From a virus: a stretch of DNA of 64,000 nucleotides. The notes below the pieces were generated by a model, which was not told the origin of the DNA, did not search any database, and saw nothing but the letters and a program-made list of their open reading frames with translations. Numbering within the stretch: the first letter of the stretch is position 1; every line of letters starts with the position of its first letter. Below are positions 1 to 64,000 of the stretch, piece by piece. The position numbers were made by a program, and so were the translations under genes. The stretch is from positions 1 to 64,000 of the IMG/VR virus record IMGVR_UViG_3300005537_000023; one strand, written 5' to 3'.

Positions 1-63
1 GGCGCGCACGCCGGAGATCACGCGCAAGGGGCGGGTGGCGTTGGAGGAAGCGGAGGCGAAAAC

Positions 64-468
64 ATGAGCAGATCGGGATACAGCGATGATTGCGAAAACC
101 TCGGCTTGTGGCGCCAGGCCGTGGATCGGGCAATCCGGGGCAAGCGCGGCCAGGCATTCATGCGCGAGATGGCTGCGGCGATGGATACAATGCCCACGAA
201 GGCGTTGGTTGCCGGCGAAGTGGTGCGAGATGCGGCCCACGTTTGCGCGCTCGGCTCCGTGGCCATCGCTCGCGGCATGGACGTGGCAAATCTGGACATC
301 GAGGACGGGGAATCCGTTGGCGAGGCGTTTGGCGTGGCCAAGGCGCTCGCGTGCGAGGTGGCCTACATGAACGACGAGTGTGGGCCGGTGAACGAGACGG
401 AAGAGGATCGCTGGCAGCGTATGCGGCGATGGGTTGACCAGCGGTTGGCAGAGGGAGGGCTAGAATGA
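64..468 (+). CDS. conserved phage hypothetical protein
   Basis: MSRSGYSDD...RGKRGQAFMREM..AMD.MP.K.L...CALG motif set typical of a phage family; starts an overlapping gene chain. Confidence 0.75.
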   Translation: MSRSGYSDDCENLGLWRQAVDRAIRGKRGQAFMREMAAAMDTMPTKALVAGEVVRDAAHVCALGSVAIARGMDVANLDIEDGESVGEAFGVAKALACEVAYMNDECGPVNETEEDRWQRMRRWVDQRLAEGGLE

Positions 469-854
469 GAAAGCGAAACAAGAAAGCCCGCCCCGTCCGC
501 AGGATGCGCGTGACGCCCGCTGGGCCAATGGTGGAGAACTTGGACGCCAGCAACCACATGCCAATGGTGTGCGATAGATGCGGCGTTGCAGTCGAGCCAT
601 TCGCACACACGCACTTCGACTTTCAGACGTGGCGTGACGGAAGAGGCCGCAGTGACATTGGGAGCGGTCGCCTGTGTCCACCGTGCGGCGACGTCGTATC
701 GCGCATGCTCGTGTACTTCGGCAAGTCGCTCGGGCTCACTACCAACGCGACACTGCCTGGTTTGAGCGAAAAGTTTCTAGGCCAAGGCGGTATGAGACTT
801 TACAACTTGCCGAACGGTGTGGAGTGCGCGCCGTGCCCAAGCCATGCGCGCTAG
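465..854 (+). CDS. Zn-finger hypothetical protein
   Basis: CDRC and CPPC pairs; ATGA overlap with upstream gene. Confidence 0.6.
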   Translation: MRKRNKKARPVRRMRVTPAGPMVENLDASNHMPMVCDRCGVAVEPFAHTHFDFQTWRDGRGRSDIGSGRLCPPCGDVVSRMLVYFGKSLGLTTNATLPGLSEKFLGQGGMRLYNLPNGVECAPCPSHAR

Positions 855-1167
855 CCCCACCCACCGCCGCCGCGGCCCCGAGCGCGCCGTGACATCCGCC
901 CCCATCCGCGACGGCGATGGCGATTGGTACGTGCGTCTCTCGTGCGGCCATCGCTGGTACGAGGTGGGTGGGCGCACTATCAAGGCGATTCGTGACGTGC
1001 GCCTCTGTCCGCTGTGCCCGGATGAGACGTACAACCGGACGCAGTACCGCGCGAAGGCGGCGGCGATTCGCGAGCGACACCAGCGACTTTTCTTTGCTAC
1101 CCGCGACGCGATCGCGAGGGCGGAGGGTGTGCTGGAAGAGTTGCGGCAGCGGGAGGCGGCGGAATGA
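844..1167 (+). CDS. Zn-ribbon hypothetical protein
   Basis: LSCGH...CPLC. Confidence 0.55.
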   Translation: MRASPTHRRRGPERAVTSAPIRDGDGDWYVRLSCGHRWYEVGGRTIKAIRDVRLCPLCPDETYNRTQYRAKAAAIRERHQRLFFATRDAIARAEGVLEELRQREAAE

Positions 1168-1421
1168 AACTCCTCCTCTGCCGTGCGTGCGGCGACATGC
1201 TGAAATTCGGCCTCGACGACTGGCGCTTCTGCAACTGCGGCCGATCGTCCGCGCGCTACGTGGACGCGGCCTTTGGCGAGATGCGCGGCGACGATGCGGT
1301 AGCGATCGGCGTGGACAACGCGGACCTGGCGAAGATGGTTCACGCGCACGGAAACTTTAGGGCGGAGTGGTGGAAGATGTTGCCGGGCGCGCCTGGCGTA
1401 AGGGTGACGAGGGTGACATGA
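1164..1421 (+). CDS. hypothetical protein
   Basis: MKLLLCRACGD...CNCG; ATGA coupling. Confidence 0.65.
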   Translation: MKLLLCRACGDMLKFGLDDWRFCNCGRSSARYVDAAFGEMRGDDAVAIGVDNADLAKMVHAHGNFRAEWWKMLPGAPGVRVTRVT

Positions 1422-1684
1422 AGAGCGGCTTTTATATCATCGACGCAACGGCGCACTACTTCGTCGTCAACGGCGTCCGCAAGTCTCTATGCGGCGTGGA
1501 CTCCGTCTCGCTCTCCACGCCGTACGTGCAGCGCGAGCACCTTGGCGTCGTGCCAATGTGCCGCGCTTGCCAAGAGTCCATGCGCCCGACGGTGACGAAG
1601 ACGGCGCCGGAGGTGGAGGCGTGTACGTGCGCGGCGTGTCGCGGAAGCTCGGTGTCGCGACATGCGAAGGCGGAGGGAGCGTGA
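1418..1684 (+). CDS. Cys-rich hypothetical protein
   Basis: H...SLCG...CRAC; coupled start/stop. Confidence 0.55.
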   Translation: MKSGFYIIDATAHYFVVNGVRKSLCGVDSVSLSTPYVQREHLGVVPMCRACQESMRPTVTKTAPEVEACTCAACRGSSVSRHAKAEGA

Positions 1685-2133
1685 CGCTGGAGCGCCACAT
1701 CCACGCCGCCATCCTGCGCACCGTCCGCACGATGGGGTGCTGGGCCGAGACGAATGGCGTCCACCGCGGCGGCACCACGCGGCGCAGCGGCCTCGGCGTG
1801 GGCTCGCCGGATATCCTCGTCCTCGTCCCGCCTTTCTGGACGGCGCTATTTATCGAGGTGAAGCGGGACGAGAAGGCGAAGCGATCGCGCCGGCAGATCG
1901 AATGGCACGCGCGCGCCCAAACCGTTGGCATCCGCGTGGAGACGTGCTGGACGGCGGTGATGGCGCGGGATGCGGTGCTGACGGCAATCAAGGCCGACGG
2001 CGATCTACTGTGCGCGGCGGCGCGGCGGATCGTACTTGATGCCAAGGGCGAGCGCCGACTCAACGCACTGTTGGAGTCACCACCGAAGCCAACCAAAGCC
2101 TTGAAGGATCTGTGGACGGGGAGGGCAGGATGA
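1681..2133 (+). CDS. VRR-NUC family PD-(D/E)xK nuclease
   Basis: GSPDILV...FIEVK...RRQIEW motif. Confidence 0.85.
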   Translation: MTLERHIHAAILRTVRTMGCWAETNGVHRGGTTRRSGLGVGSPDILVLVPPFWTALFIEVKRDEKAKRSRRQIEWHARAQTVGIRVETCWTAVMARDAVLTAIKADGDLLCAAARRIVLDAKGERRLNALLESPPKPTKALKDLWTGRAG

Positions 2134-2270
2134 AAAAGCACCAGTGCGTCCGCTGCAAACGCCACGTCGCCGGCACGCGCAACGTCAGGCGCCGGTGCGG
2201 AACGTTGAAGACGTTATGCGCGAGGTGCATTGAGACGTTGAAGGCGAAAGGGGCGGTGCTTGACGATTAG
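2130..2270 (+). CDS. small Zn-finger protein
   Basis: MKKHQCVRC...LCARC; ATGA overlap; below ORF-track cutoff. Confidence 0.45.
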   Translation: MKKHQCVRCKRHVAGTRNVRRRCGTLKTLCARCIETLKAKGAVLDD

Positions 2271-2503
2271 CCGCGAATCGTCAACGTCGCCAACACCCCG
2301 CCATCCACATGCCCCACCGTCACCTCGCCGCCACCCCAGTCCACGGACAGCACGGGGTAGTCGTGCGTGAGCAGGACGTTGTGCAGATCGTCCACGCCCA
2401 CCTTCGCCGGGATGCCGAGTGGGCCGAGGTCGACGTGGGGCGAGTCGATGGCGGACGCGGCGTCCATGAGGGCGCGGAGGGAGTCCGAGCGAACTTCCCT
2501 CAC
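2267..2503 (-). CDS. hypothetical protein
   Basis: coupled to the upstream minus-strand gene. Confidence 0.45.
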   Translation of the reverse strand: MREVRSDSLRALMDAASAIDSPHVDLGPLGIPAKVGVDDLHNVLLTHDYPVLSVDWGGGEVTVGHVDGGVLATLTIRG

Positions 2504-2994
2504 TTGGCCACCGTGACGATGGCGGCGGGACGGTAGGCGCAGCCGTGCGCGGTGGAGACGAAGACGAGGACGGCGGTGACGGCAATTGCAGTGGGCGTCT
2601 TCACATACCCGCGCACGATTTCGAGGATGCCGGCGGGCTGGGCGAGGCGATCGTCACGGCGCGGATCCTTGCGCGGGCCAGGGCGCGGCACCTCGACGGG
2701 CGTGGTTTCGGTACGGAATCCGCGATCGGACGTGGGGGCCGACACCGCCGGCATCTGGCCGCTGACGCCGGTGCCGGGCGGGGGACGGTTGGAGGGGCCG
2801 GCGCCGCCGCCGCTTCCGAGCGCCATAATCGTCTTCGTCTGCTGGGCGGCGAAACGCTCGCGGGCGTAGAGGATGAGGATCGGGAGGACGGCTTGCTCAG
2901 TGAGCTTGCCGTGGAGGGTGAGGACGCCGATCAGGATGAAAAACGCGACGTCGACGAGGGAGGCGAGCAGGCGCTGGCCCGGCGTGCTGTCCAT
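2500..2994 (-). CDS. membrane protein
   Basis: two N-terminal and one C-terminal hydrophobic segments. Confidence 0.6.
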   Translation of the reverse strand: MDSTPGQRLLASLVDVAFFILIGVLTLHGKLTEQAVLPILILYARERFAAQQTKTIMALGSGGGAGPSNRPPPGTGVSGQMPAVSAPTSDRGFRTETTPVEVPRPGPRKDPRRDDRLAQPAGILEIVRGYVKTPTAIAVTAVLVFVSTAHGCAYRPAAIVTVAK

Positions 2995-3069
2995 TGCTCA
3001 ATGATGCCGCGCGGTTGACTGGGCGGAGAAGAAAAGTTGCCAGCCCATGTCTCACGCCGCTGAATACGC

Positions 3070-3099
3070 TTGACACCACCCACGTCAATGGTGCTAATG
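3070..3099 (+). promoter_or_regulatory. sigma70-like promoter with TTGAC-N9-GTCAA inverted repeat over the -35
   Basis: TTGACA at 3070 and TGCTAAT ~17 bp downstream, directly before the RHH gene. Confidence 0.6.
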
Positions 3100-3105
3100 G
3101 CAGGC

Positions 3106-3276
3106 ATGGCGCGAATCAAGGCGGTGCGTGAGTTGGCGATGACGCTGCGCTTTTCCGTTGAGGAGAGGCGGGCGATCAGGGCGGCGGCGGGGAAGGCGGA
3201 TTTGCCGATGGCGCAGTGGATCAAGCGGGTGCTGGCTGAGGCGGCGGCTGAGTCGGCAAAGGAGTCTGGAAAATGA
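3106..3276 (+). CDS. ribbon-helix-helix DNA-binding protein
   Basis: MTLRFSVEERRAIRAAA...MAQWIKRVL. Confidence 0.7.
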   Translation: MARIKAVRELAMTLRFSVEERRAIRAAAGKADLPMAQWIKRVLAEAAAESAKESGK

Positions 3277-3728
3277 CGGCAGGCGAGGGAAGCGCGCTGA
3301 CGGACTCGATCGAGCGATTCCGTGCGGCTAAGGCCGATGTGGAGGCGGCCGAAGAGGTGTTGCGCGAAGCGAAGCAGAGGCTCCGTGCTGTCGCCGCCGA
3401 AGCCCATGGCGCGCTCAAATCGATCAGCGGCGAGATCGAGGAGCACGCGCCGCGCGAGGACATCGAAACGCCAGCCACGCGTCTGCGCCGGAAGCGCGGA
3501 ATCGGGGCAAGCAATCAGCAGGCTTTGCTGTCAGCGATGGCAAAGCTTGGTGTTGGCAAGTCAACGCCAACCAAGGATCTGGCCGTCATGGCTGGCATTA
3601 CATACAACCAAGCATGGGGGGCACTCGGACGAAGGATGTTGGAATTCGGACTCGTGAAAAAAACTGGGCCAGGCGAATGGAGCATCACCCCGAAAGGGAT
3701 TGCTGAAATTGAAGGGAGCGAGGTATGA
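3273..3728 (+). CDS. coiled-coil plus winged-helix protein
   Basis: C-terminal GLVKKTGPGEWSITPKG wing. Confidence 0.6.
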   Translation: MTAGEGSALTDSIERFRAAKADVEAAEEVLREAKQRLRAVAAEAHGALKSISGEIEEHAPREDIETPATRLRRKRGIGASNQQALLSAMAKLGVGKSTPTKDLAVMAGITYNQAWGALGRRMLEFGLVKKTGPGEWSITPKGIAEIEGSEV

Positions 3729-4648
3729 CCGCCAAGGCGAGCAGGCAGACGCGCACGTCCGTCGACACGATCATCGTCACGCCGGAAATCGTGTCTAAGT
3801 GGGAACTGCCCCCATTCCAAAGGCCACTACGAATCAGCGACAAGGTGAAGGCCGTAGCCGAGGTGATCAAAGCGAACGGCGGAGTGATTCCAGGAATGAT
3901 CACCATCGGAATCCTCAACGGGAAGCAATACATCCTCGATGGGCAGCACCGCAGGGAAGCCTATCTCATCTCCGGCATGCCGGAGGGATACGTGGATGTC
4001 CGGTATTCCACGCACGAATCCATGGCGGACATGGGCGAGGAGTACGTGGAACTAAATTCCAGCATCGTCCGCATGCGCCCGGACGATATCCTCCGCGGCC
4101 TTGAAGGATCGTACGCTGCATTGCAGTTGCTTCGTAAGCGCGTGCCGTTCGTTGGCTATGACATGATTCGTCGTAGCAAGTCATCTCCCATCTTGGGAAT
4201 GAGCGTGCTTCTCCGATGTTGGTACGCGTCTATCCCGGATGTGCCTGGTACCGCCGCCCCGTCTGCCGCCACCATCGCGAAAAGCCTGTCGGTTGACGAT
4301 GCGGCGCTTTGCGCCGAATTCATCACGTTGGCGAAGGACGCGTGGGGCCGGGATCCCGAATACATGCGATTGTGGGGAGGCCTCAACCTCACCCTTTGCA
4401 TGTGGCTCTACCGCCGCACTGTGCTTGTGCCGGATGACGGAAAACCGATGCCAAAGGACACATTCAAGACTGGCCTTATGGGACTCTCTACCGACGGCAG
4501 TTTTCTTGATTGGTTGGTTGGGCGAAACATGAACGACCACCATCGCGGGCCGGCATTCAAGGAGATCAAGCGACTGATCGGGCGCCGGATCGCGGCCACC
4601 GGCAAGCGAGTGCGTCTCCCGTCCCCGCAATGGGAGCGCGAGCGATGA
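3725..4648 (+). CDS. ParB/Srx-like (DGQHR motif) protein
   Basis: FQRPL...YILDGQHRREA. Confidence 0.75.
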   Translation: MTAKASRQTRTSVDTIIVTPEIVSKWELPPFQRPLRISDKVKAVAEVIKANGGVIPGMITIGILNGKQYILDGQHRREAYLISGMPEGYVDVRYSTHESMADMGEEYVELNSSIVRMRPDDILRGLEGSYAALQLLRKRVPFVGYDMIRRSKSSPILGMSVLLRCWYASIPDVPGTAAPSAATIAKSLSVDDAALCAEFITLAKDAWGRDPEYMRLWGGLNLTLCMWLYRRTVLVPDDGKPMPKDTFKTGLMGLSTDGSFLDWLVGRNMNDHHRGPAFKEIKRLIGRRIAATGKRVRLPSPQWERER

Positions 4649-5562
4649 GCGATCTGTCCAATCTTCTCGAAACTCTGGAGGCCGCCGCCGCCATTGTGCG
4701 CCGGATGATGAATGGCGGCGATGTGGCCAATCGCCAAGTGTCGTCGTCTGGCGTACGCGAGCAGGTATACGAAGTGATCGCCAGACGTAGCCGAGGCGGC
4801 GAAGGTACCACCTGCGACGATGTTGAGCGCATCACGGGACTGACGCATCAAACGGCATCCGCGCGAGTCAATGAGCTGGCCGCAGACGGCGAGATCACGC
4901 CCAACGGCCAACGAAAGACGCGGAGCGGAAAACCAGCGGCCGCATATTGGCTGCCGGAGTCCATCGCTACGGAACCAGAGGAGGATATCACTGGCCTTTC
5001 GCAGCCTATCGACGAGGGGCGTCGGCGTATGGCAGTGACATTGCTTGGCAGTCTCGTTCGTGCGGACAATCCTTCTGTCGGCCGGATGGGCCAATCTATT
5101 GCCGATGATACCGGATTGAGGACTCATGCCGTGCTAACGAATCTTCACTATCTAGCGCCACGTTTGCCGTTTCTTCAAGAGACCAAGATCGGCGGGGCCT
5201 ACAGATACTCGCTTCGAAACATCGCCGCAGCCAAACGATGGATCGAGGAGAATGACGCGCCGGATTTGCCATTCGGCCGGGATAGAGGGGTGGCCCCGAT
5301 GCCTCTGTATGTCACCGGACGGCGTGTCATTCAGATGTTGGAGGCTGACGGATCCGCATTGGCCTCCGACATCTACAAACGCCTGTCGATCAACGTCACT
5401 GGCGCCAGGGCGGTGATGGCTAAACTGCACGGCGCCGGAATCATCCGAGCGGAGCGATCGCCCAGCGGGAAGACGTCCCCTCGCATCGAGATCGCTGATT
5501 CAGAAAAGGCACGGGCGTGGATGGTGGAGGCGGATGCGTTCATTGCCAACGCGACTGCGTAG
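4645..5562 (+). CDS. multi winged-helix DNA-binding protein
   Basis: TCDDVE..TGLTHQTASARVNEL...RKTRSGKPA; paralogous to 57565-57879. Confidence 0.7.
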   Translation: MSDLSNLLETLEAAAAIVRRMMNGGDVANRQVSSSGVREQVYEVIARRSRGGEGTTCDDVERITGLTHQTASARVNELAADGEITPNGQRKTRSGKPAAAYWLPESIATEPEEDITGLSQPIDEGRRRMAVTLLGSLVRADNPSVGRMGQSIADDTGLRTHAVLTNLHYLAPRLPFLQETKIGGAYRYSLRNIAAAKRWIEENDAPDLPFGRDRGVAPMPLYVTGRRVIQMLEADGSALASDIYKRLSINVTGARAVMAKLHGAGIIRAERSPSGKTSPRIEIADSEKARAWMVEADAFIANATA

Positions 5563-5621
5563 AATGGGGCGATACAAGAAGAGTGCAAACGGTTCGCCGC
5601 GAGCGTGATACCCTACCCTGC

Positions 5622-6041
5622 ATGCCCACCGCCCTCTCCATCTCCGCCGTCCGCGACGCCTTGCAGTCGGCTGGCTACACCGAGACGTCTTTCCACCACA
5701 AGCCCCCGCCGGTGGTGGTGTTGGATGTCCCGTACGGCAGCACGGAGCGCGGCCGGTTTTTTCCGAGCATCAACGCCATAGCGGTGGCAGACGGCCCGGA
5801 CAGCGACGTTGCAACGAACCACGAGCTTGCGCACGCCGCCGTCTACGCCAAGCGCTGCGGCGGCACGTGCCAGACGGAGCGCACCCGCTGCTCGTACCGC
5901 GGCGCGCACTCGGCGGCCTTCTATCGAGAGTTGGCGCGCATCCACAAGCACAAGGGGATGTCGGTGGCGAGGGCGAGGGAATTCGAGCGGACGTGCGGCT
6001 ACGCGTATCCGAAGGCGTGGGATAGGAAGGTGGAGTGGTGA
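5622..6041 (+). CDS. SprT-like zincin metallopeptidase
   Basis: HELAH motif followed by HSAAFY. Confidence 0.6.
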   Translation: MPTALSISAVRDALQSAGYTETSFHHKPPPVVVLDVPYGSTERGRFFPSINAIAVADGPDSDVATNHELAHAAVYAKRCGGTCQTERTRCSYRGAHSAAFYRELARIHKHKGMSVARAREFERTCGYAYPKAWDRKVEW

Positions 6042-6316
6042 CGATTCCGAGCAAGTGGCCTGCGGGAGCCATCCTGAATGTCTGGCCAGACGGGCGCGTC
6101 GTCGCGGTGATCGGTGACACCGGCCTACGGGGTGACGGTAGCCGATTTGTGCAGGTACGATTCCGCGGTAGTGGCAGAGAGAACGTTTTCCCGGCCGTCC
6201 AACTCCTCACCGGCCGCGAATTCGTCATCCGCTGCATCCGCGAGCGCCGCCCGTTGCCGGTGGGCGTGTACGAGATTGATGGGGCGATCGACTTTTCGGG
6301 GGATGAGGTGAGGTGA
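6035..6316 (+). CDS. hypothetical protein
   Basis: coupled ORF in operon. Confidence 0.5.
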   Translation: MVTIPSKWPAGAILNVWPDGRVVAVIGDTGLRGDGSRFVQVRFRGSGRENVFPAVQLLTGREFVIRCIRERRPLPVGVYEIDGAIDFSGDEVR

Positions 6317-6770
6317 CACGCATGGTGACGACGGCGACGCTGGATGGCAACGAGCACTTCCGCGAAATCATCTGCAAAGCCATCAAGGTGCTGCGGATTA
6401 GCGACGCTCGGCTCGCGCGCGAATTCGGCGTCAGCCGGGCCGCCGGGCCGCGATTGGACGTTGGAAGAGCGGGCGCAATGCACCGCTGCCACTCATGCGC
6501 GCGCACGTCTACGCGTTTCTCGTCAAAGAGATCATCGCCGAGGAGGCACGTGAAGGCCGCTTTTCGGCAGGGGTGGAGGCCGCCTTGCAGGCGATCGGCG
6601 TCTTCGATCCGGCCGAGCGCGCTCGTGAGAAGCAGGCATCTCGTGATCGCGATGCCGCCGATCTCGCGTCGGGTCGCAAGAGCGCCGAGCAACTCAACCG
6701 CGAGAATGGTGGAGCCTTCGCGTTTCCGCGCGTGCGCATTCACCACAAGAGCGGCGGCAAGATCCGATGA
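6313..6770 (+). pseudogene. XRE-type HTH protein frameshifted by an 8-bp tandem duplication
   Basis: GCCGGGCC x2 at 6434-6449; removing one copy gives LAREFGVSRAAIGRWKSGRNAPLPLMRAHVYAFL. Confidence 0.8.
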
Positions 6771-7063
6771 AGTCCTGGCAGCAATCCAACATCACGCGCC
6801 GCGACGCCCGCCACACGAAGACGCCGGACGAGCCGGTGAAGGTGTCGGCCGCACGCAAAGACACCAAGCGATGGTGCGGCGGCAAGATGGGGCGCAAGCA
6901 CAAGCCGAAGTGCATGGACTACGCGAGCACCAAAGGTGACTCGTGGGCGCGCCAGGGCTGGAAGATTCTGGCGTGCACCGTCTGCGGTAAAGAGATCGAT
7001 CGATGGTGCCCGGTGCCGTGGTACAGCGAAAGGCGAAACAAGCCCGATTGGGTGAAGGCGTAG
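6767..7063 (+). CDS. Cys-rich hypothetical protein
   Basis: KDTKRWCGGK...CTVCGK. Confidence 0.6.
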   Translation: MKSWQQSNITRRDARHTKTPDEPVKVSAARKDTKRWCGGKMGRKHKPKCMDYASTKGDSWARQGWKILACTVCGKEIDRWCPVPWYSERRNKPDWVKA

Positions 7064-7071
7064 GAGGCGAC

Positions 7072-7746
7072 ATGGCCAACGAACACGTGAAGCGAAGTTT
7101 CCACTCCATCGATCACAAGGGCCACATCGTCGAAGGCGGCCCGCTGGATGAGCGGTTGCGCAACCTCGAATGCCTGGCCGAGGGCCGACGCGATCGCATG
7201 ACGCCTGGCCTCGACACGTACATCGAGGATCGCGTGAAGAGCGAGGTTACGAAGGCGGCAGCGTCGCTGACGCAGGCGTCGCCGTACGCGGTTGCGCGCG
7301 TGGGCGTCGGCGGCACCATCGACGCGCGCATCGACAAGGCCATCGCGCGCCTAGACGCCATCGAATCCGCGATGCGGTTGATGTGCACGGCAGTGCATGG
7401 AAGCGTGCCAGCGTCCGCTGCCGGATTCGCCGGTGAGTTGGCGCTCCACTTCTCGCAGCCAACGCCGTTGCTGGTGAAGCACGTGCGCCTCGCGGACGAT
7501 TCGGCCGAGGGATTGCGGATCAGCCGGATTCGATGCGGAGTGAACTTCCTCCCAGGGGACGGCAACATCGACGCCATCGTGACGCCGAACGACGATCTCG
7601 TGGTGACGGTGGAGAACACCGGCGCGCAGTACGCCAACGTCTCCGTCCTCTTCTTCTACGAGAAGGCGCCGCAGCCGTGCGAGGCGATGGAGGCGATGGC
7701 GAAGGCGTACGCCAAGGGGTACGACTACGGCTATCGGGGGCGATGA
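7072..7746 (+). CDS. protein with a C-terminal beta-sandwich resembling the putative capsid jelly roll
   Basis: SD AGGAGG; LRISRIRCG...DLVVTVENTGAQYANVSVLF echoes the strand pattern of 15642-16226. Confidence 0.5.
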   Translation: MANEHVKRSFHSIDHKGHIVEGGPLDERLRNLECLAEGRRDRMTPGLDTYIEDRVKSEVTKAAASLTQASPYAVARVGVGGTIDARIDKAIARLDAIESAMRLMCTAVHGSVPASAAGFAGELALHFSQPTPLLVKHVRLADDSAEGLRISRIRCGVNFLPGDGNIDAIVTPNDDLVVTVENTGAQYANVSVLFFYEKAPQPCEAMEAMAKAYAKGYDYGYRGR

Positions 7747-8213
7747 TGACCTGGCCGCTGATCAAGTACGGATGGCCAACGCCTGACGAATGGGAAGACG
7801 ACGCGGCGGTGTACCGCTTGGCCGCCGAGCGCCAGGCCGAGGATCATCGCCGCTACCGCGCCATGGCCATGGAACCGGCGCCAGCGTCGCGCGACGATCG
7901 CCCCCGCTATCACGTGACTGTCAGGTGGCCCGACGGCAGAGAGTCCGAGTCCGTGCGCGATCCCAGCCGTCCATACGCGGCCACGATCGGCGCGCTCACC
8001 GAAGCGCCAACCACCGTCGCGCCGCCGATCATCGCCACCCTCGACAACCCCTCCCCTCCCCGCATCGTCGAGGGCAAGCGCTGCCCCGGCTGCGGCAAGC
8101 GAGATACGGTGGAGGTGGTCTACGGCAGCGTGACGCACGTGCACCAGCGATGGGCGCGGGCGGTGTACACGTGCTGCTGTTGCGAGTGGAGCGAAGTGAA
8201 GGGCCAGCGCTAG
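7743..8213 (+). CDS. hypothetical protein with C-terminal Zn ribbon
   Basis: CPGCG...CCCCEW. Confidence 0.55.
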   Translation: MMTWPLIKYGWPTPDEWEDDAAVYRLAAERQAEDHRRYRAMAMEPAPASRDDRPRYHVTVRWPDGRESESVRDPSRPYAATIGALTEAPTTVAPPIIATLDNPSPPRIVEGKRCPGCGKRDTVEVVYGSVTHVHQRWARAVYTCCCCEWSEVKGQR

Positions 8214-9349
8214 GCCAGCCACCGCGCGACGGCCGCCATCACCGCCATCGCCGCCACCTTCTCTTTCAGATTCGCCGGCCGCCGCGTGATCGATGGCGAG
8301 AACACCGCGCGCCGATTGCCCTTGCGCAACGCCTCGATCTTCGCCTCTACGCGCGCGAGGGCGTCTTTCATCACCACGACGTCTTCGAGGCCAAGCGCTT
8401 CCGCCGGCGCCGCTTCGATCGCCTCGCGCAGAAGCGTTGCGGACTCTTCTGCGGCCGCTTTGCCACCAGGCAGATCCACGCGCGCGAGGAGGGCGTCGAT
8501 GGGATCAGCGGAGATGCCGGACGTTCGCGCCTTCGCCTTCTCCTCCTCCAGCAACTCCTCCAAGAGGTTGTTGTTGACGAAGGAGTAGCTCGCGCCGTAG
8601 GCCTGGACGACGACGGGGGCCGGAGGGGGCGGCGTTGGTTCCGATACGCCGATCGATGCGGACGCGCCGATGTAAATCTGGGCGTTCACGCCCACGTCCA
8701 CGGAACCGGCGAGGCCAAGCATCACGGCGGCGGAGAAAGTCAGGATCGCATCGACGGCAGTGTCCGCATGGAGTCCAGTGGTGGCGGCGGCGGCGAACGG
8801 AAGCAGCGCGGCCACGGCCGCATCCTCTGCCATCGAAAACGTTGCTGCGGACGAAGACGCCAGTGTGGCCGCAACGGACGCGGACATGGCGAGGCCGAGA
8901 GAGGCGCCGGACGAAAGTGGCAGCGCTGGCGCCGCCTGGAGGTCCAGCGATTCGCCCATGGACGCGGCGGCGGAGAATGGAAGTAGCGCGGCCACGGCAG
9001 CGTTGGCCAATTCGCCGAAGGCGACGGCCGACGTCATCCCCGGAAGCGTTGCCGCAAGCGTCGCGGCCATCGCCTCGTCGATCGTCACCGCGCTGGCGAA
9101 TGGAAGGGTTGCCGCGATCGTCGTGTCCTGCGCCAGCCCGAAGGTGGATGCGGCGGCCATCGGCAGCGTAGACGCCACCGTCAGCGCGATCGCTTGGGAT
9201 GTCGCCTGCGATGGGTCGGATAGGACTGCATCCGCCGTGGACGCGGTGTAGAGGAAAATCGGAGTCAACGTCGGCGCGGCTACGGGCAGAGCGTAGAGCA
9301 GGATGTTCGTCGGACTCGCATCGCCTTGGCGAAGCTGGATGTCCGTCAC
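8210..9349 (-). CDS. fibre-like virion protein with ~20-aa Ala-rich repeats
   Basis: repeated A(A/V)xLP(F/M)xxA units and a C-terminal coiled coil. Confidence 0.6.
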   Translation of the reverse strand: MTDIQLRQGDASPTNILLYALPVAAPTLTPIFLYTASTADAVLSDPSQATSQAIALTVASTLPMAAASTFGLAQDTTIAATLPFASAVTIDEAMAATLAATLPGMTSAVAFGELANAAVAALLPFSAAASMGESLDLQAAPALPLSSGASLGLAMSASVAATLASSSAATFSMAEDAAVAALLPFAAAATTGLHADTAVDAILTFSAAVMLGLAGSVDVGVNAQIYIGASASIGVSEPTPPPPAPVVVQAYGASYSFVNNNLLEELLEEEKAKARTSGISADPIDALLARVDLPGGKAAAEESATLLREAIEAAPAEALGLEDVVVMKDALARVEAKIEALRKGNRRAVFSPSITRRPANLKEKVAAMAVMAAVARWLA

Positions 9350-9351
9350 GG

Positions 9352-9834
9352 CTACACCGGGATCAGCGTGTTGGCCGTCGCGCCAGTGACGTCAGGCGAT
9401 CCGGCCTTGTACGCCACGAGGTAGTGCTGGGCGCCGGCGTACGTCGTCGTCAGCTCGTAGTAACCGCCCGTGTCCGACGTGACTTGTCCAACGCACACCT
9501 GCGTGGCCGTCACGAAACCGCGCACGATGCACGATCCGAGGTTGGCGCCGGTGGAGTCCTTAGTGGTGCCGATGATTTTCTTTACCTGCGCGCCGCCGAG
9601 AATGTCCTGCTGATCGTTGCCGTAGCGGCTGACATCGCAGCCGAGTGGCATCGCTGTCCCATCGTTGCCGCCGAAGCGAGAGCGAGGCCACAAGATGCCG
9701 TCATCCCAAGGCGACGAGTGCGCGCGCGTGCCAGCGAAGTCCCACTCGTAATCGTGCTGCATCGCGCGGCCATCGGATGCTTGGAGGAGCGAGATGCCAA
9801 GGCCCCCGGACGGTTGGCCGGTGAGAGTGCTCAC
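9352..9834 (-). CDS. virion accessory protein, carboxypeptidase-regulatory-like Ig domain
   Basis: IIGTTKDSTGANLGSCIV...TSDTGGYY...VAYKAGSPDVTG. Confidence 0.65.
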   Translation of the reverse strand: MSTLTGQPSGGLGISLLQASDGRAMQHDYEWDFAGTRAHSSPWDDGILWPRSRFGGNDGTAMPLGCDVSRYGNDQQDILGGAQVKKIIGTTKDSTGANLGSCIVRGFVTATQVCVGQVTSDTGGYYELTTTYAGAQHYLVAYKAGSPDVTGATANTLIPV

Positions 9835-10046
9835 GGGATCGCCACGTCTTTCGCCGGCACAACAACATCCACCATGCGCGGGTCGCGATGATTGCGCACA
9901 GCGTCCTTCGCGTTTTCCAGGACAGATAGCGTGTACTCTTTATTGGAGATCGGCCCCTCGATGGACAATGCGCCGTCCTCGCGAATGGTGATGACGTAGC
10001 GGGCCTGGATGGCGTCGGTGCCTTTGCGCGAGGCGATTCGTGACAT
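9831..10046 (-). CDS. hypothetical protein
   Basis: coupled in operon. Confidence 0.55.
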   Translation of the reverse strand: MSRIASRKGTDAIQARYVITIREDGALSIEGPISNKEYTLSVLENAKDAVRNHRDPRMVDVVVPAKDVAIP

Positions 10047-10058
10047 TGCATAGACTCG

Positions 10059-10488
10059 TTATTCGTCCGCGACTGCGTAGATGTCCAGTTGCGATAAGCA
10101 ACTCGATCGTCCTGTGGATCATTGCTACGGCGCCCGTCCCGAATCCGCGCGGGAAGGTGAAGATCGCTCCCACCCCGATCGTGGCCGCGCACGAGATGCG
10201 GCGGTTGAAGTTGGTAGGCACCGTCGGGCCGGTTCCCCACGCAACGGCGGCCGTTGTTTGCGCGGCGGGCGCGTTGCCGTCACCCTCGTCCACGAACGTC
10301 TGAGGCGACGTCGGCGTGACGCCGATCGCGCCAGGGCGCCCGATGCCGTAGACGCCAGCGGTCGCCGCGTTCTGCGAAAAACCAATCTCCATCAGCTTCG
10401 GCTTGTTGGTGGAGGTCGAGCGCACCTCCCACGCCGCGGTTGCCGCCGTGCCTGACGTCGTGCGCTGGGAAAGTGCATAGAGGGCCAT
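10059..10488 (-). pseudogene. beta-rich virion protein disrupted by an internal ~53-bp inversion
   Basis: the plus strand at 10088-10138 encodes VAISNSIVLWIIATAPV, which bridges ...FTFPRGF to DIYAVADE* on the minus strand. Confidence 0.7.
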
Positions 10489-10497
10489 GAATACCTT

Positions 10498-10893
10498 TCA
10501 CATGGAGATGACGAGCGAGGAGCACGAGACTGTGACGCCGGACGAAAACGCGGTGGTTGGCACGGTGGCGTCGCACCCGCTTGTGCCCACGGTGCCGTCC
10601 TGCACGCCAGTCGTGTCATCTGACTTCACGAGGCGATACCAGGACGCCGTGCCGGTCAACAGTGCGGCGGCGGACGTGATCGCGTTGGCCGTTTTCGTCC
10701 CGCCCGACGCGGCGCCGAAGGCGGTGGACGAGAGCGCGAGCTTCGCCAACTTGTTCTGCGTGGTGACGGCGACATCGGGTGACGCCGGCTGCGTACCATC
10801 ATAGATCTCCACAAATCCTGAATTCAGGACATTCAGGGCCGCGTCGAGCGCGAGATTCTTGCTGGCTGCGCTGAGGGTGGGGTTGTGGGCCAC
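10498..10893 (-). CDS. phage fibre-associated structural protein
   Basis: IYDGTQPASPD...GTASWYRL...DGTVGTSG motif set of a common phage family. Confidence 0.75.
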   Translation of the reverse strand: MAHNPTLSAASKNLALDAALNVLNSGFVEIYDGTQPASPDVAVTTQNKLAKLALSSTAFGAASGGTKTANAITSAAALLTGTASWYRLVKSDDTTGVQDGTVGTSGCDATVPTTAFSSGVTVSCSSLVISM

Positions 10894-10932
10894 TGGCGCA
10901 AGTCAACCACGCTTGCGCCCTGACGTCCAGCC

Positions 10933-11181
10933 TCAACCCTTCTCGTCTGGATCCTCGTGCAGTGGAAACGGCGGCACCACGGCGCGCATGGACTGCGACG
11001 ATCCGCGGCTCCTCGGCGTCTGCGGCAGTGTCGGCGTTTCGCTGCTCGGCAGCGGCGATGCCCGGATGCCGTCCTCGATGCTCGCGCGGATGGCGAGGAT
11101 GTTGTCCTCGGGCATGCGCAGTTCTTCGCGGAATCTGCGAATCAGGCGTTCGACGTCGGACGAAAGGAGGTCGAGGCTCAC
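10933..11181 (-). CDS. hypothetical protein
   Basis: ORF in operon orientation. Confidence 0.4.
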   Translation of the reverse strand: MSLDLLSSDVERLIRRFREELRMPEDNILAIRASIEDGIRASPLPSSETPTLPQTPRSRGSSQSMRAVVPPFPLHEDPDEKG

Positions 11182-11193
11182 CGCGTGATTCTA

Positions 11194-12246
11194 TCACCCA
11201 TCGGCCTCATCGTCCTCGCCATCCTCTTCCTTCGCCATCCGCCTCGCCACCAGTTCCTCCATCCTCTTGGCGAACGAGCCGGCCGGCTTCTTCGTTTTAC
11301 GCTCCCCCGCTTCTATGTGCGGCTGCGCGGAATTTCCCTCGGCGTTTTTTCGGGCGTTGCGCTTTTCTTCTTCGATTCGCTCTCGCGCCCTCTTGTCCGC
11401 CTCGCGCCGCAGCCGCGTGGCCTCGCGCACGGACTCAATGCGCGCCGCAGCCGCTTCAATCTCCGCCTCCGTCCGATCGAGGCGTTGCACGGCGTGATCG
11501 GCGTTGGCGATCGCCTTGCGCTGCTCCAACTCTTGCCGCAGTAGCGCCTCGTGCGCTCGCGCCTCTTCCGCCGCGCGCACGTGCGCCCACCGCGCGCCGG
11601 CCTCGCGCCAGGCATCGGCGCTGGACAGGGCGCGCGCGACGAAGGGGGACACGATCGCCTCGCTGCCGCCGGCCGCCTTCCATTCGCCGTACTTCTCCAC
11701 GGCTTCCTCGTGGGGCATGACGGCGAGTTTCGTGGCCAGCCAGGCGAACGAAGAAGGCACCAACGGCGCGCCGGACGCGGCTTCGCGCAGCATGGCGGCG
11801 TCCTCGCGCTGCCGGACGTCCGCCTTGATTGCCTCGATCTCCGCGATGGCGGCCCTATACTCGCGCAACGCCTTGGCGATCGCGTTCGGTGGCACACCGC
11901 GAATCATCAATGATTCCACCGACTCGCCTCGTGTGATGGACTGGGCAACGTCGATCGAATGTGCCAATGCTTGCGCTGCGTTCTTGGCACTCACCATCGC
12001 GCGTGTGGCGGCCTCGGTGATCTTGTATACGTGCACGCCATCCGGACGCTGCCTGAATGCGATTTTACCCTTCATTCCGTGGCGTTTGACTGTGGCTACA
12101 GACACGCCGAGGGCTTCCGCGGCGGCCTTCGGTGGTAGCCATTGAGCGGGTGTCTGATCGCCTAGATCCAACGCGTGCGTTGTGATGGTGGCACCCGCGG
12201 CCCCCTTCGGTTGGCACTCGGGCTTGTCCGAGTCGTGGATCATCAA
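11194..12246 (-). CDS. Xis/MerR-like HTH regulator with long coiled coil
   Basis: WLPPKAAAEALGVSVATVKRH...GVHVY. Confidence 0.7.
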   Translation of the reverse strand: MMIHDSDKPECQPKGAAGATITTHALDLGDQTPAQWLPPKAAAEALGVSVATVKRHGMKGKIAFRQRPDGVHVYKITEAATRAMVSAKNAAQALAHSIDVAQSITRGESVESLMIRGVPPNAIAKALREYRAAIAEIEAIKADVRQREDAAMLREAASGAPLVPSSFAWLATKLAVMPHEEAVEKYGEWKAAGGSEAIVSPFVARALSSADAWREAGARWAHVRAAEEARAHEALLRQELEQRKAIANADHAVQRLDRTEAEIEAAAARIESVREATRLRREADKRARERIEEEKRNARKNAEGNSAQPHIEAGERKTKKPAGSFAKRMEELVARRMAKEEDGEDDEADG

Positions 12247-12269
12247 GCGGTCACCCTATCATAAAGGCC

Positions 12270-12329
12270 TTGACGCGTGTGCCACGACCGTGGAAGTATC
12301 CACCGCAACCGTGGCACATCGATGTGCCA
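12270..12329. promoter_or_regulatory. divergent promoter region with perfect 18-bp palindrome operator
   Basis: TTGACG at 12270; TGTGCCAC half-site at 12278; TGGCACATCGATGTGCCA at 12312-12329. Confidence 0.65.
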
Positions 12330-12343
12330 ACATAGGAGCCCCG

Positions 12344-13027
12344 ATGCCCGATCCCGCCGTCGCCCCCGTGGTCGAAACGCCCGCCCCTGCCCCGGCCAAC
12401 GGCAAGGCGCCGGCGCCGGCCAAGCCCTCCCTCGCGGACGTGCTCCGTGGGCTCAGTCCGGCCGATGTCGAGGAAGCGAAGAAGGTTTTCGCCGATCTCG
12501 TCGGCGGCGCGGTTCCGAAAGCGGAAGCCAAGCCCGAGGAAAAGAAACCCGAGGCGGATCCGCACCCGATGCCCGACGGCCTCGTGGCACTGCCCACGAA
12601 ATCCTTCCAGTGGACGCCCGATTGCTGGCGCGGCGACACGTACGCGATCAACGGCGAGACGCACTACCGCCCGATCCTCCACGGCGTCTACCTCGCCGCC
12701 GACACTCGCCCCGCCGTCCCCGCGCTCATCTTTGCGTTGTGGGAGCCGCTGCGGGTGATGGATCGGCGCGGCAAGATCGTTGAAGCGGCGCCCGATGGAA
12801 GCGTGGTGCTCGTGGACGCAACGCCCTCGCTCCTCACATTGCTGGACACGGACGTCAGCCAGGGATGCCCTCACGTCGCCGTCCGCCCGACTCGATCCAC
12901 CGTCTCCACGAGCGGCGCCGAGGTGTGGTTTTTCGACGTGCAAGTGGAGCCCGATCGCCGCAATCCGCAGTTGCCGAAGCTCTACACGCGGGAAAGCGCC
13001 CTCGGAAAGCGAGGGGTGAAGCGATGA
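12344..13027 (+). CDS. hypothetical protein, first gene of the late operon
   Basis: SD AGGAG; Pro/Ala-rich N-terminus. Confidence 0.7.
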   Translation: MPDPAVAPVVETPAPAPANGKAPAPAKPSLADVLRGLSPADVEEAKKVFADLVGGAVPKAEAKPEEKKPEADPHPMPDGLVALPTKSFQWTPDCWRGDTYAINGETHYRPILHGVYLAADTRPAVPALIFALWEPLRVMDRRGKIVEAAPDGSVVLVDATPSLLTLLDTDVSQGCPHVAVRPTRSTVSTSGAEVWFFDVQVEPDRRNPQLPKLYTRESALGKRGVKR

Positions 13028-13215
13028 CGGACGCACCGAAGCAGCGCCGCGGATTCGCCGTCATGTCGCCGGAGAAGCAGGCGGAGATCGCGAGCAAGGG
13101 CGGCAAGGCGGCGCACGCGAAGGGCACCGCGCACGAGTTCTCATCCGAGGAGGCGCGCGAGGCCGGACGCAAAGGCGGGATGGCGGCGCGGGCGAAACGG
13201 GGAGCGGCGTCGTGA
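13024..13215 (+). CDS. KGG-repeat general stress protein (YciG/GsiB-like)
   Basis: RGFAVMSPEKQAEIASKGGKAAH..GTAHEFSSEEAREAGRKGG. Confidence 0.9.
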   Translation: MTDAPKQRRGFAVMSPEKQAEIASKGGKAAHAKGTAHEFSSEEAREAGRKGGMAARAKRGAAS

Positions 13216-13949
13216 TCCCTCACGGCCTCTACCTTCTCACCTTCATCGCCGCTGCCGTCGTCGCGGCTCTCGTCAGCACCGCCCGATTCCTCAGACGCGG
13301 CGCGGTGGTGCCGTGGGCAAGCGTGCAACTCCCAAGCAAGCCATTCGAGGGACGGCCGATTCCGTTGGGCGCTGGGCCGTGCAAGATCCCAGGGAGATCG
13401 GGGCCAGACGTCCAGTCGCTAGAGCGTCGAGATGGATGCAACGCCATCACCCTGCTCCCAGTTGAGGCCTTCGTCCTGACTGAGATCGGCTTGTACTGTG
13501 ACAAGCCCAATCGCCTGCACGTCACCAGCGTGAAGATCGGGCGAATGGAGTTGATCGAGAGCGGCGCCATCGTGGCGGACGCTTTCGGCAAAGGCGGGCC
13601 TTCCACGAAGATCGCCGCCGGTGCCACCATCTATCCCACCACTGGCATCCGCTTCACCTTCACGAATCCAGACGTCGATCCGGTTGACGTGTCGCCCATG
13701 GTCATGGGCAAGCCAGTGGCATGCCCAATCAGTTCGCCCGGCCTCACCATCGCCGATGACATCGTTGCGATGGCGGGCACGGCTTTGGTGGCTGCGTACG
13801 CGCTTCACTCGCCGGGGCACATCCTCTTTGCCGCCGCCGGCCTCACCGCTGGCCTCGCCCTCGTGCGCGCCGTGGACTTCGCGCGGAAGGCCGTGAATTA
13901 CAGCCGTTCGCTGGTGGCCAACTGGCGAGCGAGGAAGAAGAAGGCATGA
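13212..13949 (+). CDS. membrane-anchored paralog of the putative capsid protein
   Basis: shares RPIPLGAGP, TLLPVEAFV, IGRM and GATIYPTTGI.FTFTNP with 15642-16226; hydrophobic segments at both ends. Confidence 0.75.
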   Translation: MIPHGLYLLTFIAAAVVAALVSTARFLRRGAVVPWASVQLPSKPFEGRPIPLGAGPCKIPGRSGPDVQSLERRDGCNAITLLPVEAFVLTEIGLYCDKPNRLHVTSVKIGRMELIESGAIVADAFGKGGPSTKIAAGATIYPTTGIRFTFTNPDVDPVDVSPMVMGKPVACPISSPGLTIADDIVAMAGTALVAAYALHSPGHILFAAAGLTAGLALVRAVDFARKAVNYSRSLVANWRARKKKA

Positions 13950-14374
13950 CCCGCAAAGACACCTCCAACGGCCGACTCTCCATCGACGAATCGCTGGAGG
14001 ACTGGATCATCTTCTACGAGGGCGACGTCGCGAAGATCGGCCGCCTCGTGGGCACGAGCGAGGACGAGTTGCGCGACGAGATGGAGGACGGCACGCCCAG
14101 CGTCACCCTCGCGCCCGTCTTCGTCTTCTCGCGCACCGTCCTGCCGATGCGCACGCCGCAAGGGCAAGTGCTCACGCCCATCCCATCCGCCGATCGCTTG
14201 GAGTCCGCGTTCGATCTGGGCGACGGCGATTCGGAGGTGTACGTACTCCTTTCCGATTTCGAGTTTGCCTCCACGCGCACGCTCGCCTCGCGCCGTCACA
14301 TCGCCGCGCGCTTGAATGAGGCGCAGCGGATTCACGCTGGCCAGATCGTTGTGCCGGCTGTGGAGGTGCGGTGA
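13946..14374 (+). CDS. hypothetical protein
   Basis: coupled ORF. Confidence 0.65.
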   Translation: MTRKDTSNGRLSIDESLEDWIIFYEGDVAKIGRLVGTSEDELRDEMEDGTPSVTLAPVFVFSRTVLPMRTPQGQVLTPIPSADRLESAFDLGDGDSEVYVLLSDFEFASTRTLASRRHIAARLNEAQRIHAGQIVVPAVEVR

Positions 14375-14652
14375 TGGACGACGTCACCGCGGAGTACATC
14401 GCCAAGGTGCAAGAGGCGTTGCGAGGCAAGGGCGCGCCCGAGGAGATGATCGCGGCGCTGCCTGATCACATTCCCTTCCGCCTTCTTCGCGAGTCTGAGT
14501 CATCGGCACTCGATGGCATGTACGTTGTGGCGCGCGATGACGGCAGCGAGATCATCCGCCTCTCGTGGGCCACGTCGCCCGAGGAAGTGCCGGCGCTCGT
14601 TCAAGTGTTCATGCTCGTGATGAAAGCCTTCGCCCCCTCGCCCTCGCCGTGA
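14371..14652 (+). CDS. hypothetical protein
   Basis: coupled ORF. Confidence 0.6.
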   Translation: MMDDVTAEYIAKVQEALRGKGAPEEMIAALPDHIPFRLLRESESSALDGMYVVARDDGSEIIRLSWATSPEEVPALVQVFMLVMKAFAPSPSP

Positions 14653-14930
14653 AGTGCGCGTGTGGCTGCGGCGCCGACGTGCCCCCGCGGCGTAAGTTTT
14701 TCGCGACGAAGAAGTGCGGCGATCGTATGCGTCAGCGGCGGCGATGGGCAAGGCATCACCCAAGTAGCGCCATCACGCGAAGCACAATTTGCCTCGTGTG
14801 CAAACACATCGTCATCCGCCACGGCCGAAGCAAAGCGAGATATCACGAGTGGTGCGCGCCGACTGCAAAGCGGGTGAGGGAAGCCATCAATTCGCTGCGA
14901 CGTGAGTCCGGCCAGCGTGAGGGTGATTGA
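14649..14930 (+). CDS. Zn-finger protein
   Basis: CACGCG...C; CLVC...HEWC. Confidence 0.55.
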   Translation: MKCACGCGADVPPRRKFFATKKCGDRMRQRRRWARHHPSSAITRSTICLVCKHIVIRHGRSKARYHEWCAPTAKRVREAINSLRRESGQREGD

Positions 14931-15011
14931 CGGCAAGGCAAACGTAGCGATTCCGAGGACTAAGCGCGAGACTCCACGTTGCGCAACACGCAACCGAGGA
15001 GATCGATCCGC

Positions 15012-15584
15012 ATGTACTCGCTCGCCAGCCTCAACGCCGCTCGCCGCCATCGTCGTCATCACCGCCATCATCACCGCCACAACCGGGCGGAGGCGATGAG
15101 TGGATCGAAGCGCGATCAGTTGGCGTACTTCGCCGGTCAGAAGGGCGTTGGAGGCGCGGTCTCTGGCCTCCTCGGCTACATGGACTCGTACAACGGCGAG
15201 CCCACCTTCTTCGCGACGGCGGGTGATCCCACGAGCGGCGTCGGCCTCAAGGCGATGGTCGCGATCGCGGGCAACCTCGCGCAGGCCTTCCAAATCTGGA
15301 CAGGCCGCTTCATGGGCAAGTCCATGGGCGCGCTCGGCAACGTGATCGACGGCGCGATCGCCGGTACCGCGGACGCGGGCTGGTTCTCGTGGACGTACGT
15401 GCAGGGCAACACCTACGGCGCCGCGAAGAAGGCGTCAGAGTCGCCGCCGCACAAGACGAGCGGTGTCGGCTTCAACTACGACGGCGCCCCCGAGCCTCGC
15501 GCGATGGGCGTCGGCACTCCTCGCGATCACGTCTCGCGCGCTGCGGCTGCGGTGCAGTCGAGCGGACTCGCCGGTTACATCTAG
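15012..15584 (+). CDS. virion membrane/core protein with Arg/His-rich N-terminus
   Basis: SD GAGGAG; RRHRRHHRHHHRHNR, Gly-rich hydrophobic helices, GVG motifs. Confidence 0.7.
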   Translation: MYSLASLNAARRHRRHHRHHHRHNRAEAMSGSKRDQLAYFAGQKGVGGAVSGLLGYMDSYNGEPTFFATAGDPTSGVGLKAMVAIAGNLAQAFQIWTGRFMGKSMGALGNVIDGAIAGTADAGWFSWTYVQGNTYGAAKKASESPPHKTSGVGFNYDGAPEPRAMGVGTPRDHVSRAAAAVQSSGLAGYI

Positions 15585-15641
15585 CCGGCCACACGGTTTC
15601 GCAAACGATTCGCAGAAAGAAGCAACAGGAGAATCCACGCC

Positions 15642-16226
15642 ATGATGTCCTTTGGTCGCCGCAATCCCGCTACCGTCGCCGGTACCCCCTACGCTCGCAC
15701 GGGCAACGTTGCCGTCCGCGGCGCCTTCGCTCCTCGCTCCGGCGCGGTTGTGGGCTACACGCCCCGTCCGCGTGGCGCGGGAGTCGGCGCGTGCGGCGAT
15801 GGCAGCACGAATCCGCCCGGCGGCACGCAGGCGTGGTGCTACAACACGCAGGGCAGCCGCCCGATCCCCCTCGGCGCTGGCCCCGTCGCGATCCCGGCGT
15901 TCGCCGCGGGTGCGAGCGGTACCAACAACGTGACGTTGCTTCCGGTCGAAGCGTTCGTCATCGAAGACATCGAGGTGACGGACCCGACGGGCCTGCTCTT
16001 CGTGTCGAGCGTCCAGATCGGCCGCATGCAGTTGCTCGAAGGCGGCACGATCTCGACCGACTACTTCCAGTCGGCGTCGACGAAGTGCAAGTTGGCGCAG
16101 GGCGCGACGATCTACCCGACCACGGGCATCGTCTTCACCTTCACCAACCCGACCAACGCGATCGTCAACGTCTCCGTGGTCGTCACCGGAACGCCGGTGC
16201 CGTGCCCGCAGGGCGGCTTGAAGTGA
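15642..16226 (+). CDS. putative major capsid protein (single jelly-roll-like) with basic N-terminal arm
   Basis: SD AGGAG; RRNP arm then ~120-aa alternating beta-strand domain; fold is inferred, not searched. Confidence 0.6.
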   Translation: MMSFGRRNPATVAGTPYARTGNVAVRGAFAPRSGAVVGYTPRPRGAGVGACGDGSTNPPGGTQAWCYNTQGSRPIPLGAGPVAIPAFAAGASGTNNVTLLPVEAFVIEDIEVTDPTGLLFVSSVQIGRMQLLEGGTISTDYFQSASTKCKLAQGATIYPTTGIVFTFTNPTNAIVNVSVVVTGTPVPCPQGGLK

Positions 16227-16256
16227 TTGCCCCCACGGCAAAGGAATAACTGAGCC

Positions 16257-16586
16257 ATGGGAACCAGCGCAAGCAACCGATTCACGGGTCAGCCGGATGC
16301 GTTCTGCACCGGCACCACGTCGGCCGGAAACCCCTTGGTGGTCACGGCCACGAAGGATGCCCTCTTCACGAGGACGGCGGACGGCATCTACGTCGTCACC
16401 ACAACGCAGAATTTCGATGCCGCGCACTGCAAAGTGGACGTGGACGTGGATGCGGCCAACCCCACCGTTCAGGTGGTGCACACCTCGGCGACGGTGAAGA
16501 CGATCAACGTATTCACTGGCAGCACCGGCGTCGCGCTCGCGCCTACCCGCATCGCCGTCACGATCAAGAAGTTGCTCTCGCCGTAA
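16257..16586 (+). CDS. small beta-rich virion protein
   Basis: TRTADGIYVVT strand pattern; follows the putative MCP. Confidence 0.6.
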   Translation: MGTSASNRFTGQPDAFCTGTTSAGNPLVVTATKDALFTRTADGIYVVTTTQNFDAAHCKVDVDVDAANPTVQVVHTSATVKTINVFTGSTGVALAPTRIAVTIKKLLSP

Positions 16587-16613
16587 CCTCTCTCGCCCTG
16601 AGGGAGGCGCGCC

Positions 16614-17636
16614 GTGGCGTACGAGCCTACTTTCGCGATCGACTGTATCGGAAGGGATCCTGGCGCCATGGGCAAAGTGGCGCTTGGAAGGCTCGCGGCC
16701 GCTCTCGTGGACATCAACGCGGAGTACATCCGGACCTACCCCGGAAGCTTCGCGAGTGTCTATGAGAGCGGCTTCGTCATTGGCGAACCGCTTGGCCGTG
16801 GCGGCCTGTGCGGCGATCGCCGCTGGCAAGACGTCGCCGTGATGAGGGATTCCGGCATCGTCAAGCCGGACGATCTCGTGATGGCGCGCGTCGCCGAGTT
16901 GAACGAGGTGGAGAAAATCGCCGCCAAGGTGCGGGTGTACTCGAACGATGACGGCCTATACGAGTTGCTGGTGGAGTGGCCTGCAACGCTTCCCGTCGGT
17001 GCCGTATACCCCGAGAGCGTCTACCCGCACCCGATCGACGGCGCCCTCGTCGAGTCCCCGTCGGAAGCGATGGGCTCGCGCGAAAAGGCGTCTTTCGTCG
17101 CGCCCAAGCGCCCGTATCGGCTGACGATCGCCGTCGACTGCATCGGCGAGGATCATCCCGAGGCCGTGCGGATGGCCGTGGATCACTGCATGGGATACCT
17201 GCTGCACGCGCTGACGGACATCGACGAGATGTACCTCCGCGCCTTCCCGGACAAATTCCAGCTGCTGTACCAGTCGTGTGTTGTCTATGATCGCATGAAT
17301 CCGCCCGCTGGCAGCGCGTGCGGCGACGACGACTGGCAAGACATCGTTGTCACCTACGAGAGTTGCAAAGGCGACTGCGAAGACGTGGCGTGCATTCGCG
17401 CCGCGGAGGTCAATGTCCACTACAGCATCCCCGTTGTGCCCATGGTGATGCTGCAACAGAATCTTCAACCTGGCGCGCGCACTCGTCACCTCTACCACGT
17501 GATGGACAAGTGGCCCGATGGCCTTGGCAACTACCCACCAAGCGTCTTCGCAGATCAGACGGATCAGGGTATGATGATGATGGAGTGCCCCTCAACGGTG
17601 TTGGGCATGACCGGAGATGAAGAGGCCGCGCAATGA
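16614..17636 (+). CDS. transglutaminase-like cysteine enzyme, tandem inactive and active domains
   Basis: C-half WQD...GDCEDVAC...HLYHV...CPS..LGM; homologous N-half lacks the Cys and His. Confidence 0.75.
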   Translation: MAYEPTFAIDCIGRDPGAMGKVALGRLAAALVDINAEYIRTYPGSFASVYESGFVIGEPLGRGGLCGDRRWQDVAVMRDSGIVKPDDLVMARVAELNEVEKIAAKVRVYSNDDGLYELLVEWPATLPVGAVYPESVYPHPIDGALVESPSEAMGSREKASFVAPKRPYRLTIAVDCIGEDHPEAVRMAVDHCMGYLLHALTDIDEMYLRAFPDKFQLLYQSCVVYDRMNPPAGSACGDDDWQDIVVTYESCKGDCEDVACIRAAEVNVHYSIPVVPMVMLQQNLQPGARTRHLYHVMDKWPDGLGNYPPSVFADQTDQGMMMMECPSTVLGMTGDEEAAQ

Positions 17637-18229
17637 CGCTCTGCCCGCTTGCAATCGGAATCGGCGCTGTACTCGGAGGCGTCGCCACGGCGTGGTGGTT
17701 CATGTCCGACAAGGGCAAGGGCTCGACGACGGCGCCGCTCGGCACCCCGTCCAAGCTCGCCGGCCATCTCGTCCCCGCGATCGCCGGCACCTCGCCCGCG
17801 CCGCCGCTCCTTGCCCCTACCGCCGGCCTCGCGTCGATGGACGGCTTCTCGTGGGACTATCAGGTTGGCCCCGGCGATTCCGTGGGAGGCATCACGGAGG
17901 CAATCGTTGGCGACGACGGCCGATACCAGGAATTGCTCCTCGCAAACCCCGCTCTTCTGACGGTGGGCGAGCCTGGCGTATACCTCGGCGAAAGCGCGTG
18001 GGATGCGGCGCCCGGCGCGCTCGACGGGCAGACGCTCGCGATCCCGCTTCCGTGGGGCCGCTACATCGATCAATTGGGCAACCCCCGCGGCGGCCGCGAG
18101 CCCTTCATCCAGGACGCGCGAGCGCCGATGACGCTGCCCGCTCTTCCGCCCGCGCCGCCGGCCGCGTCCACGTCAGGATTCGGCCCCGCGCCGTACGGTG
18201 AAATGGTTTCGATGGAGGCCGCAGCATGA
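17633..18229 (+). CDS. membrane-anchored LysM protein
   Basis: N-terminal TM; YQVGPGDS..GITEAIVGDDGRYQELLLANP. Confidence 0.8.
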   Translation: MTLCPLAIGIGAVLGGVATAWWFMSDKGKGSTTAPLGTPSKLAGHLVPAIAGTSPAPPLLAPTAGLASMDGFSWDYQVGPGDSVGGITEAIVGDDGRYQELLLANPALLTVGEPGVYLGESAWDAAPGALDGQTLAIPLPWGRYIDQLGNPRGGREPFIQDARAPMTLPALPPAPPAASTSGFGPAPYGEMVSMEAAA

Positions 18230-19137
18230 AACCGCTTGAATGGCTCGCGCTCGCGGCACTCGGCGTCGTCGGCTACTTCTTCTGGAGGAGCCGGCAGACG
18301 CAGACGACGAGTCCAGCGTGCCCCGCGCAGACGCAACTGGACGGCTGGCTTTCGGACATCGCCACAGGCAAGATGACGACGGACGACGCCAACAAGTTGG
18401 CGCAGTCCTACGCCGGCGCGACGCCCCCGTGCACCGACGCCGTCTCTGCCATCAACGCGGCGATCGCGGCGAAGGGCGGGATCGTCAAGGCATCCTCGCT
18501 GGCGCCAATTCACAGCGCCGCGCCGCTGGGTAAGGCCCCGCCGCCGCCAGGTGGTGTGCTGTACACGCCGCCTGGCACCCTTGTGCCGCACAGCCTGACG
18601 GATGCAGAGGCCGCCGAATTCTTCGGCGACTTCGCGGACACGGCAGGATTCCCCGGGCTGCTGACGGACTTCCTCGCGGCGAATCCAAAGCTTGCCGTGT
18701 ACGCGCCGCCGGGCGGATGGCCGCCCAACACCTCGTTTCGCTACACCTACAGCGATTCCGGCACCACGGCCTACCCGGCCGGGCATGCCACGACGTTCGT
18801 TCCAACCGGCCGATTCGGCCCCGGCGACGTCCCCACGTACACGAGCACCAACCCGGCGATCACAGGCGAATGGACCTTTGCCGCGTGGGACCAGTACACC
18901 AACGACGCGCCCGGCGGTGGATACCAGCCGGCCCGAGACGCATCCGGCAAGCCCATCGCCCCGGACCCCACGCCGGCAACGTCAAGCAGCGGGCAGCGCC
19001 TCAACAACTTGGGCGTGTGGATTTGGGAGCCTGGCACCCAGGTGATGATCAAAAACAACTCGCCCGCCGCCGCATCCACCGCCGGGGTGGGCTTTGCGCC
19101 CCCGCCTCTTCTACTCGCCGCGGAGCCCTGGCAATGA
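18226..19137 (+). CDS. membrane-anchored virion protein
   Basis: N-terminal TM; Pro/Thr-rich; C-terminal STAGVG and PLLLAA. Confidence 0.7.
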   Translation: MKPLEWLALAALGVVGYFFWRSRQTQTTSPACPAQTQLDGWLSDIATGKMTTDDANKLAQSYAGATPPCTDAVSAINAAIAAKGGIVKASSLAPIHSAAPLGKAPPPPGGVLYTPPGTLVPHSLTDAEAAEFFGDFADTAGFPGLLTDFLAANPKLAVYAPPGGWPPNTSFRYTYSDSGTTAYPAGHATTFVPTGRFGPGDVPTYTSTNPAITGEWTFAAWDQYTNDAPGGGYQPARDASGKPIAPDPTPATSSSGQRLNNLGVWIWEPGTQVMIKNNSPAAASTAGVGFAPPPLLLAAEPWQ

Positions 19138-19562
19138 CGCGCGCCCTCATCCCCATCCCCGGCAAGGGCACCGCCCTCGCCGAAGTCGACGTCTACCAGG
19201 ACGGCGAAGGCGGCGTTGTCGTCCGTGGCCGCGTCGCACACTCGCGCCAGGTGCCGCACGGGCAGGTGACGACGCTCGGCCAATTCGAGACGCGCTTTAC
19301 CACCATGGAAGCGTACAACTGGACGAAGGCGCGTGCGTTTGAACGCAACCCGGCGCTGTACTCACGCGTCGTTGGCATCCTCGGTGTGGATGACGACGCG
19401 AGCCGAGCGCCCATGCTCCCGCGACTTCCTCCGCGCCGTCCGCTTCACGAGGTGGACGACGAAGGCGCGATCGTGGCCGAAGTGAAGGATGCCGAATCGC
19501 GAAACGCAGTAGCAGGCGCTCCACTTCTGCTCGCGGCGAATGATGACGATGGGAGGCGCTAA
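19134..19562 (+). CDS. virion-associated hypothetical protein
   Basis: coupled; C-terminal VAG and PLLLAA shared with the upstream gene. Confidence 0.6.
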   Translation: MTRALIPIPGKGTALAEVDVYQDGEGGVVVRGRVAHSRQVPHGQVTTLGQFETRFTTMEAYNWTKARAFERNPALYSRVVGILGVDDDASRAPMLPRLPPRRPLHEVDDEGAIVAEVKDAESRNAVAGAPLLLAANDDDGRR

Positions 19563-20243
19563 GTGCCGTCTCCCGCCGCACGACTGAACCACCTCGGCGG
19601 AGGTGCGCAGAGCAATCTCGGCCCGAAGGCTGAGAGGCAGTTCATTGCGCGCGTGTGTCAGTCGCGCTGCCGTGACGAGTCGTACGGCCTCGTGTGCAGC
19701 GTCAACGTCAAGCTCAGTGGCAGCGTTGCGGACGTGGCCGCAAACGACATCTCATCGGCCTTCCTCGAAGTGGACTTTGGTGGCGGCGACTCCGACGAGT
19801 CGGCGTTCGCCATGGACTTGATCAACGGAACCTCGTTCCCCGCCATCGGCGGGTGCAACGTCTTCCTCAACTATCCGAAGACGGATGCGACGCAGCCCAA
19901 CATTGACGTCAGCGTGTCCGTTGGGAAGTATGAGGTTGGCGCGCAAGCCGCACTCGGCTGCCGACGCACGATCAAGGCGCGCACCGTCAACGGGACGAGC
20001 GCGATCCTGCCCATCCCCAAGTTCGCCGTCCAAGCCGTCTACGCCAACACAGCAATCGGCGTCGCTGCGGCGCAATTCGATCAACTCCGCGCGCCTGTCG
20101 TCGGCGCCGCCATCCTTTCCACACTCAACCTCGGAAAGACGCAGGCCACTAGCGTCCCGATTATCAACGGCGCGCGCGGATTCCAACTCACCGTTGCCAA
20201 CTCCACCGGCGATGCCGTCATCTTCAACCTGAGCCCCGCCTAA
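19563..20243 (+). CDS. beta-rich minor capsid/vertex-like protein, paralog A
   Basis: highly similar to 20243-20977. Confidence 0.7.
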   Translation: MPSPAARLNHLGGGAQSNLGPKAERQFIARVCQSRCRDESYGLVCSVNVKLSGSVADVAANDISSAFLEVDFGGGDSDESAFAMDLINGTSFPAIGGCNVFLNYPKTDATQPNIDVSVSVGKYEVGAQAALGCRRTIKARTVNGTSAILPIPKFAVQAVYANTAIGVAAAQFDQLRAPVVGAAILSTLNLGKTQATSVPIINGARGFQLTVANSTGDAVIFNLSPA

Positions 20244-20977
20244 TGCCCCCCGCGATCTCCCGAGTCAACCACCGCGGCGGTGCTGCCCAGTCGAACCTTG
20301 GGCCGAAGGCGGAGCGTCAATTCATCGGCCGCGTCTGCACGTCCAACAGCGACACCGGGGCGGCCAACTACGAGTCCATTGGCCTCGTCTGCTCCGTCAA
20401 CGTCAAGCCCAGCACGGGCCTCACTGGCTTCGTGGACGCGGCCAACGTGGACATCTCGGACGCCTTCCTCACGATCGAATTCGGCGGCGGTGACAGCGAT
20501 CTGTCCGTCTTCGACATGGACTTGGTCGACGGGGTGAGTTTCCCTGCGATCGGCCAGATCAACGTCTTTCTCAACTACCCCATCCTCGTCCAGAATCCGC
20601 AGTCGCCGGTGGTCCAACCGCCGCTCGACATCTCGATCAGCGTGGGCAAGGGCTGCGTCGGTGCACAGGCGGCCCTCGGGTGCAGGCGGACGATCAAAGT
20701 GGGCGGACTCGGAAACAACGCCGCGAGCAACGTGCTGCCGATCCCCAAATTCGCCGTGCAGGCGATCTATGCGAACACGACGATCGGCGTCGCCACCGCG
20801 CAATTCGATCAAACCATCTCGACCGCAAACGGCTCCGCCGTCATCTCGACCATTTTGCTTGGGAAGACGCAGGCGTCGTGTGTCCCGATCATCAACGGGG
20901 CGCGCGGTTTCATCGTGACGTCCACGCAGGGCGCCACGACAGGAAATGCTATCATCTTCGAGTTGTCCCCCGCATAA
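20243..20977 (+). CDS. beta-rich minor capsid/vertex-like protein, paralog B
   Basis: shares AQSNLGPKAERQFI, GLVCSVNVK, VGAQAALGCRRTIK, PIPKFAVQA, PIINGARGF and LSPA*. Confidence 0.7.
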   Translation: MPPAISRVNHRGGAAQSNLGPKAERQFIGRVCTSNSDTGAANYESIGLVCSVNVKPSTGLTGFVDAANVDISDAFLTIEFGGGDSDLSVFDMDLVDGVSFPAIGQINVFLNYPILVQNPQSPVVQPPLDISISVGKGCVGAQAALGCRRTIKVGGLGNNAASNVLPIPKFAVQAIYANTTIGVATAQFDQTISTANGSAVISTILLGKTQASCVPIINGARGFIVTSTQGATTGNAIIFELSPA

Positions 20978-20991
20978 AGGAGATTCACGTC

Positions 20992-22101
20992 ATGGCCTTG
21001 TCTACTGGTGCAAAGATCGCGATCGGCGGAGCCGCGGCGCTCGCCGCGTACTTCCTGCTCGCCGGCACCTCCAAGGCCGCAACGGTGGATCCTCACGTTG
21101 CCGGCCAGTCAGCCGGCTGTGCGGACGGCAAGCGAGACGCACTCGCCGGCCAGGATCCCCTCGGCGCCGCCGACGTCACGGGATCGGCGACGATCACCGC
21201 GCAGGCCAACGCCAGCGGCGATCCCGTCGCGTACCTCGATGGGTACATGAGTGGCTACAACCAGTGCTACTCGGCCAACAAGCCAGCGGCGCCCGTTGGC
21301 CCGTCCAAGGGGCCGGCCGCGAAGAAGCCGACGGGGCCGAGTGCCCCGCCTGGTGCAGACAAGCCCGGCGCGATGGACGCGTATGGCAAGGGCTGCTTTC
21401 AGGGCGCGAAAGACGGCTACAACGACGGCCTCGGCGGCAACAGCAGTCGACCGCATCCGTCGGACTACGCCAGTGGCAACCCCACGGCATTCGCCGCCGG
21501 CTATCGTCGCGCGTACTCCACGGCGTACAGCAACGGGAACTTCGGCTATCAGGCCGCGATCGATGCCGGCTTCCCGCCGGATGAGGCCGCGTCCACCGCG
21601 CTCGGCGCTGCCGATCCGACGTACCCGGACACCGTGGCCTCGGGCTGCGATGGGTACTTCGACGGCTGGTGGAGCGCGACGACGGGCACCGGCGGCATCG
21701 AGGGCTTCTTCCAGAAGATTGAGGTGGGCGGGATCGCTCTCGTGGGCATGCGTCGTCCTCGCATGGTGGTGCAGCGACTGGCGCCGCAACCGCTTGGATC
21801 CACCGCATGCCGTAAGGGTGCCGCGGATGGATGGCGGTACGGGTGGGATCACGGCGACGCCAGCAGTATGGCCGGCACCGTTGGGAGCGATGACTACGCG
21901 CGCGCATTCAGGCTCGCGTCCAAGGAAGCCGCCAGCGTCGTTGCGAGCAACCCAATGCTTCCTGGCACCCCCCCGCCCATTCCGATGGACGTCCTGAATC
22001 GAGTGCTTGCTCAGTGCAGCACGCTCGGCACCGTCGCCCCTCATCCGCTCGGCTGGCCTGCGCCCCCGCCGGGATCGTCCCGCATCTACCGGAGCTATTG
22101 A
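20992..22101 (+). CDS. membrane-anchored protein with GxxxG(Y) helical repeats
   Basis: SD AAGGAG; N-terminal TM; YLDGYMSGY, KGCFQGAKDGYNDG. Confidence 0.7.
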   Translation: MALSTGAKIAIGGAAALAAYFLLAGTSKAATVDPHVAGQSAGCADGKRDALAGQDPLGAADVTGSATITAQANASGDPVAYLDGYMSGYNQCYSANKPAAPVGPSKGPAAKKPTGPSAPPGADKPGAMDAYGKGCFQGAKDGYNDGLGGNSSRPHPSDYASGNPTAFAAGYRRAYSTAYSNGNFGYQAAIDAGFPPDEAASTALGAADPTYPDTVASGCDGYFDGWWSATTGTGGIEGFFQKIEVGGIALVGMRRPRMVVQRLAPQPLGSTACRKGAADGWRYGWDHGDASSMAGTVGSDDYARAFRLASKEAASVVASNPMLPGTPPPIPMDVLNRVLAQCSTLGTVAPHPLGWPAPPPGSSRIYRSY

Positions 22102-22103
22102 TC

Positions 22104-22766
22104 ATGTCGACCAAGATCCTTTCGTTTCGTCCCCGCGCTGCCCTTCTGCCCGTGCCGCAGCCGAAGCCGCTTGTTCGCGTTGGGGCAACCGCTCCGGCGC
22201 CCGGCCCTTCGATGACGGATCAGGCCCTCACCACGATCGGTGGCCCCAACTACTCCACGGAGGTGACGCTTGGCACCGCGGCCGGCGCCGTTGCCGGCTT
22301 CTTCGGCGGCGGCTGGCTGTGGAGCCTCCTCGGCGGCATCGGCGCGAACCTCGGCGGCCGGTACTTCGCGCAATCGCAGTGCGCGAAGAACGGCGGCGCG
22401 AAGTGCGCAACCCAGCCCGCGCAGGGTGGCTCGGCGCCGGCCGGAAGCGGCGGATCGATCGCCAAGGCGGCGGACGGATCCATGTCCATCTCTGTCGATC
22501 CGATGGTGGACGCCGTATTCTCGGACAACACCACGGCGCCCGTCCCAGCCGGCGCTGTCCTCGCTGGCCGCACGGCGCATCTGCTGACGCCGTCGGGCTT
22601 CGGCCTCGATGCACTCGTCGTCGGCTATGACAACTCCTCGGATGGCGTTGCGCTGCAACTCGCGAAGCTGCCCGACGGCACGCCGACGCCCCTGATCGCC
22701 CTCCTCGGTGGTGGCGGCCCGTCCACCTTCGCCATCCACCGCAGCAAACTGCAATCGGTTGCGTGA
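22104..22766 (+). CDS. leader-bearing membrane protein
   Basis: ILSFRPR...VRVG|A leader, then glycine-zipper TMs. Confidence 0.7.
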   Translation: MSTKILSFRPRAALLPVPQPKPLVRVGATAPAPGPSMTDQALTTIGGPNYSTEVTLGTAAGAVAGFFGGGWLWSLLGGIGANLGGRYFAQSQCAKNGGAKCATQPAQGGSAPAGSGGSIAKAADGSMSISVDPMVDAVFSDNTTAPVPAGAVLAGRTAHLLTPSGFGLDALVVGYDNSSDGVALQLAKLPDGTPTPLIALLGGGGPSTFAIHRSKLQSVA

Positions 22767-22972
22767 TGGGCTTCGTCACCGTTCGGCCGCGCCTATGTCT
22801 CACGCAGTCACCGCCGCCGGTGGTGAGGGTGGGAGACATGAGCTACGACAACACCAAGTCGCAGGTGCCGGCCGCGGGAGACTCCTCGTGGTGGATGCCG
22901 CTGGCTGCCGTAGGCCTGATCGGCGTCATCGTCCTCTTCGTCGTCTACGGCCACAAGTCAGGATGGACGTGA
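22766..22972 (+). CDS. leader-bearing small membrane protein
   Basis: FVTVRPRL...VRVG|D; C-terminal TM. Confidence 0.7.
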   Translation: MGFVTVRPRLCLTQSPPPVVRVGDMSYDNTKSQVPAAGDSSWWMPLAAVGLIGVIVLFVVYGHKSGWT

Positions 22973-23256
22973 TGCAATTCCTATCCACGAGGCCTCGCCT
23001 GGCGATTGCGGCGCCGACGCCGCGCGCAACCGTTCGCGTCGGCGCAATGGATCCGGTGCTGGCGGTAGAAACCTTCTACAGCGATCAGTGGTCGCGGCGT
23101 ACCGTCGGCAGCTACGCACTGATCGGCGGCATCCTCGGCGGTGGAGCCATCGCTGGATACCTCCTCGGGGGTAGCGTGGGGTGGGCGATCGGTGGTGCCG
23201 CGATCACTGGCGTGGCCGTGCCGGCCGCGATTGTGTATCTCGGATCCGCGAAATGA
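22972..23256 (+). CDS. leader-bearing small membrane protein
   Basis: FLSTRPRL...VRVG|A; two Gly-rich TMs. Confidence 0.7.
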   Translation: MQFLSTRPRLAIAAPTPRATVRVGAMDPVLAVETFYSDQWSRRTVGSYALIGGILGGGAIAGYLLGGSVGWAIGGAAITGVAVPAAIVYLGSAK

Positions 23257-23262
23257 GACGCG

Positions 23263-24696
23263 ATGCTTTCCATCCGCCCCCGCGCAACCGTCACCGTCAA
23301 GCGCCGCGTGTCCGTCGGCGCGGCGGGGTGCAACTGCGGCAGCAGTAGCGCCGTCAACGTCATGCGCGCGCTCGGCATGACGACGGCGGCGAGGATGCAC
23401 GGGAAGACGGCCAAGGCGTCGGAGTGGACGGCGGACGATTGGCGGAAGCACATTGCCGAGGAAAGGACGATCCTTTTCCCGGCGCTGCTCGCCGTGGGTG
23501 CGCCAGCGGACGTCATCGCGTCCCTAGACATCGATCACTCGCTGTACCTCGCCCTCCTCGACGCGGGCCACCCGCTGCCCACGGGCGCGATGGCGCACTC
23601 GGTCGACCGGCATGGGAAGATCGAGGACGAGTTGGTGGAGAAGTACGCCAAGGCGCTGCTTGCGCGCGCGGGCAAGACGTCCGTGTCGGGCGCCGATCAC
23701 GCCCTAGTGGTCGTTGCGCCGGAATCGGCATTTTCCGACAGCGCAATCACCAACTACATCGGTTCGCTACAGGATGTTATCGACGCCTCGATCACGACGG
23801 ACGAGGACGACGCGAAGGCGAAGACGGCGGACGCGCGGAAGAAGTACACCGGATGGGCTAGTTCGGTGGCCGGCTTCGCAGGTGGCCCGGCCGCCGCCAA
23901 GGTTGCCGGGGACTGGGCAGGGACTGTCTTCGACGCTGGCCGGTGGATCGCCTCTACATTCGGGCCTGACGATCTGAAAGACGCCAACACCGACGATCAG
24001 AAATCTCGGATGCGCGATCGCGTAACCGTCATGCTGAAAAAGGGCCTGCCGCCGCACGGCTTCGATGCCGGCGAGGAGATGGGGGCCAGGGACGTGGCAG
24101 ACGTCATTGATGACGATCTGTCCATCGTTGCCGCCGTCTCGCCTCATGGCGAGGGCGACGCCATCGCGGCAGCAATCACCAACGCGTTGAAGGGCCAGGG
24201 TGATGCGTCCGCCGCAGTGGCCAAACTGTTCGCCGCGCTGGCCATCGTGCGCACCGACACGCGGCGCACGATGTGGGGCGGCGCCACCGCGACGTACCTT
24301 ATCGATCAGGCCGGCAAGATGAGGCCCGGCACGGACGATTGGCAAGTCACCCACCCCGAGGTGGAGATTGTGGCGGCCGCGTTTGCGGCCAACCGGCACA
24401 TCCCATTGGCCACAGCGATCAGCGCCGCCTATGACGCGCTGAATACGTACGCGTCCCGGCGGAATCTGACCAACCGAAACGATTTTCTTGGGCCCGCCTA
24501 CCACCCGCGCGATCCGCAAGTGACGGACGACATTGCGCGGTGGTACAACAAGTACGGCCGCGCGGACGCAATCATCGACGTGTGGGACACGCTGTCCATG
24601 CGATTCCCCGCCAAAGCATCGGCGGCGGCAACCTCCGCGGCCGGATACCTCGCTGCCCTCGCCCTCGCCGGGTACCTCGCATGGAGGCTCGCATGA
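23263..24696 (+). CDS. leader-bearing protein with hemerythrin-like N-domain and C-terminal TM
   Basis: LSIRPR...VSVG|A; HIAEE..ILFP...DH...RHGKIED. Confidence 0.7.
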   Translation: MLSIRPRATVTVKRRVSVGAAGCNCGSSSAVNVMRALGMTTAARMHGKTAKASEWTADDWRKHIAEERTILFPALLAVGAPADVIASLDIDHSLYLALLDAGHPLPTGAMAHSVDRHGKIEDELVEKYAKALLARAGKTSVSGADHALVVVAPESAFSDSAITNYIGSLQDVIDASITTDEDDAKAKTADARKKYTGWASSVAGFAGGPAAAKVAGDWAGTVFDAGRWIASTFGPDDLKDANTDDQKSRMRDRVTVMLKKGLPPHGFDAGEEMGARDVADVIDDDLSIVAAVSPHGEGDAIAAAITNALKGQGDASAAVAKLFAALAIVRTDTRRTMWGGATATYLIDQAGKMRPGTDDWQVTHPEVEIVAAAFAANRHIPLATAISAAYDALNTYASRRNLTNRNDFLGPAYHPRDPQVTDDIARWYNKYGRADAIIDVWDTLSMRFPAKASAAATSAAGYLAALALAGYLAWRLA

Positions 24697-24911
24697 GCAA
24701 AGCCTACAAGTGCGACGGCTGCGAAGGCTTTTTCGACGGCGAGCCCACCGGCGGCGTTGTCACGCGCGATGGCGTCAAGGAGTGCTGCTCGCCGGAATGT
24801 TTCCTGACGCTCCAGAAACGCATTGACGTTTGCACGCTTGGGGAGTTGGATGAGCTTCGCCGCCGCGACACTCTTCCGGCGCCGCCTGACTCGGACAAGA
24901 AAGCGAACTAG
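24693..24911 (+). CDS. Zn-finger protein
   Basis: CDGC...CCSPEC. Confidence 0.55.
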   Translation: MSKAYKCDGCEGFFDGEPTGGVVTRDGVKECCSPECFLTLQKRIDVCTLGELDELRRRDTLPAPPDSDKKAN

Positions 24912-24915
24912 ACAC

Positions 24916-25191
24916 ATGAAAAGCGCCATCAAACTTTGCGTCATCCTTCCGTTTTTCGCCATCGGTTGCCAGTCGTGGGCGCAGAGCCATCCCCAAGAGG
25001 TGACGGACGCGAAGGATCTCACCGTGTGCATCTTCGAGGGCGCGATCAGCGGGCTTTCCCCCGAGGTGATCGCCGTGAAGTGCGGCGGTCTTGCGGTGGA
25101 AGACGTGCTGACGATCCTCAGCGAGGGCGACAAGTTCGCGCAGTACAAGGCGGCGCGAGAGAAGTCGGCCGTGGACAAGGCGGCGCCGTAG
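24916..25191 (+). CDS. putative lipoprotein
   Basis: MKSAIK-hydrophobic-FAIG|C lipobox. Confidence 0.6.
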   Translation: MKSAIKLCVILPFFAIGCQSWAQSHPQEVTDAKDLTVCIFEGAISGLSPEVIAVKCGGLAVEDVLTILSEGDKFAQYKAAREKSAVDKAAP

Positions 25192-25193
25192 CC

Positions 25194-26996
25194 ATGCGCT
25201 TCTACGTCGCCAGCGCCTCCACCCTCATCATCGATCCGGCCGCGTTGCCGATGATCGTGCAGGCGGTGGACCGGCAACTGATCGACGATGCTGGACCCGC
25301 GTGGGGCCATTACGGCAACGTCTTCTTCGTCGAGTCCGTGAGTGACATTCCGAAGGACGCCGTGCCGATTGTCGTTTACGACGACGCCGATCAAGCCGGC
25401 GCGCTAGGCTGGCACACGGAGGAGTTGGGCGTCTTCTTCGGACGTATTTTCGTCCGCCCCGTGCTGGACAACGGCGGCGATCTCTACTCCAACCCGGCGC
25501 TCTCGCTCTCGTCCGTCATCTCGCACGAGGTGTTGGAGACGCTGATCGATCCCACAGTGAGCGATTGGAGCCAGCGGGCGGATGGGACGTTGGTGGCGAG
25601 TGAGGTGTGCCTTACTGGTGACACGGAAATCCCTCTACTGGACGGCACCGCGAGAACGATCGAGAGTCTCAGCGGCGAGCAATCATTTTGGGTATACAGC
25701 TGCACGCCTGACGGGCGAATAGTCCCGGGCAAGGGCCACTCGGCACGAAAAACCAGGGAGAACGCCGAGATCGTTGAGGTTGAGTTGGATAACGGCGCCA
25801 CCGTAAAGTGTACCGCGGACCATCCGTTCATGCTGCGCGATGGAAGTTACGCGCTGGCCGGGAGTCTTGGACCTGGCACATCTCTGATGCCGCTGTACCG
25901 GCGCAAGCAGAAGATAACCGGCGGCAACGACTATGAGCAGGTACTCGTCCCGTCGACGGAGACGTGGGAGTTTACCCACCGCATCACCTCGGATGAATGC
26001 CCGCGCGGCTACGTCAGGCATCACGTTGACTTCAACCGATTCAACAATGAGCCTACGAATCTCCGAGTGATGCGTGCCAACGAACACATCGCACTGCACG
26101 GAAACTACGCCAAGCATCTCTGGGAGCTTGGAAAGCATGGCTGGTTGAAACCGGCTAGCCCGGAAAAGAAGGCGCGCGACGCGGCGAGATTTGCAGCGTA
26201 CAACAAGACTCAGAAGCACAGAGACGAGGTACGCGAGGTGGGCAGGAAGGCCATGCGCGCGCTGTGGGAGAAGCCTGGGTTCAGGGAGCACCACTCCGCG
26301 CGCGGCCGACGAATCATGGACGCGTACAATGCTTCGGAGGCGCAGGCGGCGGCGCACGCTAGATTCCTGGCGGATCCGGAACGACGGGCGGCGTGGAGAG
26401 CCAACATCGCGCGGTCGCAGAATGCACCGCATCTGAAAAAACTGCACTCGGAAACAGGGAAGCGGGTGCAGGGACAGCGCAGTCCAGAGTACAAGAGCCG
26501 ACTGAGTCAGTTTGCAATGCATACCAGGTGGCATGAGCGTGGTAACCGAACGTCGGATAAATGCGAATTCTGCAAGATCGCGGCGTCTCCGCTAACGAAT
26601 CACAAGGTTGTGGCGGTTCGCAAAGCTGGCAGATCCGACGTATGGGACATCACGGTTGACGTGCACAACAACTTCGCCGTAAGCGCCGGCGTTTTCGTCC
26701 ACAACTGCGATCCAGTCGAAAGCGACGCATACCCCATCGCCGTCCTCGACAAGCCAGTGATGGTGTCCAACTTCGTCCTCCCCGCGTGGTTCGACGCGCA
26801 GGCATCGCAAGGGCCGTTCGACAAGATGGGCAAGCTCACCGCGCCTTTCACGATGACGCCCGGTGGCTACCTCGTGACGATGGTGGCCGGCCCTTCGTCC
26901 GAAGAAGGCGCGCGGCAGGTGGGCAGGCAACAGGCGCGCGCGGCGGCAGGACGCAGCGGCAAGCGGCGCAGCAGTGGCCGCATGACGTGGACGTGA
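25194..26996 (+). CDS. zincin-like metallopeptidase containing an intein
   Basis: LGWH...SHEVLETLIDP...EV[intein]CDPVE...VSNFVLPAWF. Confidence 0.8.
   Translation: MRFYVASASTLIIDPAALPMIVQAVDRQLIDDAGPAWGHYGNVFFVESVSDIPKDAVPIVVYDDADQAGALGWHTEELGVFFGRIFVRPVLDNGGDLYSNPALSLSSVISHEVLETLIDPTVSDWSQRADGTLVASEVCLTGDTEIPLLDGTARTIESLSGEQSFWVYSCTPDGRIVPGKGHSARKTRENAEIVEVELDNGATVKCTADHPFMLRDGSYALAGSLGPGTSLMPLYRRKQKITGGNDYEQVLVPSTETWEFTHRITSDECPRGYVRHHVDFNRFNNEPTNLRVMRANEHIALHGNYAKHLWELGKHGWLKPASPEKKARDAARFAAYNKTQKHRDEVREVGRKAMRALWEKPGFREHHSARGRRIMDAYNASEAQAAAHARFLADPERRAAWRANIARSQNAPHLKKLHSETGKRVQGQRSPEYKSRLSQFAMHTRWHERGNRTSDKCEFCKIAASPLTNHKVVAVRKAGRSDVWDITVDVHNNFAVSAGVFVHNCDPVESDAYPIAVLDKPVMVSNFVLPAWFDAQASQGPFDKMGKLTAPFTMTPGGYLVTMVAGPSSEEGARQVGRQQARAAAGRSGKRRSSGRMTWT
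25608..26705 (+). mobile_element. intein (366 aa) with HNH homing endonuclease domain
   Basis: N-terminal CLTGDT, block B TADHPF, HHVDFNRFNNEPTNL, C-terminal VWDITV..HNNF...VHN followed by Cys+1. Confidence 0.95.
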
Positions 26997-26999
26997 CGC

Positions 27000-27692
27000 A
27001 TGGAGAGTTGGTGGGGCTACATCGGCGGCGCGGCGTTGACGCTCGCCATCTTCGCGTGGTGGCGAAAGGGCCATGCCTCGCCTGCGTCCGGCCCCGCGCT
27101 TGACACGAGCGGCGGAAAGGCGCCGCCATGGTGGACGCCCGCGGACTACAAGGCGCTCGCCGCGACGTCCGCGCGCCTAGGCATCAACCCGGCCAACCTT
27201 CTCGCCATCATGCGCAGCGAGTCCGGGCTCAACCCGTCGGCGATGTATCCAGGCGGCATCGCGCGCGGCCTCACACAAATCACTGAAGCCGGGCGCGCGT
27301 CCGCTGGCCTATCTGAGTCCGACTTCGAGGACTTCCAGAATTGGTCAATCCAAGAGCAGTTGCCGCGCATCGAGAAGTACATGCGGGAGGAGTTCGCTGG
27401 CTCGCCTCCGCAGACGGCTGGCGGCTTATACGCGTACAACTTCCTCCCTGCCTACGCGCGCGAAAAGGGCACGGCGCCGGATACGGTGCTCGCGAGCGTG
27501 GAGGACTTCCCCGCTGATTCCGCGCTGGACTATGACGACGACGGCCAGTACGAAGTACGCGATCTTTCCAACCGCCTCGCCCGCTACGGTGCGCGGAAGG
27601 ATGACGGCTCGCCTGTAGACACGCTCTACTTGGGCGCCTTGCAGGGCCTTCGCGACGCCACCGGGGATCAGTCCATCTCGCCGGTGTGGTAA
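27000..27692 (+). CDS. membrane-anchored lytic transglycosylase (SLT/lysozyme-like)
   Basis: N-terminal TM; LLAIMRSESGLNP...ARGLTQI. Confidence 0.85.
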   Translation: MESWWGYIGGAALTLAIFAWWRKGHASPASGPALDTSGGKAPPWWTPADYKALAATSARLGINPANLLAIMRSESGLNPSAMYPGGIARGLTQITEAGRASAGLSESDFEDFQNWSIQEQLPRIEKYMREEFAGSPPQTAGGLYAYNFLPAYAREKGTAPDTVLASVEDFPADSALDYDDDGQYEVRDLSNRLARYGARKDDGSPVDTLYLGALQGLRDATGDQSISPVW

Positions 27693-27701
27693 GAAAGGCG
27701 C

Positions 27702-28124
27702 ATGGAAACCATGTTCGCCATCCTTCTCCGCCTCGCTTCCATGGCCCCCGCCCACATCGCGCCGCAGACGGTGCCCGGCCTCATGTCCGATCTCGTCACC
27801 GCCACCGCCGACATGAGCGGCACCGTGGAAGAGATGGCACTCGCAGCTACCTTCGCGACGTGCGAGGGCGGCGGCCTGCAACACGTCATCGGCGACGGCG
27901 GCGCGGCGGTGGGCACGACGCAGCTTCACGAGGAGCACTGGCACGGCTACTCGCGCGCGGATGTCCTCGGCAGCCGCGTCCTCCAGATCGAGCTTTGGAT
28001 CCTGAGCCTGCGCGAAGCCACGGAGCGGTACGGCTCGACGGAGAAGGCGTTGCGCGCGATTGCCAGCGGATCGCCCAACGGTGCGAAGGCGTTGGTGCGG
28101 CGCCGGATGGCGGGGAAGTGCTGA
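27702..28124 (+). CDS. second lysozyme-like/SLT protein
   Basis: ATCEGG...GDGGAAVGTTQLH. Confidence 0.55.
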   Translation: METMFAILLRLASMAPAHIAPQTVPGLMSDLVTATADMSGTVEEMALAATFATCEGGGLQHVIGDGGAAVGTTQLHEEHWHGYSRADVLGSRVLQIELWILSLREATERYGSTEKALRAIASGSPNGAKALVRRRMAGKC

Positions 28125-28227
28125 AAAGCGTAAGGAAGAAGAGCCTACCGGACGCTACCGGACCGCACCTAAGCTTGCCATAGACGACGAGAAGACATTT
28201 AGACAGGCGCACCACGCGAGCGATTCA

Positions 28228-28941
28228 ATGCCCGATGCCTTCTGGAAAGCACTTGGTTGGTTAGGGGCCGGCGGCCTCGCGATCTACTTCTGGAGACGTC
28301 TCATGCCCCAAGGCCCCGCCGCCCCCACGTGCTCGCGCCAGTATCCCGCCTTCAACCACGGCGGCGCACGCGACATGGCCAATGTCAGCCTGATCGTGCT
28401 GCACTCCACCGAAGGGCCGTCCGCGCTATCCACTGCGCGCTGGTTCGCCACGCCCCTCCCCGTGTCCGAGGGCGGCCCGTACTCCGCGCACGTCGTGGTT
28501 GGCGATGATGGCTGCTATCGGTGCGTGGACGATGGAGACGTGGCGTGGGCGGCGAGTATCGTGAATCCGTTTTCCCTCAACCTCGAACAGGCCGGGTACG
28601 CCGCCTGGACGCGGGACGAGTGGCTTTCCCACGACGCCACCCTTCGCGCCGCCGGTGGCCAGGTGGGCGGATGGTCCAGGGAATTCGACATCCCCTTGCG
28701 CTTCCTTCGCGCCGCCGATCTCCTCGCCCTTCAAGCATCCGGCTGGGATAAGGCGCACGGGGGCGTCACGACGCACCACGAAATCAGCCGCGCGTGGCCC
28801 GCGTCCAGCACCCACGTGGATCCCGGCGATGGCTACCCGCTAGACGTACTTTTTTCGTACGCCGGTGGTACAATCACCCCCGGAGCCCCCATCGCTCGCA
28901 TCTCCGGTTTTCTCCACCTGAACAGAAAGGACAACCAATGA
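28228..28941 (+). CDS. N-acetylmuramoyl-L-alanine amidase (Amidase_2) with N-terminal TM
   Basis: IVLHSTEG, SAHVVV, AWAA, SLNLE, TTHHEI, HVDPG. Confidence 0.9.
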   Translation: MPDAFWKALGWLGAGGLAIYFWRRLMPQGPAAPTCSRQYPAFNHGGARDMANVSLIVLHSTEGPSALSTARWFATPLPVSEGGPYSAHVVVGDDGCYRCVDDGDVAWAASIVNPFSLNLEQAGYAAWTRDEWLSHDATLRAAGGQVGGWSREFDIPLRFLRAADLLALQASGWDKAHGGVTTHHEISRAWPASSTHVDPGDGYPLDVLFSYAGGTITPGAPIARISGFLHLNRKDNQ

Positions 28942-29108
28942 CGTACTACGTGATTCTGGATGGTAGTCGGCAGGCGTCGACACATCGTTCGCTCGCAGTC
29001 GCGAAAAAAGAAGCGGAAAAATGGGTCCGCAAAGGGCACAACGCGAGTGTCTATCGCACGGAGCGACCTGGTACGCCTTCGCACTGGATTTGGGATGCGA
29101 AGGGGTGA
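28938..29108 (+). CDS. small hypothetical protein
   Basis: SD AAGGA; ATGA coupling. Confidence 0.5.
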   Translation: MTYYVILDGSRQASTHRSLAVAKKEAEKWVRKGHNASVYRTERPGTPSHWIWDAKG

Positions 29109-29133
29109 AAACCGGAGATGCGAGCCCCATCGC

Positions 29134-29562
29134 ATGAACGCCCCGAAGGAACCCCCGGTGATCGATGCCGTCTTCGTGGACTTGCCCGCCGATCCGCCCA
29201 AGCCCCCGCCGGCGGATCAGCGCCCGCCCGAGGGCTATGGCCGCCGCACGGTTGCCGGCCGTGGCCGCCGCGTGGTTGAGGTGATCGCCGGCACCTTGGA
29301 AGACGCCGCCCCCGTTGCCCGCTTGCTTGGCGCCGACGACGCGGCCGAGGTTGCGGAGAAGGGTGCGGCCGTCGCGCGCGAGGCCCCGCGCTTCGTCGAG
29401 GCCGTCGTCCGCGAAAGCGCTCCCCTTCGCAGCCGCGTTGGCGAATTGCTGGACGTGGCAAAGAAACGGGGCTGGTATCAGGTGCGGGAGCCGAAGCCGG
29501 CCGCGAAGGCGCCGCGTAGGCCGGTGGGGCCGCAGCGGAAGGCGAAGGAGAAGACGCCGTGA
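29134..29562 (+). CDS. hypothetical protein
   Basis: ORF in operon. Confidence 0.55.
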   Translation: MNAPKEPPVIDAVFVDLPADPPKPPPADQRPPEGYGRRTVAGRGRRVVEVIAGTLEDAAPVARLLGADDAAEVAEKGAAVAREAPRFVEAVVRESAPLRSRVGELLDVAKKRGWYQVREPKPAAKAPRRPVGPQRKAKEKTP

Positions 29563-29692
29563 GTGCCTACAACATGTGGCGTCAGCTTCTGCTAACTGGC
29601 GATTACGAGTCCCGATGCTTCGCCGCGGCCGTCCTTTCGGCGATGGAGCCGGTGCACTTCCGCCGCGTCCGCGTCACCTACGAGGACGCCAC

Positions 29693-29983
29693 ATGAGCAA
29701 GCGCTACGTCTGCGGCGCGTGCGGCGAGGTGGCCAACTTCGCCGGCGGCAACCATGATCCGACGGACGACGGCGCCTTTCAGAAGGTGATCGACGGGACG
29801 GGCTGGCGTGACGTCCTCGCGCAGGCACCAGGCGTACATATTCACGGCCAGTTCTGCTCCGTCGAATGCGCTGTGGCGTTCGCCAACGTGATGGAGAGGC
29901 TTGGCGATCTGCCAGCATTCAGGCGCCGCCGCGAAGCATCCACTGTCGTCTCATTCACCCCGAGGCACCCGGTGCTGACATGA
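29693..29983 (+). CDS. Zn-finger protein
   Basis: CGAC...FCSVEC; SD GAGGA. Confidence 0.6.
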   Translation: MSKRYVCGACGEVANFAGGNHDPTDDGAFQKVIDGTGWRDVLAQAPGVHIHGQFCSVECAVAFANVMERLGDLPAFRRRREASTVVSFTPRHPVLT

Positions 29984-30330
29984 ATCTCCTCTCTCACCGT
30001 GATCCCTTCTACGTCCACACCGCGGCGCACGCGCACGTGGCCGTTGGCTTCGATCTGCTGTCCGCCAACGCTAGCCGTGACGGCGCCTTCAAGGAATTGC
30101 TGCTTCTCGAAAAGCATCTCGCGCAGGAAGGCTGCCCCGAGTGCTGCAACAAGCACCTCAGCACGGCGATCGCCTACCTCGAAGAGGCGCGCACGCTGGC
30201 CGGCGGGGACGATGAGGACACGGAGACGGCGCGGGAGTTGGAAGCCATGCGCGATCGCCTGCCCACGTCCGGCGGCGAGATTCGACAGATCAGGAAGCGC
30301 CTCGCGGTGCGATTGGGGTATGCGGGATGA
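29980..30330 (+). CDS. leader-bearing helical protein
   Basis: MNLLSHR...VAVG|F; LLEKH...CPECCNKH. Confidence 0.65.
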   Translation: MNLLSHRDPFYVHTAAHAHVAVGFDLLSANASRDGAFKELLLLEKHLAQEGCPECCNKHLSTAIAYLEEARTLAGGDDEDTETARELEAMRDRLPTSGGEIRQIRKRLAVRLGYAG

Positions 30331-30644
30331 TCCTCGCCCTCGCCTCCATCCTCTACCTCGCCATCGCCGCCGTGATGGCGTGGGGCCTCTCCGTCTTCCT
30401 TGGCAGCCCCGAGGCGCACGATCTCCGCGTGGCGGCGCGCGCGATGGGCACGTCCGCCTTCCTGCGCATCGCCGTCTACTTCGCCTTCTGCTGTCTCTGC
30501 TGGCCCGCAACGATCGTGTGGTTGGCAATGCAGAAGCAGGTGCGGGACACGATCGTCAATGCGTACCGTAAGGCGCGCGCGGCCAACAAGGCTGAGGCGA
30601 AGGTCACGGGCCGCATTGACGCGGAGTTTGAGGAGGGGCCGTGA
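30327..30644 (+). CDS. membrane protein
   Basis: two hydrophobic segments. Confidence 0.65.
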   Translation: MILALASILYLAIAAVMAWGLSVFLGSPEAHDLRVAARAMGTSAFLRIAVYFAFCCLCWPATIVWLAMQKQVRDTIVNAYRKARAANKAEAKVTGRIDAEFEEGP

Positions 30645-30949
30645 CGGAGTCGGCTTGCCCCTGCGAAACGTCTCATCCGCCCGATCCGCGCTGGGTGGGA
30701 TGGATCGCGTGGGTGCTCGTCATCGGCTTTTTCACGTTGCTGACGGTGTCATCGGCTTGGCCGCACTCCCGATTCTTCCGCCCGGCCTACCTCACCTATT
30801 TCGTTGCCTTCGCGTACGGACTGCCGATCGTCAATCGCGGGCGCGGCTGCGATTACCTATCCATCCGCGCGCGCCTCGTCTTCTCGGTCTTCTTCGGCAC
30901 GCTCATCGTGGGCATCTGCGCCTACGCCATCCTCACGGAGGCCAAGTGA
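30641..30949 (+). CDS. membrane protein (3 TM, holin-like topology)
   Basis: three hydrophobic segments in 102 aa. Confidence 0.6.
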   Translation: MTESACPCETSHPPDPRWVGWIAWVLVIGFFTLLTVSSAWPHSRFFRPAYLTYFVAFAYGLPIVNRGRGCDYLSIRARLVFSVFFGTLIVGICAYAILTEAK

Positions 30950-31479
30950 TCTTCAACCCCATCACCAACGTCATCGCCGAGGGCGTCGTCTTCGTTGGCC
31001 GCCTCGGCGCGCGCAAAGGGATGTACGTCCGCGCCATCGATCGAGCGAACGAGACAGGCCGGCCGCTCGTCGTCGTCGGCGCACCGTCGGCGGGTTGGGT
31101 GACGGGGACGCTGGCGCAGTACGCGTGCGGCCATCTTCCGTGCGTGGACTTGCGTGGGTGCGAGGCGTGCGGCGCTGCCCCCGCGGACGTGACGAAGGTG
31201 GGGGCGATCCAGGCAAAGGACAACTCCGCGGTGGTGATGGTGGCGTACGTCCTTGAATACGTGGAGGATCCGAAGGCGGCCGAGGCTGAGATCATGCGCG
31301 CGGCCGGGCACCCGTCCAACGTCTTCGTGGCGTGCGCGGGGATGTCGGGGGTGACGCAGCTTGCAACGAATGCACGCCGCGTCGTCGTGTCCGCACCCCC
31401 CAACTCGCCCGATTTCAGGTATCGTGACGTCATGCGCCCGAGGCGGACGGTGAAGGTGATGCGGAGGCCGATATGGTGA
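30946..31479 (+). CDS. degenerate class I SAM-methyltransferase-like protein
   Basis: DNSAVVMVAYVLEYVEDPKAAEAEIMR resembles Methyltransf_11 motifs IV-V. Confidence 0.5.
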   Translation: MIFNPITNVIAEGVVFVGRLGARKGMYVRAIDRANETGRPLVVVGAPSAGWVTGTLAQYACGHLPCVDLRGCEACGAAPADVTKVGAIQAKDNSAVVMVAYVLEYVEDPKAAEAEIMRAAGHPSNVFVACAGMSGVTQLATNARRVVVSAPPNSPDFRYRDVMRPRRTVKVMRRPIW

Positions 31480-31742
31480 CGCTGATTTCTACTCGCCCAC
31501 GTCTCTGCGTCCAATCGCCAACGTCGGCGGTGCGCGTGGGCGCAGTTCGTGTTGGTGCCGATGCCAGCAGCCTCATTGGGGCGCCGATCGAGGCGATCGG
31601 CGGGCATAATCACCCCATCGCGGTTGCGCTGGCCACCGCTGGCGGAGTTGTCATCGGCATGATGAAGTGGGGCGTGATCGGCGGACTGGCTACCGGGGCA
31701 GCCGTAAACATCGCCGGACGCGTCGTTGCCCCAAGGGAATGA
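31473..31742 (+). CDS. leader-bearing small membrane protein
   Basis: LISTRPRL...VRVG|AVRVG|A; paralog of 32884-33153. Confidence 0.7.
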   Translation: MVTLISTRPRLCVQSPTSAVRVGAVRVGADASSLIGAPIEAIGGHNHPIAVALATAGGVVIGMMKWGVIGGLATGAAVNIAGRVVAPRE

Positions 31743-31745
31743 GCC

Positions 31746-32519
31746 ATGATCCTCCTCTCCACCCGCGCCCCCGCCCCCGTCCGCCTTGCACGAGACGCGA
31801 AGCCGCGCGTGGCCGTGGGCGACATCGTCACTACCAACGCGGATGCCCAGCAAGCGGCCGACGCCCTCAACGCCGCCATCAACGCGCTGGACATCGACGC
31901 GCACGGCACGCTGACGACGGACCCGGCCGAGGACTGGAGTCTCGGGTGCGCGATGGGCTTCGATGACGCCTATCGGCGCGGATGCCGCGGGGACACGGGC
32001 GGCGCGAGTCCCGCAGGATCGCCCGCGTACGTGGCCGCCTACTCCTTTTCCTTCGGCAAGGGCTACGGCTACGACCTGGGGAAGGCCAACCTCACGACGG
32101 ACCCCACGAAGTCCTGCCCGGACCCGGACCCCACGTATGTGAAACTGGATGCCACCACGTGCAGCGCGCAGTACGACGCATGGATCGCCGCACACCCGCA
32201 GGCGAAGCCAACACCCGCCGAGGCCTCTTTCTGGGCGGACTGGAATGATTTCGTTGGCCGGTGGCGATCTGCGTACGGCAAGGCGTACAGCCTCGGCCTC
32301 TTCGATTCGGCCGGCACCGCGCTGAAAGACATCGCCAACTACTGCGCCACCTATCAACAATTCGTCCAGCAGTACAAGGCGCTGGGCGGCAAGGTTTCGC
32401 ATCCGTATGCGTGTCCAGCCGCACCCACGGACTGGACGGACTGGATTCCGTGGATGATTGCCGTGGCCGGCATCGGCGCCGTCGCGTGGTTGATGTCCAG
32501 CGTGAGGGCGATCGTATGA
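31746..32519 (+). CDS. leader-bearing protein with C-terminal TM
   Basis: LLSTRAP...PRVAVG|D; GxxxG(Y) repeats. Confidence 0.7.
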   Translation: MILLSTRAPAPVRLARDAKPRVAVGDIVTTNADAQQAADALNAAINALDIDAHGTLTTDPAEDWSLGCAMGFDDAYRRGCRGDTGGASPAGSPAYVAAYSFSFGKGYGYDLGKANLTTDPTKSCPDPDPTYVKLDATTCSAQYDAWIAAHPQAKPTPAEASFWADWNDFVGRWRSAYGKAYSLGLFDSAGTALKDIANYCATYQQFVQQYKALGGKVSHPYACPAAPTDWTDWIPWMIAVAGIGAVAWLMSSVRAIV

Positions 32520-32665
32520 CGGCGGCCCCCAACGGCTTCGGCGGTGGATTCGGCCCGCCCGCGCCTTTCCAGCGTCCTGCCGCCGAGCTATTTTGGGGCC
32601 TCGTCATTGCCGGCGTCGTCGCGGCTGGCATGCTTCTCGGGAATCTGCGCCGGATAGCTGCGTAA
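32516..32665 (+). CDS. small membrane protein
   Basis: ATGA coupling; one TM. Confidence 0.5.
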   Translation: MTAAPNGFGGGFGPPAPFQRPAAELFWGLVIAGVVAAGMLLGNLRRIAA

Positions 32666-32671
32666 AAGTGC

Positions 32672-32701
32672 TTGACGTTGGATATCGCGCCTGATATCCA
32701 A
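32672..32701 (+). promoter_or_regulatory. internal promoter/operator, TTGGATATC-N6-GATATCCAA
   Basis: TTGACG at 32672 followed by a perfect 9-bp inverted repeat at 32678-32701. Confidence 0.55.
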
Positions 32702-32707
32702 TGGCGC

Positions 32708-32887
32708 ATGTGGGATGGTTACTTCGACGCTCTCGACTCGCCATCGATGCCGGGGTCGCTCGTCGAGGCGCAAGCCGAGTACGTGACGGCGAAGGAATGG
32801 GATGGATCGGCGCTTTGGATCGGTTTCCTCGGCGCCGCTGCGCTGACCGCGGTCGGCTTGACGTTGAAGACGAAGGGGCGACGATGA
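32708..32887 (+). CDS. small membrane protein
   Basis: C-terminal TM. Confidence 0.55.
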   Translation: MWDGYFDALDSPSMPGSLVEAQAEYVTAKEWDGSALWIGFLGAAALTAVGLTLKTKGRR

Positions 32888-33153
32888 TTACGCGTCGTCC
32901 GCGATTGGCCGTGGCAACGGCCCTAGCAGGTTCGGCGACCAGCGTCGGCGCACTGGACACCGGCGGTGCGGCGCTTGGTGCCGCGCAGGTCGTCGAGGTC
33001 GTCGGCGGGCATTCGCATCCGGTTGTGGTGACAGGGGCGACGATCCTTGGCGCCGCGTTCGGCTTCCTCAAATTCGGCCCGCTTGGCGGTGTCGCCATCG
33101 CGGCCGGGACAAACATCGCCGGTCGGCTTATCGCCGCTCAGGTGCGAGACTGA
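32884..33153 (+). CDS. leader-bearing small membrane protein
   Basis: MITRRPRL...TSVG|A; shares GGH.HP and NIAGR with 31473-31742. Confidence 0.7.
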   Translation: MITRRPRLAVATALAGSATSVGALDTGGAALGAAQVVEVVGGHSHPVVVTGATILGAAFGFLKFGPLGGVAIAAGTNIAGRLIAAQVRD

Positions 33154-33314
33154 GCCGCGGCGCGCGGGTTACTCGGGGAGCTTGCCGCCAGCGGGTACGC
33201 CAACCTTGGAGGCATCCAACATGCTGCCGATGCCGTTTACGGCTGGACTTGCATCGCGCGCCCCTAGCGCACCCACGTGAGACGGGCCGAGGAAGTTCCA
33301 CTCCAGGCGCTTGC

Positions 33315-33707
33315 TCATGTGGCGTCCTCGCCGGGCGTCCCGAGCGTTGCCCGGCGCTCCGCAAGCAGACGACGAGCAAGGGCGGAGACCCAGACGAGAC
33401 TTGGGCGATCAAGCATCGCCAATCCAACCAAGGTCTTCGCAACGCCATCGATCCCCGTTCCGCCAAGGGCGGCAAGAATGGTGGCGAGTTCAACTTCCTG
33501 CTCGCTACGGCGGTCGGCCGACAGAAGTTCGATAGCCAATCTTTGCGCTCGCAAGAGAAGCCGCGGGCCATAGCCGGGATCCATCACTATCCGCCGCCGC
33601 AGCGGTGCTGCAGCTCTCCTTGCTTCGCGCTCGTACCCGTCGACTGTGCTGCTCGTCAGCAGACCAAAGGCGGCGTTTGCGAGCGCCGAGTCGTCGAGTT
33701 CAGGCAT
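33315..33707 (-). CDS. hypothetical helical protein (antisense moron)
   Basis: coupled to 33700-34158. Confidence 0.55.
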   Translation of the reverse strand: MPELDDSALANAAFGLLTSSTVDGYEREARRAAAPLRRRIVMDPGYGPRLLLRAQRLAIELLSADRRSEQEVELATILAALGGTGIDGVAKTLVGLAMLDRPSLVWVSALARRLLAERRATLGTPGEDAT

Positions 33708-34158
33708 TGGGATCAAGCCTCCAATACTCCACCACGCCAAAGTGTTCCGGAACGTTATTTGCCGGATGTTCGTACTCGCCCAGCATGCCCCACTTGCTCC
33801 ACACAAATACGGTCGGAATCAGGTTAGAGTCGCGCGAGGAAACGCTGGAGACAAGGCCCGTGTGCTCAACCTGACGCGGACCCGTTCTGTAGACGGCGAC
33901 GTCTCCGATTTTGGGCGACCCCTGCACGGGAGCATAGCCATCCCTGCGCAGAATGTCGTCAACATCAACCGTTGGTACGCCGCACGGCGGAATGTTGCTA
34001 CGCCTGCTCGCAAACACGAGGCCGTGGCAGCGCATGGGTGGTTGAGGTGCAACGTCAGTCGGGGACGGCCAACCCCACATTCGTTGCGCGTAGAATTCTC
34101 GGCGCGGCAAGGCTGAGGCCAGGCGTACGCGCGGCATCGGTAAGGCTGGCCTGGGCAT
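33700..34158 (-). CDS. papain/NlpC-P60-like Cys-His enzyme (antisense moron)
   Basis: CHGLVFASRR...GDVAVY...EHTGLV...WSKWG. Confidence 0.6.
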   Translation of the reverse strand: MPRPALPMPRVRLASALPRREFYAQRMWGWPSPTDVAPQPPMRCHGLVFASRRSNIPPCGVPTVDVDDILRRDGYAPVQGSPKIGDVAVYRTGPRQVEHTGLVSSVSSRDSNLIPTVFVWSKWGMLGEYEHPANNVPEHFGVVEYWRLDPNA

Positions 34159-34230
34159 GGCAGGGACTAGAGAGGCGACGCGCCTACCCGCGTCGCCGTT
34201 TGCTTGTCAAGCGCGCTCGCTTGGGGCACT

Positions 34231-35388
34231 ATGTGGGGCGTGAACGACCCTGCCCGCCCCGGCAGTCCGCCGGCCCCGTTCGGCTTTCAACGTCCTGCCA
34301 TGGACAGGCCGGCGCCGCCGCCGCCGGATCTCCTCGCGTCGGCGCGCACGTGGAAGCGTGGCCGTATCTTCAACAGGGACGGCACGGGCAAGCTGTTGCC
34401 ATGGGTGGCGGTCGAGGTTCGAGATTGCGACAACGGCCTCACGATCCACCAAGTGGATGACCTCGGCGACCAAACGGACGCCGAAACGCTGGCCGGCGAA
34501 ATTTGGGGCCGAATCAACCAGTCCGTCAGGTCAAGGAACGACGGGATCAGCCATCATTACCTCGTCGAGTGCGTCTTTGCTGATCTAGAAGGTCGCGTCA
34601 CCAAACTATCGTGGGAAGGCAGTTTGATGCTTCCTGTCGAAAGTCAGGTTTGGGGATCTGGGCCAATGAGCCGACTCGGCCACGCCAGTTTCTTGGCAAA
34701 GCGCGATTTTCAGGAAGCGTCTCGCGAGCGCGATCGCATCGAGTTGATGGGCGTGGGCCTCGCCATGATGCAGTCGGCGCAAGGGGCCATGCTCACGATG
34801 CACCAGGAATCGCGCGCGGAGTTGGACTCGCTTCGCGGCGAGCGCGTGCAATTCCTCAACATGTGGAAGAGCATGATGGAGGACAAGCGCAAGCAGGATC
34901 GAGAGGACGCGTGGGACGAGAGGAAATTCGCGCTCCTCAACCAACTCGTGGGCCGCCTTGGACACCTCGCGGCGCCGCTCGGCATGTCCGTCACCAAGTG
35001 GCTTGGCCACAAGCTGGGCATGATTCAGCCGCGGACGCCGCGCGAGGAGAAGTCGTTCGCCACCCTCCGCCGCCTCGTGGAATGCGCGCAGGGCAAGATC
35101 AAAGAGAAGGCCGTTGCCGCTGGCCAGGCGATGGGCCTGTCGCTCGCGCAAGCCGTCGAGCAGTCCAAGATGATCGCGGACGATCCAGCCGCGTTGATGA
35201 ATGCGCTCGCGGACATGGGCGTGGCGGAGGACGATCCAGTCATTGACGATCTCATGGATCTCCTCATGGAGATGCGCATGGAGATGTCGAGCGAGAAGAG
35301 CGCGCGCCTCGCTGCACGCGAATCAATGTTGAATTCTGAGCCCACCGTCGAAACGCCGGCCCCCACGCCGGAGAAGGAGGATCCGTAA
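34231..35388 (+). CDS. hypothetical coiled-coil protein
   Basis: long ORF with Met/Glu/Arg-rich helices. Confidence 0.7.
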   Translation: MWGVNDPARPGSPPAPFGFQRPAMDRPAPPPPDLLASARTWKRGRIFNRDGTGKLLPWVAVEVRDCDNGLTIHQVDDLGDQTDAETLAGEIWGRINQSVRSRNDGISHHYLVECVFADLEGRVTKLSWEGSLMLPVESQVWGSGPMSRLGHASFLAKRDFQEASRERDRIELMGVGLAMMQSAQGAMLTMHQESRAELDSLRGERVQFLNMWKSMMEDKRKQDREDAWDERKFALLNQLVGRLGHLAAPLGMSVTKWLGHKLGMIQPRTPREEKSFATLRRLVECAQGKIKEKAVAAGQAMGLSLAQAVEQSKMIADDPAALMNALADMGVAEDDPVIDDLMDLLMEMRMEMSSEKSARLAARESMLNSEPTVETPAPTPEKEDP

Positions 35389-35682
35389 TGGCTGGCCGTC
35401 GAGTCACCGTCCGTCTGAGTCCCGAGCAGCGCGCCGAAGCGAAGTGGCTGCGCGAAAACGGTTACATGGTTTTCGTGGACAACTCGGGCAACATCCAAGC
35501 AGCACCGCGCGCGAAGGGCGGACGGAAGCGGGGGAAGCGGTAATGTGCCGCCACGTCGAATCGTCGCACGTGATGCCCGGCTGGATGTGCTGCGCGTGCC
35601 GCGGGTACAACGGCATGCAACGGCTCGCTTGCAAGGACTGCGGACGCACGCGCTGTCTGCCGCTGGGAAAGGCGGCGCCGTG

Positions 35683-35886
35683 ATGGTCCCGCGCCCCAAC
35701 TTCACCTGCCCCATCTGCGGCTCGCACTGCTTCGGCAGCAGCGACAACGGCGACGGCACGCGCACGTACAACTGCCAGGAAGGGCCGCGTGGGCCTTGCC
35801 TTTTCAGCGTGCATGAGAAGTCCGCGGCGCGGTACGGGATCGTCAGCCCTCCGCAGCAAGTCGTCCGCTCGGGAAGAGTCGCGTAG
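35683..35886 (+). CDS. Zn-ribbon protein
   Basis: FTCPICGSHCFG...YNC...C. Confidence 0.5.
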   Translation: MVPRPNFTCPICGSHCFGSSDNGDGTRTYNCQEGPRGPCLFSVHEKSAARYGIVSPPQQVVRSGRVA

Positions 35887-35895
35887 GGTTGCGCC

Positions 35896-36330
35896 GTGGC
35901 CCACAAGCACCGCTGCATCCATCGCAAGCCCGCACGTCCGAAGCTGGAGACGTGGGATTCGGCGCGCGCAGCGATTGAAGCCAACACGGCCGCGATGGGC
36001 GGCTGGCTCATGGCGCAGGCGTACTACGCCAAGTCGTTCACGCCCGAGGCGCGCGCCAAGCTCCTCAAGATCGCGCAGGACGGCGTTGACCAACTGCCGG
36101 ACGTGTTGAAGCCGCTGGCGCGCGGCTTCCGCGATGGCCTGCTGGCTCAGCAGATGTACGCAATGGGCGAGAAGTTTGCAGCGCAGTCCAAGGCAAAGGG
36201 AAACGCCGGCGTACCGGCAAACGCGCCGCCTGCGTCCGGCCCCACACGGACGACGTACGCCGATGCAGCGCCGCACACTCAGGAAGACGATGGGCCGATG
36301 TTCGCGCCCATCGGAGGCAAGGACGAATGA
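35896..36330 (+). CDS. hypothetical protein
   Basis: ORF in operon. Confidence 0.6.
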   Translation: MAHKHRCIHRKPARPKLETWDSARAAIEANTAAMGGWLMAQAYYAKSFTPEARAKLLKIAQDGVDQLPDVLKPLARGFRDGLLAQQMYAMGEKFAAQSKAKGNAGVPANAPPASGPTRTTYADAAPHTQEDDGPMFAPIGGKDE

Positions 36331-37286
36331 GCCTCATCTCCACCGACGTCGCTTCCTCCACCCTCGGCGATGCCTCCACCACGGCAGACGTGGACGCAGC
36401 CGTCATGGAGATGACGAAGAACGGCGGCGTGCCGGACTACATCGCGAAGAACTTCTGGCGCTGGGTGGAGATCACCGGCGGCGGCCACACCCTTCGCTTC
36501 CTCGCCGCACCCACGTGCTACGCGATCGGAGATGAGGACGCTCCCTTCTTCTGCGCGCGCGGCACCCCCTACGGCGCGCAGGCGATCGCGGACTACTGGG
36601 ATTGCATCCTCCCGAGCCGCGTCCTCTTGCGCCACATCCAGGCGTCCAGCGATCCGTCGATCCGCTACATCGACGTCAAGGGCGCGCCGTACAACATCCC
36701 GCTTGCGAAGATCGAGACGCCAGCGGCAACGCAGGCGGCGAGCGATGCGGCCAACGCGAAGTTTGCGAGCCTCGGCGCCAACCCCGGCGATGGCCTGTCC
36801 GTCGGCTTCAAGAAATCGATCGTGGTTGGGCCGAATCTCGACGGCTCGCACGTGGCCATCTACGGCGGCATCGGCGGCGGCTACGATCCGCCGTGGAATG
36901 TTGTGCAGCCGTACAGCACGATCCACGGCAGTGCGTACGGCGACTACTCGCACGGCATCACGCTCGTCTCGCGCAAGTGCCAGTTGGATGGCAGCGACGC
37001 GGACCTACGCTTCGACGTCTTCGGCTCCACCGATCCGACCATCTACGGCCTCGTGACGGATCAGAGCCGCTTCGATCCCATCTTCCCCAACGCCGGCCCG
37101 GACTCGCGCGCTGAATTCAGCGGCGGAAGCGCCGCACCCTCGGGGCCGCGATCGCCTGGTGGCGGCTTCAAGCCGACGGGGCCGACGACGCATCCAGCCG
37201 CGCAGGCGAGCGGTGGACTTTCCATGCCGGCGAAGATCGGCATCGCTGCGGTGATTGGCGCCGCGGCGTGGTATGCGATTGGGTGA
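36327..37286 (+). CDS. enzyme-like protein with C-terminal TM anchor
   Basis: KKSIVV...HVAIYG...QPYSTIH...YGDYSHG conserved-looking motifs; function unknown. Confidence 0.65.
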   Translation: MSLISTDVASSTLGDASTTADVDAAVMEMTKNGGVPDYIAKNFWRWVEITGGGHTLRFLAAPTCYAIGDEDAPFFCARGTPYGAQAIADYWDCILPSRVLLRHIQASSDPSIRYIDVKGAPYNIPLAKIETPAATQAASDAANAKFASLGANPGDGLSVGFKKSIVVGPNLDGSHVAIYGGIGGGYDPPWNVVQPYSTIHGSAYGDYSHGITLVSRKCQLDGSDADLRFDVFGSTDPTIYGLVTDQSRFDPIFPNAGPDSRAEFSGGSAAPSGPRSPGGGFKPTGPTTHPAAQASGGLSMPAKIGIAAVIGAAAWYAIG

Positions 37287-37426
37287 GGCGCATGCATTTC
37301 ATTCGACTCGGCAAATTCGTTGGAGTTGGCGCGGTGATCGGCGACTGCGATTGCGGCCATTCGGTGCTCTACCACCTACCGCTCGCCGGTTGCCTGAAGT
37401 GCGACTGCGACGAATTCCATTGACCC

Positions 37427-37645
37427 ATGGCCTTCCGCGGCGCCTTTCATCTCCCCGTTGCGCACCGGCCGGTGATGCAGGTGCCGAAGCGAGGCGCGTT
37501 GTGCATCACGTGCGTCGCCATTCGCCAGCACGAAGACGGCTCGTACCACTGCGCTTCGCGGTACTTCCAAGAGTACATGCGGACGAGTAAACTGCCGTAC
37601 CCGCCCGATCAGATGTGCAGCGATTGGTACGAGCCGAGGGAGTAG
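37427..37645 (+). CDS. Cys-rich small protein
   Basis: CITC...C...CSDWY. Confidence 0.55.
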   Translation: MAFRGAFHLPVAHRPVMQVPKRGALCITCVAIRQHEDGSYHCASRYFQEYMRTSKLPYPPDQMCSDWYEPRE

Positions 37646-37647
37646 CC

Positions 37648-38178
37648 ATGCCATACCGCCACGGATTCAGTGAAGAGTCCATCCACCACAACATCGCCCT
37701 CTTCATCCGCGAGGGCTACCCGCAAGATCAGGCCGTCGCCATGGCCCTCGACATCGCGCGCAAGGCGTGGCGGCGGGAGCATCCGCGTGGCAACTACCCG
37801 GCGCACTTGAAGGGGATGCGGGGGCCGAGGAAGAGGCGGAGGGGGAAGCGGGCGCGGAGGAATCGCGCCTCGTCATCCGCAACACTGCAACTCGGCCCAG
37901 GTAGAGAGATGCCGGAGAATACGGCCATCCTGCGGCGGTCAACGTTGAAGGCGCGATACGCCGCCGGCGATCTGAATGGAGCGGTCAAGTCGGCCGGGCA
38001 CTACGCGCGCAAGCACCGGCGGACGATGTACGTGTACGAGGGCAATTCGTACATGCACCGCGCGTTTCGCGTCAGCGACAAGCCGAGTGAATACCTGAGT
38101 CCGATCAACAATACCGGCGATCGCGTTGTGTCGGTGACGCCCGATCTCATCGTGTCGATTCACGAAGTCTACCGATGA
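37648..38178 (+). CDS. basic virion-associated protein
   Basis: SIHHNI...EGYPQDQAVAMALDIAR motif and RKRRRGKRARRNR patch. Confidence 0.65.
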   Translation: MPYRHGFSEESIHHNIALFIREGYPQDQAVAMALDIARKAWRREHPRGNYPAHLKGMRGPRKRRRGKRARRNRASSSATLQLGPGREMPENTAILRRSTLKARYAAGDLNGAVKSAGHYARKHRRTMYVYEGNSYMHRAFRVSDKPSEYLSPINNTGDRVVSVTPDLIVSIHEVYR

Positions 38179-38399
38179 CCCCCCACGCCCTCGCCACCCT
38201 CTTCTGGCTCCTCGCCCTCGTCGCCTTCCTCGCGCACGGCTGGGGCCTTTCCGGCCTCGGCCCCATCCCCGGCGTTGCCCCCGATTGGGCGTATCGCGCG
38301 GGCGCGGCGGCCGGGTACCCGCTGGCGGTGGCGTTTGCGTGCGTGGCGATGGCGCTGCACGCGGTAGGATGGAAGCGTGGCCGCGCCGATTCCGCCTGA
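38175..38399 (+). CDS. small 2-TM protein
   Basis: two hydrophobic segments. Confidence 0.55.
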   Translation: MTPHALATLFWLLALVAFLAHGWGLSGLGPIPGVAPDWAYRAGAAAGYPLAVAFACVAMALHAVGWKRGRADSA

Positions 38400-39540
38400 G
38401 TACGACACCGACGACGCCGATCCCCTCGTGGACGCGCCCGCCCTCACAGCGCCCCCACCGCCGAAGTCCTACGAGTGCACCGCGTGCCTCCGCCGCGTTG
38501 CCGCGCGCGTCACCCGCTGTCCTTGCTGCAACCAGATCGCAACGTGGCAGCCGTCCGACGAGCCGCCCGAGGTGCGCAAATTCAAGCTCGCGCGCCCGGC
38601 GCCGCAACCGTCCTTTTTCGGCCGTGGCCTCTCCCACGTCCCCGCCGGCCTCGTGTCCGCGTGGATGTCGGGCGGCCCGAAGGTGGACGCACGCATCTCG
38701 CTGCCGGGCGCAGGGGCGAAAGAGGCCGAGAGGGAAGGGCCGGCGAAGGCGCGTCCGCGGCTGCTCGCCAACGTGGAGTACGAGAAGCGCGATCGATTCA
38801 CCACCGGCATCATCCCCGTGGACATCGCCTTCGGTGGCAAAGACGATCCGGGCATTCCCATCGGCGCCTCGTACATGCTCGCGAGTCCGCCCAACGCAGG
38901 GAAGTCCTCGATCGCCCTTCGCATCTGCGCCGCGATCGCCCAGCGCTACGGCGTGCCCGTCCTCTACGTCACCACGCCGGACGAGATGGGCGTAGACATG
39001 GTGGCCGAGTACGCGCGCGAAAGAGGCATCTGGCGCGAGTACCCATCGGCGGCGCGCTTCCTCCAGGTGGCGGTGGCCGAGACGGTGGAGGAGTCGATCG
39101 CGCTGGTCGACGAGGTGGATGCGCCCTTCTACGTCCTCGATTCCACCAACGGCGGGCTCACGACGAGCAACCCCACCGTCAGCGGGAGCAAGGATTCGAT
39201 CCTGCTCTACATCTCGAAGCTGCACGCGCACCGCTGCGGCAGGAAGATCGCGAAGTGGAAGGAAGCGCCGGGGCGCACCGGCCTCATCCTCGCGCACGGC
39301 ACGAAAGACGGGGACATGTCCGGGCCACTCGCCGCGCGCCACAACGTGGACGGTACCTTCCTGCTCGAATACTTCGACCCCGCGACGGGCTGGGCGCTGG
39401 AGCCGCGCGCGCGCAAGGAATGGGTGCGCCTGATCCAAGAGAAGTCGCGCGTATCCCCACCGCCGCCGCAAGGGCTTCTCCTCGCCTTCTACACGGACCA
39501 GAAGCGCGGCCCCGTGCCCGCGCAGCCATCCACCGAATGA
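38377..39540 (+). CDS. RadA/Sms-like RecA-fold ATPase lacking the Lon-like C-domain
   Basis: YECTAC..RCPCC..W Zn finger; TGI..VD..FGG; Walker A SPPNAGKS; Walker B YVLDS; HGTKDG.MSGP...HNVD. Confidence 0.85.
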   Translation: MAAPIPPEYDTDDADPLVDAPALTAPPPPKSYECTACLRRVAARVTRCPCCNQIATWQPSDEPPEVRKFKLARPAPQPSFFGRGLSHVPAGLVSAWMSGGPKVDARISLPGAGAKEAEREGPAKARPRLLANVEYEKRDRFTTGIIPVDIAFGGKDDPGIPIGASYMLASPPNAGKSSIALRICAAIAQRYGVPVLYVTTPDEMGVDMVAEYARERGIWREYPSAARFLQVAVAETVEESIALVDEVDAPFYVLDSTNGGLTTSNPTVSGSKDSILLYISKLHAHRCGRKIAKWKEAPGRTGLILAHGTKDGDMSGPLAARHNVDGTFLLEYFDPATGWALEPRARKEWVRLIQEKSRVSPPPPQGLLLAFYTDQKRGPVPAQPSTE

Positions 39541-39649
39541 CGGCGTGAGGGCGAGTGACGGCAAGTCCTCGCCGTGGTTGCGCATGCCGCAGCGGTAGGC
39601 TTCACCTCAGCGCAAAGCCCCGCGTGGGTGCGCGAGGAGAGTCAAGCCG

Positions 39650-41647
39650 ATGGCGCTGGTGAATACGGCAAACAACCCCAACGGTGTCCTTGGCCTCGGC
39701 CAGTCCGCAGCGATGGATCAGTACGTCACCTTCGGCGGGCGTACGCTGCCGCCGGACGAAAACGCGATCCTCGCCTCGTTCAACTCGCTTACCGGCGTGG
39801 TGGCCACCGTTGCCCCGCTGCTCCCTCTCTCCCCCGCTGGCAACGACGGCGCCTCCATCACCGCCGCACTCCAGTCCGGCGACGTCGTCCTCCAGCAGGG
39901 CGCCACGTACAACATTCAGACGGCAATCAACCTCAATGGCCTGACGGATCGTACGCTCGATCTGAACGGCGCGAAGCTCGTCGGAAAGTTCAGCGGCGTC
40001 CTCACGGTGGCGAACTCCGTCATCTTCGGCCAGGCAGTCAACGCGGCGCTGGCCCCGACAACCTGCAACGGCACGCCCGTGGTCGGATCGAACCAGCTTG
40101 TTGTTACGCTTGCTGCTGGAATCGTTGCGGGCAACTCGATCAAGGTGGTTTCGGCCGCGTCCGCAAACCTCGTTGCTGTCTACCGAGTGACGTTGGTGGT
40201 GGCGAACACACTCACTCTCGACCGGCCGATCCTACTGCCGTTTGCGAACCTCGACGTTGTTACGCTCTTGCAGTCGGTCCCGACGAGGCTCGTCATCATC
40301 GGTCGCGGCGCGGTCATCACGGGCGACTCGTTCGCCGCGATCGACATCCTGCACGCATACCAGTGCTCGGTTGTAGGGCCGATCTATGCGGACGTCGAGG
40401 GTGGCCACGGCCCCCTGCGCGGCTTCGCACTCGACATCGGCTCGTTCTCGTCGTCAATGTCGCAGACCTACGTCGACGGATACGACCACTCGTCTAACAC
40501 GGACTTCCCGGACTTCGGCGTGGCGATGCTAGGTACCGAGCAGTGCTCGGTCATGGATAGCCGCGCCGGACACTGCAACGTGGCCGGCCTCATCTGCCTC
40601 GACGGCTACCAGTCGCGCATGTCCCGGTGCGACGGCTACTCGTGCAACACCGCGCTTGCGTCTGCGGCGGCGTTCGGCACGCAAGCTGTCGCGGCGACGA
40701 CGCAGGGGTGCGAGGACTGCGAGTTCGATTCGATCTCTGGAAGCCAGTCCGTCTTCGGCGTCGCGGTAACGAATGCGACGCGGTGCACGTGGCGCAACGT
40801 CAGATCGATCGGATGTACGACGAGAAACCTCGACGTTGGAGGCGGCGCTACGGCATGCATGGACTGTGTGTTCGATGGAGTGTCCGTCGGCATAGGGACC
40901 CCTACGACCGCGTCGATTCTCGTCAGCGCTACGGTCGTGAGGCCGTCGTTCTTCAACGTTCGTTTCAGCGGCGTCCTTGGCACGGCGGCATGCATGTCTC
41001 TAGGCTGTCCTGGCGCTCTGAGAGGACTGATTGCGATCTCTTCAAACACTACGACCGGCACCGTCCTAGTGACGTCTGGCGCCGCAGACGACGACACAGT
41101 CATCTCGGACGTCAGAATCACGCTGAAAGCGTCGGCAGCAAACACGATCGGTGTCAACGTTCAGAACAGCGCCGGAAGAGTTTTCATCAGAAACGCTCTG
41201 ATCGCACTCGGCGTAGCGAGCGACGTCGGTATCTTCCAGAACGGTATCTGCGTCGTGGAGATGGACGACGTGACCGTGTCGAATCCGAACGCCGTCGCGA
41301 CAACCGTGGGGTTCATCGCGAACGGCGCGACATCCGTCACGAGGCGCAAGGGCAGGATCAACATGTCCGCCACCGCTACTCCGTTCACGCTCGTGCAGTC
41401 GGACGTGGGAACGTTCACCACGAATGGCGCGGTGGCAGTAACGGTGCCGTTCAAGGATATCCCAGACGTCACCGGCGGAGGCGTGGCGCCGGTGAGTTTG
41501 ACGGGCGCCAAGGTGAATACGTGGATGATCGCGGCAGCTGGCACGCCCGCACCTGATCAGACGATCGTTATCACGCTCGCCACTGGGTTTACGTCCACCG
41601 GGAAGAACCTAGATACGTCCGTCCGCGGATACAAGGTTATGGACTGA
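39650..41647 (+). CDS. receptor-binding spike with pectin-lyase-like beta-helix
   Basis: NDGASITAAL..GDVVL..GATY start and repeating beta-helix coils. Confidence 0.75.
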   Translation: MALVNTANNPNGVLGLGQSAAMDQYVTFGGRTLPPDENAILASFNSLTGVVATVAPLLPLSPAGNDGASITAALQSGDVVLQQGATYNIQTAINLNGLTDRTLDLNGAKLVGKFSGVLTVANSVIFGQAVNAALAPTTCNGTPVVGSNQLVVTLAAGIVAGNSIKVVSAASANLVAVYRVTLVVANTLTLDRPILLPFANLDVVTLLQSVPTRLVIIGRGAVITGDSFAAIDILHAYQCSVVGPIYADVEGGHGPLRGFALDIGSFSSSMSQTYVDGYDHSSNTDFPDFGVAMLGTEQCSVMDSRAGHCNVAGLICLDGYQSRMSRCDGYSCNTALASAAAFGTQAVAATTQGCEDCEFDSISGSQSVFGVAVTNATRCTWRNVRSIGCTTRNLDVGGGATACMDCVFDGVSVGIGTPTTASILVSATVVRPSFFNVRFSGVLGTAACMSLGCPGALRGLIAISSNTTTGTVLVTSGAADDDTVISDVRITLKASAANTIGVNVQNSAGRVFIRNALIALGVASDVGIFQNGICVVEMDDVTVSNPNAVATTVGFIANGATSVTRRKGRINMSATATPFTLVQSDVGTFTTNGAVAVTVPFKDIPDVTGGGVAPVSLTGAKVNTWMIAAAGTPAPDQTIVITLATGFTSTGKNLDTSVRGYKVMD

Positions 41648-41669
41648 GAGAGAAAACGCAGGCCGCAGC

Positions 41670-42008
41670 ATGTCTACCAAAACAGATCACGGAGATCACG
41701 AGCGAGGAACGTTCGTGCACCCTTGCGACAACAACTCGTACAGGTACCCGTCCAGCATCGAGTCCGAGCATCACGTTGGGTTTGACGGAAGGCCAATATA
41801 CTCCAAGGCTCAGAGAGGCGCGCTCAAGCTTGTGAGTGATCTACCAGTGACCTCGACAGATGACGAACACGTCCCGTCGTTCGTTGGCCATGAGAGACAT
41901 TACTATCTTGATACAACTGTATCAGTAAATGAGTCAGTCGTACACGCAGAACCTCTGACTGATGCGCAAGACGCGCAAGACGCAGAGAGTAAGAATGGCG
42001 CTGCGTAA
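41670..42008 (+). CDS. hypothetical protein
   Basis: ORF between the two spike genes; lower GC. Confidence 0.45.
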   Translation: MSTKTDHGDHERGTFVHPCDNNSYRYPSSIESEHHVGFDGRPIYSKAQRGALKLVSDLPVTSTDDEHVPSFVGHERHYYLDTTVSVNESVVHAEPLTDAQDAQDAESKNGAA

Positions 42009-43917
42009 CAATGGAATTGACGCCAGCGGCGTGATAGGGCTCATATCTGTTGCGTCATTTGATGACTACCAAACGTCTGGTAGTAGGACTCTTCCTGGCG
42101 ATGAGTCGGCAATTGTAAAAACAATTGACAGCATTTCGTCAGTTCTAAATACGGTAGTTCCTGCATCTGGAGTCAGGACCATGTGGTTTGGTGACTCCAT
42201 CACCGGACTAGGAGGTACCGGAGCGGCCGTGTCCGCTAGGGACCAGTTCTGGACAGACTCTAGGTCTAGAGGTCTAGACGTTCGTGCGTTCGCTCGTACG
42301 TATCAGGGAACCGTCGGGGAGCCTCACCCATACGAGCCATGGTCGGACGGAAACAGCGGATACATGATCGAGGATCTCACCGCCCTCATGGGCGGTGCGC
42401 CAACCATCACCGCTCCGTCTCCTCTCACGAAGAACTTCATCGGCCTGAACGGCCAGCCGGACCTGATCGTACTCGGAGCAGGAACAAACAACATTGACAC
42501 GTCTGGCGATTCGGCCGCGACGTGCGAAACGAAGCTGACGACGCTGCTTGCGCAGATCACCGCGACGTGCCCGAACGCGCGCGTCATCGTCACGACGATC
42601 CCGAGTTTCTATTCGCCCGCGACGCCCTCCGGCGGGATCGCGGCGGCGAATGCGAGCGTCGCTGCGTACAACGCATGGATTCTCGCCAACGTCCCCGGAC
42701 TCAGCCCTCTCTATTCGGTAGTTGATCCTACGCCGCAATGGTCCAACGATACGGCGTACCCACCGGACGGGACACACCTCACGGAGGAGGGGGCGGCAGC
42801 CAGGGGCAGGTCCGTCACGGACGAGGCTGCCAGGCTATTCTCTGGCAGACGAGGCCCGGTATCCCCGAGGCCGTTCAAACCTCGCTCTCAGCAGGCATCC
42901 GTCCGGCTGCCGACCGCAGGCACTAGCAAGATACAGACGAATGCGCCGGATGCTGGATGGATTTTGCCCGCGGCAAGCTTCGCTGTCGGTGCGCGCATCC
43001 AGATACTCGGACTCAGTGCTGGGGTAGACAACTACGTTTTTTCGTCCTGTCCCGTCGGAGGCAACGGGCCGGCTAACGGGTTCTCAGTCACGATCGACGC
43101 GTCGGTAAGTCCGCCCAAGTGGACTATCTATCTGAAAGGTATCGCGGGCGCCGCTGCCTCGTTCGCTGCTCCAGTCGTGGCCGATCTTCCAATATGGCTG
43201 TCCTGGCACGTGGATGACGTAGCGCGCACGATCACTCTCTGGATCGCTATGCCGCACAGCCTGTCTGTCGCCGGCTCCGTGTACGTGTGCGCATGCGTTG
43301 GCGGCGCGACAGGGATAGCGGCGTTCTCACAAGGAGATCCTAACCCTCTCTTCAACATCGGCACAGACAGCACTGGCGTTCGTGGTGGCCCAGCCATGAT
43401 CGTGGACAACGTCTGGATGGCGAGCGGAAAGAACCTGCCAGGTGTTTTCTCTTTCCGGCCTGCGTTCGAGGCGTGGGTATACGACGGTACGGACATTCCA
43501 GGAGTGACTGCGTCTCTACACTGCGCGGAGGGTACAGGAGCCGTCGTCGCCAGCGGAAGCGGAGGCCAGTCAGCGACGATAGCCACTGGAGACTGGAGCG
43601 CTTCGGGTGAAGTGTCGTGGCCGAGCGACGAGAACGGGGATGCCACTCCTACCGCGTGGACTACGGTAGACATGAACGACGCTAATCAAGTCCTTCCGTC
43701 ATCTTCGTTCAACGCCACGACGATTGAGCTGACGGGTCCAATGACGGGGGACCACACGATTACTCTACCAAGAAGGAAGGGGAGGATCGTAACTCTAAAT
43801 AATAAGACGATCGGTGGACACAACACCCCAGGGATTGGACTTACTGGAGTAAGCGCCGGGGGCTCTCCTGGCATATCCAGGGTGTACTGGGACGGAGTGA
43901 ACTTCGTGCCTGCCTAA
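41995..43917 (+). CDS. spike protein with SGNH esterase and LamG-like domains
   Basis: WFGDSIT, GNSG, GAGTNN, DGTH; N-terminus homologous to 39650-41647. Confidence 0.85.
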   Translation: MALRNNGIDASGVIGLISVASFDDYQTSGSRTLPGDESAIVKTIDSISSVLNTVVPASGVRTMWFGDSITGLGGTGAAVSARDQFWTDSRSRGLDVRAFARTYQGTVGEPHPYEPWSDGNSGYMIEDLTALMGGAPTITAPSPLTKNFIGLNGQPDLIVLGAGTNNIDTSGDSAATCETKLTTLLAQITATCPNARVIVTTIPSFYSPATPSGGIAAANASVAAYNAWILANVPGLSPLYSVVDPTPQWSNDTAYPPDGTHLTEEGAAARGRSVTDEAARLFSGRRGPVSPRPFKPRSQQASVRLPTAGTSKIQTNAPDAGWILPAASFAVGARIQILGLSAGVDNYVFSSCPVGGNGPANGFSVTIDASVSPPKWTIYLKGIAGAAASFAAPVVADLPIWLSWHVDDVARTITLWIAMPHSLSVAGSVYVCACVGGATGIAAFSQGDPNPLFNIGTDSTGVRGGPAMIVDNVWMASGKNLPGVFSFRPAFEAWVYDGTDIPGVTASLHCAEGTGAVVASGSGGQSATIATGDWSASGEVSWPSDENGDATPTAWTTVDMNDANQVLPSSSFNATTIELTGPMTGDHTITLPRRKGRIVTLNNKTIGGHNTPGIGLTGVSAGGSPGISRVYWDGVNFVPA

Positions 43918-43924
43918 TCAAGAT

Positions 43925-44560
43925 TCACCACCAATTCACCGCCGTCCCCACCGTCGGACACTGCGCCACATCCGATCCCGCCTGCGCATACCTCCCCGCC
44001 ACCGTCCCTCCCCAGCACCACGTAGCCGTCCGCGAGTCCCCTGGCGGCGTGATGAATAGGCGCGAGACGCAGTTAGCATCCCCGCTCGCCGCCGGCGTCA
44101 CCGACACGCCATCGCATCGCACTGGCGTCTGCGGCCCCCACGTCCACGTCACGGGCGTGGTGGCGATCGCGTGATCCATCTGCTCGGCCACGAGGGCGGC
44201 GCTGTACGTGCCCGGATCGTCTGCGTTGCCAGTGGGCAGGCATGAGTTGAAGTCCACTGCCTCGCCGATTGGGCAGTGATGCGCATACGGCCCCTCGCAC
44301 GGCGTGGCGTCGTAACCGATCGCGCCGCCATCCTCGCTCGCCACGGCGTCCACGGTGCCCCCCGGCGCCGAATCCTCCCCCGCCACCCCACCCGCATCCT
44401 CCCCCGCCGTCTCCCCCTGCTTCGCCTCGGCCACGTCGAAGCTGGCGCCGCTGCACCCAGCCAGCATCCACACGGCGGCGATGAAGGCGACGGCGCCGCA
44501 GAGGAAGGCGAGGAGGCGGCAGAGGACGTGTTTCCACAAGGCCAATGGATGCGGCAACAT
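43925..44560 (-). CDS. Cys-rich lipoprotein (myxobacterial style)
   Basis: LAG|C lipobox; EDAGG/EDGG low-complexity linker. Confidence 0.7.
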   Translation of the reverse strand: MLPHPLALWKHVLCRLLAFLCGAVAFIAAVWMLAGCSGASFDVAEAKQGETAGEDAGGVAGEDSAPGGTVDAVASEDGGAIGYDATPCEGPYAHHCPIGEAVDFNSCLPTGNADDPGTYSAALVAEQMDHAIATTPVTWTWGPQTPVRCDGVSVTPAASGDANCVSRLFITPPGDSRTATWCWGGTVAGRYAQAGSDVAQCPTVGTAVNWW

Positions 44561-44562
44561 GG

Positions 44563-44877
44563 CTATTCCTCCACCGTCTCCACGAAAATCTCCGCCGCTT
44601 CGAGGGCGTTGCAGGCAAGAGAGGTGATGCGCTTGCGGGCGCCCTCCGCAGTAATGTCGTCCTCGCCGAGGCCGTCCAGATCGCGCGGCGACATCCGCTG
44701 CACGAAAATCTCCCACGCCTTGGCGTTGAGTCGGGCCTCGCGGGCCTTGGACGCCTGCGCGGCGTCGGCCTCGGCGCGCTCCTTCTTCCAAGCCGCCTCT
44801 GCCTTTTCGTACTCGGCCTGCGCTTCCGGCGTGCGGTTGGATGGCGTGGGCGGCACCGGCGGGACGGGGCGGGACAT
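44563..44877 (-). CDS. hypothetical protein
   Basis: coupled ORF. Confidence 0.6.
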   Translation of the reverse strand: MSRPVPPVPPTPSNRTPEAQAEYEKAEAAWKKERAEADAAQASKAREARLNAKAWEIFVQRMSPRDLDGLGEDDITAEGARKRITSLACNALEAAEIFVETVEE

Positions 44878-45752
44878 TATTCACCTCCGTGCGCCGCGAG
44901 CTTGGCGCGCGTGATCGACGTCTGCTTCGTGCTCTTGTACTCTCCGTGGCCCTTGATCGTCGCCGCCACGATGCGGAGCCGGTCGCCCTTGTCAAAGCCG
45001 TGGTAGTGGCCGTCTTCCTCCCAGAATCCGATGCCGCTCGTCGTGCCCCACACGAGGATTTCCCCCGTGCCAACCACCGCGAAGTTGGCGAGGCGCTTGA
45101 TGCCGTAGGCGGACTCGAAAACCGGGCCGCCGAGGTAGATGACGTCCAGGTTGCGGACGCGCGCGCCGACGCCGCCGAAGTGCGAGGACACCGGAAGAGA
45201 CGCCGTAAGCCAGGCCTCGCCGAGGATGTCCACCTCGGCATCCGTGAGGCCATCACGCTGGCCCTCGGTGAGGGCGGCCACGATCACCTTGACACGCGAG
45301 GCGGTCCATTCGCTCGTACGCGCGTCGGCGAGGACAACCGCGCACGCGTGAAGCGTCAGCGCGTGGTCAATCACGTTGGCGGCGGCTACCTTGGCGCGCA
45401 ACTCCGATTCCGCGCGCTCCCGCGCCTCACGCTCCGGGCGCGCGGCCTCCCACAGCGATCGCTCGTACGCACGCTTCGCCGCCTTCTCCTCGCGGCGCAT
45501 GGACGCGATAAGCTCCGTGTCGCCCGTCTTCTGGACGCAATCGCAGCCCACCTTGAAGGCCACGCCATCCGTGCTGGTGATGGTGTACGAGTGACGGATG
45601 GACGTCCCGCAGACGTCGCACGAGCCGCCGGCCTTGGTGTAGCCGTCCGGGCCAACCCAAACCAACTCCTGATAGCCGGTGCAGCGGTAGGGCGCGCGCC
45701 CGAAGCCGGCACGCTCGAAAGGATGCACCCAGGTAGACGCGGCTGCTTCCAT
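44877..45752 (-). CDS. Zn-binding plus OB-fold phage protein
   Basis: HPFERAGFGRAP, CDVCGT...VGCDCV; ATIKGHGEYK..KQT. Confidence 0.75.
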   Translation of the reverse strand: MEAAASTWVHPFERAGFGRAPYRCTGYQELVWVGPDGYTKAGGSCDVCGTSIRHSYTITSTDGVAFKVGCDCVQKTGDTELIASMRREEKAAKRAYERSLWEAARPEREARERAESELRAKVAAANVIDHALTLHACAVVLADARTSEWTASRVKVIVAALTEGQRDGLTDAEVDILGEAWLTASLPVSSHFGGVGARVRNLDVIYLGGPVFESAYGIKRLANFAVVGTGEILVWGTTSGIGFWEEDGHYHGFDKGDRLRIVAATIKGHGEYKSTKQTSITRAKLAAHGGE

Positions 45753-45822
45753 CTCCACACCCTCCATTCGCCCTGTCAGACGGGGCTTGCCGGGTAGTAT
45801 TCACCGTGGTAACTGTACCGCC

Positions 45823-46053
45823 ATGGCAGCGAAAAACAAGACGAAACCGAAGCACCCCGGTGGACGTCCGTGCAAGAATCCGAGCGGTGAGCCAGCAGAT
45901 TCGGTAGTTTACGTGTACGTGACGCGTGCGCAGTACGAGGATTTCTGCCAACGCGCCGTCGAGGCGAAGGTGAGCCTAAGCACGTGGGGCGCACTGGCCA
46001 TGATGGCGACGCCTGCGCGAGCGGGGCTGGCGTACGGGCGGCGGAGCCGGTGA
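45823..46053 (+). CDS. ribbon-helix-helix regulator
   Basis: GGRP...VYVYVT...A....VSLSTW. Confidence 0.6.
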   Translation: MAAKNKTKPKHPGGRPCKNPSGEPADSVVYVYVTRAQYEDFCQRAVEAKVSLSTWGALAMMATPARAGLAYGRRSR

Positions 46054-46602
46054 TCTGGCTCCTCTCAAACCGCGCCGACGACGAGGTGCGCCGCAACCTC
46101 GCCGATCACCACTACAACCGCCAGTCCCCGGGCGCGAAAAACTTCGTCCCGCCCGGCCGATGCCTCGTCCTGCGCACGCCTGCCGCCGATGCATTTTGGG
46201 TGACGTCGTGGCCCTTCGCTGAGTACGTAAAGCATCGCTGGGGGGGGGGCTTGGGTATGCAGCGCCTTCCGCAACGAAAGTCCTCACCTGTCCAGCGCCA
46301 TGATCGAGGAGGCGCTTCGTTGCACGCTCGCCAAGTGGCCCGAGCCGCCGCGGGTGCCCACGTGGATCGTCATCGCGCGGCATCGGCACTGGACGGAGAT
46401 CGTGCGGGACGAGTGCGCGTTGGTGACCTTCGTGGACGAGGACAAGACGCGGAGGAAGCGCGACCCGGGCCGTTGCTATCGGCGCGCGGGCTTCGAGGAA
46501 GCAGGGCGGACGAAAGCGGGCCTACTCGCCCTCGTGATTCGTACGGCGCGGCTCCCGTCGGCGCGCGCAGCTGGCACGATGCAGACGGCGCTACCCTTCT
46601 AA
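46050..46602 (+). pseudogene. Mom-like GNAT-fold DNA-modification gene frameshifted at a G10 tract
   Basis: G10 at 46240-46249; G9 would give ...KHRWGGAWVCSAFRNE...TFVD...PGRCYRRAGF. Confidence 0.7.
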
Positions 46603-47078
46603 AACCTCTCCGCCTCCGCCTGCTCCGCCGCGCAGGGGTCTGGGTGGAGGACATGAAAGCCCCACCGATCGCCCGAGTCGTCCACGTCGTACGCCGACAT
46701 GACGAGGCGATATCTGGCATGCTCGTTGTGCACGTCCGCTGGCCTGCGTCCGTCGAATGCCACCTCGTAGACGCCGCGCTCCGGGTACGGCCTGGAGATG
46801 ATCTCAAACGCCTCCGTGAAGTCGTTGCGCGGGTGATCGCTCTGCCCGTCTCGCGTGCGCGTGACATCCCAGTCCGCGACGCAACAGAAAGCCCACATAC
46901 GGCGCGTCTGCTCCAACCGCCATTCCAGGTCCGGGTCCGCGTCTTCCTCGAAGGGCGCCATCACCAGCGAGGCAAACTCCGCCCATCCGCACCGCTTCAA
47001 CGGGATGTCGCCGTACCACTTGCCGAGGTAGAAGAGGCGGCGATGCTTGCGGTCAACCAACATGGATTCAACGCCCAT
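46599..47078 (-). CDS. hypothetical protein
   Basis: last gene of the leftward operon. Confidence 0.55.
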   Translation of the reverse strand: MGVESMLVDRKHRRLFYLGKWYGDIPLKRCGWAEFASLVMAPFEEDADPDLEWRLEQTRRMWAFCCVADWDVTRTRDGQSDHPRNDFTEAFEIISRPYPERGVYEVAFDGRRPADVHNEHARYRLVMSAYDVDDSGDRWGFHVLHPDPCAAEQAEAERF

Positions 47079-47262
47079 GGCCCCTCCGATGTTCGCCGCG
47101 CTCGATCTGGTTGGCGAGCATGCCCACGTACTCGGCGATTCGCGCGCGCATGTTCCGAAGCTCGCGCGAGGCGTCCGCGATGCACGCGGCCTCGCGTTGG
47201 CGTAGGGCCGCAGCGCGCAGGAAGGCAACGGCGGCGGCGCGTTCGTTGTCGCCGGCGCTCAC
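47068..47262 (-). CDS. hypothetical protein
   Basis: ERAAAVAFLR...IERGEH phage motif. Confidence 0.55.
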   Translation of the reverse strand: MSAGDNERAAAVAFLRAAALRQREAACIADASRELRNMRARIAEYVGMLANQIERGEHRRGHGR

Positions 47263-47576
47263 TTCATCCACCGCCTCTCCACCAACCGCATCGCTCTCCC
47301 GTCCGCGTCCGCGCATTCCTGCCGCGGCGCCCGCTCCAACGGATGCGCGATGTCCGCCCACGCGCGCGAGTGATCATCGGGCGACAAGGCGATTGTGGCG
47401 ATTTCCACCGCCTCCGCGTCCGCCTTCACGGCATCGGCGAGGCGAGCGGCCAGGGCAACGAGGGCGGCTCGGCTCGCTCGCCCCTTCGCGGCCTTCGCAC
47501 GCAGGGTGAGGTAGTCGCCGTACAGCGCCACGAAGGAATCGGCCGAGGGGGCGGAGATGCGGGCGGAGCCGCTCAC
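47259..47576 (-). CDS. hypothetical protein
   Basis: coupled ORF. Confidence 0.5.
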   Translation of the reverse strand: MSGSARISAPSADSFVALYGDYLTLRAKAAKGRASRAALVALAARLADAVKADAEAVEIATIALSPDDHSRAWADIAHPLERAPRQECADADGRAMRLVERRWMK

Positions 47577-47797
47577 GGCGCCCTCCACCGCTTCCCCGTC
47601 GTCTCGCGCGGGTACTCCATCGCGAAGAGCCACAGGGCGAAGAAGACGGGCCAGCAAGAGAAGACGGCGAAGGCGAGGACGAGGACGGGGTACCAGCCTC
47701 CCCACCCGCGCGCGGTGCCGCCGTTGACGAGGTAGATGCCCAGCGTGGACAGGCCGCAGAGAGTGTAGAGGGTGGCGAGGTATTGAGGGGCGGTCAT
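47573..47797 (-). CDS. small membrane protein
   Basis: two TMs. Confidence 0.55.
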   Translation of the reverse strand: MTAPQYLATLYTLCGLSTLGIYLVNGGTARGWGGWYPVLVLAFAVFSCWPVFFALWLFAMEYPRETTGKRWRAP

Positions 47798-48033
47798 TCG
47801 GCCAACTTCCCGTCCACCTCGTCGATGGACATCGCGGCAATGAGCGTCTCGGCCGCGAACGTCAATTCCTTGGCGAACGCCTCCGCGTACATCGCCCGAT
47901 CCGACGCGGCCACGTGGACGACGTTATCGTTTTCGATGTATGTGCCGTGCAGTTTCATCCGCGCGTACTTCCTCGCGGCGCGCAGAACACGCTCCTCATG
48001 CTGCGTTCGCAGTGGCATCTTGCTCATCACCAC
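47794..48033 (-). CDS. hypothetical protein
   Basis: coupled ORF. Confidence 0.5.
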   Translation of the reverse strand: MVMSKMPLRTQHEERVLRAARKYARMKLHGTYIENDNVVHVAASDRAMYAEAFAKELTFAAETLIAAMSIDEVDGKLAE

Positions 48034-48220
48034 GCCCTCCTCGGTTCATGCTCCGCACACCTCGCCATCCCCATCGCCGTCCACGTGTGCAGCGCCGGAT
48101 CGTGGCCGGGGACGTTGCAGCAGTACAACCGCCAGCCAGGGCCGGGTGCATGGCATGGACGGCCGCACACGAGGCAGCGGAAGGTGGCGCGGCGGGGACG
48201 GCGGGTGGCGTGGCCGCGGA

Positions 48221-48418
48221 TCACCTCCCGCCTCCGTGCTTCCGCCGCCTGTCCATCTCGCAAAGCATCTGTGCCCAGCCCACAACGGGCGTCGCGTCGA
48301 TCGTCTCCATGTAGTGGCGGCGCACCACGCGGTTGATGGTGGCGAGGCACGCGTCCGCGCGGGCGCACTCGCGATCGGCGCGGGCGATTTCGGCGGCCAA
48401 GGCTTCTTCTGTCGTCAC
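48221..48418 (-). CDS. hypothetical protein
   Basis: overlaps the recombinase stop. Confidence 0.45.
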   Translation of the reverse strand: MTTEEALAAEIARADRECARADACLATINRVVRRHYMETIDATPVVGWAQMLCEMDRRRKHGGGR

Positions 48419-49521
48419 TTCCCACCTCCCCACCCGTAGCCGAGTTTTTCGATGGCTTCTTTCGCGACGCGATCGCCGCGGCGATCGTAGCCGGCCGTCG
48501 TCTTTGGATTCGCATGCCCCGCGATGCCCTGCACCGTCACCAAGTCCACGCCCTTGTCTAGCAAGCGCGAGATGAGGGTGCGCCTGAAATCGTGCGGCGA
48601 CACCTTCTCCTTCAACTCCACGCTTTGCCAGTGCCGTTGCACGGCGAGATAGATGCCGGCAGGCGAGATGTGGCGGTAGATGACTTTGCCCACGCGCGTC
48701 ATCGGGCAAACGAGTGGCCCCGCCGCCGTCCCGCGCACGCGCAGCCACGCGTCCATCCCCGCCTTCATGTCCGACGGGAACGGCACCTCGCGAGGCTTGC
48801 CGCCCTTGCCCTTGCCGCGCTGGACGGTGATCGATCCAGCATGCCCTGGCGACGGCGGCGCCTTGTAGTCCGCCGTGTCGAGGCCAGCGATCTCGAAACG
48901 GCGCAGGCCGCAACCGAGGCCGATGGCGAGGATCGCGGCATCGCGGGCGCCGATGGGCGTGGCGAGATCGCAGGATGCCAGCAAGTCCACGATTTCTTGC
49001 TGTTCCATCATGCGTCCGGCCTTGGGCGAGTCCACCTTCACGCCCTTGCACGCCTCTTTGATGCCGTCGAAGTCGTCGCTGTTGATCAGCGTCTTGCCCC
49101 CCGCATCCTCGATGTAGCGGCATTGGTGCATTACGCCTTTGAGTGCAGAGAGGGCCTGGCGGATGGTTGCCGGCGAGATCATGCCTGGCGCCCTCGCTCG
49201 CCTGCCGGCCCGCTTCGCTGACGGCCGCCCAGCCGCTAGCTTCGTCGTGTTGGTAAGCGTCAGCCTAATGAGGCGCGCGGACGTGTAACGGATCTTCGTC
49301 CAGTCGACGGAATAGATCGCCGTCATCGCATCCAAGCCGGCAAGCTTGGCATTGATAATTCGGGCGATGCGGGCGAGGGCGTCACGCATCGCACGCATGC
49401 CGCTGGGGCGGAGGCCGGCGAGGTAGAGGGTGACCGGGTGCTGCATCCGATCGCCGGCCGGCGCCGGGAGGACGAGGGCGGAGAATGCGTCGGGTTTGGC
49501 GGTGGCAAGGGCGGTGGTCAC
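48415..49521 (-). CDS. tyrosine recombinase (integrase/resolvase)
   Basis: RDAAIL...GLRRFE, GKG, SPHDFRR, AGH....TTAGY catalytic residues. Confidence 0.95.
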   Translation of the reverse strand: MTTALATAKPDAFSALVLPAPAGDRMQHPVTLYLAGLRPSGMRAMRDALARIARIINAKLAGLDAMTAIYSVDWTKIRYTSARLIRLTLTNTTKLAAGRPSAKRAGRRARAPGMISPATIRQALSALKGVMHQCRYIEDAGGKTLINSDDFDGIKEACKGVKVDSPKAGRMMEQQEIVDLLASCDLATPIGARDAAILAIGLGCGLRRFEIAGLDTADYKAPPSPGHAGSITVQRGKGKGGKPREVPFPSDMKAGMDAWLRVRGTAAGPLVCPMTRVGKVIYRHISPAGIYLAVQRHWQSVELKEKVSPHDFRRTLISRLLDKGVDLVTVQGIAGHANPKTTAGYDRRGDRVAKEAIEKLGYGWGGGK

Positions 49522-49727
49522 TGGCCCCCCGCGCGGCGTGCGGCCGACCACTCCGAATCCAACCTATCCAACTTGTCGAGCGCGCGGCGCATCTCTGCGC
49601 TGACGTGGCTATTCCGCCGCATCTCCGCGGCGGCAGCAGCCACACGGAGAAGTTGCCGCACGTAGCGCGGGTGCGAGCCATCGCCATGCTCCGCGAGCAT
49701 CGTCACCCATTCCGCCAGGGTAGTCAT
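49518..49727 (-). CDS. hypothetical protein
   Basis: coupled ORF. Confidence 0.5.
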   Translation of the reverse strand: MTTLAEWVTMLAEHGDGSHPRYVRQLLRVAAAAAEMRRNSHVSAEMRRALDKLDRLDSEWSAARRAGGQ

Positions 49728-51220
49728 CGATACACCCACCCGATCATGTCCGAGTACCCTTCCCGGCAGACTCGTCCGAACCGCGCGCCCAGCCTGCACA
49801 GCGCATCATGGTAGCGCGCGCTCAGGTGGTTGCCTTCCGTGTGGTGCGCGAATTCGTGAAGCACCAACTCGATCACCTTGTCCGCCAGCGGATCGTCGAA
49901 GAAGCGCGCGCCCAGCGTGGACACGTTGAACCACAGGTGCGGGCGCTTGTCACCGCCGCCCCACTGCGCCTGCACGGTGATCACCGGACTCTCGAAAAAC
50001 TCCACGTCGATACCCTCAGCGCCGTCGAGGATGCGCGTGCTGAGGAAGTCCACGAGACGGCGTGTGGACTTCATGCCCATCGTCTGCCTGTCCGGCGGGA
50101 TCGTCGTGAAGTCGTCGCTGGACGGCGTGGACATGTGCGAGGGCGTCACCTTGCTGGCCGGAAGGATGGCGCCGGCGCGGCGCGCATTCTCCCATTCGCC
50201 CGCGGACATGGATCCGCCATGCACCACCACGTAGCCCTCACTCTTGGCGATGTCCTCGGCCTCGCGATCGTTGGGGTCCGGCGAGACGCGCTTGTCACCG
50301 AAGCGCAGATCGAGCACGCGCTTGATGGCCGCGTCGCTGCACCCGCTGGCGTCCGCCGCCTCGCGCACCCACTCGGCGGTGGCGTCCGTGGCGCCCAGCA
50401 TGTCGTGCGCTTCGTTCAGTACGGCCACGCGGATGTCTTTCAGGTAGCCGGGCGTCACGTTGTCCCGATCGGTGTTGAGCGGGATTTTCTGCCGGACGTC
50501 CACGTCGAAGGCGTCGCCGGTTTCCACCACGGGGATGCCCAACTCGTACAGCCAGCCGCTTTCGCCGGTGCGCGGGCGATGGAGGCGAAGAGACGTGTGG
50601 CGGTACTTGCGCGTCATGCGGCCAGTCTCATCCGCAAGCTCCGTAGCGAGGCACACGCTACCAACCGTCCGCACGGGCGCCGGCGATCGGATGTCCTCGC
50701 GGTTGATCCGCAGCGTCACGCCCTCGGGGACGAGGATGCGTGAGGCGCGGGTGATCGCGCGCTGCATCTCATCTCGCGTGATGCGCACCTCGGCGCGGAA
50801 GACGCTGCCCACAACCGTCTTCTCCTTCATCTTCCGGCGCGTGCCATCGGCCTCGAAGCGGACGCCGCCGGTGGTGCTGACGATCTCGGCCCACTCGCAC
50901 CGCGCAATGACGAGTTTTTCGCCGAGGTTGAAGCGGCCACGCAACTCGGGGTCACCCTTCTTCGCGCTCTCGGCAAAGAGGACATAGGCGTGCGAGAGAT
51001 CCACGAAGCCGGTGGGATCGTCGTCGCCCACCACCACGAGGGCACGCGGCGCGTTGGGCATGGGCTCCACCGTCACCTCGACGGTGCGCGCCTTGGTGTC
51101 CAGCGCGTTCTGGATCAATTCGAAGAGGATGCTGGCCGGGTCGCGCGTGGCCAGCGTCTTCTCCAGGCCGCGCGCGTCCACCTCGAACCAGCCGCGGGCG
51201 AAAGGCTTCCGATCGTTCAT
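49724..51220 (-). CDS. GHKL (HATPase_c/Hsp90-like) ATPase fused to a C-terminal zincin motif
   Basis: ELIQNALD, DDDPTGF, RGRFNLGEK, GSVF; HEFAHH. Confidence 0.85.
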   Translation of the reverse strand: MNDRKPFARGWFEVDARGLEKTLATRDPASILFELIQNALDTKARTVEVTVEPMPNAPRALVVVGDDDPTGFVDLSHAYVLFAESAKKGDPELRGRFNLGEKLVIARCEWAEIVSTTGGVRFEADGTRRKMKEKTVVGSVFRAEVRITRDEMQRAITRASRILVPEGVTLRINREDIRSPAPVRTVGSVCLATELADETGRMTRKYRHTSLRLHRPRTGESGWLYELGIPVVETGDAFDVDVRQKIPLNTDRDNVTPGYLKDIRVAVLNEAHDMLGATDATAEWVREAADASGCSDAAIKRVLDLRFGDKRVSPDPNDREAEDIAKSEGYVVVHGGSMSAGEWENARRAGAILPASKVTPSHMSTPSSDDFTTIPPDRQTMGMKSTRRLVDFLSTRILDGAEGIDVEFFESPVITVQAQWGGGDKRPHLWFNVSTLGARFFDDPLADKVIELVLHEFAHHTEGNHLSARYHDALCRLGARFGRVCREGYSDMIGWVYR

Positions 51221-51462
51221 GGGCAACCTCCTACGCCTGGTTTGACGGGCGAGGCTTCTACTTATTCATACCAGCCATTCGCGTGAGGATCAATCGGTGG
51301 CCGGCAACGCTTCCACGCGCCGCACAAGGCGCTCGTATTGCTCCATGGCCTCCGCTTCTGTCTCGCAACGCTCTTGCGTCTGATCGAGCGGGCCGCCGAA
51401 AACCATAGTCTCGTAATACCCCATCCTCCAACGGCAATTCGACGACGCGCGGTCGAATACGG

Positions 51463-52171
51463 CATGCTTATCCGGTTGTCACCCACAGCGATTCGCCTTC
51501 CACAAATTCCCCAAAGCTGCACGCGCGCATTCGAGAACGTGAACGAGCAACGCCGCGTCTTCGTCGTGTCCGAACGCCGGAACGAATGGAGCGCTCGCCG
51601 GGTGAAGAATGCGAGCCGGATCGGTTCGTTGTTGGTGCTTTTCGACGATTGTCACCGCGAGGTCGACGACGGGGCTCCGATGAAACGCTCGGGCGGGGAA
51701 GCTGTAGCGATACCCGGCCGGAATGACGAACCTGACCGTCTCGACGGCGTAGCGTTCATCTGTCGGCGTCGTTGGACCGTGATATTTGCTGTCCGCCGCC
51801 GCGCGGGCGTGCGTAAGAAGCGTCGCCGTGAAGTCCCCACGGGGTTCCGCGGTCGCGTGCCACTCCTCGTGCACGACGTCACCAATGAGCACGTGGGAAA
51901 CCATATCGAAGCGGTGATCGTGCACGTCGCCGTTCGCCTCGATGCCTGGCTTGATCAGGTCGGGATGCCACACGTGGACCCGGACCTCCGGCTCCGTGTG
52001 CTCGACGAGATATCCCTGCAACACGCCGATGCCGTGGTGTCGCCACGAGATCGACGGGAACGCGTGAAGCAGAGTGGCGGCGAGAGCGTGGTGCGCGTCG
52101 TCGCGAACGATTCGAGTCAGAGCGCTCATTTCCAAATCTCCCAAGTTGGGGGTGCTAACCGGATAAGCATG
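51463..52171. mobile_element. non-autonomous TIR cassette with 8-bp target duplication
   Basis: perfect 15-bp TIR CATGCTTATCCGGTT (20/22 when extended); GAATACGG at 51455-51462 and 52172-52179. Confidence 0.9.
51479..52129 (-). CDS. cupin (cysteine-dioxygenase-like) protein, cassette cargo
   Basis: VRVHVWH...VHDHRFDMVSHVL...FH. Confidence 0.8.
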   Translation of the reverse strand: MSALTRIVRDDAHHALAATLLHAFPSISWRHHGIGVLQGYLVEHTEPEVRVHVWHPDLIKPGIEANGDVHDHRFDMVSHVLIGDVVHEEWHATAEPRGDFTATLLTHARAAADSKYHGPTTPTDERYAVETVRFVIPAGYRYSFPARAFHRSPVVDLAVTIVEKHQQRTDPARILHPASAPFVPAFGHDEDAALLVHVLECARAALGNLWKANRCG

Positions 52172-52881
52172 GAATACGGCAGTCCGCGCAGCCGACACCA
52201 CTCCGCCAGCGTGTGCGTCACGCCGTCCAGTGTGATCCGAACGTTGGTGCTCATGTTGTTCTGCTGAACGAGCCGCGTTGTCCATCGGCAGTTGAAGGTA
52301 TCGCCTCTTCGCAGGCAGTCGTCGCAGTGACCGCACGTGTACCCGCGCGCGTTGTCGATGCGGTCGATCTCCAACGTGGCCAGCGGGCGAAGGCCCATGT
52401 CTTTCAGGAACGATGCATACGAGTTCGACCAGCCGTCACACACACGGATTCCCTTCGCGCCGTAGAACTTGAAGGCGAAGTGTGACGGCCGTTGGCACTT
52501 GTGCCGTATCCGTTTCCACACCTCGTATTCCGGCTGCCGAGACATCCGATCTTTCGGGTCTCGTCCCAAGACGCGCGAGCACCCGCACGACGTGGCATGC
52601 CCGGACACAAGGTCGGTGGCGCGCAGCGTCTTCATTCGACCGCAGTCGCACAGGCACGACCAAAGGTGATGGCTGTTTCGTTTATCGACGTAGGCCACGC
52701 ACGTCAGTCGACCAAATCTGTGGCCTTTCATTCCGTCGCACGCCATCATCGCGCATCCCTCAGCCAGGCGAGGACGGCGCGGCGAAGGTCCAACAACGCG
52801 AACGTCTCTTTGAGTTGCCGCTGCGAACTGACATGCATGTCCGGCGGCTCCTCTTCGCCAACCACACGCTCGGCCGAGGGG

Positions 52882-53268
52882 TCATGGTGCGTTGTTCCTT
52901 CGATCGCACTCGGCCTGCGCTTCGCCGGTAGGCCACAATCGCGATTCAGGGTGCAACGTCCCGCACCCGTTGTCGGTGAACATGTAGACGAACAGCACCG
53001 GCCCCGACTCCTCATCGTCATCGATACCCGGCCGCACTGTTTCGGCGCGGATATTCCTGATTGTTCCGCGGTCGGTGATTACCCAACCGAAGCCGCGCGC
53101 CTCCGTCTCTTTTTTGCCGTGGCACTTCGGGCACGCGTATCGCTCGCCGCGAAGCATGCACGTCCCTTCGCCCTCACATGCGCTGCATCGTTCTGGTGGG
53201 AGACGCACCGACGTCCGCGTGATCACCGACACGACATCGCCAAGGTTGTACTTCGACTCGAACTTCAT
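52882..53268 (-). CDS. DnaJ-type Zn-finger phage protein
   Basis: CSACEGEG...CPKCHG. Confidence 0.7.
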   Translation of the reverse strand: MKFESKYNLGDVVSVITRTSVRLPPERCSACEGEGTCMLRGERYACPKCHGKKETEARGFGWVITDRGTIRNIRAETVRPGIDDDEESGPVLFVYMFTDNGCGTLHPESRLWPTGEAQAECDRRNNAP

Positions 53269-53299
53269 CGCTCTCTCCTCTCGCTCTCGCTCGCCCGAG

Positions 53300-53620
53300 T
53301 CATCTCCGCCCTTCCTTCGCCGCCACAGCCTCGATCGCCTGCATCGACGCCTCCATGTATTCGTCCGTCGGGTCCTTGCGAATCTCCTGGCCAGACACGT
53401 ACGTGGCCCAGATCCGATCGCGCATCGGCTTCGGCACCATGAACCAGTGCCGCTTGCACATGAACATCTTCGGCGGCACCTCGACGTTGCACCCGTCGGC
53501 GTGACAGACGTGCTCCGGTCCGGCCATGCGTCCGCAGTGGCGGCACCTCGCGCGCACCGGCGGGTCCGGCTCGTCGTAGCAAACGCACCGCTTCTCGCTC
53601 TCGCTCGTCCTCGGCGTCAT
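53300..53620 (-). CDS. Cys-rich phage protein
   Basis: HVCHADGC...FMCKRHW. Confidence 0.7.
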   Translation of the reverse strand: MTPRTSESEKRCVCYDEPDPPVRARCRHCGRMAGPEHVCHADGCNVEVPPKMFMCKRHWFMVPKPMRDRIWATYVSGQEIRKDPTDEYMEASMQAIEAVAAKEGRR

Positions 53621-53787
53621 CGGCGGGCCTTTCGTAGGTAGTTCCGCGACGTAATCACTCGGTAGCCGTCCTCGAATTCGACCTCGCACGAGTTCATCGC
53701 GCCGCGCACGTTCACGCGGCAGAGCGTGCCGAATCGATCGGGCAATCGCGTGCGCACGCGCCACACGTAGGGGAAGCCGTCGCTCAT
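53617..53787 (-). CDS. small SH3-like phage protein
   Basis: RGAMNSCEVEFEDG..VITSRN. Confidence 0.65.
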   Translation of the reverse strand: MSDGFPYVWRVRTRLPDRFGTLCRVNVRGAMNSCEVEFEDGYRVITSRNYLRKARR

Positions 53788-53833
53788 CCCCTCCCCCTTC
53801 CTCCGCCGCGGTGAGGCGCGGTGTCGTCGTGCG

Positions 53834-54085
53834 TCAGCATCGGATAAGAGGCCCCCTGCCTCCCGGCCTTCCGGGCGGGCCTTGGGGACCAGGTGGCCCC
53901 GGTGGTCCGGGTGGCCCTGCATGGATGGCATCCAACTCCTCGCCCGGCATGCCCGGATCGATCTCGTGCTTGAATACGAGCGCGAGGTGGCGCTTCACTA
54001 ACTCGGTTTGCCGCTCGTCGAGCGTCTTCGGATCGGTCAACTCGAACATGCCTTGCAGCCAGTAAACGAAGTCGCGTGCTTTCAC
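53834..54085 (-). CDS. phage protein with short collagen-like repeat
   Basis: DFVYWLQG.FEL; GPPGPPGPPGPQGPPG. Confidence 0.7.
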   Translation of the reverse strand: MKARDFVYWLQGMFELTDPKTLDERQTELVKRHLALVFKHEIDPGMPGEELDAIHAGPPGPPGPPGPQGPPGRPGGRGPLIRC

Positions 54086-54291
54086 GTCCCACCTTCTTTC
54101 GCGTCCGTCTCGTCGTCATCGGCGAAACAGAGTCGATGGAGCGCCAGCAGCCAGCACTCCGAGCACAGCTTCGGCGGCGTCCACGGCTTGCCGTCTTTCG
54201 CGTGTAGCCGCGCGTGGAGCTTGCGCTTCATCTCGAATGCGCCCTCGTCGATGCGGCCGTGACAGTCGCGGCACGTAACGCCGTCGCTCAT
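54082..54291 (-). CDS. Zn-finger protein
   Basis: CRDC...CSEC. Confidence 0.55.
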   Translation of the reverse strand: MSDGVTCRDCHGRIDEGAFEMKRKLHARLHAKDGKPWTPPKLCSECWLLALHRLCFADDDETDAKEGGT

Positions 54292-54487
54292 CTCCTCGCC
54301 TTCCCCTTCTTCGCCGCCTTCGGAGCGGGGCGGTAGGTGCGGAGGACGACACGCGCAGCACCCATGAATCCGGCTCGCCACGACGAATGCATCTCATTCC
54401 AGGACACGCCAAACGCGGCTGGCTGCTCGCGCTGAAACCCGGCCCACATCTCCCTCGCCAACCTCTCCACATCCTCGGGGCGCGGGG

Positions 54488-55342
54488 TCATGGCGAGGGC
54501 TCCAGGGCGGAGCGGAGGCGAGCGATTGAGTAGCCGTCGGTTTTCGAACCGCCGCTGCGCGGACCGCCTTGGCCGAGGTGCCAGAATTTGTGCATGCGCT
54601 CCCACCCATCAATGGCTTCCGCGGCCAACGCCCTCAGCCTCTCCGCCTCGGCGCGGGCGGCGTCGCGTTCCTCCCACGCCTGTTGCAGCGACGGATTCGA
54701 TTCCAGGTTGCGCGTCACGAGAGCGGCATCGCGCGCTCGCTCCACCTCCGCCAGCTTGGCCCTCAGCGCCGCGCACTCCTCATCCCCCACGAAATCGCGC
54801 AGCTTGCGATACAGCTCTCTGGCCCGCTCGATCGTCATGCTCCACTCGCTGGACCCAGGCCACGCTCTGATATTCACGTAACCCTGTCCGCCGTCGCGCA
54901 CCCGCACGCCCTGCTCGAGGGCGCGAAGGCGGGCGATGTCCACGATCGACTCGTCGTCGCAATACGCGCCCAGCACCGCTTTCTCGATCAGATCGGTCGC
55001 CTCCCTCAGCCCCGCTCTCAGGGTGGCGATCTCTTTCCCGTACGCCACGAGCGCGTCGTATGCCGCGATGTCGCGCGCGCGGAGTTGCTCGTTTTCCTCC
55101 GCCGCGGCGAGGCGGTCGGCCAGCGCCGCTATCTTCTCAACCGCCAAACTCACACGCGCATGGCCGACGAGCCCGCCGATACCGGCCGGGTCGGTCGCTC
55201 TCGCCTTGCCCAACTCCACCAACGCCGCCCGCATCTCGACGATGAGGGCGGCGTCTGAGCGCGTTTCGCACGAGGCTACCGATCCGCCGACTCCGCGCAC
55301 CGCCCAATCCGACTGCACCCACGGCCCTTTCGTCGCGCTCAC
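54488..55342 (-). CDS. Ead/Ea22-like coiled-coil protein
   Basis: ATKGPW...DAALIV; coiled coil. Confidence 0.6.
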   Translation of the reverse strand: MSATKGPWVQSDWAVRGVGGSVASCETRSDAALIVEMRAALVELGKARATDPAGIGGLVGHARVSLAVEKIAALADRLAAAEENEQLRARDIAAYDALVAYGKEIATLRAGLREATDLIEKAVLGAYCDDESIVDIARLRALEQGVRVRDGGQGYVNIRAWPGSSEWSMTIERARELYRKLRDFVGDEECAALRAKLAEVERARDAALVTRNLESNPSLQQAWEERDAARAEAERLRALAAEAIDGWERMHKFWHLGQGGPRSGGSKTDGYSIARLRSALEPSP

Positions 55343-55536
55343 GCCGCCACCCTCCCTTCCCCCTCAGCCGCCGGCCACACCCTCCGCGCAATCACCGCGC
55401 GGCGCTCGGCGTACGGCAACTCCCACACCCGCGCCCACTCGTCGTCGGTGAAGGGCGCAACGTCCAACCACTTCGCCAGCGTCCGCCACGACGGCATGTG
55501 GAATGGGGAGACGGCGATGGGAGGGGATGGTTTCAT
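55339..55536 (-). CDS. hypothetical protein
   Basis: coupled ORF. Confidence 0.45.
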   Translation of the reverse strand: MKPSPPIAVSPFHMPSWRTLAKWLDVAPFTDDEWARVWELPYAERRAVIARRVWPAAEGEGRVAA

Positions 55537-56702
55537 TGGCGGCCTCCCAGCACCTTGTTCCGCTCCGACGACGCCTCGATAAACGCCACTCGCTGGCCCT
55601 CCGGCAACGCGTCAATCTCGGCGGCCTTCTCCGCCCACAACGCGTTGACGTCCGTGGCTTTCGCGAGCGCATCGAGGAGCGCTTGATACGCGTTGGGCGG
55701 CGCAGCCGGCTTGGCCGCTTCCTTCGACTCCTTCGCTGCGGCGGCAGGCTGCGCCTTCCCCTTCTTCTCCGCCAGTTTCTCCTTCAACTTCTCCGCCGCC
55801 GGGTTGACGGGCTTGGCCTCCACGGCTCCTTCCTGCGCCGGCGCCTTCTTCGCTGCGAGGACGTCCGCCCACTTCTCATCGCCGTCCGCGATGGCCTGGC
55901 CGAGTCCGCGCAACTCCGTCAACTCGTCCACCGTGGCCTCGTCCAGCGGGTGCCCGAGGTACTCCGCCAACTTGTCCGGGTAGATGCCCAGGGCTGCGAA
56001 GGCGCCGGCGATCCACTTCTTCTCCGCCGCCGGATCCGCCGCCGCCGAATCGTTTGCCGTCCGGATGGCGATGGCCATTGAATCGTCCAGCACGTCCCTC
56101 GGGATCAACTTCTGCCCCAGCGTGCGCAGCGCCTTGGATACGAGCGAGTTGCGCTTCTGCAACATCTCGTCTTCCGTGGCGTGGAGAAGATACGTCTTCG
56201 CCCCTTGCGAGTTGGTGCGCGACGAGATGGGGATGCGCCCGTCGGCCACGGACTTGCGCTCCACCGTTTTTAGGATGGTGACGTCCGCCGAGTGCGTGAT
56301 GTTGCGCTCCAAGTCCGTCACCTGGACGCGGATCGTCTGCTTGTCGGCGTCATCGAAGACGGCCACGGCGGAGGACACGACGTTACCCATCTCCTGCATC
56401 GACGTCTCCACGAAACGGATGGACGGCCCCTCGATGCGCTTGTCGCCGCCGCGAGGCGGTAGGGAGTAGCGCGCGATCTTGGCGAAGCCGGGGCGGCGGC
56501 AGTGATCGGCGAGGCGCGTCGAGACATTCAGCCACGAGCGCGGACGGCCGAGGGCGACGGCGAATTGTGCCTTCACCAACGCTTCCGCGTGGGCTGCGGC
56601 GGCCTCGCCAGCCGTCTCCGCCGAGCGCGCGAGGGACTTCTCTCCGATGGCCTCCGCGGCCGTAGTGCCAGCCGGCACGATCTGCTGTCCGTTGTTGCTC
56701 AT
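55533..56702 (-). CDS. putative ssDNA-annealing recombinase
   Basis: adjacent to YqaJ; ARYSLPPRGG..IEGPSIRF motif. Confidence 0.6.
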   Translation of the reverse strand: MSNNGQQIVPAGTTAAEAIGEKSLARSAETAGEAAAAHAEALVKAQFAVALGRPRSWLNVSTRLADHCRRPGFAKIARYSLPPRGGDKRIEGPSIRFVETSMQEMGNVVSSAVAVFDDADKQTIRVQVTDLERNITHSADVTILKTVERKSVADGRIPISSRTNSQGAKTYLLHATEDEMLQKRNSLVSKALRTLGQKLIPRDVLDDSMAIAIRTANDSAAADPAAEKKWIAGAFAALGIYPDKLAEYLGHPLDEATVDELTELRGLGQAIADGDEKWADVLAAKKAPAQEGAVEAKPVNPAAEKLKEKLAEKKGKAQPAAAAKESKEAAKPAAPPNAYQALLDALAKATDVNALWAEKAAEIDALPEGQRVAFIEASSERNKVLGGRQ

Positions 56703-57568
56703 GTCCGCTTTCCTTTCTTCGTCTCCCTGAGATCGAATGCCCGAAACGGTGCCCGCTCGTACGCTTCCACGCGCGAAGCCTCTCGCCAGCGCCACGTCGC
56801 GCGCCAGCCGTCACCCTCGATGCCGTCGTGCTCGCCGATGGCGGCGCACATCTGCGCCTTGGCCTTCTCCATCATGGCCTCCGCGTCCGCCTTGGCGCCC
56901 TTCGCGAAGTTGTAGACGCGCGCCCACTCGGCCAATTCACTCGGCGCCGGCACAATGTCCCCGCGAGACTTCTGGAAGAGGGCCTGTAACGCCTTCGCCG
57001 TCGTCCTGTCGTCCACCGGCGGCGGACTGTCGGCGAGGACGTGATCCACGTGGAAGCGGCGCACCACGTCCAGCACGGCGGATTCCAACTCCACATCGCG
57101 ATCGATCGTGAAGTGCCGGAAGTCTGTCCCGCCGATGAAGGCGGCCACGTAGCCCTTCTCCGCGTTGGTGCACGCGATCTGCGTCACCACCTGCACCAGC
57201 ACGTAATCCGGCACGCCGCCATCCCAGTGGTGAGCCTGACGCGCTCCCACGAGCTTGCATTCGAGGACGGCGGACTCGCCGAGTACGACGCGATCGGGCG
57301 TGGCGCAGATACAGTCATGCAGCGGGTGGACGACTGTGCCGCGGTACTCCACCGGCTTGCCCGTCTCGGCGCACCAAGCATCGACGATCGAGGCTTCCCA
57401 GCGGTGCCCGTGGCGCATCGCGGGCGAATCCTCGCGCATGGCGCGGCCGGTGAGCGTGAGGAAGGCATCGAGAGGGCCGGCCCATGGACTCACGCCAACG
57501 ATAGCGGGGACGAGCGAGGCGCCGATGCGGCCGGCGCGCAGGGCGAGATCGGATGCAGAAAGCGTCAT
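56699..57568 (-). CDS. YqaJ/lambda-type exonuclease
   Basis: IGAS...GVSPW, GHRWE, ATPD, LECK, YVLVQV..Q. Confidence 0.9.
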   Translation of the reverse strand: MTLSASDLALRAGRIGASLVPAIVGVSPWAGPLDAFLTLTGRAMREDSPAMRHGHRWEASIVDAWCAETGKPVEYRGTVVHPLHDCICATPDRVVLGESAVLECKLVGARQAHHWDGGVPDYVLVQVVTQIACTNAEKGYVAAFIGGTDFRHFTIDRDVELESAVLDVVRRFHVDHVLADSPPPVDDRTTAKALQALFQKSRGDIVPAPSELAEWARVYNFAKGAKADAEAMMEKAKAQMCAAIGEHDGIEGDGWRATWRWREASRVEAYERAPFRAFDLRETKKGKRT

Positions 57569-57879
57569 CGCTTCACCACCCAATACGCAACCGCACTCCT
57601 ACCTGAGCGCGTCGTCCGCCGCCCACGCCCCTCTATCAGGCCCCCGTTGGCCAATTCGTTGACTCGCGCCGACGCCGTTTGATGGCGCATGTCCAAAATT
57701 CTTTCAATGTCGTCACTCGTGGTGCCGTTGCCGATGAAACTGCGCGCGGCGATCAGGTTGTAGACTTTCGCGCGCAGCCCCTTCAGCGTCTCCGGCGTCA
57801 GCGATTCCGCCGCTTCCTTTGACGTCGGGGTGCCGTTGTGGGGTGCGTCGCCCATGTCTGCGAGGTTGGGATCGCTCAC
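57565..57879 (-). CDS. winged-helix protein
   Basis: TSKEAA...TSDDIE...HQTASARVNEL...TRSGRSA. Confidence 0.75.
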   Translation of the reverse strand: MSDPNLADMGDAPHNGTPTSKEAAESLTPETLKGLRAKVYNLIAARSFIGNGTTSDDIERILDMRHQTASARVNELANGGLIEGRGRRTTRSGRSAVAYWVVKR

Positions 57880-58610
57880 GACGTCACCTCCACGAGGTTC
57901 CCCTTCTCGTCCGCGCGATACTTCACATTGGGCTTGATGCCGTTTTCGCCGACATATCCAACGGCGAGCCGGTACCGCGTGCCGTCGTACCAGCGGATGC
58001 GGAGTTCGCCGCCGTCGCCGCTCGTCGAGGTGCCGCGGTCGCCGCTCGTCGAGGTGCCGCCGTCGCCGCTCGTCGAGGTGCCGCGGACGCCGCTCGTCGA
58101 GGTGCCGCCGTCGCCGCTCGTCGAGGTGCCGCCGTAGCCGCTCGTCGAGGTGCCGCCGTCGCCGCTCGTCGAGGTGCCGCCGTAGCCGCTCGTCGAGGTG
58201 CCGCCGTCGCCGCTCGCTACGGTTGCTCCATGCACCGCATGCCCCGCCTCGCCGTACTGGACGAGATACGACGTCGCTGTCAGCCGGTCCCCGCAGCACA
58301 ACACCTCGCCGCGCGGAAACTTCACCTTCGCATCGTCGATCTTGACGACTTCATCCGCACGCACCTTGACCACGAGCCACTTGGCGTCGTCGCTCCAATT
58401 CATCAGAGACGCGTCGCCCTCGCCCCAAAGCAAACCGTGCAACCCATTGCCGCACGTGGGCGTCGGCTTCCAATCCTTACACTGGACGCGACCTTTCTTC
58501 GGCCACTTGAATCCGCCATGACTCGTCATGTCCGCGGCGCAGGTGCGGAGGATGAGGACGTAACGCGGCGCTGGCTTCTTCTTCGCCCGCGCCCTCTTCT
58601 TCGTTGCCAT
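57876..58610 (-). CDS. phage protein with octapeptide (GxGGTSTS) repeats
   Basis: CGNGLHG N-domain plus ice-nucleation-like 8-aa periodicity. Confidence 0.8.
   Translation of the reverse strand: MATKKRARAKKKPAPRYVLILRTCAADMTSHGGFKWPKKGRVQCKDWKPTPTCGNGLHGLLWGEGDASLMNWSDDAKWLVVKVRADEVVKIDDAKVKFPRGEVLCCGDRLTATSYLVQYGEAGHAVHGATVASGDGGTSTSGYGGTSTSGDGGTSTSGYGGTSTSGDGGTSTSGVRGTSTSGDGGTSTSGDRGTSTSGDGGELRIRWYDGTRYRLAVGYVGENGIKPNVKYRADEKGNLVEVTS
58008..58216. repeat. 24-bp coding tandem repeat, ~8.5 copies
   Basis: GCCGCTCGTCGAGGTGCCGCCGTC units with no spacers. Confidence 0.9.
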
Positions 58611-58996
58611 CACTTCACCTCGCTTCCGCGGTAGTCTTTCGGATCGGGGGCGGCCTTGTAGGCGGCGGCCTTGGCCTTCGCTGCCTCTTTCGCGGCCAAC
58701 GCGCTGGCCTCGCGCCATGTGATGATTTTCTCCGTGGCCATCTTGGAAAGCAGGGCTGGCAGCGCCAGCGGCCAGCCAGCCATCGCCGTCCTCCTCCTCC
58801 ATGTGCGTCTCGCCGCGCATCGCCGTCACTTCGGCCACGGCCCTGTCAATGCGCGCCTCCACCGCGGGGTTGATTAGAGCGCCCCTTCGCTGCCAGTTGC
58901 GCAGCTGCGGCGGCGTCGCGTTGGCGCGGGCGCAGACAAGGGCGAATTCCTCGCGCGTCAAGTAGCGGCCAGCGAGGGGGCTGCGGGGGAGGGGCA

Positions 58997-59260
58997 TTAC
59001 TTGCGCGCCTCCCACGCGTGGACGAGATCGGCGAGGACGGCGATTGGGATGAGGGCCGTTTGAGAGGGATCTTTCGCCGTGTCTTCTTCCACGGCGATGT
59101 CCACCTCAACCTCGCCGTCCTCGTCCAGCGCGACGAAAACGCGGTTGTACGAGGTGTCGTGGGATTCGCCAGATCCGTAGGGCCCTCGCCACATCACGCG
59201 GTGCCGATCCGCGCTGCGCTTCCACCCCTCGACGGCGGGCAGGGTGTACTCACTCGCCAT
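58997..59260 (-). CDS. hypothetical protein
   Basis: ORF in operon. Confidence 0.5.
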   Translation of the reverse strand: MASEYTLPAVEGWKRSADRHRVMWRGPYGSGESHDTSYNRVFVALDEDGEVEVDIAVEEDTAKDPSQTALIPIAVLADLVHAWEARK

Positions 59261-59453
59261 CGCCGTGCCCCTCCGCCTCACCACAGTCATTCGCCGGCGC
59301 CGGCATCGTGTCCCGAAGCGCATCCTCCATGTCCGCCCTCTCCGATTCGACGAGGAGGGCCGCCGCGACGGCCAAGGCTTTTTCGGACGCGTGGCTGGTG
59401 AATGCGTCGGCGTGCAGTCTGCCGTGGAGGTCGTCGTCGAAGGTGCGGGGCAT
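59250..59453 (-). CDS. hypothetical protein, first gene of the leftward operon
   Basis: SD AAAGGAG. Confidence 0.55.
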   Translation of the reverse strand: MPRTFDDDLHGRLHADAFTSHASEKALAVAAALLVESERADMEDALRDTMPAPANDCGEAEGHGDGE

Positions 59454-59477
59454 GGGGGCTCCTTTCGGGGTGGCTGC

Positions 59478-59592
59478 GATACTGCGCGCCTGTCAGACGT
59501 CTGTCAAGTGGACAGATTCACCCGGCCGCGCAGATTTATTTTCGGTTGAACGCGCGAGGGCCCTTGACTGTCTGACTCGGGGCCAGTACAAG
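59478..59592. promoter_or_regulatory. divergent sigma70-like promoters with shared GTCTGAC operator half-sites
   Basis: leftward TTGACA (59502-59507) and rightward TTGACT (59564), each followed by GTCTGAC; palindrome CAGACGTCTG. Confidence 0.65.
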
Positions 59593-59601
59593 AGGCGTTG
59601 C

Positions 59602-59799
59602 ATGAAGAAATCACCAGGCATGCGGTTGGCGGAGGCGATCAAGGCGAGGGGCCTCACGCACGAGAAAGTGGAGAGAGCGTTGCGCGTTTCGCGCGGCGTC
59701 GTCAGTCGCTGGATCCATGGCGACAGGCGGCCGACGATTGAGAATGCGCTGCGCCTGCGAAAACGCTTCGGCATCGAGGTGGAGGCGTGGGCGGCATGA
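59602..59799 (+). CDS. Cro-like XRE HTH protein
   Basis: GLTHEKVERALRVSRGVVSRWIHGDRRP. Confidence 0.85.
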   Translation: MKKSPGMRLAEAIKARGLTHEKVERALRVSRGVVSRWIHGDRRPTIENALRLRKRFGIEVEAWAA

Positions 59800-59969
59800 C
59801 GACTCAACCGAAAACCTGGACGTACTACGAGGTGCGCACACGCGATCGCCTGCACTTCGAGACGCTGTACCTGAACCACGCGCAAGGCTTCGTAAAGGAA
59901 CGTTTCGAGGCCACTGGTGAAATCGCCGAAATCTTCGCGGTCGACAGGGCCGCCGGAAAGGACACGTGA
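59796..59969 (+). CDS. hypothetical protein
   Basis: ATGA coupling. Confidence 0.5.
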   Translation: MTTQPKTWTYYEVRTRDRLHFETLYLNHAQGFVKERFEATGEIAEIFAVDRAAGKDT

Positions 59970-59970
59970 C

Positions 59971-60222
59971 ATGCCCCCCAACATCAACAGCCTGGCCCAA
60001 TTGATGACGGACATTTCCAACATCAAAGCGCAACTCACCACCGTCGAAAGCCGCCTCACCACCGTGGAAGGGCAGGTGGCCACCGCCGCGAAGAACGCCG
60101 AGATCGAGCGACTGAACGCCCTCGTTGCCACCCTCCGCGCCGATCTCGACGCCGTCCGCGAGGCCACCAGCGGCTTCGGGGTGAGGCTGACGGCGGTGGA
60201 GAAGAAAGGGAAGGGCAAATGA
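59971..60222 (+). CDS. coiled-coil protein
   Basis: LTTVE heptads. Confidence 0.65.
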   Translation: MPPNINSLAQLMTDISNIKAQLTTVESRLTTVEGQVATAAKNAEIERLNALVATLRADLDAVREATSGFGVRLTAVEKKGKGK

Positions 60223-60530
60223 GCGCCAAGGGCAAGCCGGACGGCAAGCGCGCCGTCCTCATCACCGACACGCATCGCGGCATCTACTTCGGCTACCTCG
60301 TGGAGGAGTTGGAGGGCGGGAATGCGGTGCGCCTCGAAAACGCGCGCCACTGCTGGTCGTACGTCTGCCTCCCCGATCATCCTGGCGTGTACGGACTTGC
60401 GTCCGGTGGCCCCGGCCCTGGCAGCCGCATCGGCCCACGATGGAATGGCAAGGTGCGCGACGTCTCCAAAGTCGTCGACGTCAGCGCGTCCGCCGTCGCC
60501 AAGTGGGAGGCCGCGGAGTGGAAGCGGTAA
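60219..60530 (+). CDS. conserved phage Sm-like protein
   Basis: VLITDTHRGIYFGY...VRLENAR..W...GLASGGP. Confidence 0.75.
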   Translation: MSAKGKPDGKRAVLITDTHRGIYFGYLVEELEGGNAVRLENARHCWSYVCLPDHPGVYGLASGGPGPGSRIGPRWNGKVRDVSKVVDVSASAVAKWEAAEWKR

Positions 60531-61054
60531 ACCGGAAAGTCATCTCGGCTGGCGACGGCGGCGGCGACGGCGGCGGCGACGGCGGCGGCGGCGGCTACGG
60601 CGACGGCGGCGGCTACGGCGGCGGCGACGGCTACGGCGACGGCGACGGCGACGGCTACGGCGACGGCGACGGCGGCGGCGACGGCTACGGCGACGGCGGC
60701 GGCTACGGCGACGGCGGCGGCTACGGCGGCGGCGGCGGCTACGGCGGCGGCGGCGAGATCGAGGTTGAAGAATCGCAACCAATCGCCGCCTATCACTTCG
60801 TCCCCAAAAATGGCCTACTCCGCCATGCCCACGGCGGCCAGCGCCCGAAGGCGGAGGTGGGCCTCGTGCTGCGGTGGGAAAGCGAGTTGTCCATGTGCTC
60901 GGCCGGCCTGCACGCCTCACTCGAAATCGAACAAGCGCGCAGGTACTGCAACGGTATCCTCACCCGCGTTGCCTGCTACGGCCGCATTCGCTTCGGCGAA
61001 GACAAGCTGGTTTGCCAGGTGCGCGAGGTGATTGAAGTGCTGGGCGAGGTCTGA
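60518..61054 (+). CDS. Gly/Asp/Tyr-repeat phage protein
   Basis: GDG/GYG repeats then a CSAGLHAS domain. Confidence 0.7.
   Translation: MEAVNRKVISAGDGGGDGGGDGGGGGYGDGGGYGGGDGYGDGDGDGYGDGDGGGDGYGDGGGYGDGGGYGGGGGYGGGGEIEVEESQPIAAYHFVPKNGLLRHAHGGQRPKAEVGLVLRWESELSMCSAGLHASLEIEQARRYCNGILTRVACYGRIRFGEDKLVCQVREVIEVLGEV
60551..60753. repeat. GGC-rich coding low-complexity repeat
   Basis: GGCGAC/GGCTAC/GGCGGC units. Confidence 0.85.
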
Positions 61055-61058
61055 CGCC

Positions 61059-61547
61059 ATGCCTCACCGCCACGCCACCCCCAACCCCGCCGATCCGCGC
61101 TACCCCGACATGCTGGCCAAGCGCGCCAGCGGCCTCACCATGCAGGCCATCGGCGCCGAGTACGGCATCTCACGGGAGAGGGTGCGGCAGATCATCGGCA
61201 ACCAAGGGTATCTGCCGCCCGAGGACTGGACGGGGCGGAAGCGCCGATGGCTGACGGTGATCGATGGCACCACCTCTCCGCGCATCACTGTCCAGTGCAA
61301 GTGCGGGACGGTAAAGGAGGTGAGGCGCGGCAACTTCATGCATCCTCGCGCGTGGTCGTGCGGCTGCTACCAACGGAAGGTGGTGGGCGCCCTTCGCCGG
61401 AAGCTTTCGGACGCCGACGTGCGGCGACTGCGGCGCTGGCGCGACAACGGATGGACGTTCAAGGCGCTCGCGGCGCACTTCGGGATTAGTCACATGTACG
61501 CATGGCAACTTTACAATCGATGGCATGGAAGGAGGGCCGGGGCATGA
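61059..61547 (+). CDS. HTH/Zn DNA-binding protein built from homing-endonuclease-type modules
   Basis: GISRERVRQI; QCKCG...SCGC; KLSDADVR...AAHFGIS. Confidence 0.7.
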   Translation: MPHRHATPNPADPRYPDMLAKRASGLTMQAIGAEYGISRERVRQIIGNQGYLPPEDWTGRKRRWLTVIDGTTSPRITVQCKCGTVKEVRRGNFMHPRAWSCGCYQRKVVGALRRKLSDADVRRLRRWRDNGWTFKALAAHFGISHMYAWQLYNRWHGRRAGA

Positions 61548-63544
61548 CTGACCTAGAGGCCTATCGCGCGTTCATTGCGCGGAAGCTTGCGACGGCGCCC
61601 GTCGAAGGCATCCCCAACCACGGCCCCATCTCGCCGCTACTCTTTCCGCACCAACGGACGATGGTGGACGTGGCGTTGCGGAAGGGACGATTCGCGCTCT
61701 TCCACGACACAGGGCTGGGCAAAGGGTGGCAAATCCTCGAATGGGCGCGGCTCGTTGGCGAGCACACCGGCAAGCCCGTGCTCGTCCTAGCGCCGCTCGC
61801 CGTCGCCCGGCAATTCGAGCGCGAGGCCGCCAAACTCGGGACGGCCGTGCGCATCGTCTCGTCCGCCGCCGACGTCGGGCCTGGCATCAACGTCACCAAC
61901 TACCACAAGCTGCACAAATTCGACGTATCGGTCTTCTCGGGCGTGGCGCTGGACGAGTCCTCGATCTTGAAGTCTTTCGACGGCACGACACGCACGGCCT
62001 TGATCGAAGCCTTCGCCAACACGCCGTACCGACTTTGCGCGACGGCGACGCCTTCGCCCAACGATCACACGGAGTTGGGCAATCACGGCATGTTTCTCGG
62101 CGTCATGTCGTACGCGGAGATGCTGTCCATGTTTTTCGTGCACGACGGCAGTAGCAGCGCGTCGACGGGCGGATGGAGGTTGAAGGGGCACGCGCGCGAC
62201 GTTTTCTGGCGATGGGTTGCGACGTGGGCGGCAAGCCTTCGCCGTCCGTCGGACCTTGGATTCGCTGACGACGGCTACGACCTCCCGCCGATGACTTTCC
62301 ACGAGCACGTCATCCCCGGCGATTTGAAGCAGGCGCACGCGTCCGGCGCGCTATTCGTCACCGCCGCGTCCACGCTCGCAGAGCAACGCGCGGCACGGCG
62401 CGGGACGTTGGACGCACGCGTGGCGAAGTGCGCGGAGATCGTTGCCGCGGAACCGGACCAAGATTTTCTGATATGGGTGGACCTGAATGACGAGGGCGAC
62501 GCGATTGAAGCAGCCGTGCCTGGCGCCGTCCAAGTGTCTGGTTCTGACGACGACGATTTCAAGGTATCGGCCGCCGAGTGGTTTTCTGGAGGTTGCGCGT
62601 GTCCGTGCGGAAAAACTACTGGAACGAGCGATATCACTCGGATGAGGACTGGCGACGCGAGCGCATCGCAAAATCCAAGCAGAGATGGGAGTCGCTTCCA
62701 ATCGACGCGAGACGCAAATATCAGCGAGAGTACATGCGTGAGTACTCCAAGCGACCAGACGTCATCGCCAAACGCGCGGCCAAGCGACTTGAACGACTCG
62801 CCAAGCGACGCCAGCAGTACGCGTCCGACCCATCGCTCAGGGAGCGGTACCGACGATACGCCAAAGAATGGGCGGCAAAAAACCCGGACAAGCGTGAGGA
62901 GTGGAGGCTCAGCGCCTACGGACTCACTCAACCACAATGGGACGCCATGCTCGCCAAGCAGGGCGGGTGTTGCGCAATCTGCGGAAGGGCTAACGGGACA
63001 GAGCGTACCAGACTATCCAGGAACGGCCGTAGACGGTTGCATATCGACCACTGCCACGCGACCGGAATCGTGCGTGGACTCCTTTGCGGGCCATGCAATC
63101 TTGGGATCGGGTACTTCTCTGACGACATCGGCAAGCTCAGAAAGGCGATTCTGTACCTGCGGAAGGCCTCTCGGAGGAAGAAAGGTGCTCGTCTCTAAGA
63201 GTGCGATTTTTGGCTTTGGGCTTAACTTCCAGACTTGCTCGCGCGTCGTCTTCTGCGGCGTCTCTCACAGTTTCGAGGGGTGGTACCAGGCCATTCGCCG
63301 CGTGTGGCGATTCGGCCAGCGCAACCCCGTCAACGTGCACATGGTCACGAGCGAGTTGGAGGGGCGTGTCGTGGAAAACCTGAAACGGAAGCAGCGCGAC
63401 GCGGAGGACATGGCGCAGTCCATGGTGGCTGCGATGGCGGACTTCTGTCGCGCGGAGATTGGTGCGACGCAGAGGCAGACGATCGACTACAGCCCGACGG
63501 TACCCATGAGGGTGCCGGCGTGGTTGAGGACGGAGGGGACGTGA
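61544..63544 (+). CDS. SNF2-family helicase with a 195-codon in-frame insertion
   Basis: DTGLGKG, LDESSILK, TATPSPND, GFGLNFQ, YQAIRRVWRFGQ. Confidence 0.9.
   Translation: MTDLEAYRAFIARKLATAPVEGIPNHGPISPLLFPHQRTMVDVALRKGRFALFHDTGLGKGWQILEWARLVGEHTGKPVLVLAPLAVARQFEREAAKLGTAVRIVSSAADVGPGINVTNYHKLHKFDVSVFSGVALDESSILKSFDGTTRTALIEAFANTPYRLCATATPSPNDHTELGNHGMFLGVMSYAEMLSMFFVHDGSSSASTGGWRLKGHARDVFWRWVATWAASLRRPSDLGFADDGYDLPPMTFHEHVIPGDLKQAHASGALFVTAASTLAEQRAARRGTLDARVAKCAEIVAAEPDQDFLIWVDLNDEGDAIEAAVPGAVQVSGSDDDDFKVSAAEWFSGGCACPCGKTTGTSDITRMRTGDASASQNPSRDGSRFQSTRDANISESTCVSTPSDQTSSPNARPSDLNDSPSDASSTRPTHRSGSGTDDTPKNGRQKTRTSVRSGGSAPTDSLNHNGTPCSPSRAGVAQSAEGLTGQSVPDYPGTAVDGCISTTATRPESCVDSFAGHAILGSGTSLTTSASSERRFCTCGRPLGGRKVLVSKSAIFGFGLNFQTCSRVVFCGVSHSFEGWYQAIRRVWRFGQRNPVNVHMVTSELEGRVVENLKRKQRDAEDMAQSMVAAMADFCRAEIGATQRQTIDYSPTVPMRVPAWLRTEGT
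62599..63198 (+). CDS. recombination endonuclease VII-like homing endonuclease, nested in another frame
   Basis: SD GGAGG at 62588; YGLT...QGGCCAIC...LHIDHCH.TG.VRGLLC..CN..IG. Confidence 0.9.
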   Translation: MSVRKNYWNERYHSDEDWRRERIAKSKQRWESLPIDARRKYQREYMREYSKRPDVIAKRAAKRLERLAKRRQQYASDPSLRERYRRYAKEWAAKNPDKREEWRLSAYGLTQPQWDAMLAKQGGCCAICGRANGTERTRLSRNGRRRLHIDHCHATGIVRGLLCGPCNLGIGYFSDDIGKLRKAILYLRKASRRKKGARL

Positions 63545-64000
63545 GCGATCTTGCGGCACGCCCAACGTTGCTAGTCTCCGTGGAGAAGGCGCGCGATCTG
63601 CTGGCCAAGGCGCGCACGTTCGATGACGTGAAACGCGTGCGCGATGTCGCCGTGGCGATGCGTGCGTACGCTAGGACGCAGAAGGCCGGCCGGGAGATCG
63701 CACTCGACGCAGCCGAGATAGTCTTCCGCGCCGACGCGCGCATGGGGGAGTTGGCGAGGGGGTTGGCGAAGGTGCCGGCGGGACGTGAAAAGAATAGGTC
63801 CGGCCCTCGGACCAATTCCAAGCTCGCCACCCTCGCCGACCTCGGGGTGACGAAGCAGAGGGCGAGCGAGCAGCAGCGGGTGGCGTCCATGGGCGAGGAC
63901 GTGTGGGAGAAATACCTGCGCGCGTGCCGCGGAGAAGGCCGTGCTCCAGTGACATCCGAAGCGGCCAAGATTGCAGCGATGCCCCCGCGCGCGATGACCA
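63541..64000 (+). CDS. partial ORF resembling N-terminal domains of phage DNA methyltransferases
   Basis: RADARMGEL...TLADLGVTKQRAS..QRVA; runs off the window. Confidence 0.55.
   Translation, partial: MSDLAARPTLLVSVEKARDLLAKARTFDDVKRVRDVAVAMRAYARTQKAGREIALDAAEIVFRADARMGELARGLAKVPAGREKNRSGPRTNSKLATLADLGVTKQRASEQQRVASMGEDVWEKYLRACRGEGRAPVTSEAAKIAAMPPRAMT

What the first reader, a model, noticed from the sequence alone, without database searches (positions are those of the whole stretch)
12344..43917. Complete-looking virion operon with no tailed-phage hallmarks: candidate tailless, membrane-containing jelly-roll virus of unusually large genome size
Seen: the ~31-kb late operon is bracketed by non-structural genes, yet I find no terminase, portal, HK97 capsid, tail tube or tape measure. 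It instead has a small beta-strand protein with a basic RRNP arm (15642-16226), a clear paralog (13212-13949), two tandem beta-rich paralogs (19563-20977), more than 15 small TM proteins, TM-anchored cell-wall enzymes and two spikes. Established: paired single-jelly-roll capsid proteins, an internal membrane and virion transglycosylases characterise tailless Varidnaviria (sphaerolipovirus-like and PRD1-like). Inference: this is a varidnavirus-like capsid module on a >64-kb lambdoid-style replication/recombination backbone. No A32/FtsK-type packaging ATPase is visible either.
Basis: partly seen in the sequence, partly recalled or inferred. Interest (0 to 1): 0.9.

Follow-up and report, generated by a model that had tools for sequence, protein, structure and literature searches.

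The report
Soil virus lacking all tailed-phage genes
A complete 73-kb virus genome from soil, probably infecting actinobacteria, has no detectable terminase, portal or known capsid gene and instead carries small jelly-roll proteins and many membrane proteins, so it probably builds a non-tailed, lipid-containing particle of a kind not yet described at this genome size.

Summary
The window is 64 kb of a complete 73,142-bp circular or permuted virus record. Pfam and PHROGs scans of 114 ORF translations across the whole genome found no terminase, portal, HK97 capsid, tail or FtsK/A32 ATPase. Seven six-frame family searches at E<=10 also found nothing. So the first refutation test, hallmarks in the flanks, fails.

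The tandem paralogs could not be modelled reliably. No link to Varidnaviria is shown beyond the fold.

New here: seven membrane proteins share an N-terminal leader, "RPRL...VRVGA". The module has almost no relatives in 5.8 billion proteins.

Best reading (about 0.5): a new non-tailed, membrane-containing temperate actinobacterial virus.

The parts
12344..13027 (+). First gene of the rightward late block (227 aa), Pro/Ala/Lys-rich N-terminal half, no family
   Evidence: GC3 0.82, ATG preceded by AGGAGC. No Pfam or PHROGs hit.
12865..13215 (+). Small KGG-repeat (stress-protein-like) ORF
   Evidence: PF10685 KGG, E 1.4e-13.
13212..13949 (+). Membrane-anchored paralog of the jelly-roll protein: N-terminal TM segment, jelly-roll core, C-terminal hydrophobic helices
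   Evidence: 52% identity over 125 aa to 15642-16226, E 7e-35. TM segments. An ortholog lies on the 82-kb relative (P0005).
14979..15584 (+). Protein with a His/Arg-rich N-terminus and a Gly/Ala-rich body. Candidate DNA- or membrane-associated core protein (inference).
   Evidence: Translation. No family hit.
15642..16226 (+). 194-aa protein: disordered basic arm of about 63 residues, then an eight-stranded jelly-roll-type beta-sandwich. Candidate capsid or vertex protein.
16614..17636 (+). 340-aa protein made of two homologous halves with conserved Cys/Asp/Trp positions. Function unknown.
   Evidence: The halves are 31% identical over 166 aa, E 1e-19. No family hit and no tblastn match in phage genomes.
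19563..20243 (+). Tandem beta-rich paralog 1 (226 aa). Candidate major structural protein.
   Evidence: 61% identity to 20243-20977, E 4e-95. Only 8 family members in 5.8 billion proteins.
20243..20977 (+). Tandem beta-rich paralog 2 (244 aa). Candidate major structural protein.
20992..22101 (+). 369-aa protein with an N-terminal TM segment or signal and Gly/Tyr-rich repeats
   Evidence: Frame fixed by GC3 plot and translation. TM segment.
22104..24696 (+). Four consecutive genes (22104-22766, 22763-22972, 22972-23256, 23263-24696). Each starts with the leader [LIV][ST]xRPR...V[RS]VG[AD]. Most continue into glycine-rich TM segments.
   Evidence: Regex scan found 6 hits, all at the N-termini of + strand ORFs, against a shuffle mean of 0.67. 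An HMM built from the 7 leaders recovers those 7 ORFs (E 3e-13 to 3e-8). The next ORF scores E 0.28.
24916..25191 (+). Small lipoprotein-like ORF (signal peptide ending AIGC)
   Evidence: Translation. Hydrophobic segment.
25194..26996 (+). Intein-bearing protein. The extein is 138 + 96 aa and has no known family; it contains an HEVLE motif. The intein with HNH endonuclease spans 25608-26705.
   Evidence: PF14890 Intein_splicing E 1.2e-12, HNH PHROGs. Intein N- and C-terminal models. Boundaries. The N-extein has no Pfam, PHROGs or tblastn match.
27000..27692 (+). Lytic transglycosylase with an N-terminal membrane anchor
   Evidence: PF01464 SLT, 24.2 bits (cut-off 21.3). phrog_13530 E 7e-16. 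Hydrophobic N-terminus.
28228..28941 (+). N-acetylmuramoyl-L-alanine amidase with an N-terminal membrane anchor, of the actinophage LysA type
   Evidence: PF01510, 46.9 bits. phrog_12609 endolysin E 1.9e-28. In tblastn, all 391 matching phage records are actinophages.
30327..30949 (+). Two small two-TM proteins (30327-30644, 30641-30949). Holin-like by inference.
   Evidence: TM segments.
31473..33153 (+). Second cluster of leader-bearing membrane proteins (31473-31742, 31746-32519, 32884-33153), plus a 71-aa TM protein (32672-32887)
   Evidence: 31473 and 32884 are paralogs by eye, sharing GGH[NS]HP followed by a glycine-zipper TM segment.
34174..34197 (+). Terminator-like GC-rich hairpin closing the first late unit
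   Evidence: 9-bp stem with 8 GC pairs, followed by a T-rich tail. The 33153-34204 stretch is only weakly coding on the + strand.
38175..39540 (+). Two-TM protein (38175-38399) overlapping the start of a RecA/RadA-like ATPase with an N-terminal zinc ribbon (38377-39540). This is the only P-loop protein in the late region.
   Evidence: TIGR00416 sms E 4e-11. PDB RecA and RadA matches. Walker A scans.
39650..41647 (+). Receptor-binding-type protein 1 (665 aa), beta-rich, no family
   Evidence: Shares an N-terminal 56-residue anchor with 41995-43917. No Pfam, PHROGs or PDB sequence match.
41995..43917 (+). Receptor-binding-type protein 2, carrying an SGNH/GDSL hydrolase domain
   Evidence: PF13472 E 7.6e-12. 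Shared N-terminal anchor. GC3 only 0.65.

Best explanation
The window is most of the complete genome of a temperate virus from soil. The unique length is 73,142 bp, circular or circularly permuted, and the host is probably an actinobacterium.

Its late genes (12.3-33.2 kb, plus the two receptor-binding proteins at 39.6-43.9 kb) do not encode a tailed-phage particle. The most likely product is a non-tailed, lipid-containing virion with these parts:
- Small jelly-roll proteins build or decorate the shell: the 194-aa protein with its basic arm, its membrane-anchored paralog, and probably the tandem 226/244-aa pair.
- A dozen or more small virus-coded membrane proteins sit in a virion membrane.
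- Membrane-anchored transglycosylase and amidase open the cell wall at entry and/or exit.
- Two enzymatic or beta-rich spikes dock by a common 56-residue N-terminal anchor.
- Seven of the membrane proteins share an N-terminal leader (RPR...VRVGA). I read this as a targeting or cleavable propeptide that sends them into the particle.

DNA is enclosed without a terminase or an FtsK-type motor. It may be enclosed by co-assembly with the very basic proteins of the block. Less likely, the RecA/RadA-like ATPase coupled to a two-TM protein does the work.

Shown: the gene content, the absences, the paralogies, the jelly-roll fold of one protein, the TM enrichment and the leader family.
Inferred: the membrane, the particle shape, the role of each protein, leader cleavage and the packaging route.
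For: - Complete genome. It is one contig with an exact 90-bp terminal overlap. The record is classed as having direct terminal repeats with completeness 100.
- No tailed-phage hallmark. Pfam and PHROGs on 114 ORF translations found none. Relaxed scans found none. Seven six-frame searches at E<=10 found none.
- No suitable large ORFs. No ORF exceeds 686 aa, so there is no tape-measure-sized ORF. The 477-aa ORF carries a leader and a C-terminal TM segment.
- ATPases. The only Walker A protein of the late block is RecA/RadA-like.
- Still a virus. Integrase, RecE-like exonuclease, HNH endonucleases, methylases and a clamp all hit PHROGs. The amidase is of actinophage LysA type, with 391 of 391 matching records being actinophages. 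Two long proteins share an N-terminal anchor as phage receptor-binding proteins do.
- TM enrichment: 13 of 45 late ORFs against 4 of 56 elsewhere.
- Leader family. A V.VG motif also occurs in the N-terminal arm of 23 of 35 relatives of the jelly-roll protein, against a shuffle mean of 1.9.
- Precedent. The passages I read in Yutin et al. 2018 (PMC5894146) describe ATPase-less jelly-roll viruses (the Odin group and FLiP). The passages I read in PMC6356626 describe SSIP-1, a membrane phage with two capsid protein types and a genome that shares hardly any similarity with GenBank sequences.
Against: - BFVD and ESM Atlas neighbours are unnamed proteins, labelled mostly as from tailed phages.
- The tandem paralogs gave only a pLDDT 44 model.
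- No FtsK/HerA ATPase is present, and that ATPase is close to a signature of known membrane-containing icosahedral dsDNA phages.
- A 73-kb genome is about four times the 7-18 kb range that Yutin et al. give for prokaryotic double-jelly-roll viruses.
- TM-anchored lysins could simply be signal-anchor-release endolysins.
- A membrane cannot be shown from sequence.
- No genomic context could be obtained for any relative, so conservation of the module is known only from single proteins.
Confidence: 0.5

Rival explanations
1. It is a virus, but the small jelly-roll proteins are accessory parts such as spike knobs, cement or vertex pieces. The shell, or a shell-less nucleoprotein or enveloped particle, is built from other dark ORFs with a fold or architecture not yet linked to bacterial viruses. 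Candidates are the duplicated 340-aa protein, the intein-bearing 234-aa extein and the basic proteins. The architecture could be portoglobovirus-like co-assembly, or a pleomorphic envelope.
For: - All 45 late ORFs except the lysins, the intein, the KGG protein, the ATPase and the SGNH domain lack any family hit.
- The intein marks 25194-26996 as an important conserved protein of unknown kind.
- There are several very basic proteins and no packaging motor.
- The jelly-roll matches include fibre, cement and turret proteins.
Against: - There is no positive evidence for any alternative shell protein.
- The 194-aa protein is 91-93% identical in its nearest relatives, against 80-82% for the orthologs of the 244-aa tandem protein.
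- Its GC3 (0.88) is among the highest in the block. This fits an abundant structural protein better than a minor accessory one.
Confidence: 0.23
2. It is a tailed phage (Caudoviricetes) whose terminase, portal, HK97-fold capsid and tail genes have diverged beyond the reach of profile HMMs.
For: - The non-structural genes are typical of temperate tailed actinophages.
- Atlas and BFVD neighbours of the jelly-roll protein are mostly labelled as from tailed phages.
- Jelly-roll cement, baseplate and fibre domains are common in tailed phages.
- A shared N-terminal anchor on two receptor-binding proteins is a tailed-phage habit.
Against: - Large terminase is the most conserved tailed-phage gene. It is absent from Pfam, PHROGs and six-frame searches at E<=10.
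- No unexplained P-loop protein exists anywhere in a credible reading frame.
- There is no tape-measure-sized ORF and no portal-sized soluble ORF.
- 13 of 45 late ORFs are membrane proteins. As far as I know, this is far more than tailed phages carry.
Confidence: 0.12
3. It is not a particle-forming virus but a phage-derived plasmid or integrative element. On this view the 12-44 kb block is a cell-envelope, transfer or spread module, or the element depends on a helper phage for capsids.
For: - The 90-bp terminal overlap shows only that the molecule assembles as a circle.
- Small hydrophobic proteins plus wall hydrolases also occur in Gram-positive transfer systems (my own knowledge).
- No capsid or packaging gene is recognised.
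Against: - No relaxase, VirB4, VirD4 or FtsK/TraB-type translocase was found. FtsK_SpoIIIE gave 0 hits at E<=10 (one search was Pox_A32; FtsK was), and the Pfam scans found none.
- Endolysin-type amidase, holin-like proteins and two receptor-binding-type proteins with enzymatic domains point to lysis and adsorption.
- As far as I know, 73 kb is far larger than any known satellite.
Confidence: 0.1

Closest known systems
Single-jelly-roll, internal-membrane viruses: Sphaerolipoviridae/Simuloviridae (HHIV-2, HCIV-1, SH1) and Matshushitaviridae (Thermus phages P23-77, IN93)
   Same: - Both have a disordered or extended N-terminal segment ahead of a small jelly roll. The HHIV-2 penton protein has its first 40 residues disordered (PMC6414509, passages read).
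- Both have many small membrane proteins.
- Both have adjacent small beta-rich paralogous genes that could act as a capsomer pair.
- A temperate lifestyle with an integrase is known in IN93 (recalled).
   Different: - There is no sequence or profile similarity.
- There is no FtsK/HerA-type packaging ATPase.
- The genome is 73 kb. Sphaerolipoviruses have about 30 kb (abstract listing of PMC12643093) and P23-77 about 17 kb (recalled).
- The two tandem proteins are 61% identical, far closer than VP16/VP17 or VP4/VP7.
- The host is probably a mesophilic soil actinobacterium.
Tectiviridae of actinobacteria and Firmicutes (Toil, WheeHeim, Bam35) and other double-jelly-roll phages (PRD1, PM2)
   Same: - Non-tailed particles with a virus-coded membrane proteome and virion-associated wall hydrolases (PMC6356626, passages read).
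- Spikes at the vertices.
   Different: - PRD1 P3_N gave 0 hits at E<=10. No double-jelly-roll candidate of suitable size and fold was identified.
- Pfam found no protein-primed polymerase, and there are no inverted terminal repeats.
- No FtsK-type ATPase was found.
- The genome is 4-10 times larger than the 7-18 kb range in Yutin et al. 2018.
[quoted passage not shown]
   Same: A membrane-containing, non-tailed phage with two capsid protein types, whose genome 'hardly shares any similarity' with databases (PMC6356626, passages read). It is the nearest precedent for a larger genome in this morphotype, at about 44 kb (recalled).
   Different: - tblastn of four key proteins against 50,697 phage records gave no match at all. 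I did not check that SSIP-1 is among those records.
- Its host and habitat differ: a halophilic Bacteroidota.
Temperate tailed actinophages (Caudoviricetes)
   Same: - The replication, recombination and lysogeny genes and the amidase are of the kinds these phages carry.
- An intein with an HNH endonuclease is common in actinophage genes (recalled).
   Different: No terminase, portal, HK97 capsid, protease, tail tube or tape measure was found by any search used.

Membership tests
Caudoviricetes (tailed phages) | Large terminase subunit (ASCE ATPase plus RNase H-like nuclease) | tested here: not met
   - No hit in Pfam or PHROGs on 114 ORF translations.
- Terminase_6N and TerL_ATPase six-frame searches gave 0 hits at E<=10, while the control genomes did give hits.
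- The only Walker A protein of the late region is RecA/RadA-like.
Caudoviricetes (tailed phages) | Portal protein | tested here: not met
   - Phage_portal six-frame search gave 0 hits at E<=10.
- No portal PHROG or Pfam hit.
- This is tested at profile level only. The folds of the dark ORFs were not predicted.
Caudoviricetes (tailed phages) | HK97-fold major capsid protein | tested here: inconclusive
   - Phage_capsid six-frame search gave 0 hits at E<=10, and no capsid PHROG was hit.
- HK97 proteins can escape profiles.
- Only two of about 45 late proteins were folded.
Caudoviricetes (tailed phages) | Tail genes (tube, tape measure, baseplate or adaptor) | tested here: not met
   - There were no tail-tube, tape-measure or adaptor hits.
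- The only 'tail' PHROG matches fall on the SLT domain of 27000-27692.
- The longest late ORFs are 686, 665 and 651 aa.
Varidnaviria with vertical jelly-roll capsid proteins (Helvetiavirae and Bamfordvirae of prokaryotes) | Major capsid protein(s) with a vertical single or double jelly roll forming pseudo-hexameric capsomers | tested here: inconclusive
   - These scores are within the background range for the method.
- The tandem paralogs were not modelled reliably.
- Orientation in a shell cannot be tested from sequence.
- PRD1 P3_N gave 0 hits.
Varidnaviria with vertical jelly-roll capsid proteins (Helvetiavirae and Bamfordvirae of prokaryotes) | FtsK/HerA-superfamily (A32-like) genome-packaging ATPase | tested here: not met
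   - FtsK_SpoIIIE and Pox_A32 six-frame searches gave 0 hits at E<=10, while all 14 control genomes gave hits.
- The only late ATPase matches RadA/RecA.
- The Odin group and FLiP also lack this ATPase (PMC5894146), so the feature is not universal.
Varidnaviria with vertical jelly-roll capsid proteins (Helvetiavirae and Bamfordvirae of prokaryotes) | Lipid membrane in the virion | not testable with these tools
   The only indirect evidence is that 13 of 45 late ORFs have TM-like segments, against 4 of 56 elsewhere.
Tectiviridae | Linear genome with inverted terminal repeats and a protein-primed family B DNA polymerase | tested here: not met
   - The ends form a 90-bp direct overlap, not inverted repeats.
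- No DNA polymerase B hit in Pfam or PHROGs. The genome carries a DnaN clamp instead.
Conjugative or transfer elements (type IV secretion, actinomycete TraB systems) | VirB4/VirD4 or FtsK-like TraB translocase, and a relaxase | tested here: not met
   - FtsK_SpoIIIE gave 0 hits at E<=10.
- No relaxase, VirB4 or T4CP family was found in the Pfam scans.
- The only related hit is a sub-threshold NikA-like match, E 0.0026, on a 68-aa ORF.

The most novel reading that the evidence does not exclude
This genome and its few relatives (82-kb and 59-kb contigs) may found a lineage of large temperate viruses of soil actinobacteria. Their particle-forming module would be unrelated to both the terminase-portal-HK97 set and the jelly-roll-MCP plus FtsK-ATPase set.

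On this reading the virion is lipid-containing and its components share a conserved N-terminal address or propeptide (RPR...VRVGA). That leader is carried by at least seven membrane proteins, and a V.VG motif recurs in the arm of the jelly-roll protein family. The 73-kb DNA would be enclosed without any known packaging motor.
Probability: 0.25. Interest if true: 0.92.

Novelty: new variant of a known kind. Interest (0 to 1): 0.78.

Why it matters
Virus discovery pipelines and virus taxonomy lean on a handful of hallmark genes. Here a complete 73-kb virus genome passes every hallmark search empty-handed. Its structural proteins have only a handful of relatives among 5.8 billion database proteins, and no relatives were found in IMG/VR or in one genome per prokaryotic species.

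If the particle is non-tailed and membrane-containing, several things follow:
- It extends that morphotype to a genome size several times the known bacterial range, and to a temperate soil actinobacterial virus.
- It raises the question of how so much DNA is enclosed without a terminase or an FtsK-type motor.
- It offers a testable new sorting or processing signal for virion membrane proteins.
- It suggests that such viruses are systematically missed in soil viromes.

Papers found by five full-text searches describe non-tailed prokaryotic viruses, but from the listings I saw none describes this kind of genome. I did not search for the leader motif itself in print.

Tried and rejected
- Fold of the tandem paralogs. 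AlphaFold2 on 8 sequences gave pLDDT 44. Fold searches with that model are leads at most. The Atlas model of the same protein is equally poor (pLDDT 0.41), and its neighbours are uninformative.
- Complex prediction on the two tandem paralogs returned 'no answer' (after queue-full replies). This is no evidence either way.
- Profile-profile comparison of the two beta families found no relation.
- Profile searches of both families against all PDB sequences at E<=10 gave only chance-level rows.
- Context of relatives.
  - IMG/VR scans with A2, P0034, P0038, A5 and A6 found none.
  - GTDB genome scans with A2 and with the IS1595 transposase found none.
  - The one JGI metagenome scan returned a 1.3-kb contig only (L002).
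  - The look-up of encoding contigs is closed, so the 82-kb, 59-kb, 42-kb and other contigs could not be read.
- tblastn of the 194-aa protein, the 244-aa protein, the N-extein and the 340-aa protein against 50,697 phage records gave no match at E<=0.1.
- No tRNA and no Rfam family were found in the window. No sigma-70-like promoter was found in 28-45 kb. No notable repeats were found in the 33-34 kb gap.
- Sequencing runs: one DNA holder, a soil metagenome that may be the source. No RNA holder was listed.
- PADLOC gave only a weak TmtA-like hit on the GHKL ATPase and helicase-type hits on the SNF2 helicase.
- By eye, 17633-18229 looks LysM-like and 27702-28124 looks like a second transglycosylase. 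Pfam at E<=5 supports neither, so I do not claim them.
- The leader HMM matches the arms of the jelly-roll relatives only weakly (best E 0.018 among 52 proteins). The link between the two rests on the short V.VG motif count and is a resemblance, not shown homology.
- Rows left out:
  - P0033 and P0035 (1,545 and 2,181 aa, weak multi-stretch hits) were never aligned.
  - P0029 was dropped from A4 because of an aberrant C-terminus.
  - The motif count used 35 of the 39 sequences in A4. It left out the armless paralogs P0004 and P0005 and the N-terminally truncated P0032 and P0046.

Full report
WHAT THE SEQUENCE IS

The window is bases 1-64000 of a single 73,232-bp contig. The first 90 bases recur exactly at the end, so the unique length is 73,142 bp. 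The molecule therefore assembles as a circle, either a circular replicon or a permuted one. The genome tool describes it as a virus record with direct terminal repeats and completeness 100. G+C is about 65% throughout, so I called genes by third-position G+C and refined several starts by frame plots. One sequencing run holds the DNA. It is a soil metagenome and may be the source.

CHECK OF THE OBSERVATION: ABSENCES

Pfam and PHROGs scans of 50 ORF translations across 12.2-43.9 kb returned only these hits:
- a KGG-repeat protein;
- an intein with an HNH endonuclease;
- an SLT transglycosylase;
- an Amidase_2 endolysin;
- a weak RecA-like ATPase;
- a GDSL/SGNH hydrolase.

The same two libraries on 64 further ORFs covered the rest of the genome, including the 9.2 kb outside the window. 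They found the following genes and no structural gene:
- integrase;
- RecE/YqaJ exonuclease;
- SNF2 helicase;
- two DNA methylases;
- a DnaN clamp;
- a dNMP phosphatase;
- HNH endonucleases;
- an IS1595 transposase;
- a T5orf172/MUG113 protein.

Relaxed scans added nothing: NCBIfam at E<=0.1, Pfam at E<=5 and PHROGs at E<=1.

Six-frame searches of the whole record at E<=10 gave no candidate for any of seven families, while control genomes responded. The families were Terminase_6N, TerL_ATPase, Phage_capsid, Phage_portal, FtsK_SpoIIIE, Pox_A32 and PRD1 P3_N.

A scan for Walker A motifs in credible reading frames leaves one P-loop protein in the late region, 38377-39540. That protein matches RadA/Sms (TIGR00416, E 4e-11) and RecA and RadA structures.

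CHECK OF THE OBSERVATION: WHAT IS PRESENT

- The 194-aa and 245-aa proteins share a 125-residue core at 52% identity (E 7e-35).
- The tandem 226- and 244-aa proteins are 61% identical (E 4e-95).
- The two long 'spike' proteins share only their first 56 residues (46%, E 6e-10). Receptor-binding proteins that dock on one site typically share only an N-terminal anchor in this way.
- The 340-aa protein at 16614-17636 is an internal duplication (31%, E 1e-19).
- Membrane proteins are enriched. A strict hydropathy scan flags 13 of 45 late ORFs against 4 of 56 others. Looser criteria and inspection bring the late count to about 19.
- The transglycosylase and the amidase each follow an N-terminal hydrophobic segment.
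- The block is not one operon. A roughly 1-kb weakly coding gap (33153-34204) ends in a strong terminator-like hairpin at 34174-34197. The gap holds a leftward ORF with a sub-threshold CHAP match.

THE JELLY-ROLL QUESTION

A word-based search found only five relatives of the 194-aa protein in 5.8 billion proteins. An exhaustive profile search found 24 in 1.84 billion representatives. A second profile search found 23. All are unnamed metagenomic proteins of about 140-250 aa.

With a 39-sequence alignment, AlphaFold2 gave a model with a confident core. Residues 70-190 have pLDDT about 90, and residues 1-63 are disordered.

- Foldseek against the PDB found nothing at E<=0.001. Its top row was HHIV-2 chain 6h82_b.
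- Jelly rolls from tailed viruses also appear: KP1 baseplate, HFTV1 turret and Pam1 cement.

Chain b spans residues 39-173. The passages I read in Santos-Perez et al. 2019 (PMC6414509) say that the first 40 residues of the HHIV-2 penton protein are disordered. I therefore infer that chain b is that penton protein, but I could not verify this.

A NEW FEATURE: A SHARED LEADER

Seven late proteins begin with a shared leader of the form [LIV][ST]xRPR, then 8-14 residues, then V[RS]VG[AD]. They start at 22104, 22763, 22972, 23263, 31473, 31746 and 32884. Most continue into glycine-rich transmembrane segments.

- A regular expression finds six of them and nothing else in six frames, against 0.67 expected from shuffles.
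- An HMM built from the seven separates them from every other ORF: E 3e-13 to 3e-8 for the seven, against 0.28 for the next ORF.
- The disordered arm of the jelly-roll family carries a related short motif. V.VG occurs in the first 70 residues of 23 of 35 relatives, against a shuffle mean of 1.9. Some arms read much like the leader.
- The leader HMM itself matches these arms only weakly (best E 0.018).

I read the leader as an address or cleavable propeptide for virion components. That reading is inference.

HOST AND LIFESTYLE

- All 391 phage records that match the amidase are actinophages. The collection is rich in actinophages, so this is suggestive rather than proof.
- The RecE-like exonuclease also matches mainly actinophages.
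- The integrase indicates a temperate life.

INTERPRETATION

A tailed phage is unlikely. It would need a terminase with no recognisable P-loop, a portal and a capsid protein that are all invisible to profiles, and a tail without a long ORF. All of this would sit in a block where nearly a third of the genes encode membrane proteins.

A transfer element is also unlikely. No translocase or relaxase is present, while lysis genes and receptor-binding-type genes are.

Its membership in Varidnaviria is not shown, and the signature FtsK-type ATPase is absent. There is precedent for jelly-roll viruses without that ATPase in the Odin group and FLiP. The 7-18 kb size range of prokaryotic double-jelly-roll viruses comes from the passages I read in Yutin et al. 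2018 (PMC5894146). SSIP-1 is a precedent for a membrane phage with an orphan genome (PMC6356626, passages read).

How the 73 kb of DNA is enclosed is open. One possibility is co-assembly with the basic proteins of the block. Another is the RecA/RadA-like ATPase, whose gene overlaps that of a two-TM protein.

CONFIDENCE

- Non-tailed, membrane-containing reading: about 0.5.
- A virus whose shell or architecture lies elsewhere among the dark ORFs: 0.23.
- A divergent tailed phage: 0.12.
- A non-particle element: 0.1.

LIMITS

- Only two structure predictions were available.
- No neighbour genes of any relative could be read.
- The complex prediction gave no answer.

Noticed in passing
window 25194-26996 (intein 25608-26705): An intein of about 366 residues with an HNH endonuclease interrupts a 234-aa protein of no known family, at ...ASEV|C...N|CDPVE. 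The extein carries an HEVLE motif about 25 residues upstream of the insertion site. Inteins usually sit in conserved, essential sites, so this dark protein is probably important for the virus.
   Followed up: partly
window 16614-17636: A 340-aa protein made of two homologous halves (31% identity, E 1e-19). Conserved DCIG, CGD..WQD and AE.N motifs appear in both halves. No family, no match in phage genomes.
   Followed up: partly
window 33128-34204: A weakly coding, lower-GC gap of about 1 kb splits the late block. On the minus strand it holds an ORF (33700-34158) with a sub-threshold match to the C-terminal half of a CHAP domain (E 1e-4, 23.1 bits against a cut-off of 26). It ends in a strong terminator-like hairpin at 34174-34197.
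   Followed up: partly
window 41670-43917: The second receptor-binding-type gene (SGNH hydrolase) and the small ORF before it have much lower third-position G+C (0.54-0.65) than the rest of the block (0.78-0.90). This suggests a recent swap of the receptor-binding module behind the conserved 56-residue anchor.
   Followed up: no
window 49724-51226 (minus strand), next to the integrase at 48415-49551: A 500-aa GHKL-type ATPase with weak hits to HATPase_c_3, the sacsin N-terminal domain and MutL, plus a PADLOC TmtA hit at E 7e-7. Its position beside the integrase is typical of a cargo or defence gene.
   Followed up: partly
L001 9220-10257 (genome 70220-71257, outside the window): An IS1595-family transposase (DDE_Tnp_IS1595 E 3e-29 plus a zinc ribbon) sits inside the virus genome. 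A scan of one genome per prokaryotic species found no close relative, so it gave no host clue.
   Followed up: yes
window 12865-13215: A KGG-repeat, stress-protein-like ORF (PF10685, E 1.4e-13) sits at the head of the late block. This is an unusual gene for a virus structural region.
   Followed up: no
window 14979-15584, 28960-29562, 35388-35543: Three very basic proteins. One has an RRHRRHHRHHHRHNR run followed by a Gly/Ala-rich body. They are candidates for DNA condensation in a virus that has no packaging motor.
   Followed up: no
window 8210-12246 (minus strand): A leftward block of unknown genes lies between the early genes and the late block. It includes a 379-aa protein with three TM-like segments (8210-9349) and a 350-aa protein with a weak HTH/excisionase-like N-terminus (11194-12246).
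   Followed up: partly
window 31473-31742 and 32884-33153: Two 89-aa leader-bearing paralogs share a GGH[NS]HP motif followed by a glycine-zipper transmembrane segment. The related 22972-23256 protein gave a sub-threshold C19orf12-like (glycine-zipper membrane protein) Pfam hit.
   Followed up: no

Follow-up and report, generated by a model that had tools for sequence, protein, structure and literature searches.

A probable IS1595-family mobile insertion cassette with a single cargo gene in an HNH-like gene of a soil phage

The main finding of this analysis is that a 709-bp unit carrying an intact single gene and lying within a nuclease-like soil-phage gene (positions 51463-52171 of the window, the whole 64-kb stretch of DNA that was analysed) is in all likelihood—we put the probability at about 0.82—an IS1595-family non-autonomous mobile insertion cassette that was transposed in trans into an HNH-like gene. 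The window belongs to a complete phage genome of 73,232 bp, which has both a full IS1595 element and this end-matched one-gene cassette, each within a gene. The element type, be it the mobile insertion cassette or the passenger-carrying IS1595 element, is already known. We found no description of IS1595-type one-gene cassettes in phages in a literature search that covered main texts and few subscription journals; PMC11602168 attributes the reputed scarcity of insertion sequences (IS) in phages to the rapid purging of insertions. If such cassettes move as their anatomy suggests, transposition would give phages a way to acquire and exchange accessory genes one by one, DNA-modification and probable counter-defence genes among them, and the list of cargoes would be a catalogue of candidate functions, among them an uncharacterised cupin family with at least 268 members. 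The presence of both elements in one genome also offers an experimental handle, with one transposase and two kinds of substrate.

The cassette, its cargo and the interrupted gene

The unit is bounded by two terminal inverted repeat (TIR) arms of 25 nt (inverted-repeat pair I1), one at 51463-51487 on the plus strand, at the 3' end of the cargo gene, and one at 52147-52171 on the minus strand, at its 5' end, which match at 22 of 25 positions (88%) and whose outermost 15 nt, CATGCTTATCCGGTT, are identical. At positions 16-25, the left arm agrees with the consensus of the family of sibling cassettes described below. On either side of the unit lies a copy of an 8-bp target-site duplication (TSD), GAATACGG, at 51455-51462 and 52172-52179. 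The corresponding direct-repeat family, D20, consists of GAATACGGCA at 51455-51464 and 52172-52181, the two bases after the TSD, CA, being by coincidence the same as the first two of the TIR. In the 64-kb window, the TIR 15-mer occurs exactly twice, the two copies inverted to each other; when up to three mismatches are allowed, four matches are observed versus 1.04 expected from shuffles, and the 73,232-bp genome has four matches with up to two mismatches versus none for the reversed control.

Between the arms is a single ORF, 51482-52129(-), encoding 216 aa. Its ATG is 42 nt inward from the right end, preceded by a leader (52130-52146, minus strand) in which a GGGAG motif, 9 nt 5' of the ATG, resembles a ribosome-binding site and may act as one, and its TGA (51479-51481) falls within the extended left TIR, which gives a gene of 51479-52129 on the minus strand. 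The earlier note had described a 709-bp unit with perfect 15-bp TIRs and an 8-bp TSD, holding one gene that starts 42 nt inside one end and stops in the extended TIR at the other, and this description is accurate. The same note left a choice between a cargo-carrying MITE and a mobile cassette. Only the latter stands: since the unit is ~92% coding, we prefer the term "mobile insertion cassette", and we rejected a MITE identity because 651 of the 709 nt, stop codon counted, encode a conserved 216-aa protein. No trace of a transposase was found in Pfam and NCBIfam searches of the cassette ORF. Sequence support for the insertion is at the level of contigs from metagenome assembly. One contig from run X1 covers the whole stretch with 0 differences and, as this run is perhaps the source of the DNA itself, it does not count as independent support; a contig from run X2, from a relative, covers 51088-51287 only. 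Neither an empty site nor an excised copy of the unit was seen in the contigs of these two runs.

The interrupted gene is found in two parts. The truncated part (52126-52749, minus strand) encodes 207 aa that end in ...RLRGLPYS followed by cassette-derived MLIRLAPPTWEIWK, the final 14 residues being cassette-encoded. The displaced 3' part (51262-51462, minus strand, within ORF 51262-51522(-)) reads PYSTARRRIAVGGW... in the frame running on from the left TSD copy. The host frame rejoins once the cassette and one TSD copy are removed, so the earlier claim that excision restores the HNH frame holds. As to the HNH name, the gene strongly matches two PHROG families that carry the label HNH endonuclease, phrog_374 (E 2.9e-45) and phrog_3377 (E 6.5e-35), but no Pfam HNH family at E ≤ 1 and no NCBIfam family. 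No Pfam family of any kind was matched at E ≤ 0.1, and the sole Pfam row for this gene, RdRP at E 0.12, is at chance level. In the best homologue, P0122, the C-terminal module shows a G-x15-W pattern with R-x-R-L inside, at a spacing equal to that in the displaced remnant; the 66-aa remnant was misplaced in the MAFFT alignment, and its spacing relative to the homologue rows was judged by eye. The last conserved C-terminal module of the host gene, which had been reported as truncated, is indeed interrupted, but it is split in two rather than removed. No relative of this phage in which the host gene is intact was found: the closest relative of the host product shares 43% identity, and viral contigs hold nothing related to the 500-aa protein encoded next to it. 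The 207-aa truncated product and the cargo are each present on two contigs, the longest of 73,269 bp.

The TGA of the host gene (52128-52126) overlaps the ATG of the cargo (52129-52127) as ATGA. Since the two genes are also co-oriented, the cargo is probably transcribed with the host gene and perhaps translationally coupled to it. No sigma-70-like promoter and no terminator were found between 51200 and 52900, and we therefore infer cargo expression from gene orientation alone.

The 216-aa cargo protein is modelled as a double-stranded β-helix (jelly-roll) with a cupin fold. The AlphaFold2 model (pLDDT 92.9, pTM 0.90) has 147 Foldseek matches in the PDB at E ≤ 0.001, the top ones being cupins and JmjC oxygenases with TM scores of 0.37-0.42, and 45 chains with Z ≥ 8 by VIA-align, the best of which is 4qm8 (Z 9.5, rmsd 3.1 Å, 127 residues). 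The protein matches no Pfam family at E ≤ 1 and no NCBIfam family, and the profile of its alignment with homologues (A1) has no match among PDB sequences at E ≤ 10. The earlier designation "cupin" is thus appropriate for the predicted fold but not as a sequence family. The cargo matches phrog_4784 (E 5.4e-15), has at least 268 homologues at E ≤ 0.001 and agrees with alignment A1 at each of its 43 invariant columns; in this alignment a set of His- and Asp-rich motifs is conserved, with H70, D71, H72, H79 and H150, among others, invariant in 35 of 35 sequences. It is probably a metal-binding enzyme. In the Atlas, its own family scores 0.96, with one cluster automatically named "Cupin domain-containing protein", and cysteine-dioxygenase clusters score only 0.77, no more than a lead. 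Among GenBank phages, seven hypothetical proteins of Brevundimonas jumbo phages are 33-35% identical to it.

Profile scans for cupin homologues returned 13 loci in viral contigs and 36 in metagenome contigs, some of which are the same contig present in both collections. A cassette repeat pair (with up to three mismatches) surrounds the homologue in none of these 49 loci, which suggests that the cargo is an ordinary phage gene captured once; at four loci there is a lone 15-mer at three mismatches, which we take as chance. Neighbour clustering of 48 loci revealed no conserved neighbour gene, the largest cluster (self and antisense excluded) comprising six loci and having no Pfam family. Single-sequence scans of viral and metagenome contigs found no further copy of the cupin cassette at another site, so the mobility of this particular cassette rests on one insertion.

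A partner element and sibling cassettes

The autonomous partner that the earlier note proposed to look for through the TIR is present in the same genome. Beyond the window, 17.2 kb from the cassette, there is an IS1595-family element of 1928 bp (genome positions 69377-71304), whose ends, CATGCTCATCCGGTT at 69377 and 71304, are identical to those of the cassette at 14 of 15 bases and which is flanked on both sides by an 8-bp TSD, TAATATCG. Its 345-aa transposase ORF (genome 70220-71257) scores 170.5 bits against NCBIfam NF033547 (IS1595 family transposase; cut-off 75), covering model positions 2-215 of 215, and matches Pfam DDE_Tnp_IS1595 (PF12762, E 3e-29) and Zn_ribbon_IS1595 (PF12760, E 1.3e-10, residues 20-66). 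In PMC8101967, 8 bp is given as the usual duplication of the IS1595 family, and an N-terminal zinc ribbon as a feature of every IS1595 group except IS1016. The transposase is full length and has all invariant columns common to five relatives of 60-64% identity, D146, D230 and E294 among them, acidic residues with a putative catalytic role. A second search, of the whole genome, found one IS1595 transposase only, at 70454-71125 (171.8 bits, no internal stops), and none was found within the 64-kb window, just as the earlier note had stated. Searches with the transposase gave one weak match in genome contigs (Nocardia uniformis, 33% over ~50 residues) and one distant match in GenBank phages (26%). 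The element also holds three small passenger ORFs and, like the cassette, sits inside a gene, the halves of which have no Pfam match and which has a weak PHROG match (E 0.0025); its product may resemble a SLOG/DUF2493-type protein. Past base 15, the ends of the resident element, AGAGGGGATA and TTCGGTGACG, are off the CRCMCACA consensus and unlike those of the cassette, so that a transposase other than the co-resident one may have mobilised the cassette.

The search for sibling cassettes with other cargo, likewise suggested earlier, was also productive. The TIR 15-mer matches at least 144 stretches in viral contigs, whereas the reversed 15-mer matches 28, every one a single. Among the matches listed, 32 pairs are inverted, with a spacing of 184-1191 bp; a perfect 8-bp duplication accompanies 24 of them and is lacking in eight. 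As one element had been counted twice, in reverse, these represent at least 31 distinct units, with perfect duplications in 23 of the 31 among the matches listed. Within this set, one ORF spans 51-99% of each unit, its start lying 1-93 nt in from one of the ends. The family searches used the longest ORF except in two of the 31 units, where an ORF of almost the same length on the opposite strand took its place. The cargoes listed are mutually unrelated, four of the 31 having a Pfam match and eight a PHROG match at E ≤ 1e-5, the latter comprising five DNA methyltransferases, a PAPS reductase, a Mom-like protein and NADAR (the Pfam name). One of the five methyltransferase cargoes is a 44-aa fragment. 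Many cassettes have constant ends of ~28-43 nt around differing ORFs. At positions 16-25, which were left free in the 15-mer search, conservation persists: of 64 ends among the matches listed, 62 have C at position 20 and 57 have A at position 23, and the two ends of our cassette fit this consensus. A transposase-like match is present in 20 of the 144 stretches among the matches listed. In 19 of these it is 53-75% identical to the transposase of this phage and adjoins the repeat wherever the gene end is visible in the locus, while the 20th (L031) is 28% identical and ~770 nt from the repeat. 15-mers identical to those of the cassette thus adjoin transposase homologues in other viral contigs.

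Proposed mechanism and alternative explanations

We propose that the cassette has retained both of the TIRs that the transposase would recognise, with the passenger gene occupying the place of the transposase gene. An IS1595-family DDE transposase acting in trans would bind both ends and join the 709-bp unit to an 8-bp, AT-rich target site in the HNH-like gene, duplicating GAATACGG, and the most likely source of this enzyme would be the 1928-bp element of the same phage. Once inserted, the cargo would probably be transcribed from the promoter of the host gene.

Which transposase acted is the point at which an alternative carries some weight. It is possible, if on the whole unlikely, that a different IS1595-family transposase, encoded for example by the host chromosome or a co-infecting phage, mobilised the cassette, and not that of the resident element. 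The divergence of the resident ends past base 15 speaks for this, as does the fit of the cassette ends to the consensus of other viral cassettes and transposase-bearing copies, and so does the finding, among the matches listed, that the 53-75% identical transposase relatives lie beside ends with T at position 7, as in the cassette, in 19 of 144 stretches. Against it, the resident element shares 14 of 15 terminal bases and the duplication length with the cassette, its transposase is the only IS1595 one in the complete genome, and ends with C at position 7 bound cassettes too (3 of 64 ends among the matches listed). We consider it improbable that a full IS entered the HNH-like gene and that the cupin gene later replaced its transposase gene by recombination, the 709-bp unit never having transposed as such. 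Constant ends of ~28-43 nt around differing ORFs do suggest cargo exchange between fixed ends, but this scenario needs two events where one suffices, the cassette has no remnant of transposase coding sequence, and the perfect duplications at different sites of 23 of 31 units of 282-1191 bp (among the matches listed) are what transposition of small units predicts.

Two further explanations are highly improbable. The 216-aa protein, as the product of the sole gene between the repeats and with conserved His/Asp-rich motifs, could be imagined to be a recombinase or transposase that makes the unit a minimal autonomous element. However, its predicted fold is that of a cupin, fold searches returned cupin or 2-oxoglutarate-oxygenase types only, its homologues lie outside such repeats at all 49 loci, and the same ends enclose at least 31 unrelated ORFs as well as genuine IS1595 transposases. 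That repeats and duplication are due to chance or to faulty assembly is just as implausible: although the data come from a metagenome assembly with support at contig level, two exact inverted 15-mers, an 8-bp TSD and a host frame that closes coincide here, matching ends are found on the IS1595 element of this genome and on dozens of duplicated units elsewhere, and the reversed control yields singles only.

Returning to the cassette as a unit moved in trans, a broader reading, which we advance tentatively and regard as more doubtful than not, is that the sibling units are a working gene-shuttle of environmental phages and not occasional decay products of IS, with a constant pair of IS1595 ends and a short leader taking up single ORFs in turn. 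Transposases encoded by phages or hosts would then spread one-gene cassettes among phage genomes in an integron-like manner. The identifiable cargo looks largely DNA-modification or counter-defence-like (methyltransferases, Mom-like, PAPS-reductase-like, NADAR and MazG-like proteins). If this were true, the cupin would represent a novel enzyme, acting in phage counter-defence or modifying DNA or nucleotides, and the 73-kb phage, with an autonomous element and a cassette, a natural model in which to test it.

Comparison with known systems

The resident element resembles the IS1595 family, for which the literature cites Siguier, Gagnevin and Chandler (2009), in having a transposase with zinc-ribbon and DDE_Tnp_IS1595 domains, TIRs of ~25 bp and an 8-bp TSD, and its three small passenger ORFs make it similar to a "transporter IS". 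Passenger-carrying forms of IS1595, tISCpe8 and MTnSag1, are described in PMC5704250. These two retain a transposase and are found on plasmids or chromosomes of Firmicutes, whereas the cassette has no transposase and is found in a phage. MITEs—small non-autonomous elements with TIR ends and TSDs—are reported in PMC11602168 and PMC6004678 from the genomes of phages and other viruses, IMG/VR contigs among them; in PMC11602168, the words "passenger", "cargo", "methyltransferase" and "IS1595" occur 0 times each. MITEs are by definition non-coding, unlike the cassette with its coding share of ~92%.

The cassette has in common with integron cassettes that a small mobile unit with constant short ends holds one promoterless ORF and that the cargo is diverse and accessory. 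Integron cassettes are moved by a tyrosine recombinase through site-specific recombination at attC/attI and have neither TIRs nor a TSD, whereas our cassette bears the signature of DDE transposition. In mobile insertion cassettes (MICs), such as the IS231-derived MIC231 of the Bacillus cereus group, IS ends surround one or more passenger genes without a transposase, the TSD is of the parent type and mobilisation in trans is presumed, all of which applies to our cassette too. The parent is IS4-type for MIC231 and IS1595-type for the cassette described here. Unlike MIC231, this cassette lies in a phage genome, holds exactly one ORF behind a ~42-nt leader, and is one of a set in viral contigs that includes at least 31 sibling units with unrelated cargo.

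The cassette and the gene that it interrupts

The cassette is a real, sharply delimited element of 709 bp (window 51463–52171) in a virus record that has direct terminal repeats and is rated complete at 73,232 bp, bases 1–64000 of which make up the window. Its outermost 15 nt form a perfect inverted repeat, CATGCTTATCCGGTT, whose arms are 22/25 identical when extended to 25 nt, and one copy of the duplicated GAATACGG lies on each side. The window contains exactly two copies of this 15-mer; at up to three mismatches it has four matches, compared with 1.04 expected from shuffles. The single long ORF (51482–52129, minus strand) encodes the 216-aa cargo; its ATG is 42 nt in from the right end of the cassette and its TGA (51479–51481) falls within the extended left repeat. 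The earlier note had described such a unit, with perfect 15-bp ends, a flanking target duplication, and exactly one gene starting 42 nt inside one end and stopping in the extended repeat at the other, and its description is correct on all points checked.

The truncated host ORF (52126–52749, minus strand, 207 aa) matches two PHROG families labelled HNH endonuclease (phrog_374, E = 2.9e-45; phrog_3377, E = 6.5e-35) but no Pfam HNH family at E ≤ 1 and no NCBIfam family. Therefore, of the "homing endonuclease gene" previously proposed, we keep the HNH likeness and make no claim of homing. The cassette supplies the final 14 residues of the truncated ORF, MLIRLAPPTWEIWK, and past the left duplication the same frame resumes as PYSTARRRIAVGGW..., as expected from the proposal that removing the unit and one duplication copy restores the host frame. 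Among 247 candidates, 122 are relatives of the host gene at E ≤ 0.001 (the best 43% identical), which share a conserved TLAEW motif followed by a module ending R-x-R-[LIM]-x(2-4)-G-W. The distance from the conserved G to the W is 16 residues in P0122, the best relative, and is equal in the window gene after removal of the cassette together with one copy of the duplication; this spacing was compared by eye in the alignment rows because MAFFT misplaced the short remnant. The host gene was thus intact when the insertion cut it, inside its last conserved module. The in-frame host tail left over (51262–51420) exceeds the tails of relatives in length.

The cargo gene and the host gene have the same orientation, the truncated host TGA and the cargo ATG overlap as ATGA (52126–52129, minus strand), a GGGAG motif lies 9 nt ahead of the cargo ATG, and no promoter-like or terminator-like sites are found near the cassette. 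The simplest reading is that the cargo would be transcribed by read-through from the host gene, with possible translational coupling.

Several features of the surroundings may be recorded here. The host frame runs into the cassette via an ATG inside the terminal CATG. A 44-aa ORF without family match (MGYYETMVFGG..., 51290–51424, minus strand) overlaps the displaced host tail in a different frame, beginning within its conserved GW codons; either frame may be the real gene. The neighbouring 500-aa ORF (49724–51226, minus strand) has weak matches to HATPase_c_3 (E = 0.0012) and a YgjP-like metallopeptidase (E = 0.023) and no relatives in viral contigs. A 378-aa ORF (48415–49551, minus strand) gives the impression of a putative tyrosine integrase which, if truly one, would make the phage temperate.

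The cupin-fold cargo

Among 836 candidates, the cargo has 268 relatives at E ≤ 0.001 (best 68% identity), none with a functional name, and its PHROG family is phrog_4784. The cassette copy of the gene is intact, since it keeps all 43 invariant columns of a 35-sequence alignment, including R30-H31-H32-G33, H70-D71-H72-R73-F74, H79, T106-H107-A108-R109, H150, E163-K164, and F186-G187-H188. With a confident AlphaFold2 model (pLDDT 92.9, pTM 0.90), the proteins retrieved by Foldseek and VIA-align are all cupins or have a double-stranded beta-helix: for Foldseek, the sugar isomerase 3kmh (E = 8e-6, TM 0.37) as well as ribosomal oxygenases and cysteine dioxygenase; for VIA-align, 4qm8 (Z 9.5, rmsd 3.1 Å over 127 residues), RemF (Z 9.4), and quercetinase (Z 9.2). 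These scores, obtained with a predicted structure, establish a cupin fold and nothing more specific. The earlier label "cupin" thus holds for the fold but not for a curated sequence family, as searches of Pfam, NCBIfam, and PDB gave no such family and no solved relative by sequence.

The repeats bracket none of 49 cargo homologue loci (13 viral and 36 metagenome, some contigs being in both collections), and the cargo appears to be an accessory gene of the usual phage type that was captured once. At one locus, L017, the homologue (40% identity) makes up the C-terminal region of a longer ORF (847 aa; L017 1072–3615) in which two GT2 glycosyltransferase domains are also recognised (PF00535, E = 7e-23; PF13704, E = 1.4e-6). 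The two parts may be genuinely fused, or the ORF may simply run on in GC-rich sequence; the arrangement is a single lead hinting at sugar chemistry.

A resident IS1595 element and sibling cassettes

With up to two mismatches allowed, the 15-mer has four matches in the complete genome (none for the reversed control pattern): the two cassette ends, and CATGCTCATCCGGTT, with one mismatch, at 69377 and 71304, outside the window. The latter bound a 1928-bp element (genome 69377–71304; 5377–7304 of locus L005) flanked by an 8-bp duplication, TAATATCG. Its 345-aa protein matches the IS1595 family transposase model NF033547 of NCBIfam (170.5 bits, cut-off 75, model positions 2–215 of 215) and, in Pfam, DDE_Tnp_IS1595 (E = 3e-29) and Zn_ribbon_IS1595 (E = 1.3e-10), and it has all invariant columns in common with five relatives from other viral contigs (60–64% identity). 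Thus, a search by end sequence, as the earlier note advised, finds an autonomous partner in the same genome; its IS1595 transposase gene is the only one there, which agrees with the absence of a visible transposase from the window. The traits that PMC8101967 gives as usual for IS1595 elements are all present in the partner: a duplication of 8 bp, one transposase gene, a zinc finger at the N-terminus, and a DDE domain at the C-terminus. In the stretch separating the transposase gene from the left end, the partner carries three short passenger ORFs of 92, 66, and 53 aa (L005 5497–6162, genome about 69497–70162), none with a family match.

The partner also interrupts an ORF, the upstream frame ending ...GGLPADATVIS and the downstream frame reading VISGDSPGGGADQW... 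(ORF 7265–7636 of L005); the split gene matches nothing in Pfam and one PHROG family weakly (E = 0.0025). The transposase stop lies within a degenerate inner copy of the end (…CTAACCGGATAGGTGTCATG; L005 7244–7263, genome about 71244–71263), about 40 nt inward of the true right end, which looks as if it had been duplicated or renewed.

The window cassette belongs to a large sibling set. In the viral contigs of IMG/VR, CATGCTYATCCGGTT has exact matches in at least 144 stretches, while the letter-reversed control has them in 28, every one single. Among the stretches listed there are 32 pairs of plus and minus ends 184–1191 bp apart, 24 of them with perfect 8-bp duplications; because one element is seen twice in reverse, the distinct units number 31, of which 23 show a perfect duplication. 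The perfect duplication is missing in eight pairs (L022, L035, L039, L055, L056, L061, L138, and L155), one of which matches at 7/8. In L056, the left flank resembles a piece of a further end, suggesting that cassettes were stacked or recombined there.

Each of these 31 units among the matches listed has one ORF covering 51–99% of its length and starting 1–93 nt from one end; for L022 and L075, the longest ORF was replaced by a near-equal opposite-strand ORF ahead of family searches. The sibling cassettes with other cargo that the earlier note had suggested looking for therefore exist. Pfam matches at E ≤ 0.001 are found for 4/31 cargoes (a D12 N6-adenine methyltransferase, a NADAR protein, an N6/N4 methylase, and a MazG-like protein, the last below Pfam's cut-off), and PHROG matches at E ≤ 1e-5 for 8/31 (five DNA methyltransferases, including one 44-aa fragment, a PAPS reductase, a Mom-like DNA modification protein, and the NADAR protein, whose PHROG family has no assigned function). 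All other cargoes are without a match in either database at these thresholds.

Only the 15-mer was set in the search, and the free positions 16–25 of the ends are conserved (C at 20 in 62/64, C at 22 in 59/64, A at 23 in 57/64), a consensus with which both window cassette ends agree. Many siblings have constant ends of about 28–43 nt with a different ORF between them. In a sub-group (e.g., L044 1501–1974, L054 1501–1890, and L055 1501–1944), an imperfect inverted repeat extends to about 40 nt and contains CTAGATGTTGA as a conserved motif, at whose ATG several cargo ORFs apparently start (proteins ML...); others start 15–40 nt further in.

A transposase-like match is present in 20 of the 144 stretches listed. 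In 19, it is 53–75% identical to the transposase of the window phage and lies beside the repeat wherever the gene end is visible; in the twentieth, L031, identity is just 28% and about 770 nt separates match and repeat. Some autonomous copies (e.g., L026 and L091) have two to four small passenger ORFs at the same position, unrelated to those of the partner. In 50,697 GenBank phage records the sole transposase match is distant (26%), and the family thus far appears confined to uncultured viruses.

Proposed movement in trans and comparison with known elements

Both targets, GAATACGG and TAATATCG, are AT-rich in a GC-rich genome; such a target, together with inverted ends and a duplication of 8 bp, is the signature of DDE transposition. 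The partner in the same genome and the sibling cassettes support the earlier idea of a mobile cassette, and we infer that the 709-bp unit itself was mobilised in trans by a transposase of the IS1595 family. The natural candidate for the helper is the resident IS: it matches the cassette at 14/15 terminal bases, its duplication is equally long, and the complete genome has no other transposase of this family. At subterminal positions 16–25, however, it deviates from the consensus followed by the cassette, and we therefore put the probability that it was the actual helper at only about 0.6. No second insertion of the cupin cassette is seen among the 49 viral and metagenome homologue loci, the contig-level runs covered show neither an empty site nor an excised form, and no close phage relative was found, the best HNH-like relative being 43% identical and the 500-aa neighbour having none in viral contigs.

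Transposase-less cassettes with IS ends are a known kind of element, the MICs. IS1595 elements with passengers are also known, and the partner, which carries small ORFs besides its transposase gene, resembles tISCpe8 and MTnSag1, from which the "transporter IS" layout is described (PMC5704250). MITEs of viral genomes have already been catalogued, in a paper whose available text does not contain the words "passenger" and "cargo" (PMC11602168). In the literature searched (main texts, few subscription journals, ISfinder being outside the scope), no paper was found to describe one-gene cassettes of the IS1595 type as recurring in phage genomes, a result that is provisional. What is new here is the presence of an autonomous partner in the same phage genome together with membership in a large set of sibling cassettes.

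What the first reader, a model, noticed from the sequence alone, without database searches (positions are those of the whole stretch)
61544..63544. Homing endonuclease nested in another frame inside an unbroken helicase ORF, with the insert bracketed by Cys motifs
Seen: between helicase residues WFSGG and RKVLVSK lies a 585-nt insert (62588-63172). The helicase frame stays open across it, giving a Ser/Thr/Pro-rich, apparently disordered loop that begins CACPCG and ends FCTCG. The other frame encodes a complete Endo VII-like nuclease with its own GGAGG SD, and its stop falls in resumed helicase sequence. GGAGG occurs at both junctions with in-frame GGA codons. There are no intein termini. Inference: a splicing-free way for a selfish nuclease to occupy a conserved gene, where the flanking CxC pairs may form a Zn clasp that loops out the insert. 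RNA splicing or ribosomal bypass between the matched GGA codons are alternatives.
Basis: partly seen in the sequence, partly recalled or inferred. Interest (0 to 1): 0.82.

Follow-up and report, generated by a model that had tools for sequence, protein, structure and literature searches.

The report
Hidden nuclease gene inside phage helicase
A selfish nuclease gene sits in a second reading frame inside a phage helicase gene, whose own frame stays free of stop codons, so the helicase seems to be made with a floppy extra loop and no splicing, an arrangement first described in 2025 and shown here to be widespread.

Summary
Helicase ORF 61544-63544 carries a 585-nt insert (62588-63172) that its closest homologs lack. 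A complete Endonuclease VII/HNH ORF (62599-63198, Pfam E 1.6e-22) lies in another frame, and the helicase frame stays open.

This is not chance. In 27 of 30 distinct DNA loci with this nuclease inside the homologous helicase, at two sites, the helicase frame has no stops and the third frame has 2-21. The other 3 are cleanly split genes. Among non-nested homologs of at least 150 codons, 2 of 107 have a stop-free alternate frame, and both look derived from nested elements.

No intron or intein signature was found. Codon-position GC in the insert follows the nuclease frame. The helicase-frame peptide is depleted of hydrophobic residues. The best reading is translation straight through, with no splicing.

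The CxC brackets co-occur: 52 of 60 proteins have both, 8 neither, none only one. That supports a zinc clasp, but no structure model came back.

The kind is in print (ShiLan domain and Pacc40 gp60, Genes 2025; out-of-frame Endo VII in inteins, bioRxiv 2025). This is a new member, with the clasp as a possible new feature.

The parts
61544..63544 (+). SF2/SNF2-like phage DNA helicase ORF (666 aa from ATG 61544; the frame is open from 61490), read through the insert
   Evidence: Pfam SNF2-rel_dom scores 23 bits (cut-off 24.9) and Helicase_C 18.3 bits (cut-off 23.5), both below cut-off. It is 43-60% identical to phage proteins annotated DNA helicase.
61531..61536 (+). GGAGGG Shine-Dalgarno-like site 7 nt before the helicase ATG
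   Evidence: Read from the sequence. The database form P0001 starts at this ATG.
62588..63172 (+). 585-nt insert (195 codons) absent from the closest helicase homologs. It lies at site B, between WFSGG and RKVLVSK.
   Evidence: Alignments with insert-free homologs. GC is 0.56-0.63 against 0.62-0.69 in the 5' helicase flank. Codon-position GC follows the nuclease frame.
62588..62592 (+). GGAGG Shine-Dalgarno site for the nested nuclease, 6 nt before GTG 62599
62599..63198 (+). Endonuclease VII-like (HNH, beta-beta-alpha-Me) homing endonuclease ORF, 199 aa, at offset +2 to the helicase frame. Its stop TAA 63196-63198 lies in resumed helicase codons.
   Evidence: Pfam PF02945 E 1.6e-22. The profile matches Hpy99I (3fc3, E 8.5e-12) and T4 endonuclease VII (1e7d, E 4e-8). 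CxxC, DHCH and CxxCN are invariant in 5 of 5 aligned nested homologs.
62594..62611 (+). 5' Cys bracket CACPCG in the helicase frame. Its three Cys codons overlap TTG/GTG/GTG in the nuclease frame.
   Evidence: A 5' CxC is conserved in site-B relatives.
63152..63163 (+). 3' Cys bracket CTCG in the helicase frame, overlapping the nuclease residues L-Y-L-R
   Evidence: C[TI]CG is conserved in site-B relatives.
62971..63111 (+). Catalytic and zinc core of the nuclease (CAICG ... HIDHCHATG ... CGPCNLGIG)
   Evidence: Invariant columns C125, C128, D150, H151, C152, H153, C163, C166, N167 of alignment A1.
63541..64000 (+). Start of the downstream MT-A70 family DNA methyltransferase gene (GTG 63541, overlapping the helicase stop). 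It runs beyond the window.
   Evidence: Pfam MT-A70 E 7.9e-28 on L001:2464-3561.

Best explanation
The insert is a homing-endonuclease gene of the Endonuclease VII (HNH) family. It lies out of frame inside an essential-type phage helicase gene and is not removed by RNA or protein splicing.

Ribosomes translate the helicase frame straight through the 195 insert codons. Selection has kept those codons free of stops and poor in hydrophobic residues. The helicase is therefore made with a roughly 195-residue Ser/Thr/Gly/Pro-rich loop. The loop sits in the turn between the helix ending WFSGG and the strand VLVSK of its second RecA-like domain.

The nuclease is translated separately from its own GGAGG-N6-GTG start inside the helicase mRNA. 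By inference, it cuts insert-free helicase alleles of co-infecting relatives, and recombinational repair then copies the element in (homing).

The CxC pairs at the two ends of the loop probably bind one zinc ion and hold the loop's ends together. I give that sub-claim about 0.5.

Shown: the anatomy, stop purging, composition bias, patchy distribution and intact catalytic motifs. Inferred: read-through translation, nuclease activity and target, and zinc binding.
For: **Recurrence of the open frame**
- The related nuclease lies inside the homologous helicase in 30 distinct DNA loci. In 27 the helicase frame has 0 stops over the nuclease ORF, while the third frame has 2-21.
- Ten of the 27 are at the window's site B and 17 at a second site A. 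Both frame offsets occur. The nuclease ORFs range in GC from 0.39 to 0.63.
- L172 (GC 0.39) has 0 stops in the helicase frame against 21 in the third frame.

**Controls**
- Of 107 non-nested homologous ORFs of at least 150 codons, 2 have a stop-free alternate frame (L163, L169). Both look like derivatives of nested elements.
- Synonymous shuffles (5000 per locus, 11 loci, of which L110 has the same nuclease sequence as L108) give P(no stop in the helicase frame) of 0.043, 0.023, 0.0006, 0.58, 0.11, 0.006, 0, 0.0002, 0.0008, 0.003 and 0.002.

**No splicing signature**
- Rfam gives nothing but one noise hit at E 6.2, and nothing in 4 related loci.
- Pfam finds no family in the helicase-frame insert of 8 of 8 site-B loci.

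**Which frame carries the coding signal**
- GC3 is 0.80 and 0.82 in the helicase flanks. Inside the insert the helicase frame's third position falls to 0.57. Its second position, which is the nuclease frame's third, is 0.71.

**Composition of the host-frame peptide**
- Median hydrophobic fraction is 0.14-0.17 in nested elements, against 0.23-0.36 for the same alternate frame of free-standing homologs. Mann-Whitney p is 2.7e-9 for the +1 class (n = 20 vs 99) and 0.0037 for the +2 class (n = 6 vs 99).

**Mobility**
- On a helicase tree with inserts masked (156 rows), site-B presence needs 23 changes, at least 14 of them forced by well-supported branches.
- The window's helicase sits in a 99%-supported clade with 6 insert-free helicases.

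**Scale**
- A profile of the helicase-frame insert finds 218 cluster representatives at E <= 1e-3, and 96 at <= 1e-10.

**Nuclease**
- The nuclease is intact and has a Shine-Dalgarno site plus GTG.

**Clasp**
- Of 60 site-B proteins, 52 have CxC (or CxxC) at both ends, 8 at neither, 0 at one end only.
- Of 118 assessable insert-free helicases, 115 have no CxC there, 0 have a single one, and 3 have a pair with an 11-21 residue spacer.
- About 25 of 28 site-A inserts, which sit in the inter-domain linker, have none.
- Pacc40 gp60 carries an unrelated nuclease at a third site. Its insert also starts CRCLC and ends CPC, and both are absent from insert-free LastJedi gp60.
Against: - There is no expression, protein-size or activity data. 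No RNA run holds the sequence, so nothing can be said about expression.
- No structure model came back, so neither the looped-out geometry nor the Cys4 site was tested.
- For single loci the chance probability of an open frame is not small (0.58 for L074, 0.11 for L086, 0.043 for the window). The argument rests on recurrence, and the loci share ancestry.
- Three loci (L175, L194, L346) show that the helicase tolerates being split at site A. Read-through is therefore not the only solution there.
- A Shine-Dalgarno site before the nuclease start is found in only some relatives.
- Clasp: part of the Cys signal is forced by the overlap. An ATG, GTG or TTG start in the nuclease frame gives TGY, TGG or a forbidden TGA in the helicase frame. 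The 3' CTCG also overlaps the conserved nuclease residues [LM]-Y-L-R.
- Independent co-variation events are few: 5 of 5 pairs on the helicase tree, sign test p = 0.0625. The element tree is unsupported.
Confidence: 0.8

Rival explanations
1. The insert is removed from the RNA, or skipped by the ribosome. It would be an unrecognised self-splicing intron, or a very long translational bypass between the matched Cys-Gly or GGA codons at the two junctions. The open frame would then be irrelevant.
For: The window has TGC GGA at both junctions and GGAGG at both. All clasp-bearing loci have Cys codons at both ends. Rfam holds only described families, so a new intron class cannot be excluded.
Against: Splicing or bypass puts no selection on stops inside the skipped part, yet 27 of 27 unsplit loci are stop-free in the helicase frame and rich in stops in the third frame. 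The host-frame peptide is also biased in composition. The junction codons are not matched in L162, L173 and L174. From recall, the known bypass in T4 gene 60 spans 50 nt and has a stop right after the take-off codon; here the distance is about 550 nt and there is no stop.
Confidence: 0.05
2. The insert is translated and then taken out of the protein by an unknown Cys-dependent splicing or cleavage reaction that uses the bracketing Cys residues. That would make it a minimal, non-HINT intein-like element.
For: Cys residues sit at both junctions in 52 of 60 site-B proteins. Related Endo VII nucleases do sit out of frame inside true inteins of terminase genes (bioRxiv 10.1101/2025.01.02.630785, passages read).
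Against: No HINT or intein family hits the host-frame insert in 8 of 8 loci. The nuclease ORF overlaps nearly the whole insert, leaving no room for a splicing domain. No His-Asn precedes the 3' Cys; the residue there is F, Q, P or R. Eight site-B proteins, and site-A inserts in general, lack the Cys pairs altogether.
Confidence: 0.05
3. The open helicase frame is a chance by-product of high G+C content. The helicase is in fact broken or dispensable, so the long ORF is an artefact.
For: The window has 56-69% GC here, and long alternate-frame ORFs abound. For L074 the shuffle probability of an open frame is 0.58.
Against: The frame is open in 27 loci whose nuclease ORFs go down to GC 0.39, while the third frame carries 2-21 stops. 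Only 2 of 107 non-nested homologs of comparable length have a stop-free alternate frame. The helicase motifs on both sides of the insert are conserved and in one frame.
Confidence: 0.02
4. On the brackets alone: the CxC pairs are not a zinc site. They would be a short direct repeat left by, or carried with, the element (a duplicated target sequence), plus side effects of start codons and of the nuclease's Y-L-R motif in the overlapping frame.
For: TGCGG[AC] is a direct repeat at both ends in the window and in L086. The ShiLan paper reports that the start of that insertion resembles the sequence just after it (PMC11855218, section 3.1). NTG codons in the nuclease frame force Cys or Trp in the helicase frame. 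The 3' CTCG overlaps [LM]YLR. 'Both or neither' is also what a duplication would give.
Against: No insert-free helicase has a single CxC at the site, as a duplicated target would predict (0 of 118). In L086, L164, L165, L173 and L174 the 5' CxC lies upstream of the nuclease start, where the nuclease frame is closed by stops. Pairs are nearly absent at linker site A. An unrelated element in Pacc40 has them too.
Confidence: 0.35

Closest known systems
[quoted passage not shown]
   Same: An insertion into a conserved phage gene, with no stops in the host frame. [quoted passage not shown] No intron or intein signature is found. Distribution is patchy. The proposal is that the insert stays in the protein as a loop.
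   Different: The host gene differs (methylase against SF2 helicase). The nuclease family differs (HNH with flanking zinc fingers, per the paper, against Endonuclease VII PF02945). No ribosome-binding site was found there, whereas the window has GGAGG-N6-GTG. The paper gives no stop-depletion statistics, no metagenome survey and no host-frame Cys brackets: 'cysteine' and 'zinc' occur only for the nuclease frame and for intein chemistry. I did not fetch ShiLan's sequence, so homology of the nucleases is untested.
Pacc40 gp60 (mycobacteriophage helicase-methylase fusion) with an out-of-frame HNH-like insert (same paper, section 3.6)
   Same: Its helicase part is a homolog of the window's helicase: 39% identity over query residues 14-252. 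The host frame is open through an insert that carries a nuclease ORF in another frame. The insert begins CRCLC and ends CPC in the host frame.
   Different: It sits at a third site (after RPSDI, query residue about 253). The nuclease is unrelated (159 aa, with no tblastn match to the window's nuclease at E <= 1e-3). The same gene also holds an intein. It is known from one phage only (2 records of 102 matching).
[quoted passage not shown] A 2026 preprint on the cyanobacterial dnaX intein was seen only in the search listing.
   Same: The nuclease family and the frame relation are the same (frame 3 relative to the host). I saw it myself in 70 of 80 terminase loci. The helicase-frame insert profile cross-matches these inteins.
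   Different: There the element is embedded in a true intein, whose splicing domain removes the junk peptide from the protein. Here no splicing domain exists.
Genes in pieces around a free-standing homing endonuclease gene (mobE in nrdA of Aeromonas phage Aeh1; recalled, not read here)
   Same: A free-standing nuclease gene lies inside a conserved phage gene with no intron or intein. This exact form occurs for this helicase at site A in L175, L194 and L346: N half, nuclease, then a C half with its own ATG.
   Different: In the window the helicase is not split. The host frame runs on through the nuclease gene.
T4 gene 60 translational bypass cassette next to mobA (recalled; a related preprint, 10.1101/2022.08.31.505936, was seen only in the listing)
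   Same: A mobile nuclease is linked to an unusual way of keeping a host gene whole. The window has matched codons at the two junctions.
   Different: From recall, the T4 gap is 50 nt with a stop after take-off. Here there are about 585 nt, no stop, and junction codons that are not conserved.

Membership tests
Out-of-frame homing endonuclease insertion element (ShiLan-type, intein-less) | Insert in a conserved gene that close homologs lack | tested here: met
   The closest helicases (58-66% identity) have no insert.
Out-of-frame homing endonuclease insertion element (ShiLan-type, intein-less) | Host reading frame has no stop through the insert | tested here: met
   The same holds in 27 of 30 related loci.
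Out-of-frame homing endonuclease insertion element (ShiLan-type, intein-less) | Complete nuclease ORF on the same strand in another frame | tested here: met
Out-of-frame homing endonuclease insertion element (ShiLan-type, intein-less) | No self-splicing intron or intein signature | tested here: met
   Rfam. Pfam on the host-frame insert.
Out-of-frame homing endonuclease insertion element (ShiLan-type, intein-less) | Patchy distribution over the host-gene tree (mobility) | tested here: met
   at least 14 well-supported changes for site B and at least 12 for site A. The tree is a FastTree and the sample is biased.
Out-of-frame homing endonuclease insertion element (ShiLan-type, intein-less) | Insert retained in the mature protein; nuclease active and homing | not testable with these tools
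   No RNA or protein data. Only one DNA run holds the sequence.
Recombination endonuclease VII / HNH (PF02945) | Profile match above the curated cut-off, with the zinc (CxxC ... CxxC) and catalytic (D-H-x-H ... N) residues present | tested here: met
   79.6 bits against 23.6. Invariant columns. Matches to 3fc3 and 1e7d. The roles of these residues are recalled from T4 endonuclease VII.
Intein | HINT splicing domain in frame; Cys/Ser/Thr at the N end; His-Asn followed by Cys/Ser/Thr at the C junction | tested here: not met
   No Pfam family in the insert. The residue before the 3' Cys is F, Q, P or R. The nuclease ORF overlaps nearly all of the insert.
Group I or group II intron carrying a homing endonuclease ORF | Conserved catalytic RNA core | tested here: not met
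   cmscan at E <= 10 over 61000-64000 gives only a microRNA noise hit. Four related loci give none at E <= 1. An undescribed class cannot be excluded, but the purged host frame argues against any RNA removal.
Programmed translational bypass (T4 gene 60 type) | Matched take-off and landing codons, a stop after take-off, a short gap | tested here: not met
   There is no stop in frame. Junction codons are not matched in L162, L173 and L174. The gap is 585 nt. The defining features are recalled.
SF2 / SNF2-like helicase | Pfam SNF2-rel_dom and Helicase_C above cut-off; helicase motifs | tested here: inconclusive
   Both Pfam hits fall below the curated cut-offs: 23 against 24.9 bits and 18.3 against 23.5. 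The motifs GLGK, DESS, TATP and RFGQ are conserved in the family alignment. Homologs are annotated DNA helicase in cultured phages.
Cys4 zinc knuckle (the 'clasp') | Four Cys held near one metal; metal bound | not tested
   Only co-occurrence counts exist. The structure job had not returned.

The most novel reading that the evidence does not exclude
The CxC...CxC brackets are a portable zinc clasp that travels with the mobile element. It would be a protein-level substitute for splicing: it ties the two ends of a roughly 200-residue junk loop together. That would let a homing endonuclease gene settle inside a tightly folded domain (site B in the second RecA-like fold, or the Pacc40 site). At the inter-domain linker (site A) no clasp is needed, and the gene can even be split there.

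The short forms with a CxC pair and an 11-21 residue spacer (P0003, P0018, P0254) would be scars left after the nuclease gene decayed.

Together with the purge of stops and of hydrophobic residues, this would define a third general strategy, beside introns and inteins, by which selfish nucleases make themselves harmless.
Probability: 0.45. Interest if true: 0.8.

Novelty: new member of a known kind. Interest (0 to 1): 0.6.

Why it matters
Homing endonuclease genes are usually thought to survive inside essential genes only by riding in self-splicing introns or inteins, or by sitting between genes. A third way, leaving the insert in the protein but keeping it readable and harmless, was proposed only in 2025, from a few mycobacteriophage genes.

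The window and its relatives add four things.
- **It is common.** The insert profile finds 218 cluster representatives. The element occupies two sites of one helicase family in soil, water and other metagenomes, and it occurs in cultured Gordonia phages.
- **The host frame is under measurable selection**, both against stops and against hydrophobic residues.
- **The same site can be solved in two ways**, by reading through or by splitting the gene.
- **There is a testable structural adaptation**, the Cys clasp.

It also matters for annotation. Gene callers report one long 'helicase' and miss the nuclease, as in Malisha gp71. Tolerated-loop sites with a built-in clasp could also be of use in protein engineering.

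Tried and rejected
- **Structure prediction.** No fold evidence is used.
- **Sequencing runs.** One DNA run (soil metagenome, the likely source) holds the sequence and no RNA holder is listed. Read laying was not used, because contigs of the source sample could not show splicing.
- **Cultured site-B example.** tblastn of a site-B host-frame insert (L165) against the phage collection found no match. BLAST's low-complexity filter may hide matches.
- **Nuclease tree** (56 rows, quick method). It was too poorly resolved to say how often nesting arose, or whether site-A and site-B elements are separate clades.
- **Insert-centre tree**. It has no well-supported branch and is used only as a weak hint.
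- **Matched GGA/GGAGG junctions as a functional signal.** Rejected, because they are not conserved in relatives. The 3' GGAGG followed by GTG 63185 in the helicase frame could start a C-terminal fragment, but no relative has it.
- **Frameshift fusion of helicase and nuclease.** Rejected as a general mechanism. In most relatives the nuclease frame has stops 1-8 codons before its ATG.
- **Internal promoter.** None was found inside the helicase. The one terminator-like hairpin at 63185-63204 is within the shuffle expectation.
- **L101, L183 and L179.** They first looked like counter-examples, but the nuclease lies downstream of an intact helicase.
- **Supplementary files of the two Gogarten-lab papers** could not be seen. 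They may list further hosts, including helicases.


Full report
**1. What is there**

The window belongs to a 73,232-bp virus record with direct terminal repeats. The only sequencing run that holds it is a soil metagenome.

The helicase frame is open from 61490 to 63544. The likely start is ATG 61544, behind GGAGGG, which gives 666 aa.

Between WFSGG and RKVLVSK lie 195 extra codons (62588-63172). In the helicase frame they read GG-CACPCG ... F-CTCG-RPL and are Ser/Thr/Gly/Pro-rich.

In the frame offset by +2 there is an ORF from GTG 62599 to TAA 63196-63198. GTG 62599 lies 6 nt after GGAGG, and the frame itself is open from 62548. The stop falls in the resumed helicase codons.

That ORF is a full Endonuclease VII/HNH protein:
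- Pfam E is 1.6e-22.
- The profile matches Hpy99I and T4 endonuclease VII.
- The CxxC, DHCH and CxxCN residues are invariant among nested homologs.

The helicase-frame insert hits no Pfam family. Rfam gives no intron match at E <= 10.

The neighbouring genes are an HTH protein upstream and an MT-A70 methyltransferase downstream, whose start overlaps the helicase stop. Helicase followed by methylase is also the order in related cultured phages.

**2. Is the open frame chance?**

Taken alone, the window is only mildly unusual. Synonymous shuffles of the nuclease ORF keep the helicase frame open in 4.3% of 5000 trials. The comparative picture is decisive.

Scans of viral, metagenome and genome contigs with the nuclease and the helicase, plus a phage-collection search, gave 199 loci with a nuclease relative, 180 of them distinct, and 5 more from genomes.

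The nuclease lies inside the homologous helicase in 30 distinct loci.
- In 27 the helicase frame has no stop over the whole nuclease ORF, while the third frame has 2-21.
- Ten are at the window's site B: window, L086, L162, L164, L165, L167, L171 (partial), L173, L174, L345.
- Seventeen are at site A, just before the first strand (PWIIW) of the second RecA-like domain.
- The helicase frame is the nuclease frame +1 in 21 loci and +2 in 6.
- The nuclease ORFs range in GC from 0.39 to 0.63. L172 (GC 0.39) has 0 stops against 21.

The nucleases are 36-50% identical to the window's, so the frame has stayed open through long divergence.

Among non-nested relatives with ORFs of at least 150 codons, 2 of 107 have a stop-free alternate frame.
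- L163 still carries a helicase N-terminus and the element's 5' peptide.
- L169 has the typical host-frame translation.

**3. The counter-examples**

L175, L194 and L346 carry the nuclease at site A with stops in both alternate frames. All three are clean three-gene arrangements:
- a helicase N half that ends in a stop;
- the nuclease with its own start;
- a C half with its own ATG exactly at the start of the second domain (MDKWLVWC...), overlapping the nuclease stop.

Rfam finds nothing in L175 or L194.

So at the inter-domain linker the same invasion is tolerated either by splitting the gene or by reading through. At site B only read-through was seen (10 of 10 DNA loci).

L101, L183 and L179 have the nuclease free-standing just downstream of an intact helicase.

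**4. Which frame is 'really' coding in the insert?**

GC at third codon positions is 0.80 and 0.82 in the helicase flanks. Inside the insert, the helicase frame's third position drops to 0.57. Its second position, which is the nuclease frame's third, is 0.71. The primary coding signal therefore belongs to the nuclease.

The host frame is not neutral, though. Besides having no stops, its peptide is depleted of hydrophobic residues compared with the same alternate frame of free-standing homologs:
- median 0.14-0.17 against 0.23-0.36;
- p = 2.7e-9 for the +1 class and 0.0037 for the +2 class;
- enriched in S, T, P, G, N and Q.

Shared ancestry of the nested set limits the weight of these p-values. 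Still, this is what selection for a soluble, unfolded loop would give, and it only makes sense if the loop is translated.

**5. Mobility and scale**

A profile of the helicase-frame insert from 8 site-B loci, searched against 1.84 billion representatives, finds 218 proteins at E <= 1e-3, 96 at <= 1e-10 and 26 at <= 1e-30. Most are 600-700-aa helicases.

Of the 265 proteins in hand, 224 show helicase similarity and 87 of those carry an insert of at least 60 aa.

On a FastTree of 156 helicases with inserts masked:
- site-B presence needs 23 changes, at least 14 forced by well-supported branches;
- site-A presence needs 17, at least 12 forced;
- the window's helicase sits in a 99%-supported clade with 6 insert-free proteins.

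The sample is enriched for both states, so these counts show patchiness, not rates.

Cultured phages carry the site-A form. In Gordonia phages Malisha and Squiddly the nuclease match lies under a gene annotated only as DNA helicase. For Malisha I confirmed site A and 0 stops in the helicase frame.

**6. The Cys brackets**

All site-B DNA loci but one have CxC soon after WF.G and C[TI]CG just before the resumed ..R.LISK. L167 lacks both, by two matching gaps.

The closest relative, L345, reads ACPCGEKTT ... CTCGRPLG, nearly as in the window.

Counts:
- Of 60 site-B proteins, 52 have both brackets (a few have CxxC at the 3' end), 8 have neither, and none has only one. The window's own product is among the 60, and some may be products of my DNA loci.
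- Among insert-free helicases, 115 have no CxC at the site and none has a single one. Three have a pair separated by 11-21 residues (P0003, P0018, P0254). Four fragments could not be assessed.
- About 25 of 28 site-A inserts have no pair.
- Pacc40 gp60 is a homologous helicase fused to a methylase. It carries an unrelated nuclease out of frame at a third site. Its insert starts CRCLC and ends CPC, and insert-free LastJedi gp60 has neither.

Caveats:
- NTG start codons in the nuclease frame force Cys or Trp in the helicase frame.
- The 3' CTCG overlaps the nuclease's [LM]-Y-L-R.
- A duplication would also give 'both or neither'.
- Independent co-variation is limited to 5 of 5 pairs on the helicase tree, p = 0.0625.

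Against the by-product view, in five loci the 5' CxC lies where the nuclease frame is closed by stops.

I rate the zinc clasp at about even odds. No structure model could be obtained.

**7. Mechanism**

The best-supported reading (0.8) runs as follows.
- A free-standing-type homing endonuclease gene has settled out of frame in the helicase.
- The helicase is translated through it and carries the insert as a disordered loop.
- The nuclease is made from its own internal start.
- The element spreads by cutting empty alleles.

At site B the loop leaves the turn between the helix ending F..G and the strand before the SK..G.GLN motif. That placement is from recalled SF2 motif order and was not modelled. 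The ends must stay close there, which fits the clasp. At site A, the linker, no clasp is needed.

RNA splicing, ribosomal bypass, protein splicing and chance are each disfavoured. The reasons are given under the rival explanations.

**8. What is known**

The arrangement is in print.
- ShiLan domain and Pacc40 gp60: Arsenault et al. 2025, PMC11855218 (abstract and sections 3 and 4 read).
- A 2026 preprint on the dnaX intein and a 2025 genome announcement appear in the search listing only.

These are all computational.

Three full-text searches found no report of any of the following:
- an intein-less Endonuclease VII element in this helicase at sites A or B;
- the stop or hydrophobicity statistics;
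- the split-versus-read-through alternatives;
- host-frame Cys brackets.

Supplements were closed and may hold more.

**Verdict.** The finding is real. It is a new member of a recently described kind, with one possibly new feature.

Noticed in passing
L264-L343 (terminase large-subunit loci), e.g. L264 1501-3615 with the nuclease at 2490-2762: In 70 of 80 terminase loci an Endonuclease VII-like ORF lies in another frame inside the terminase intein, while the terminase/intein frame is continuous. The helicase-frame insert profile cross-matches these inteins. This architecture is already reported in bioRxiv 10.1101/2025.01.02.630785.
   Followed up: partly
Proteins P0218, P0262, P0235 (RNA ligase, PF09414) and P0259 (LPD29): These non-helicase proteins match the helicase-frame insert profile. 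P0218 (356 aa) is about 145 aa longer than its 20 viral homologs, whose matches span 612-654 nt. An out-of-frame nuclease may therefore also sit in ligase genes.
   Followed up: partly
L168 992-3949: One helicase gene holds both a canonical-looking intein at motif I (GLGK | ... LLGDG ... DTDGY ... THN | T) and the intein-less out-of-frame nuclease at site A, all in one open frame of 985 aa.
   Followed up: partly
L086 2950-2990, L164, L165, L173, L174 (5' end of site-B inserts); also site-A proteins: A conserved helicase-frame peptide F-[SR]-A-K-L-A-x-[CW] (D-K-L-A-x-C-G-x-Q-N-T at site A) lies just before the nuclease ATG. Its codons TTT AGT GCT AAA give TAG and TAA in the nuclease frame 4-8 codons upstream of the ATG, and third positions are conserved too. 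It may be a translation-initiation signal for the nuclease, or part of the clasp. It remains unexplained.
   Followed up: partly
L163 1-876: A remnant: about 20 residues of a helicase N-terminus run straight into a site-B-type element, with the nuclease in the other frame. No helicase C part follows.
   Followed up: partly
L084 3001-6100: A related helicase is interrupted at about query residue 172 by roughly 1.8 kb, with a change of frame and a 299-aa ORF on the opposite strand that looks transposase-like by eye. Rfam finds nothing. This is a different kind of interruption.
   Followed up: partly
window 60440-61054 (+), with overlapping frames on both strands: A Gly/Asp/Tyr-rich repeat ORF (GDGGGDGGGYGDG...) lies in a stretch of 74-79% GC. 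The other frames read as poly-Arg and poly-Ala/Val repeats. Pfam finds nothing.
   Followed up: no
window 61032-61547: The ORF upstream of the helicase has two HTH regions (Sigma70_r4 and HTH_23). Between them is a C-x-C-G ... S-C-G-C motif like the N-terminal zinc motif of the Pacc40 hidden nuclease ORF. It may be a degenerate or DNA-binding relative of a homing endonuclease.
   Followed up: partly
L243 3102-7127 (Mycobacterium phage Pacc40 gp60, NC_011287.1): The RefSeq product name is 'anaerobic ribonucleoside reductase large subunit', although the protein is a helicase-methylase fusion with inserts. Phage Veteran gene 63 bears the same product name.
   Followed up: no
window 63185-63204: A terminator-like hairpin followed by GATTTTTGG overlaps the nuclease stop inside the helicase ORF. 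The number of such sites in the region is not above the shuffle expectation.
   Followed up: no
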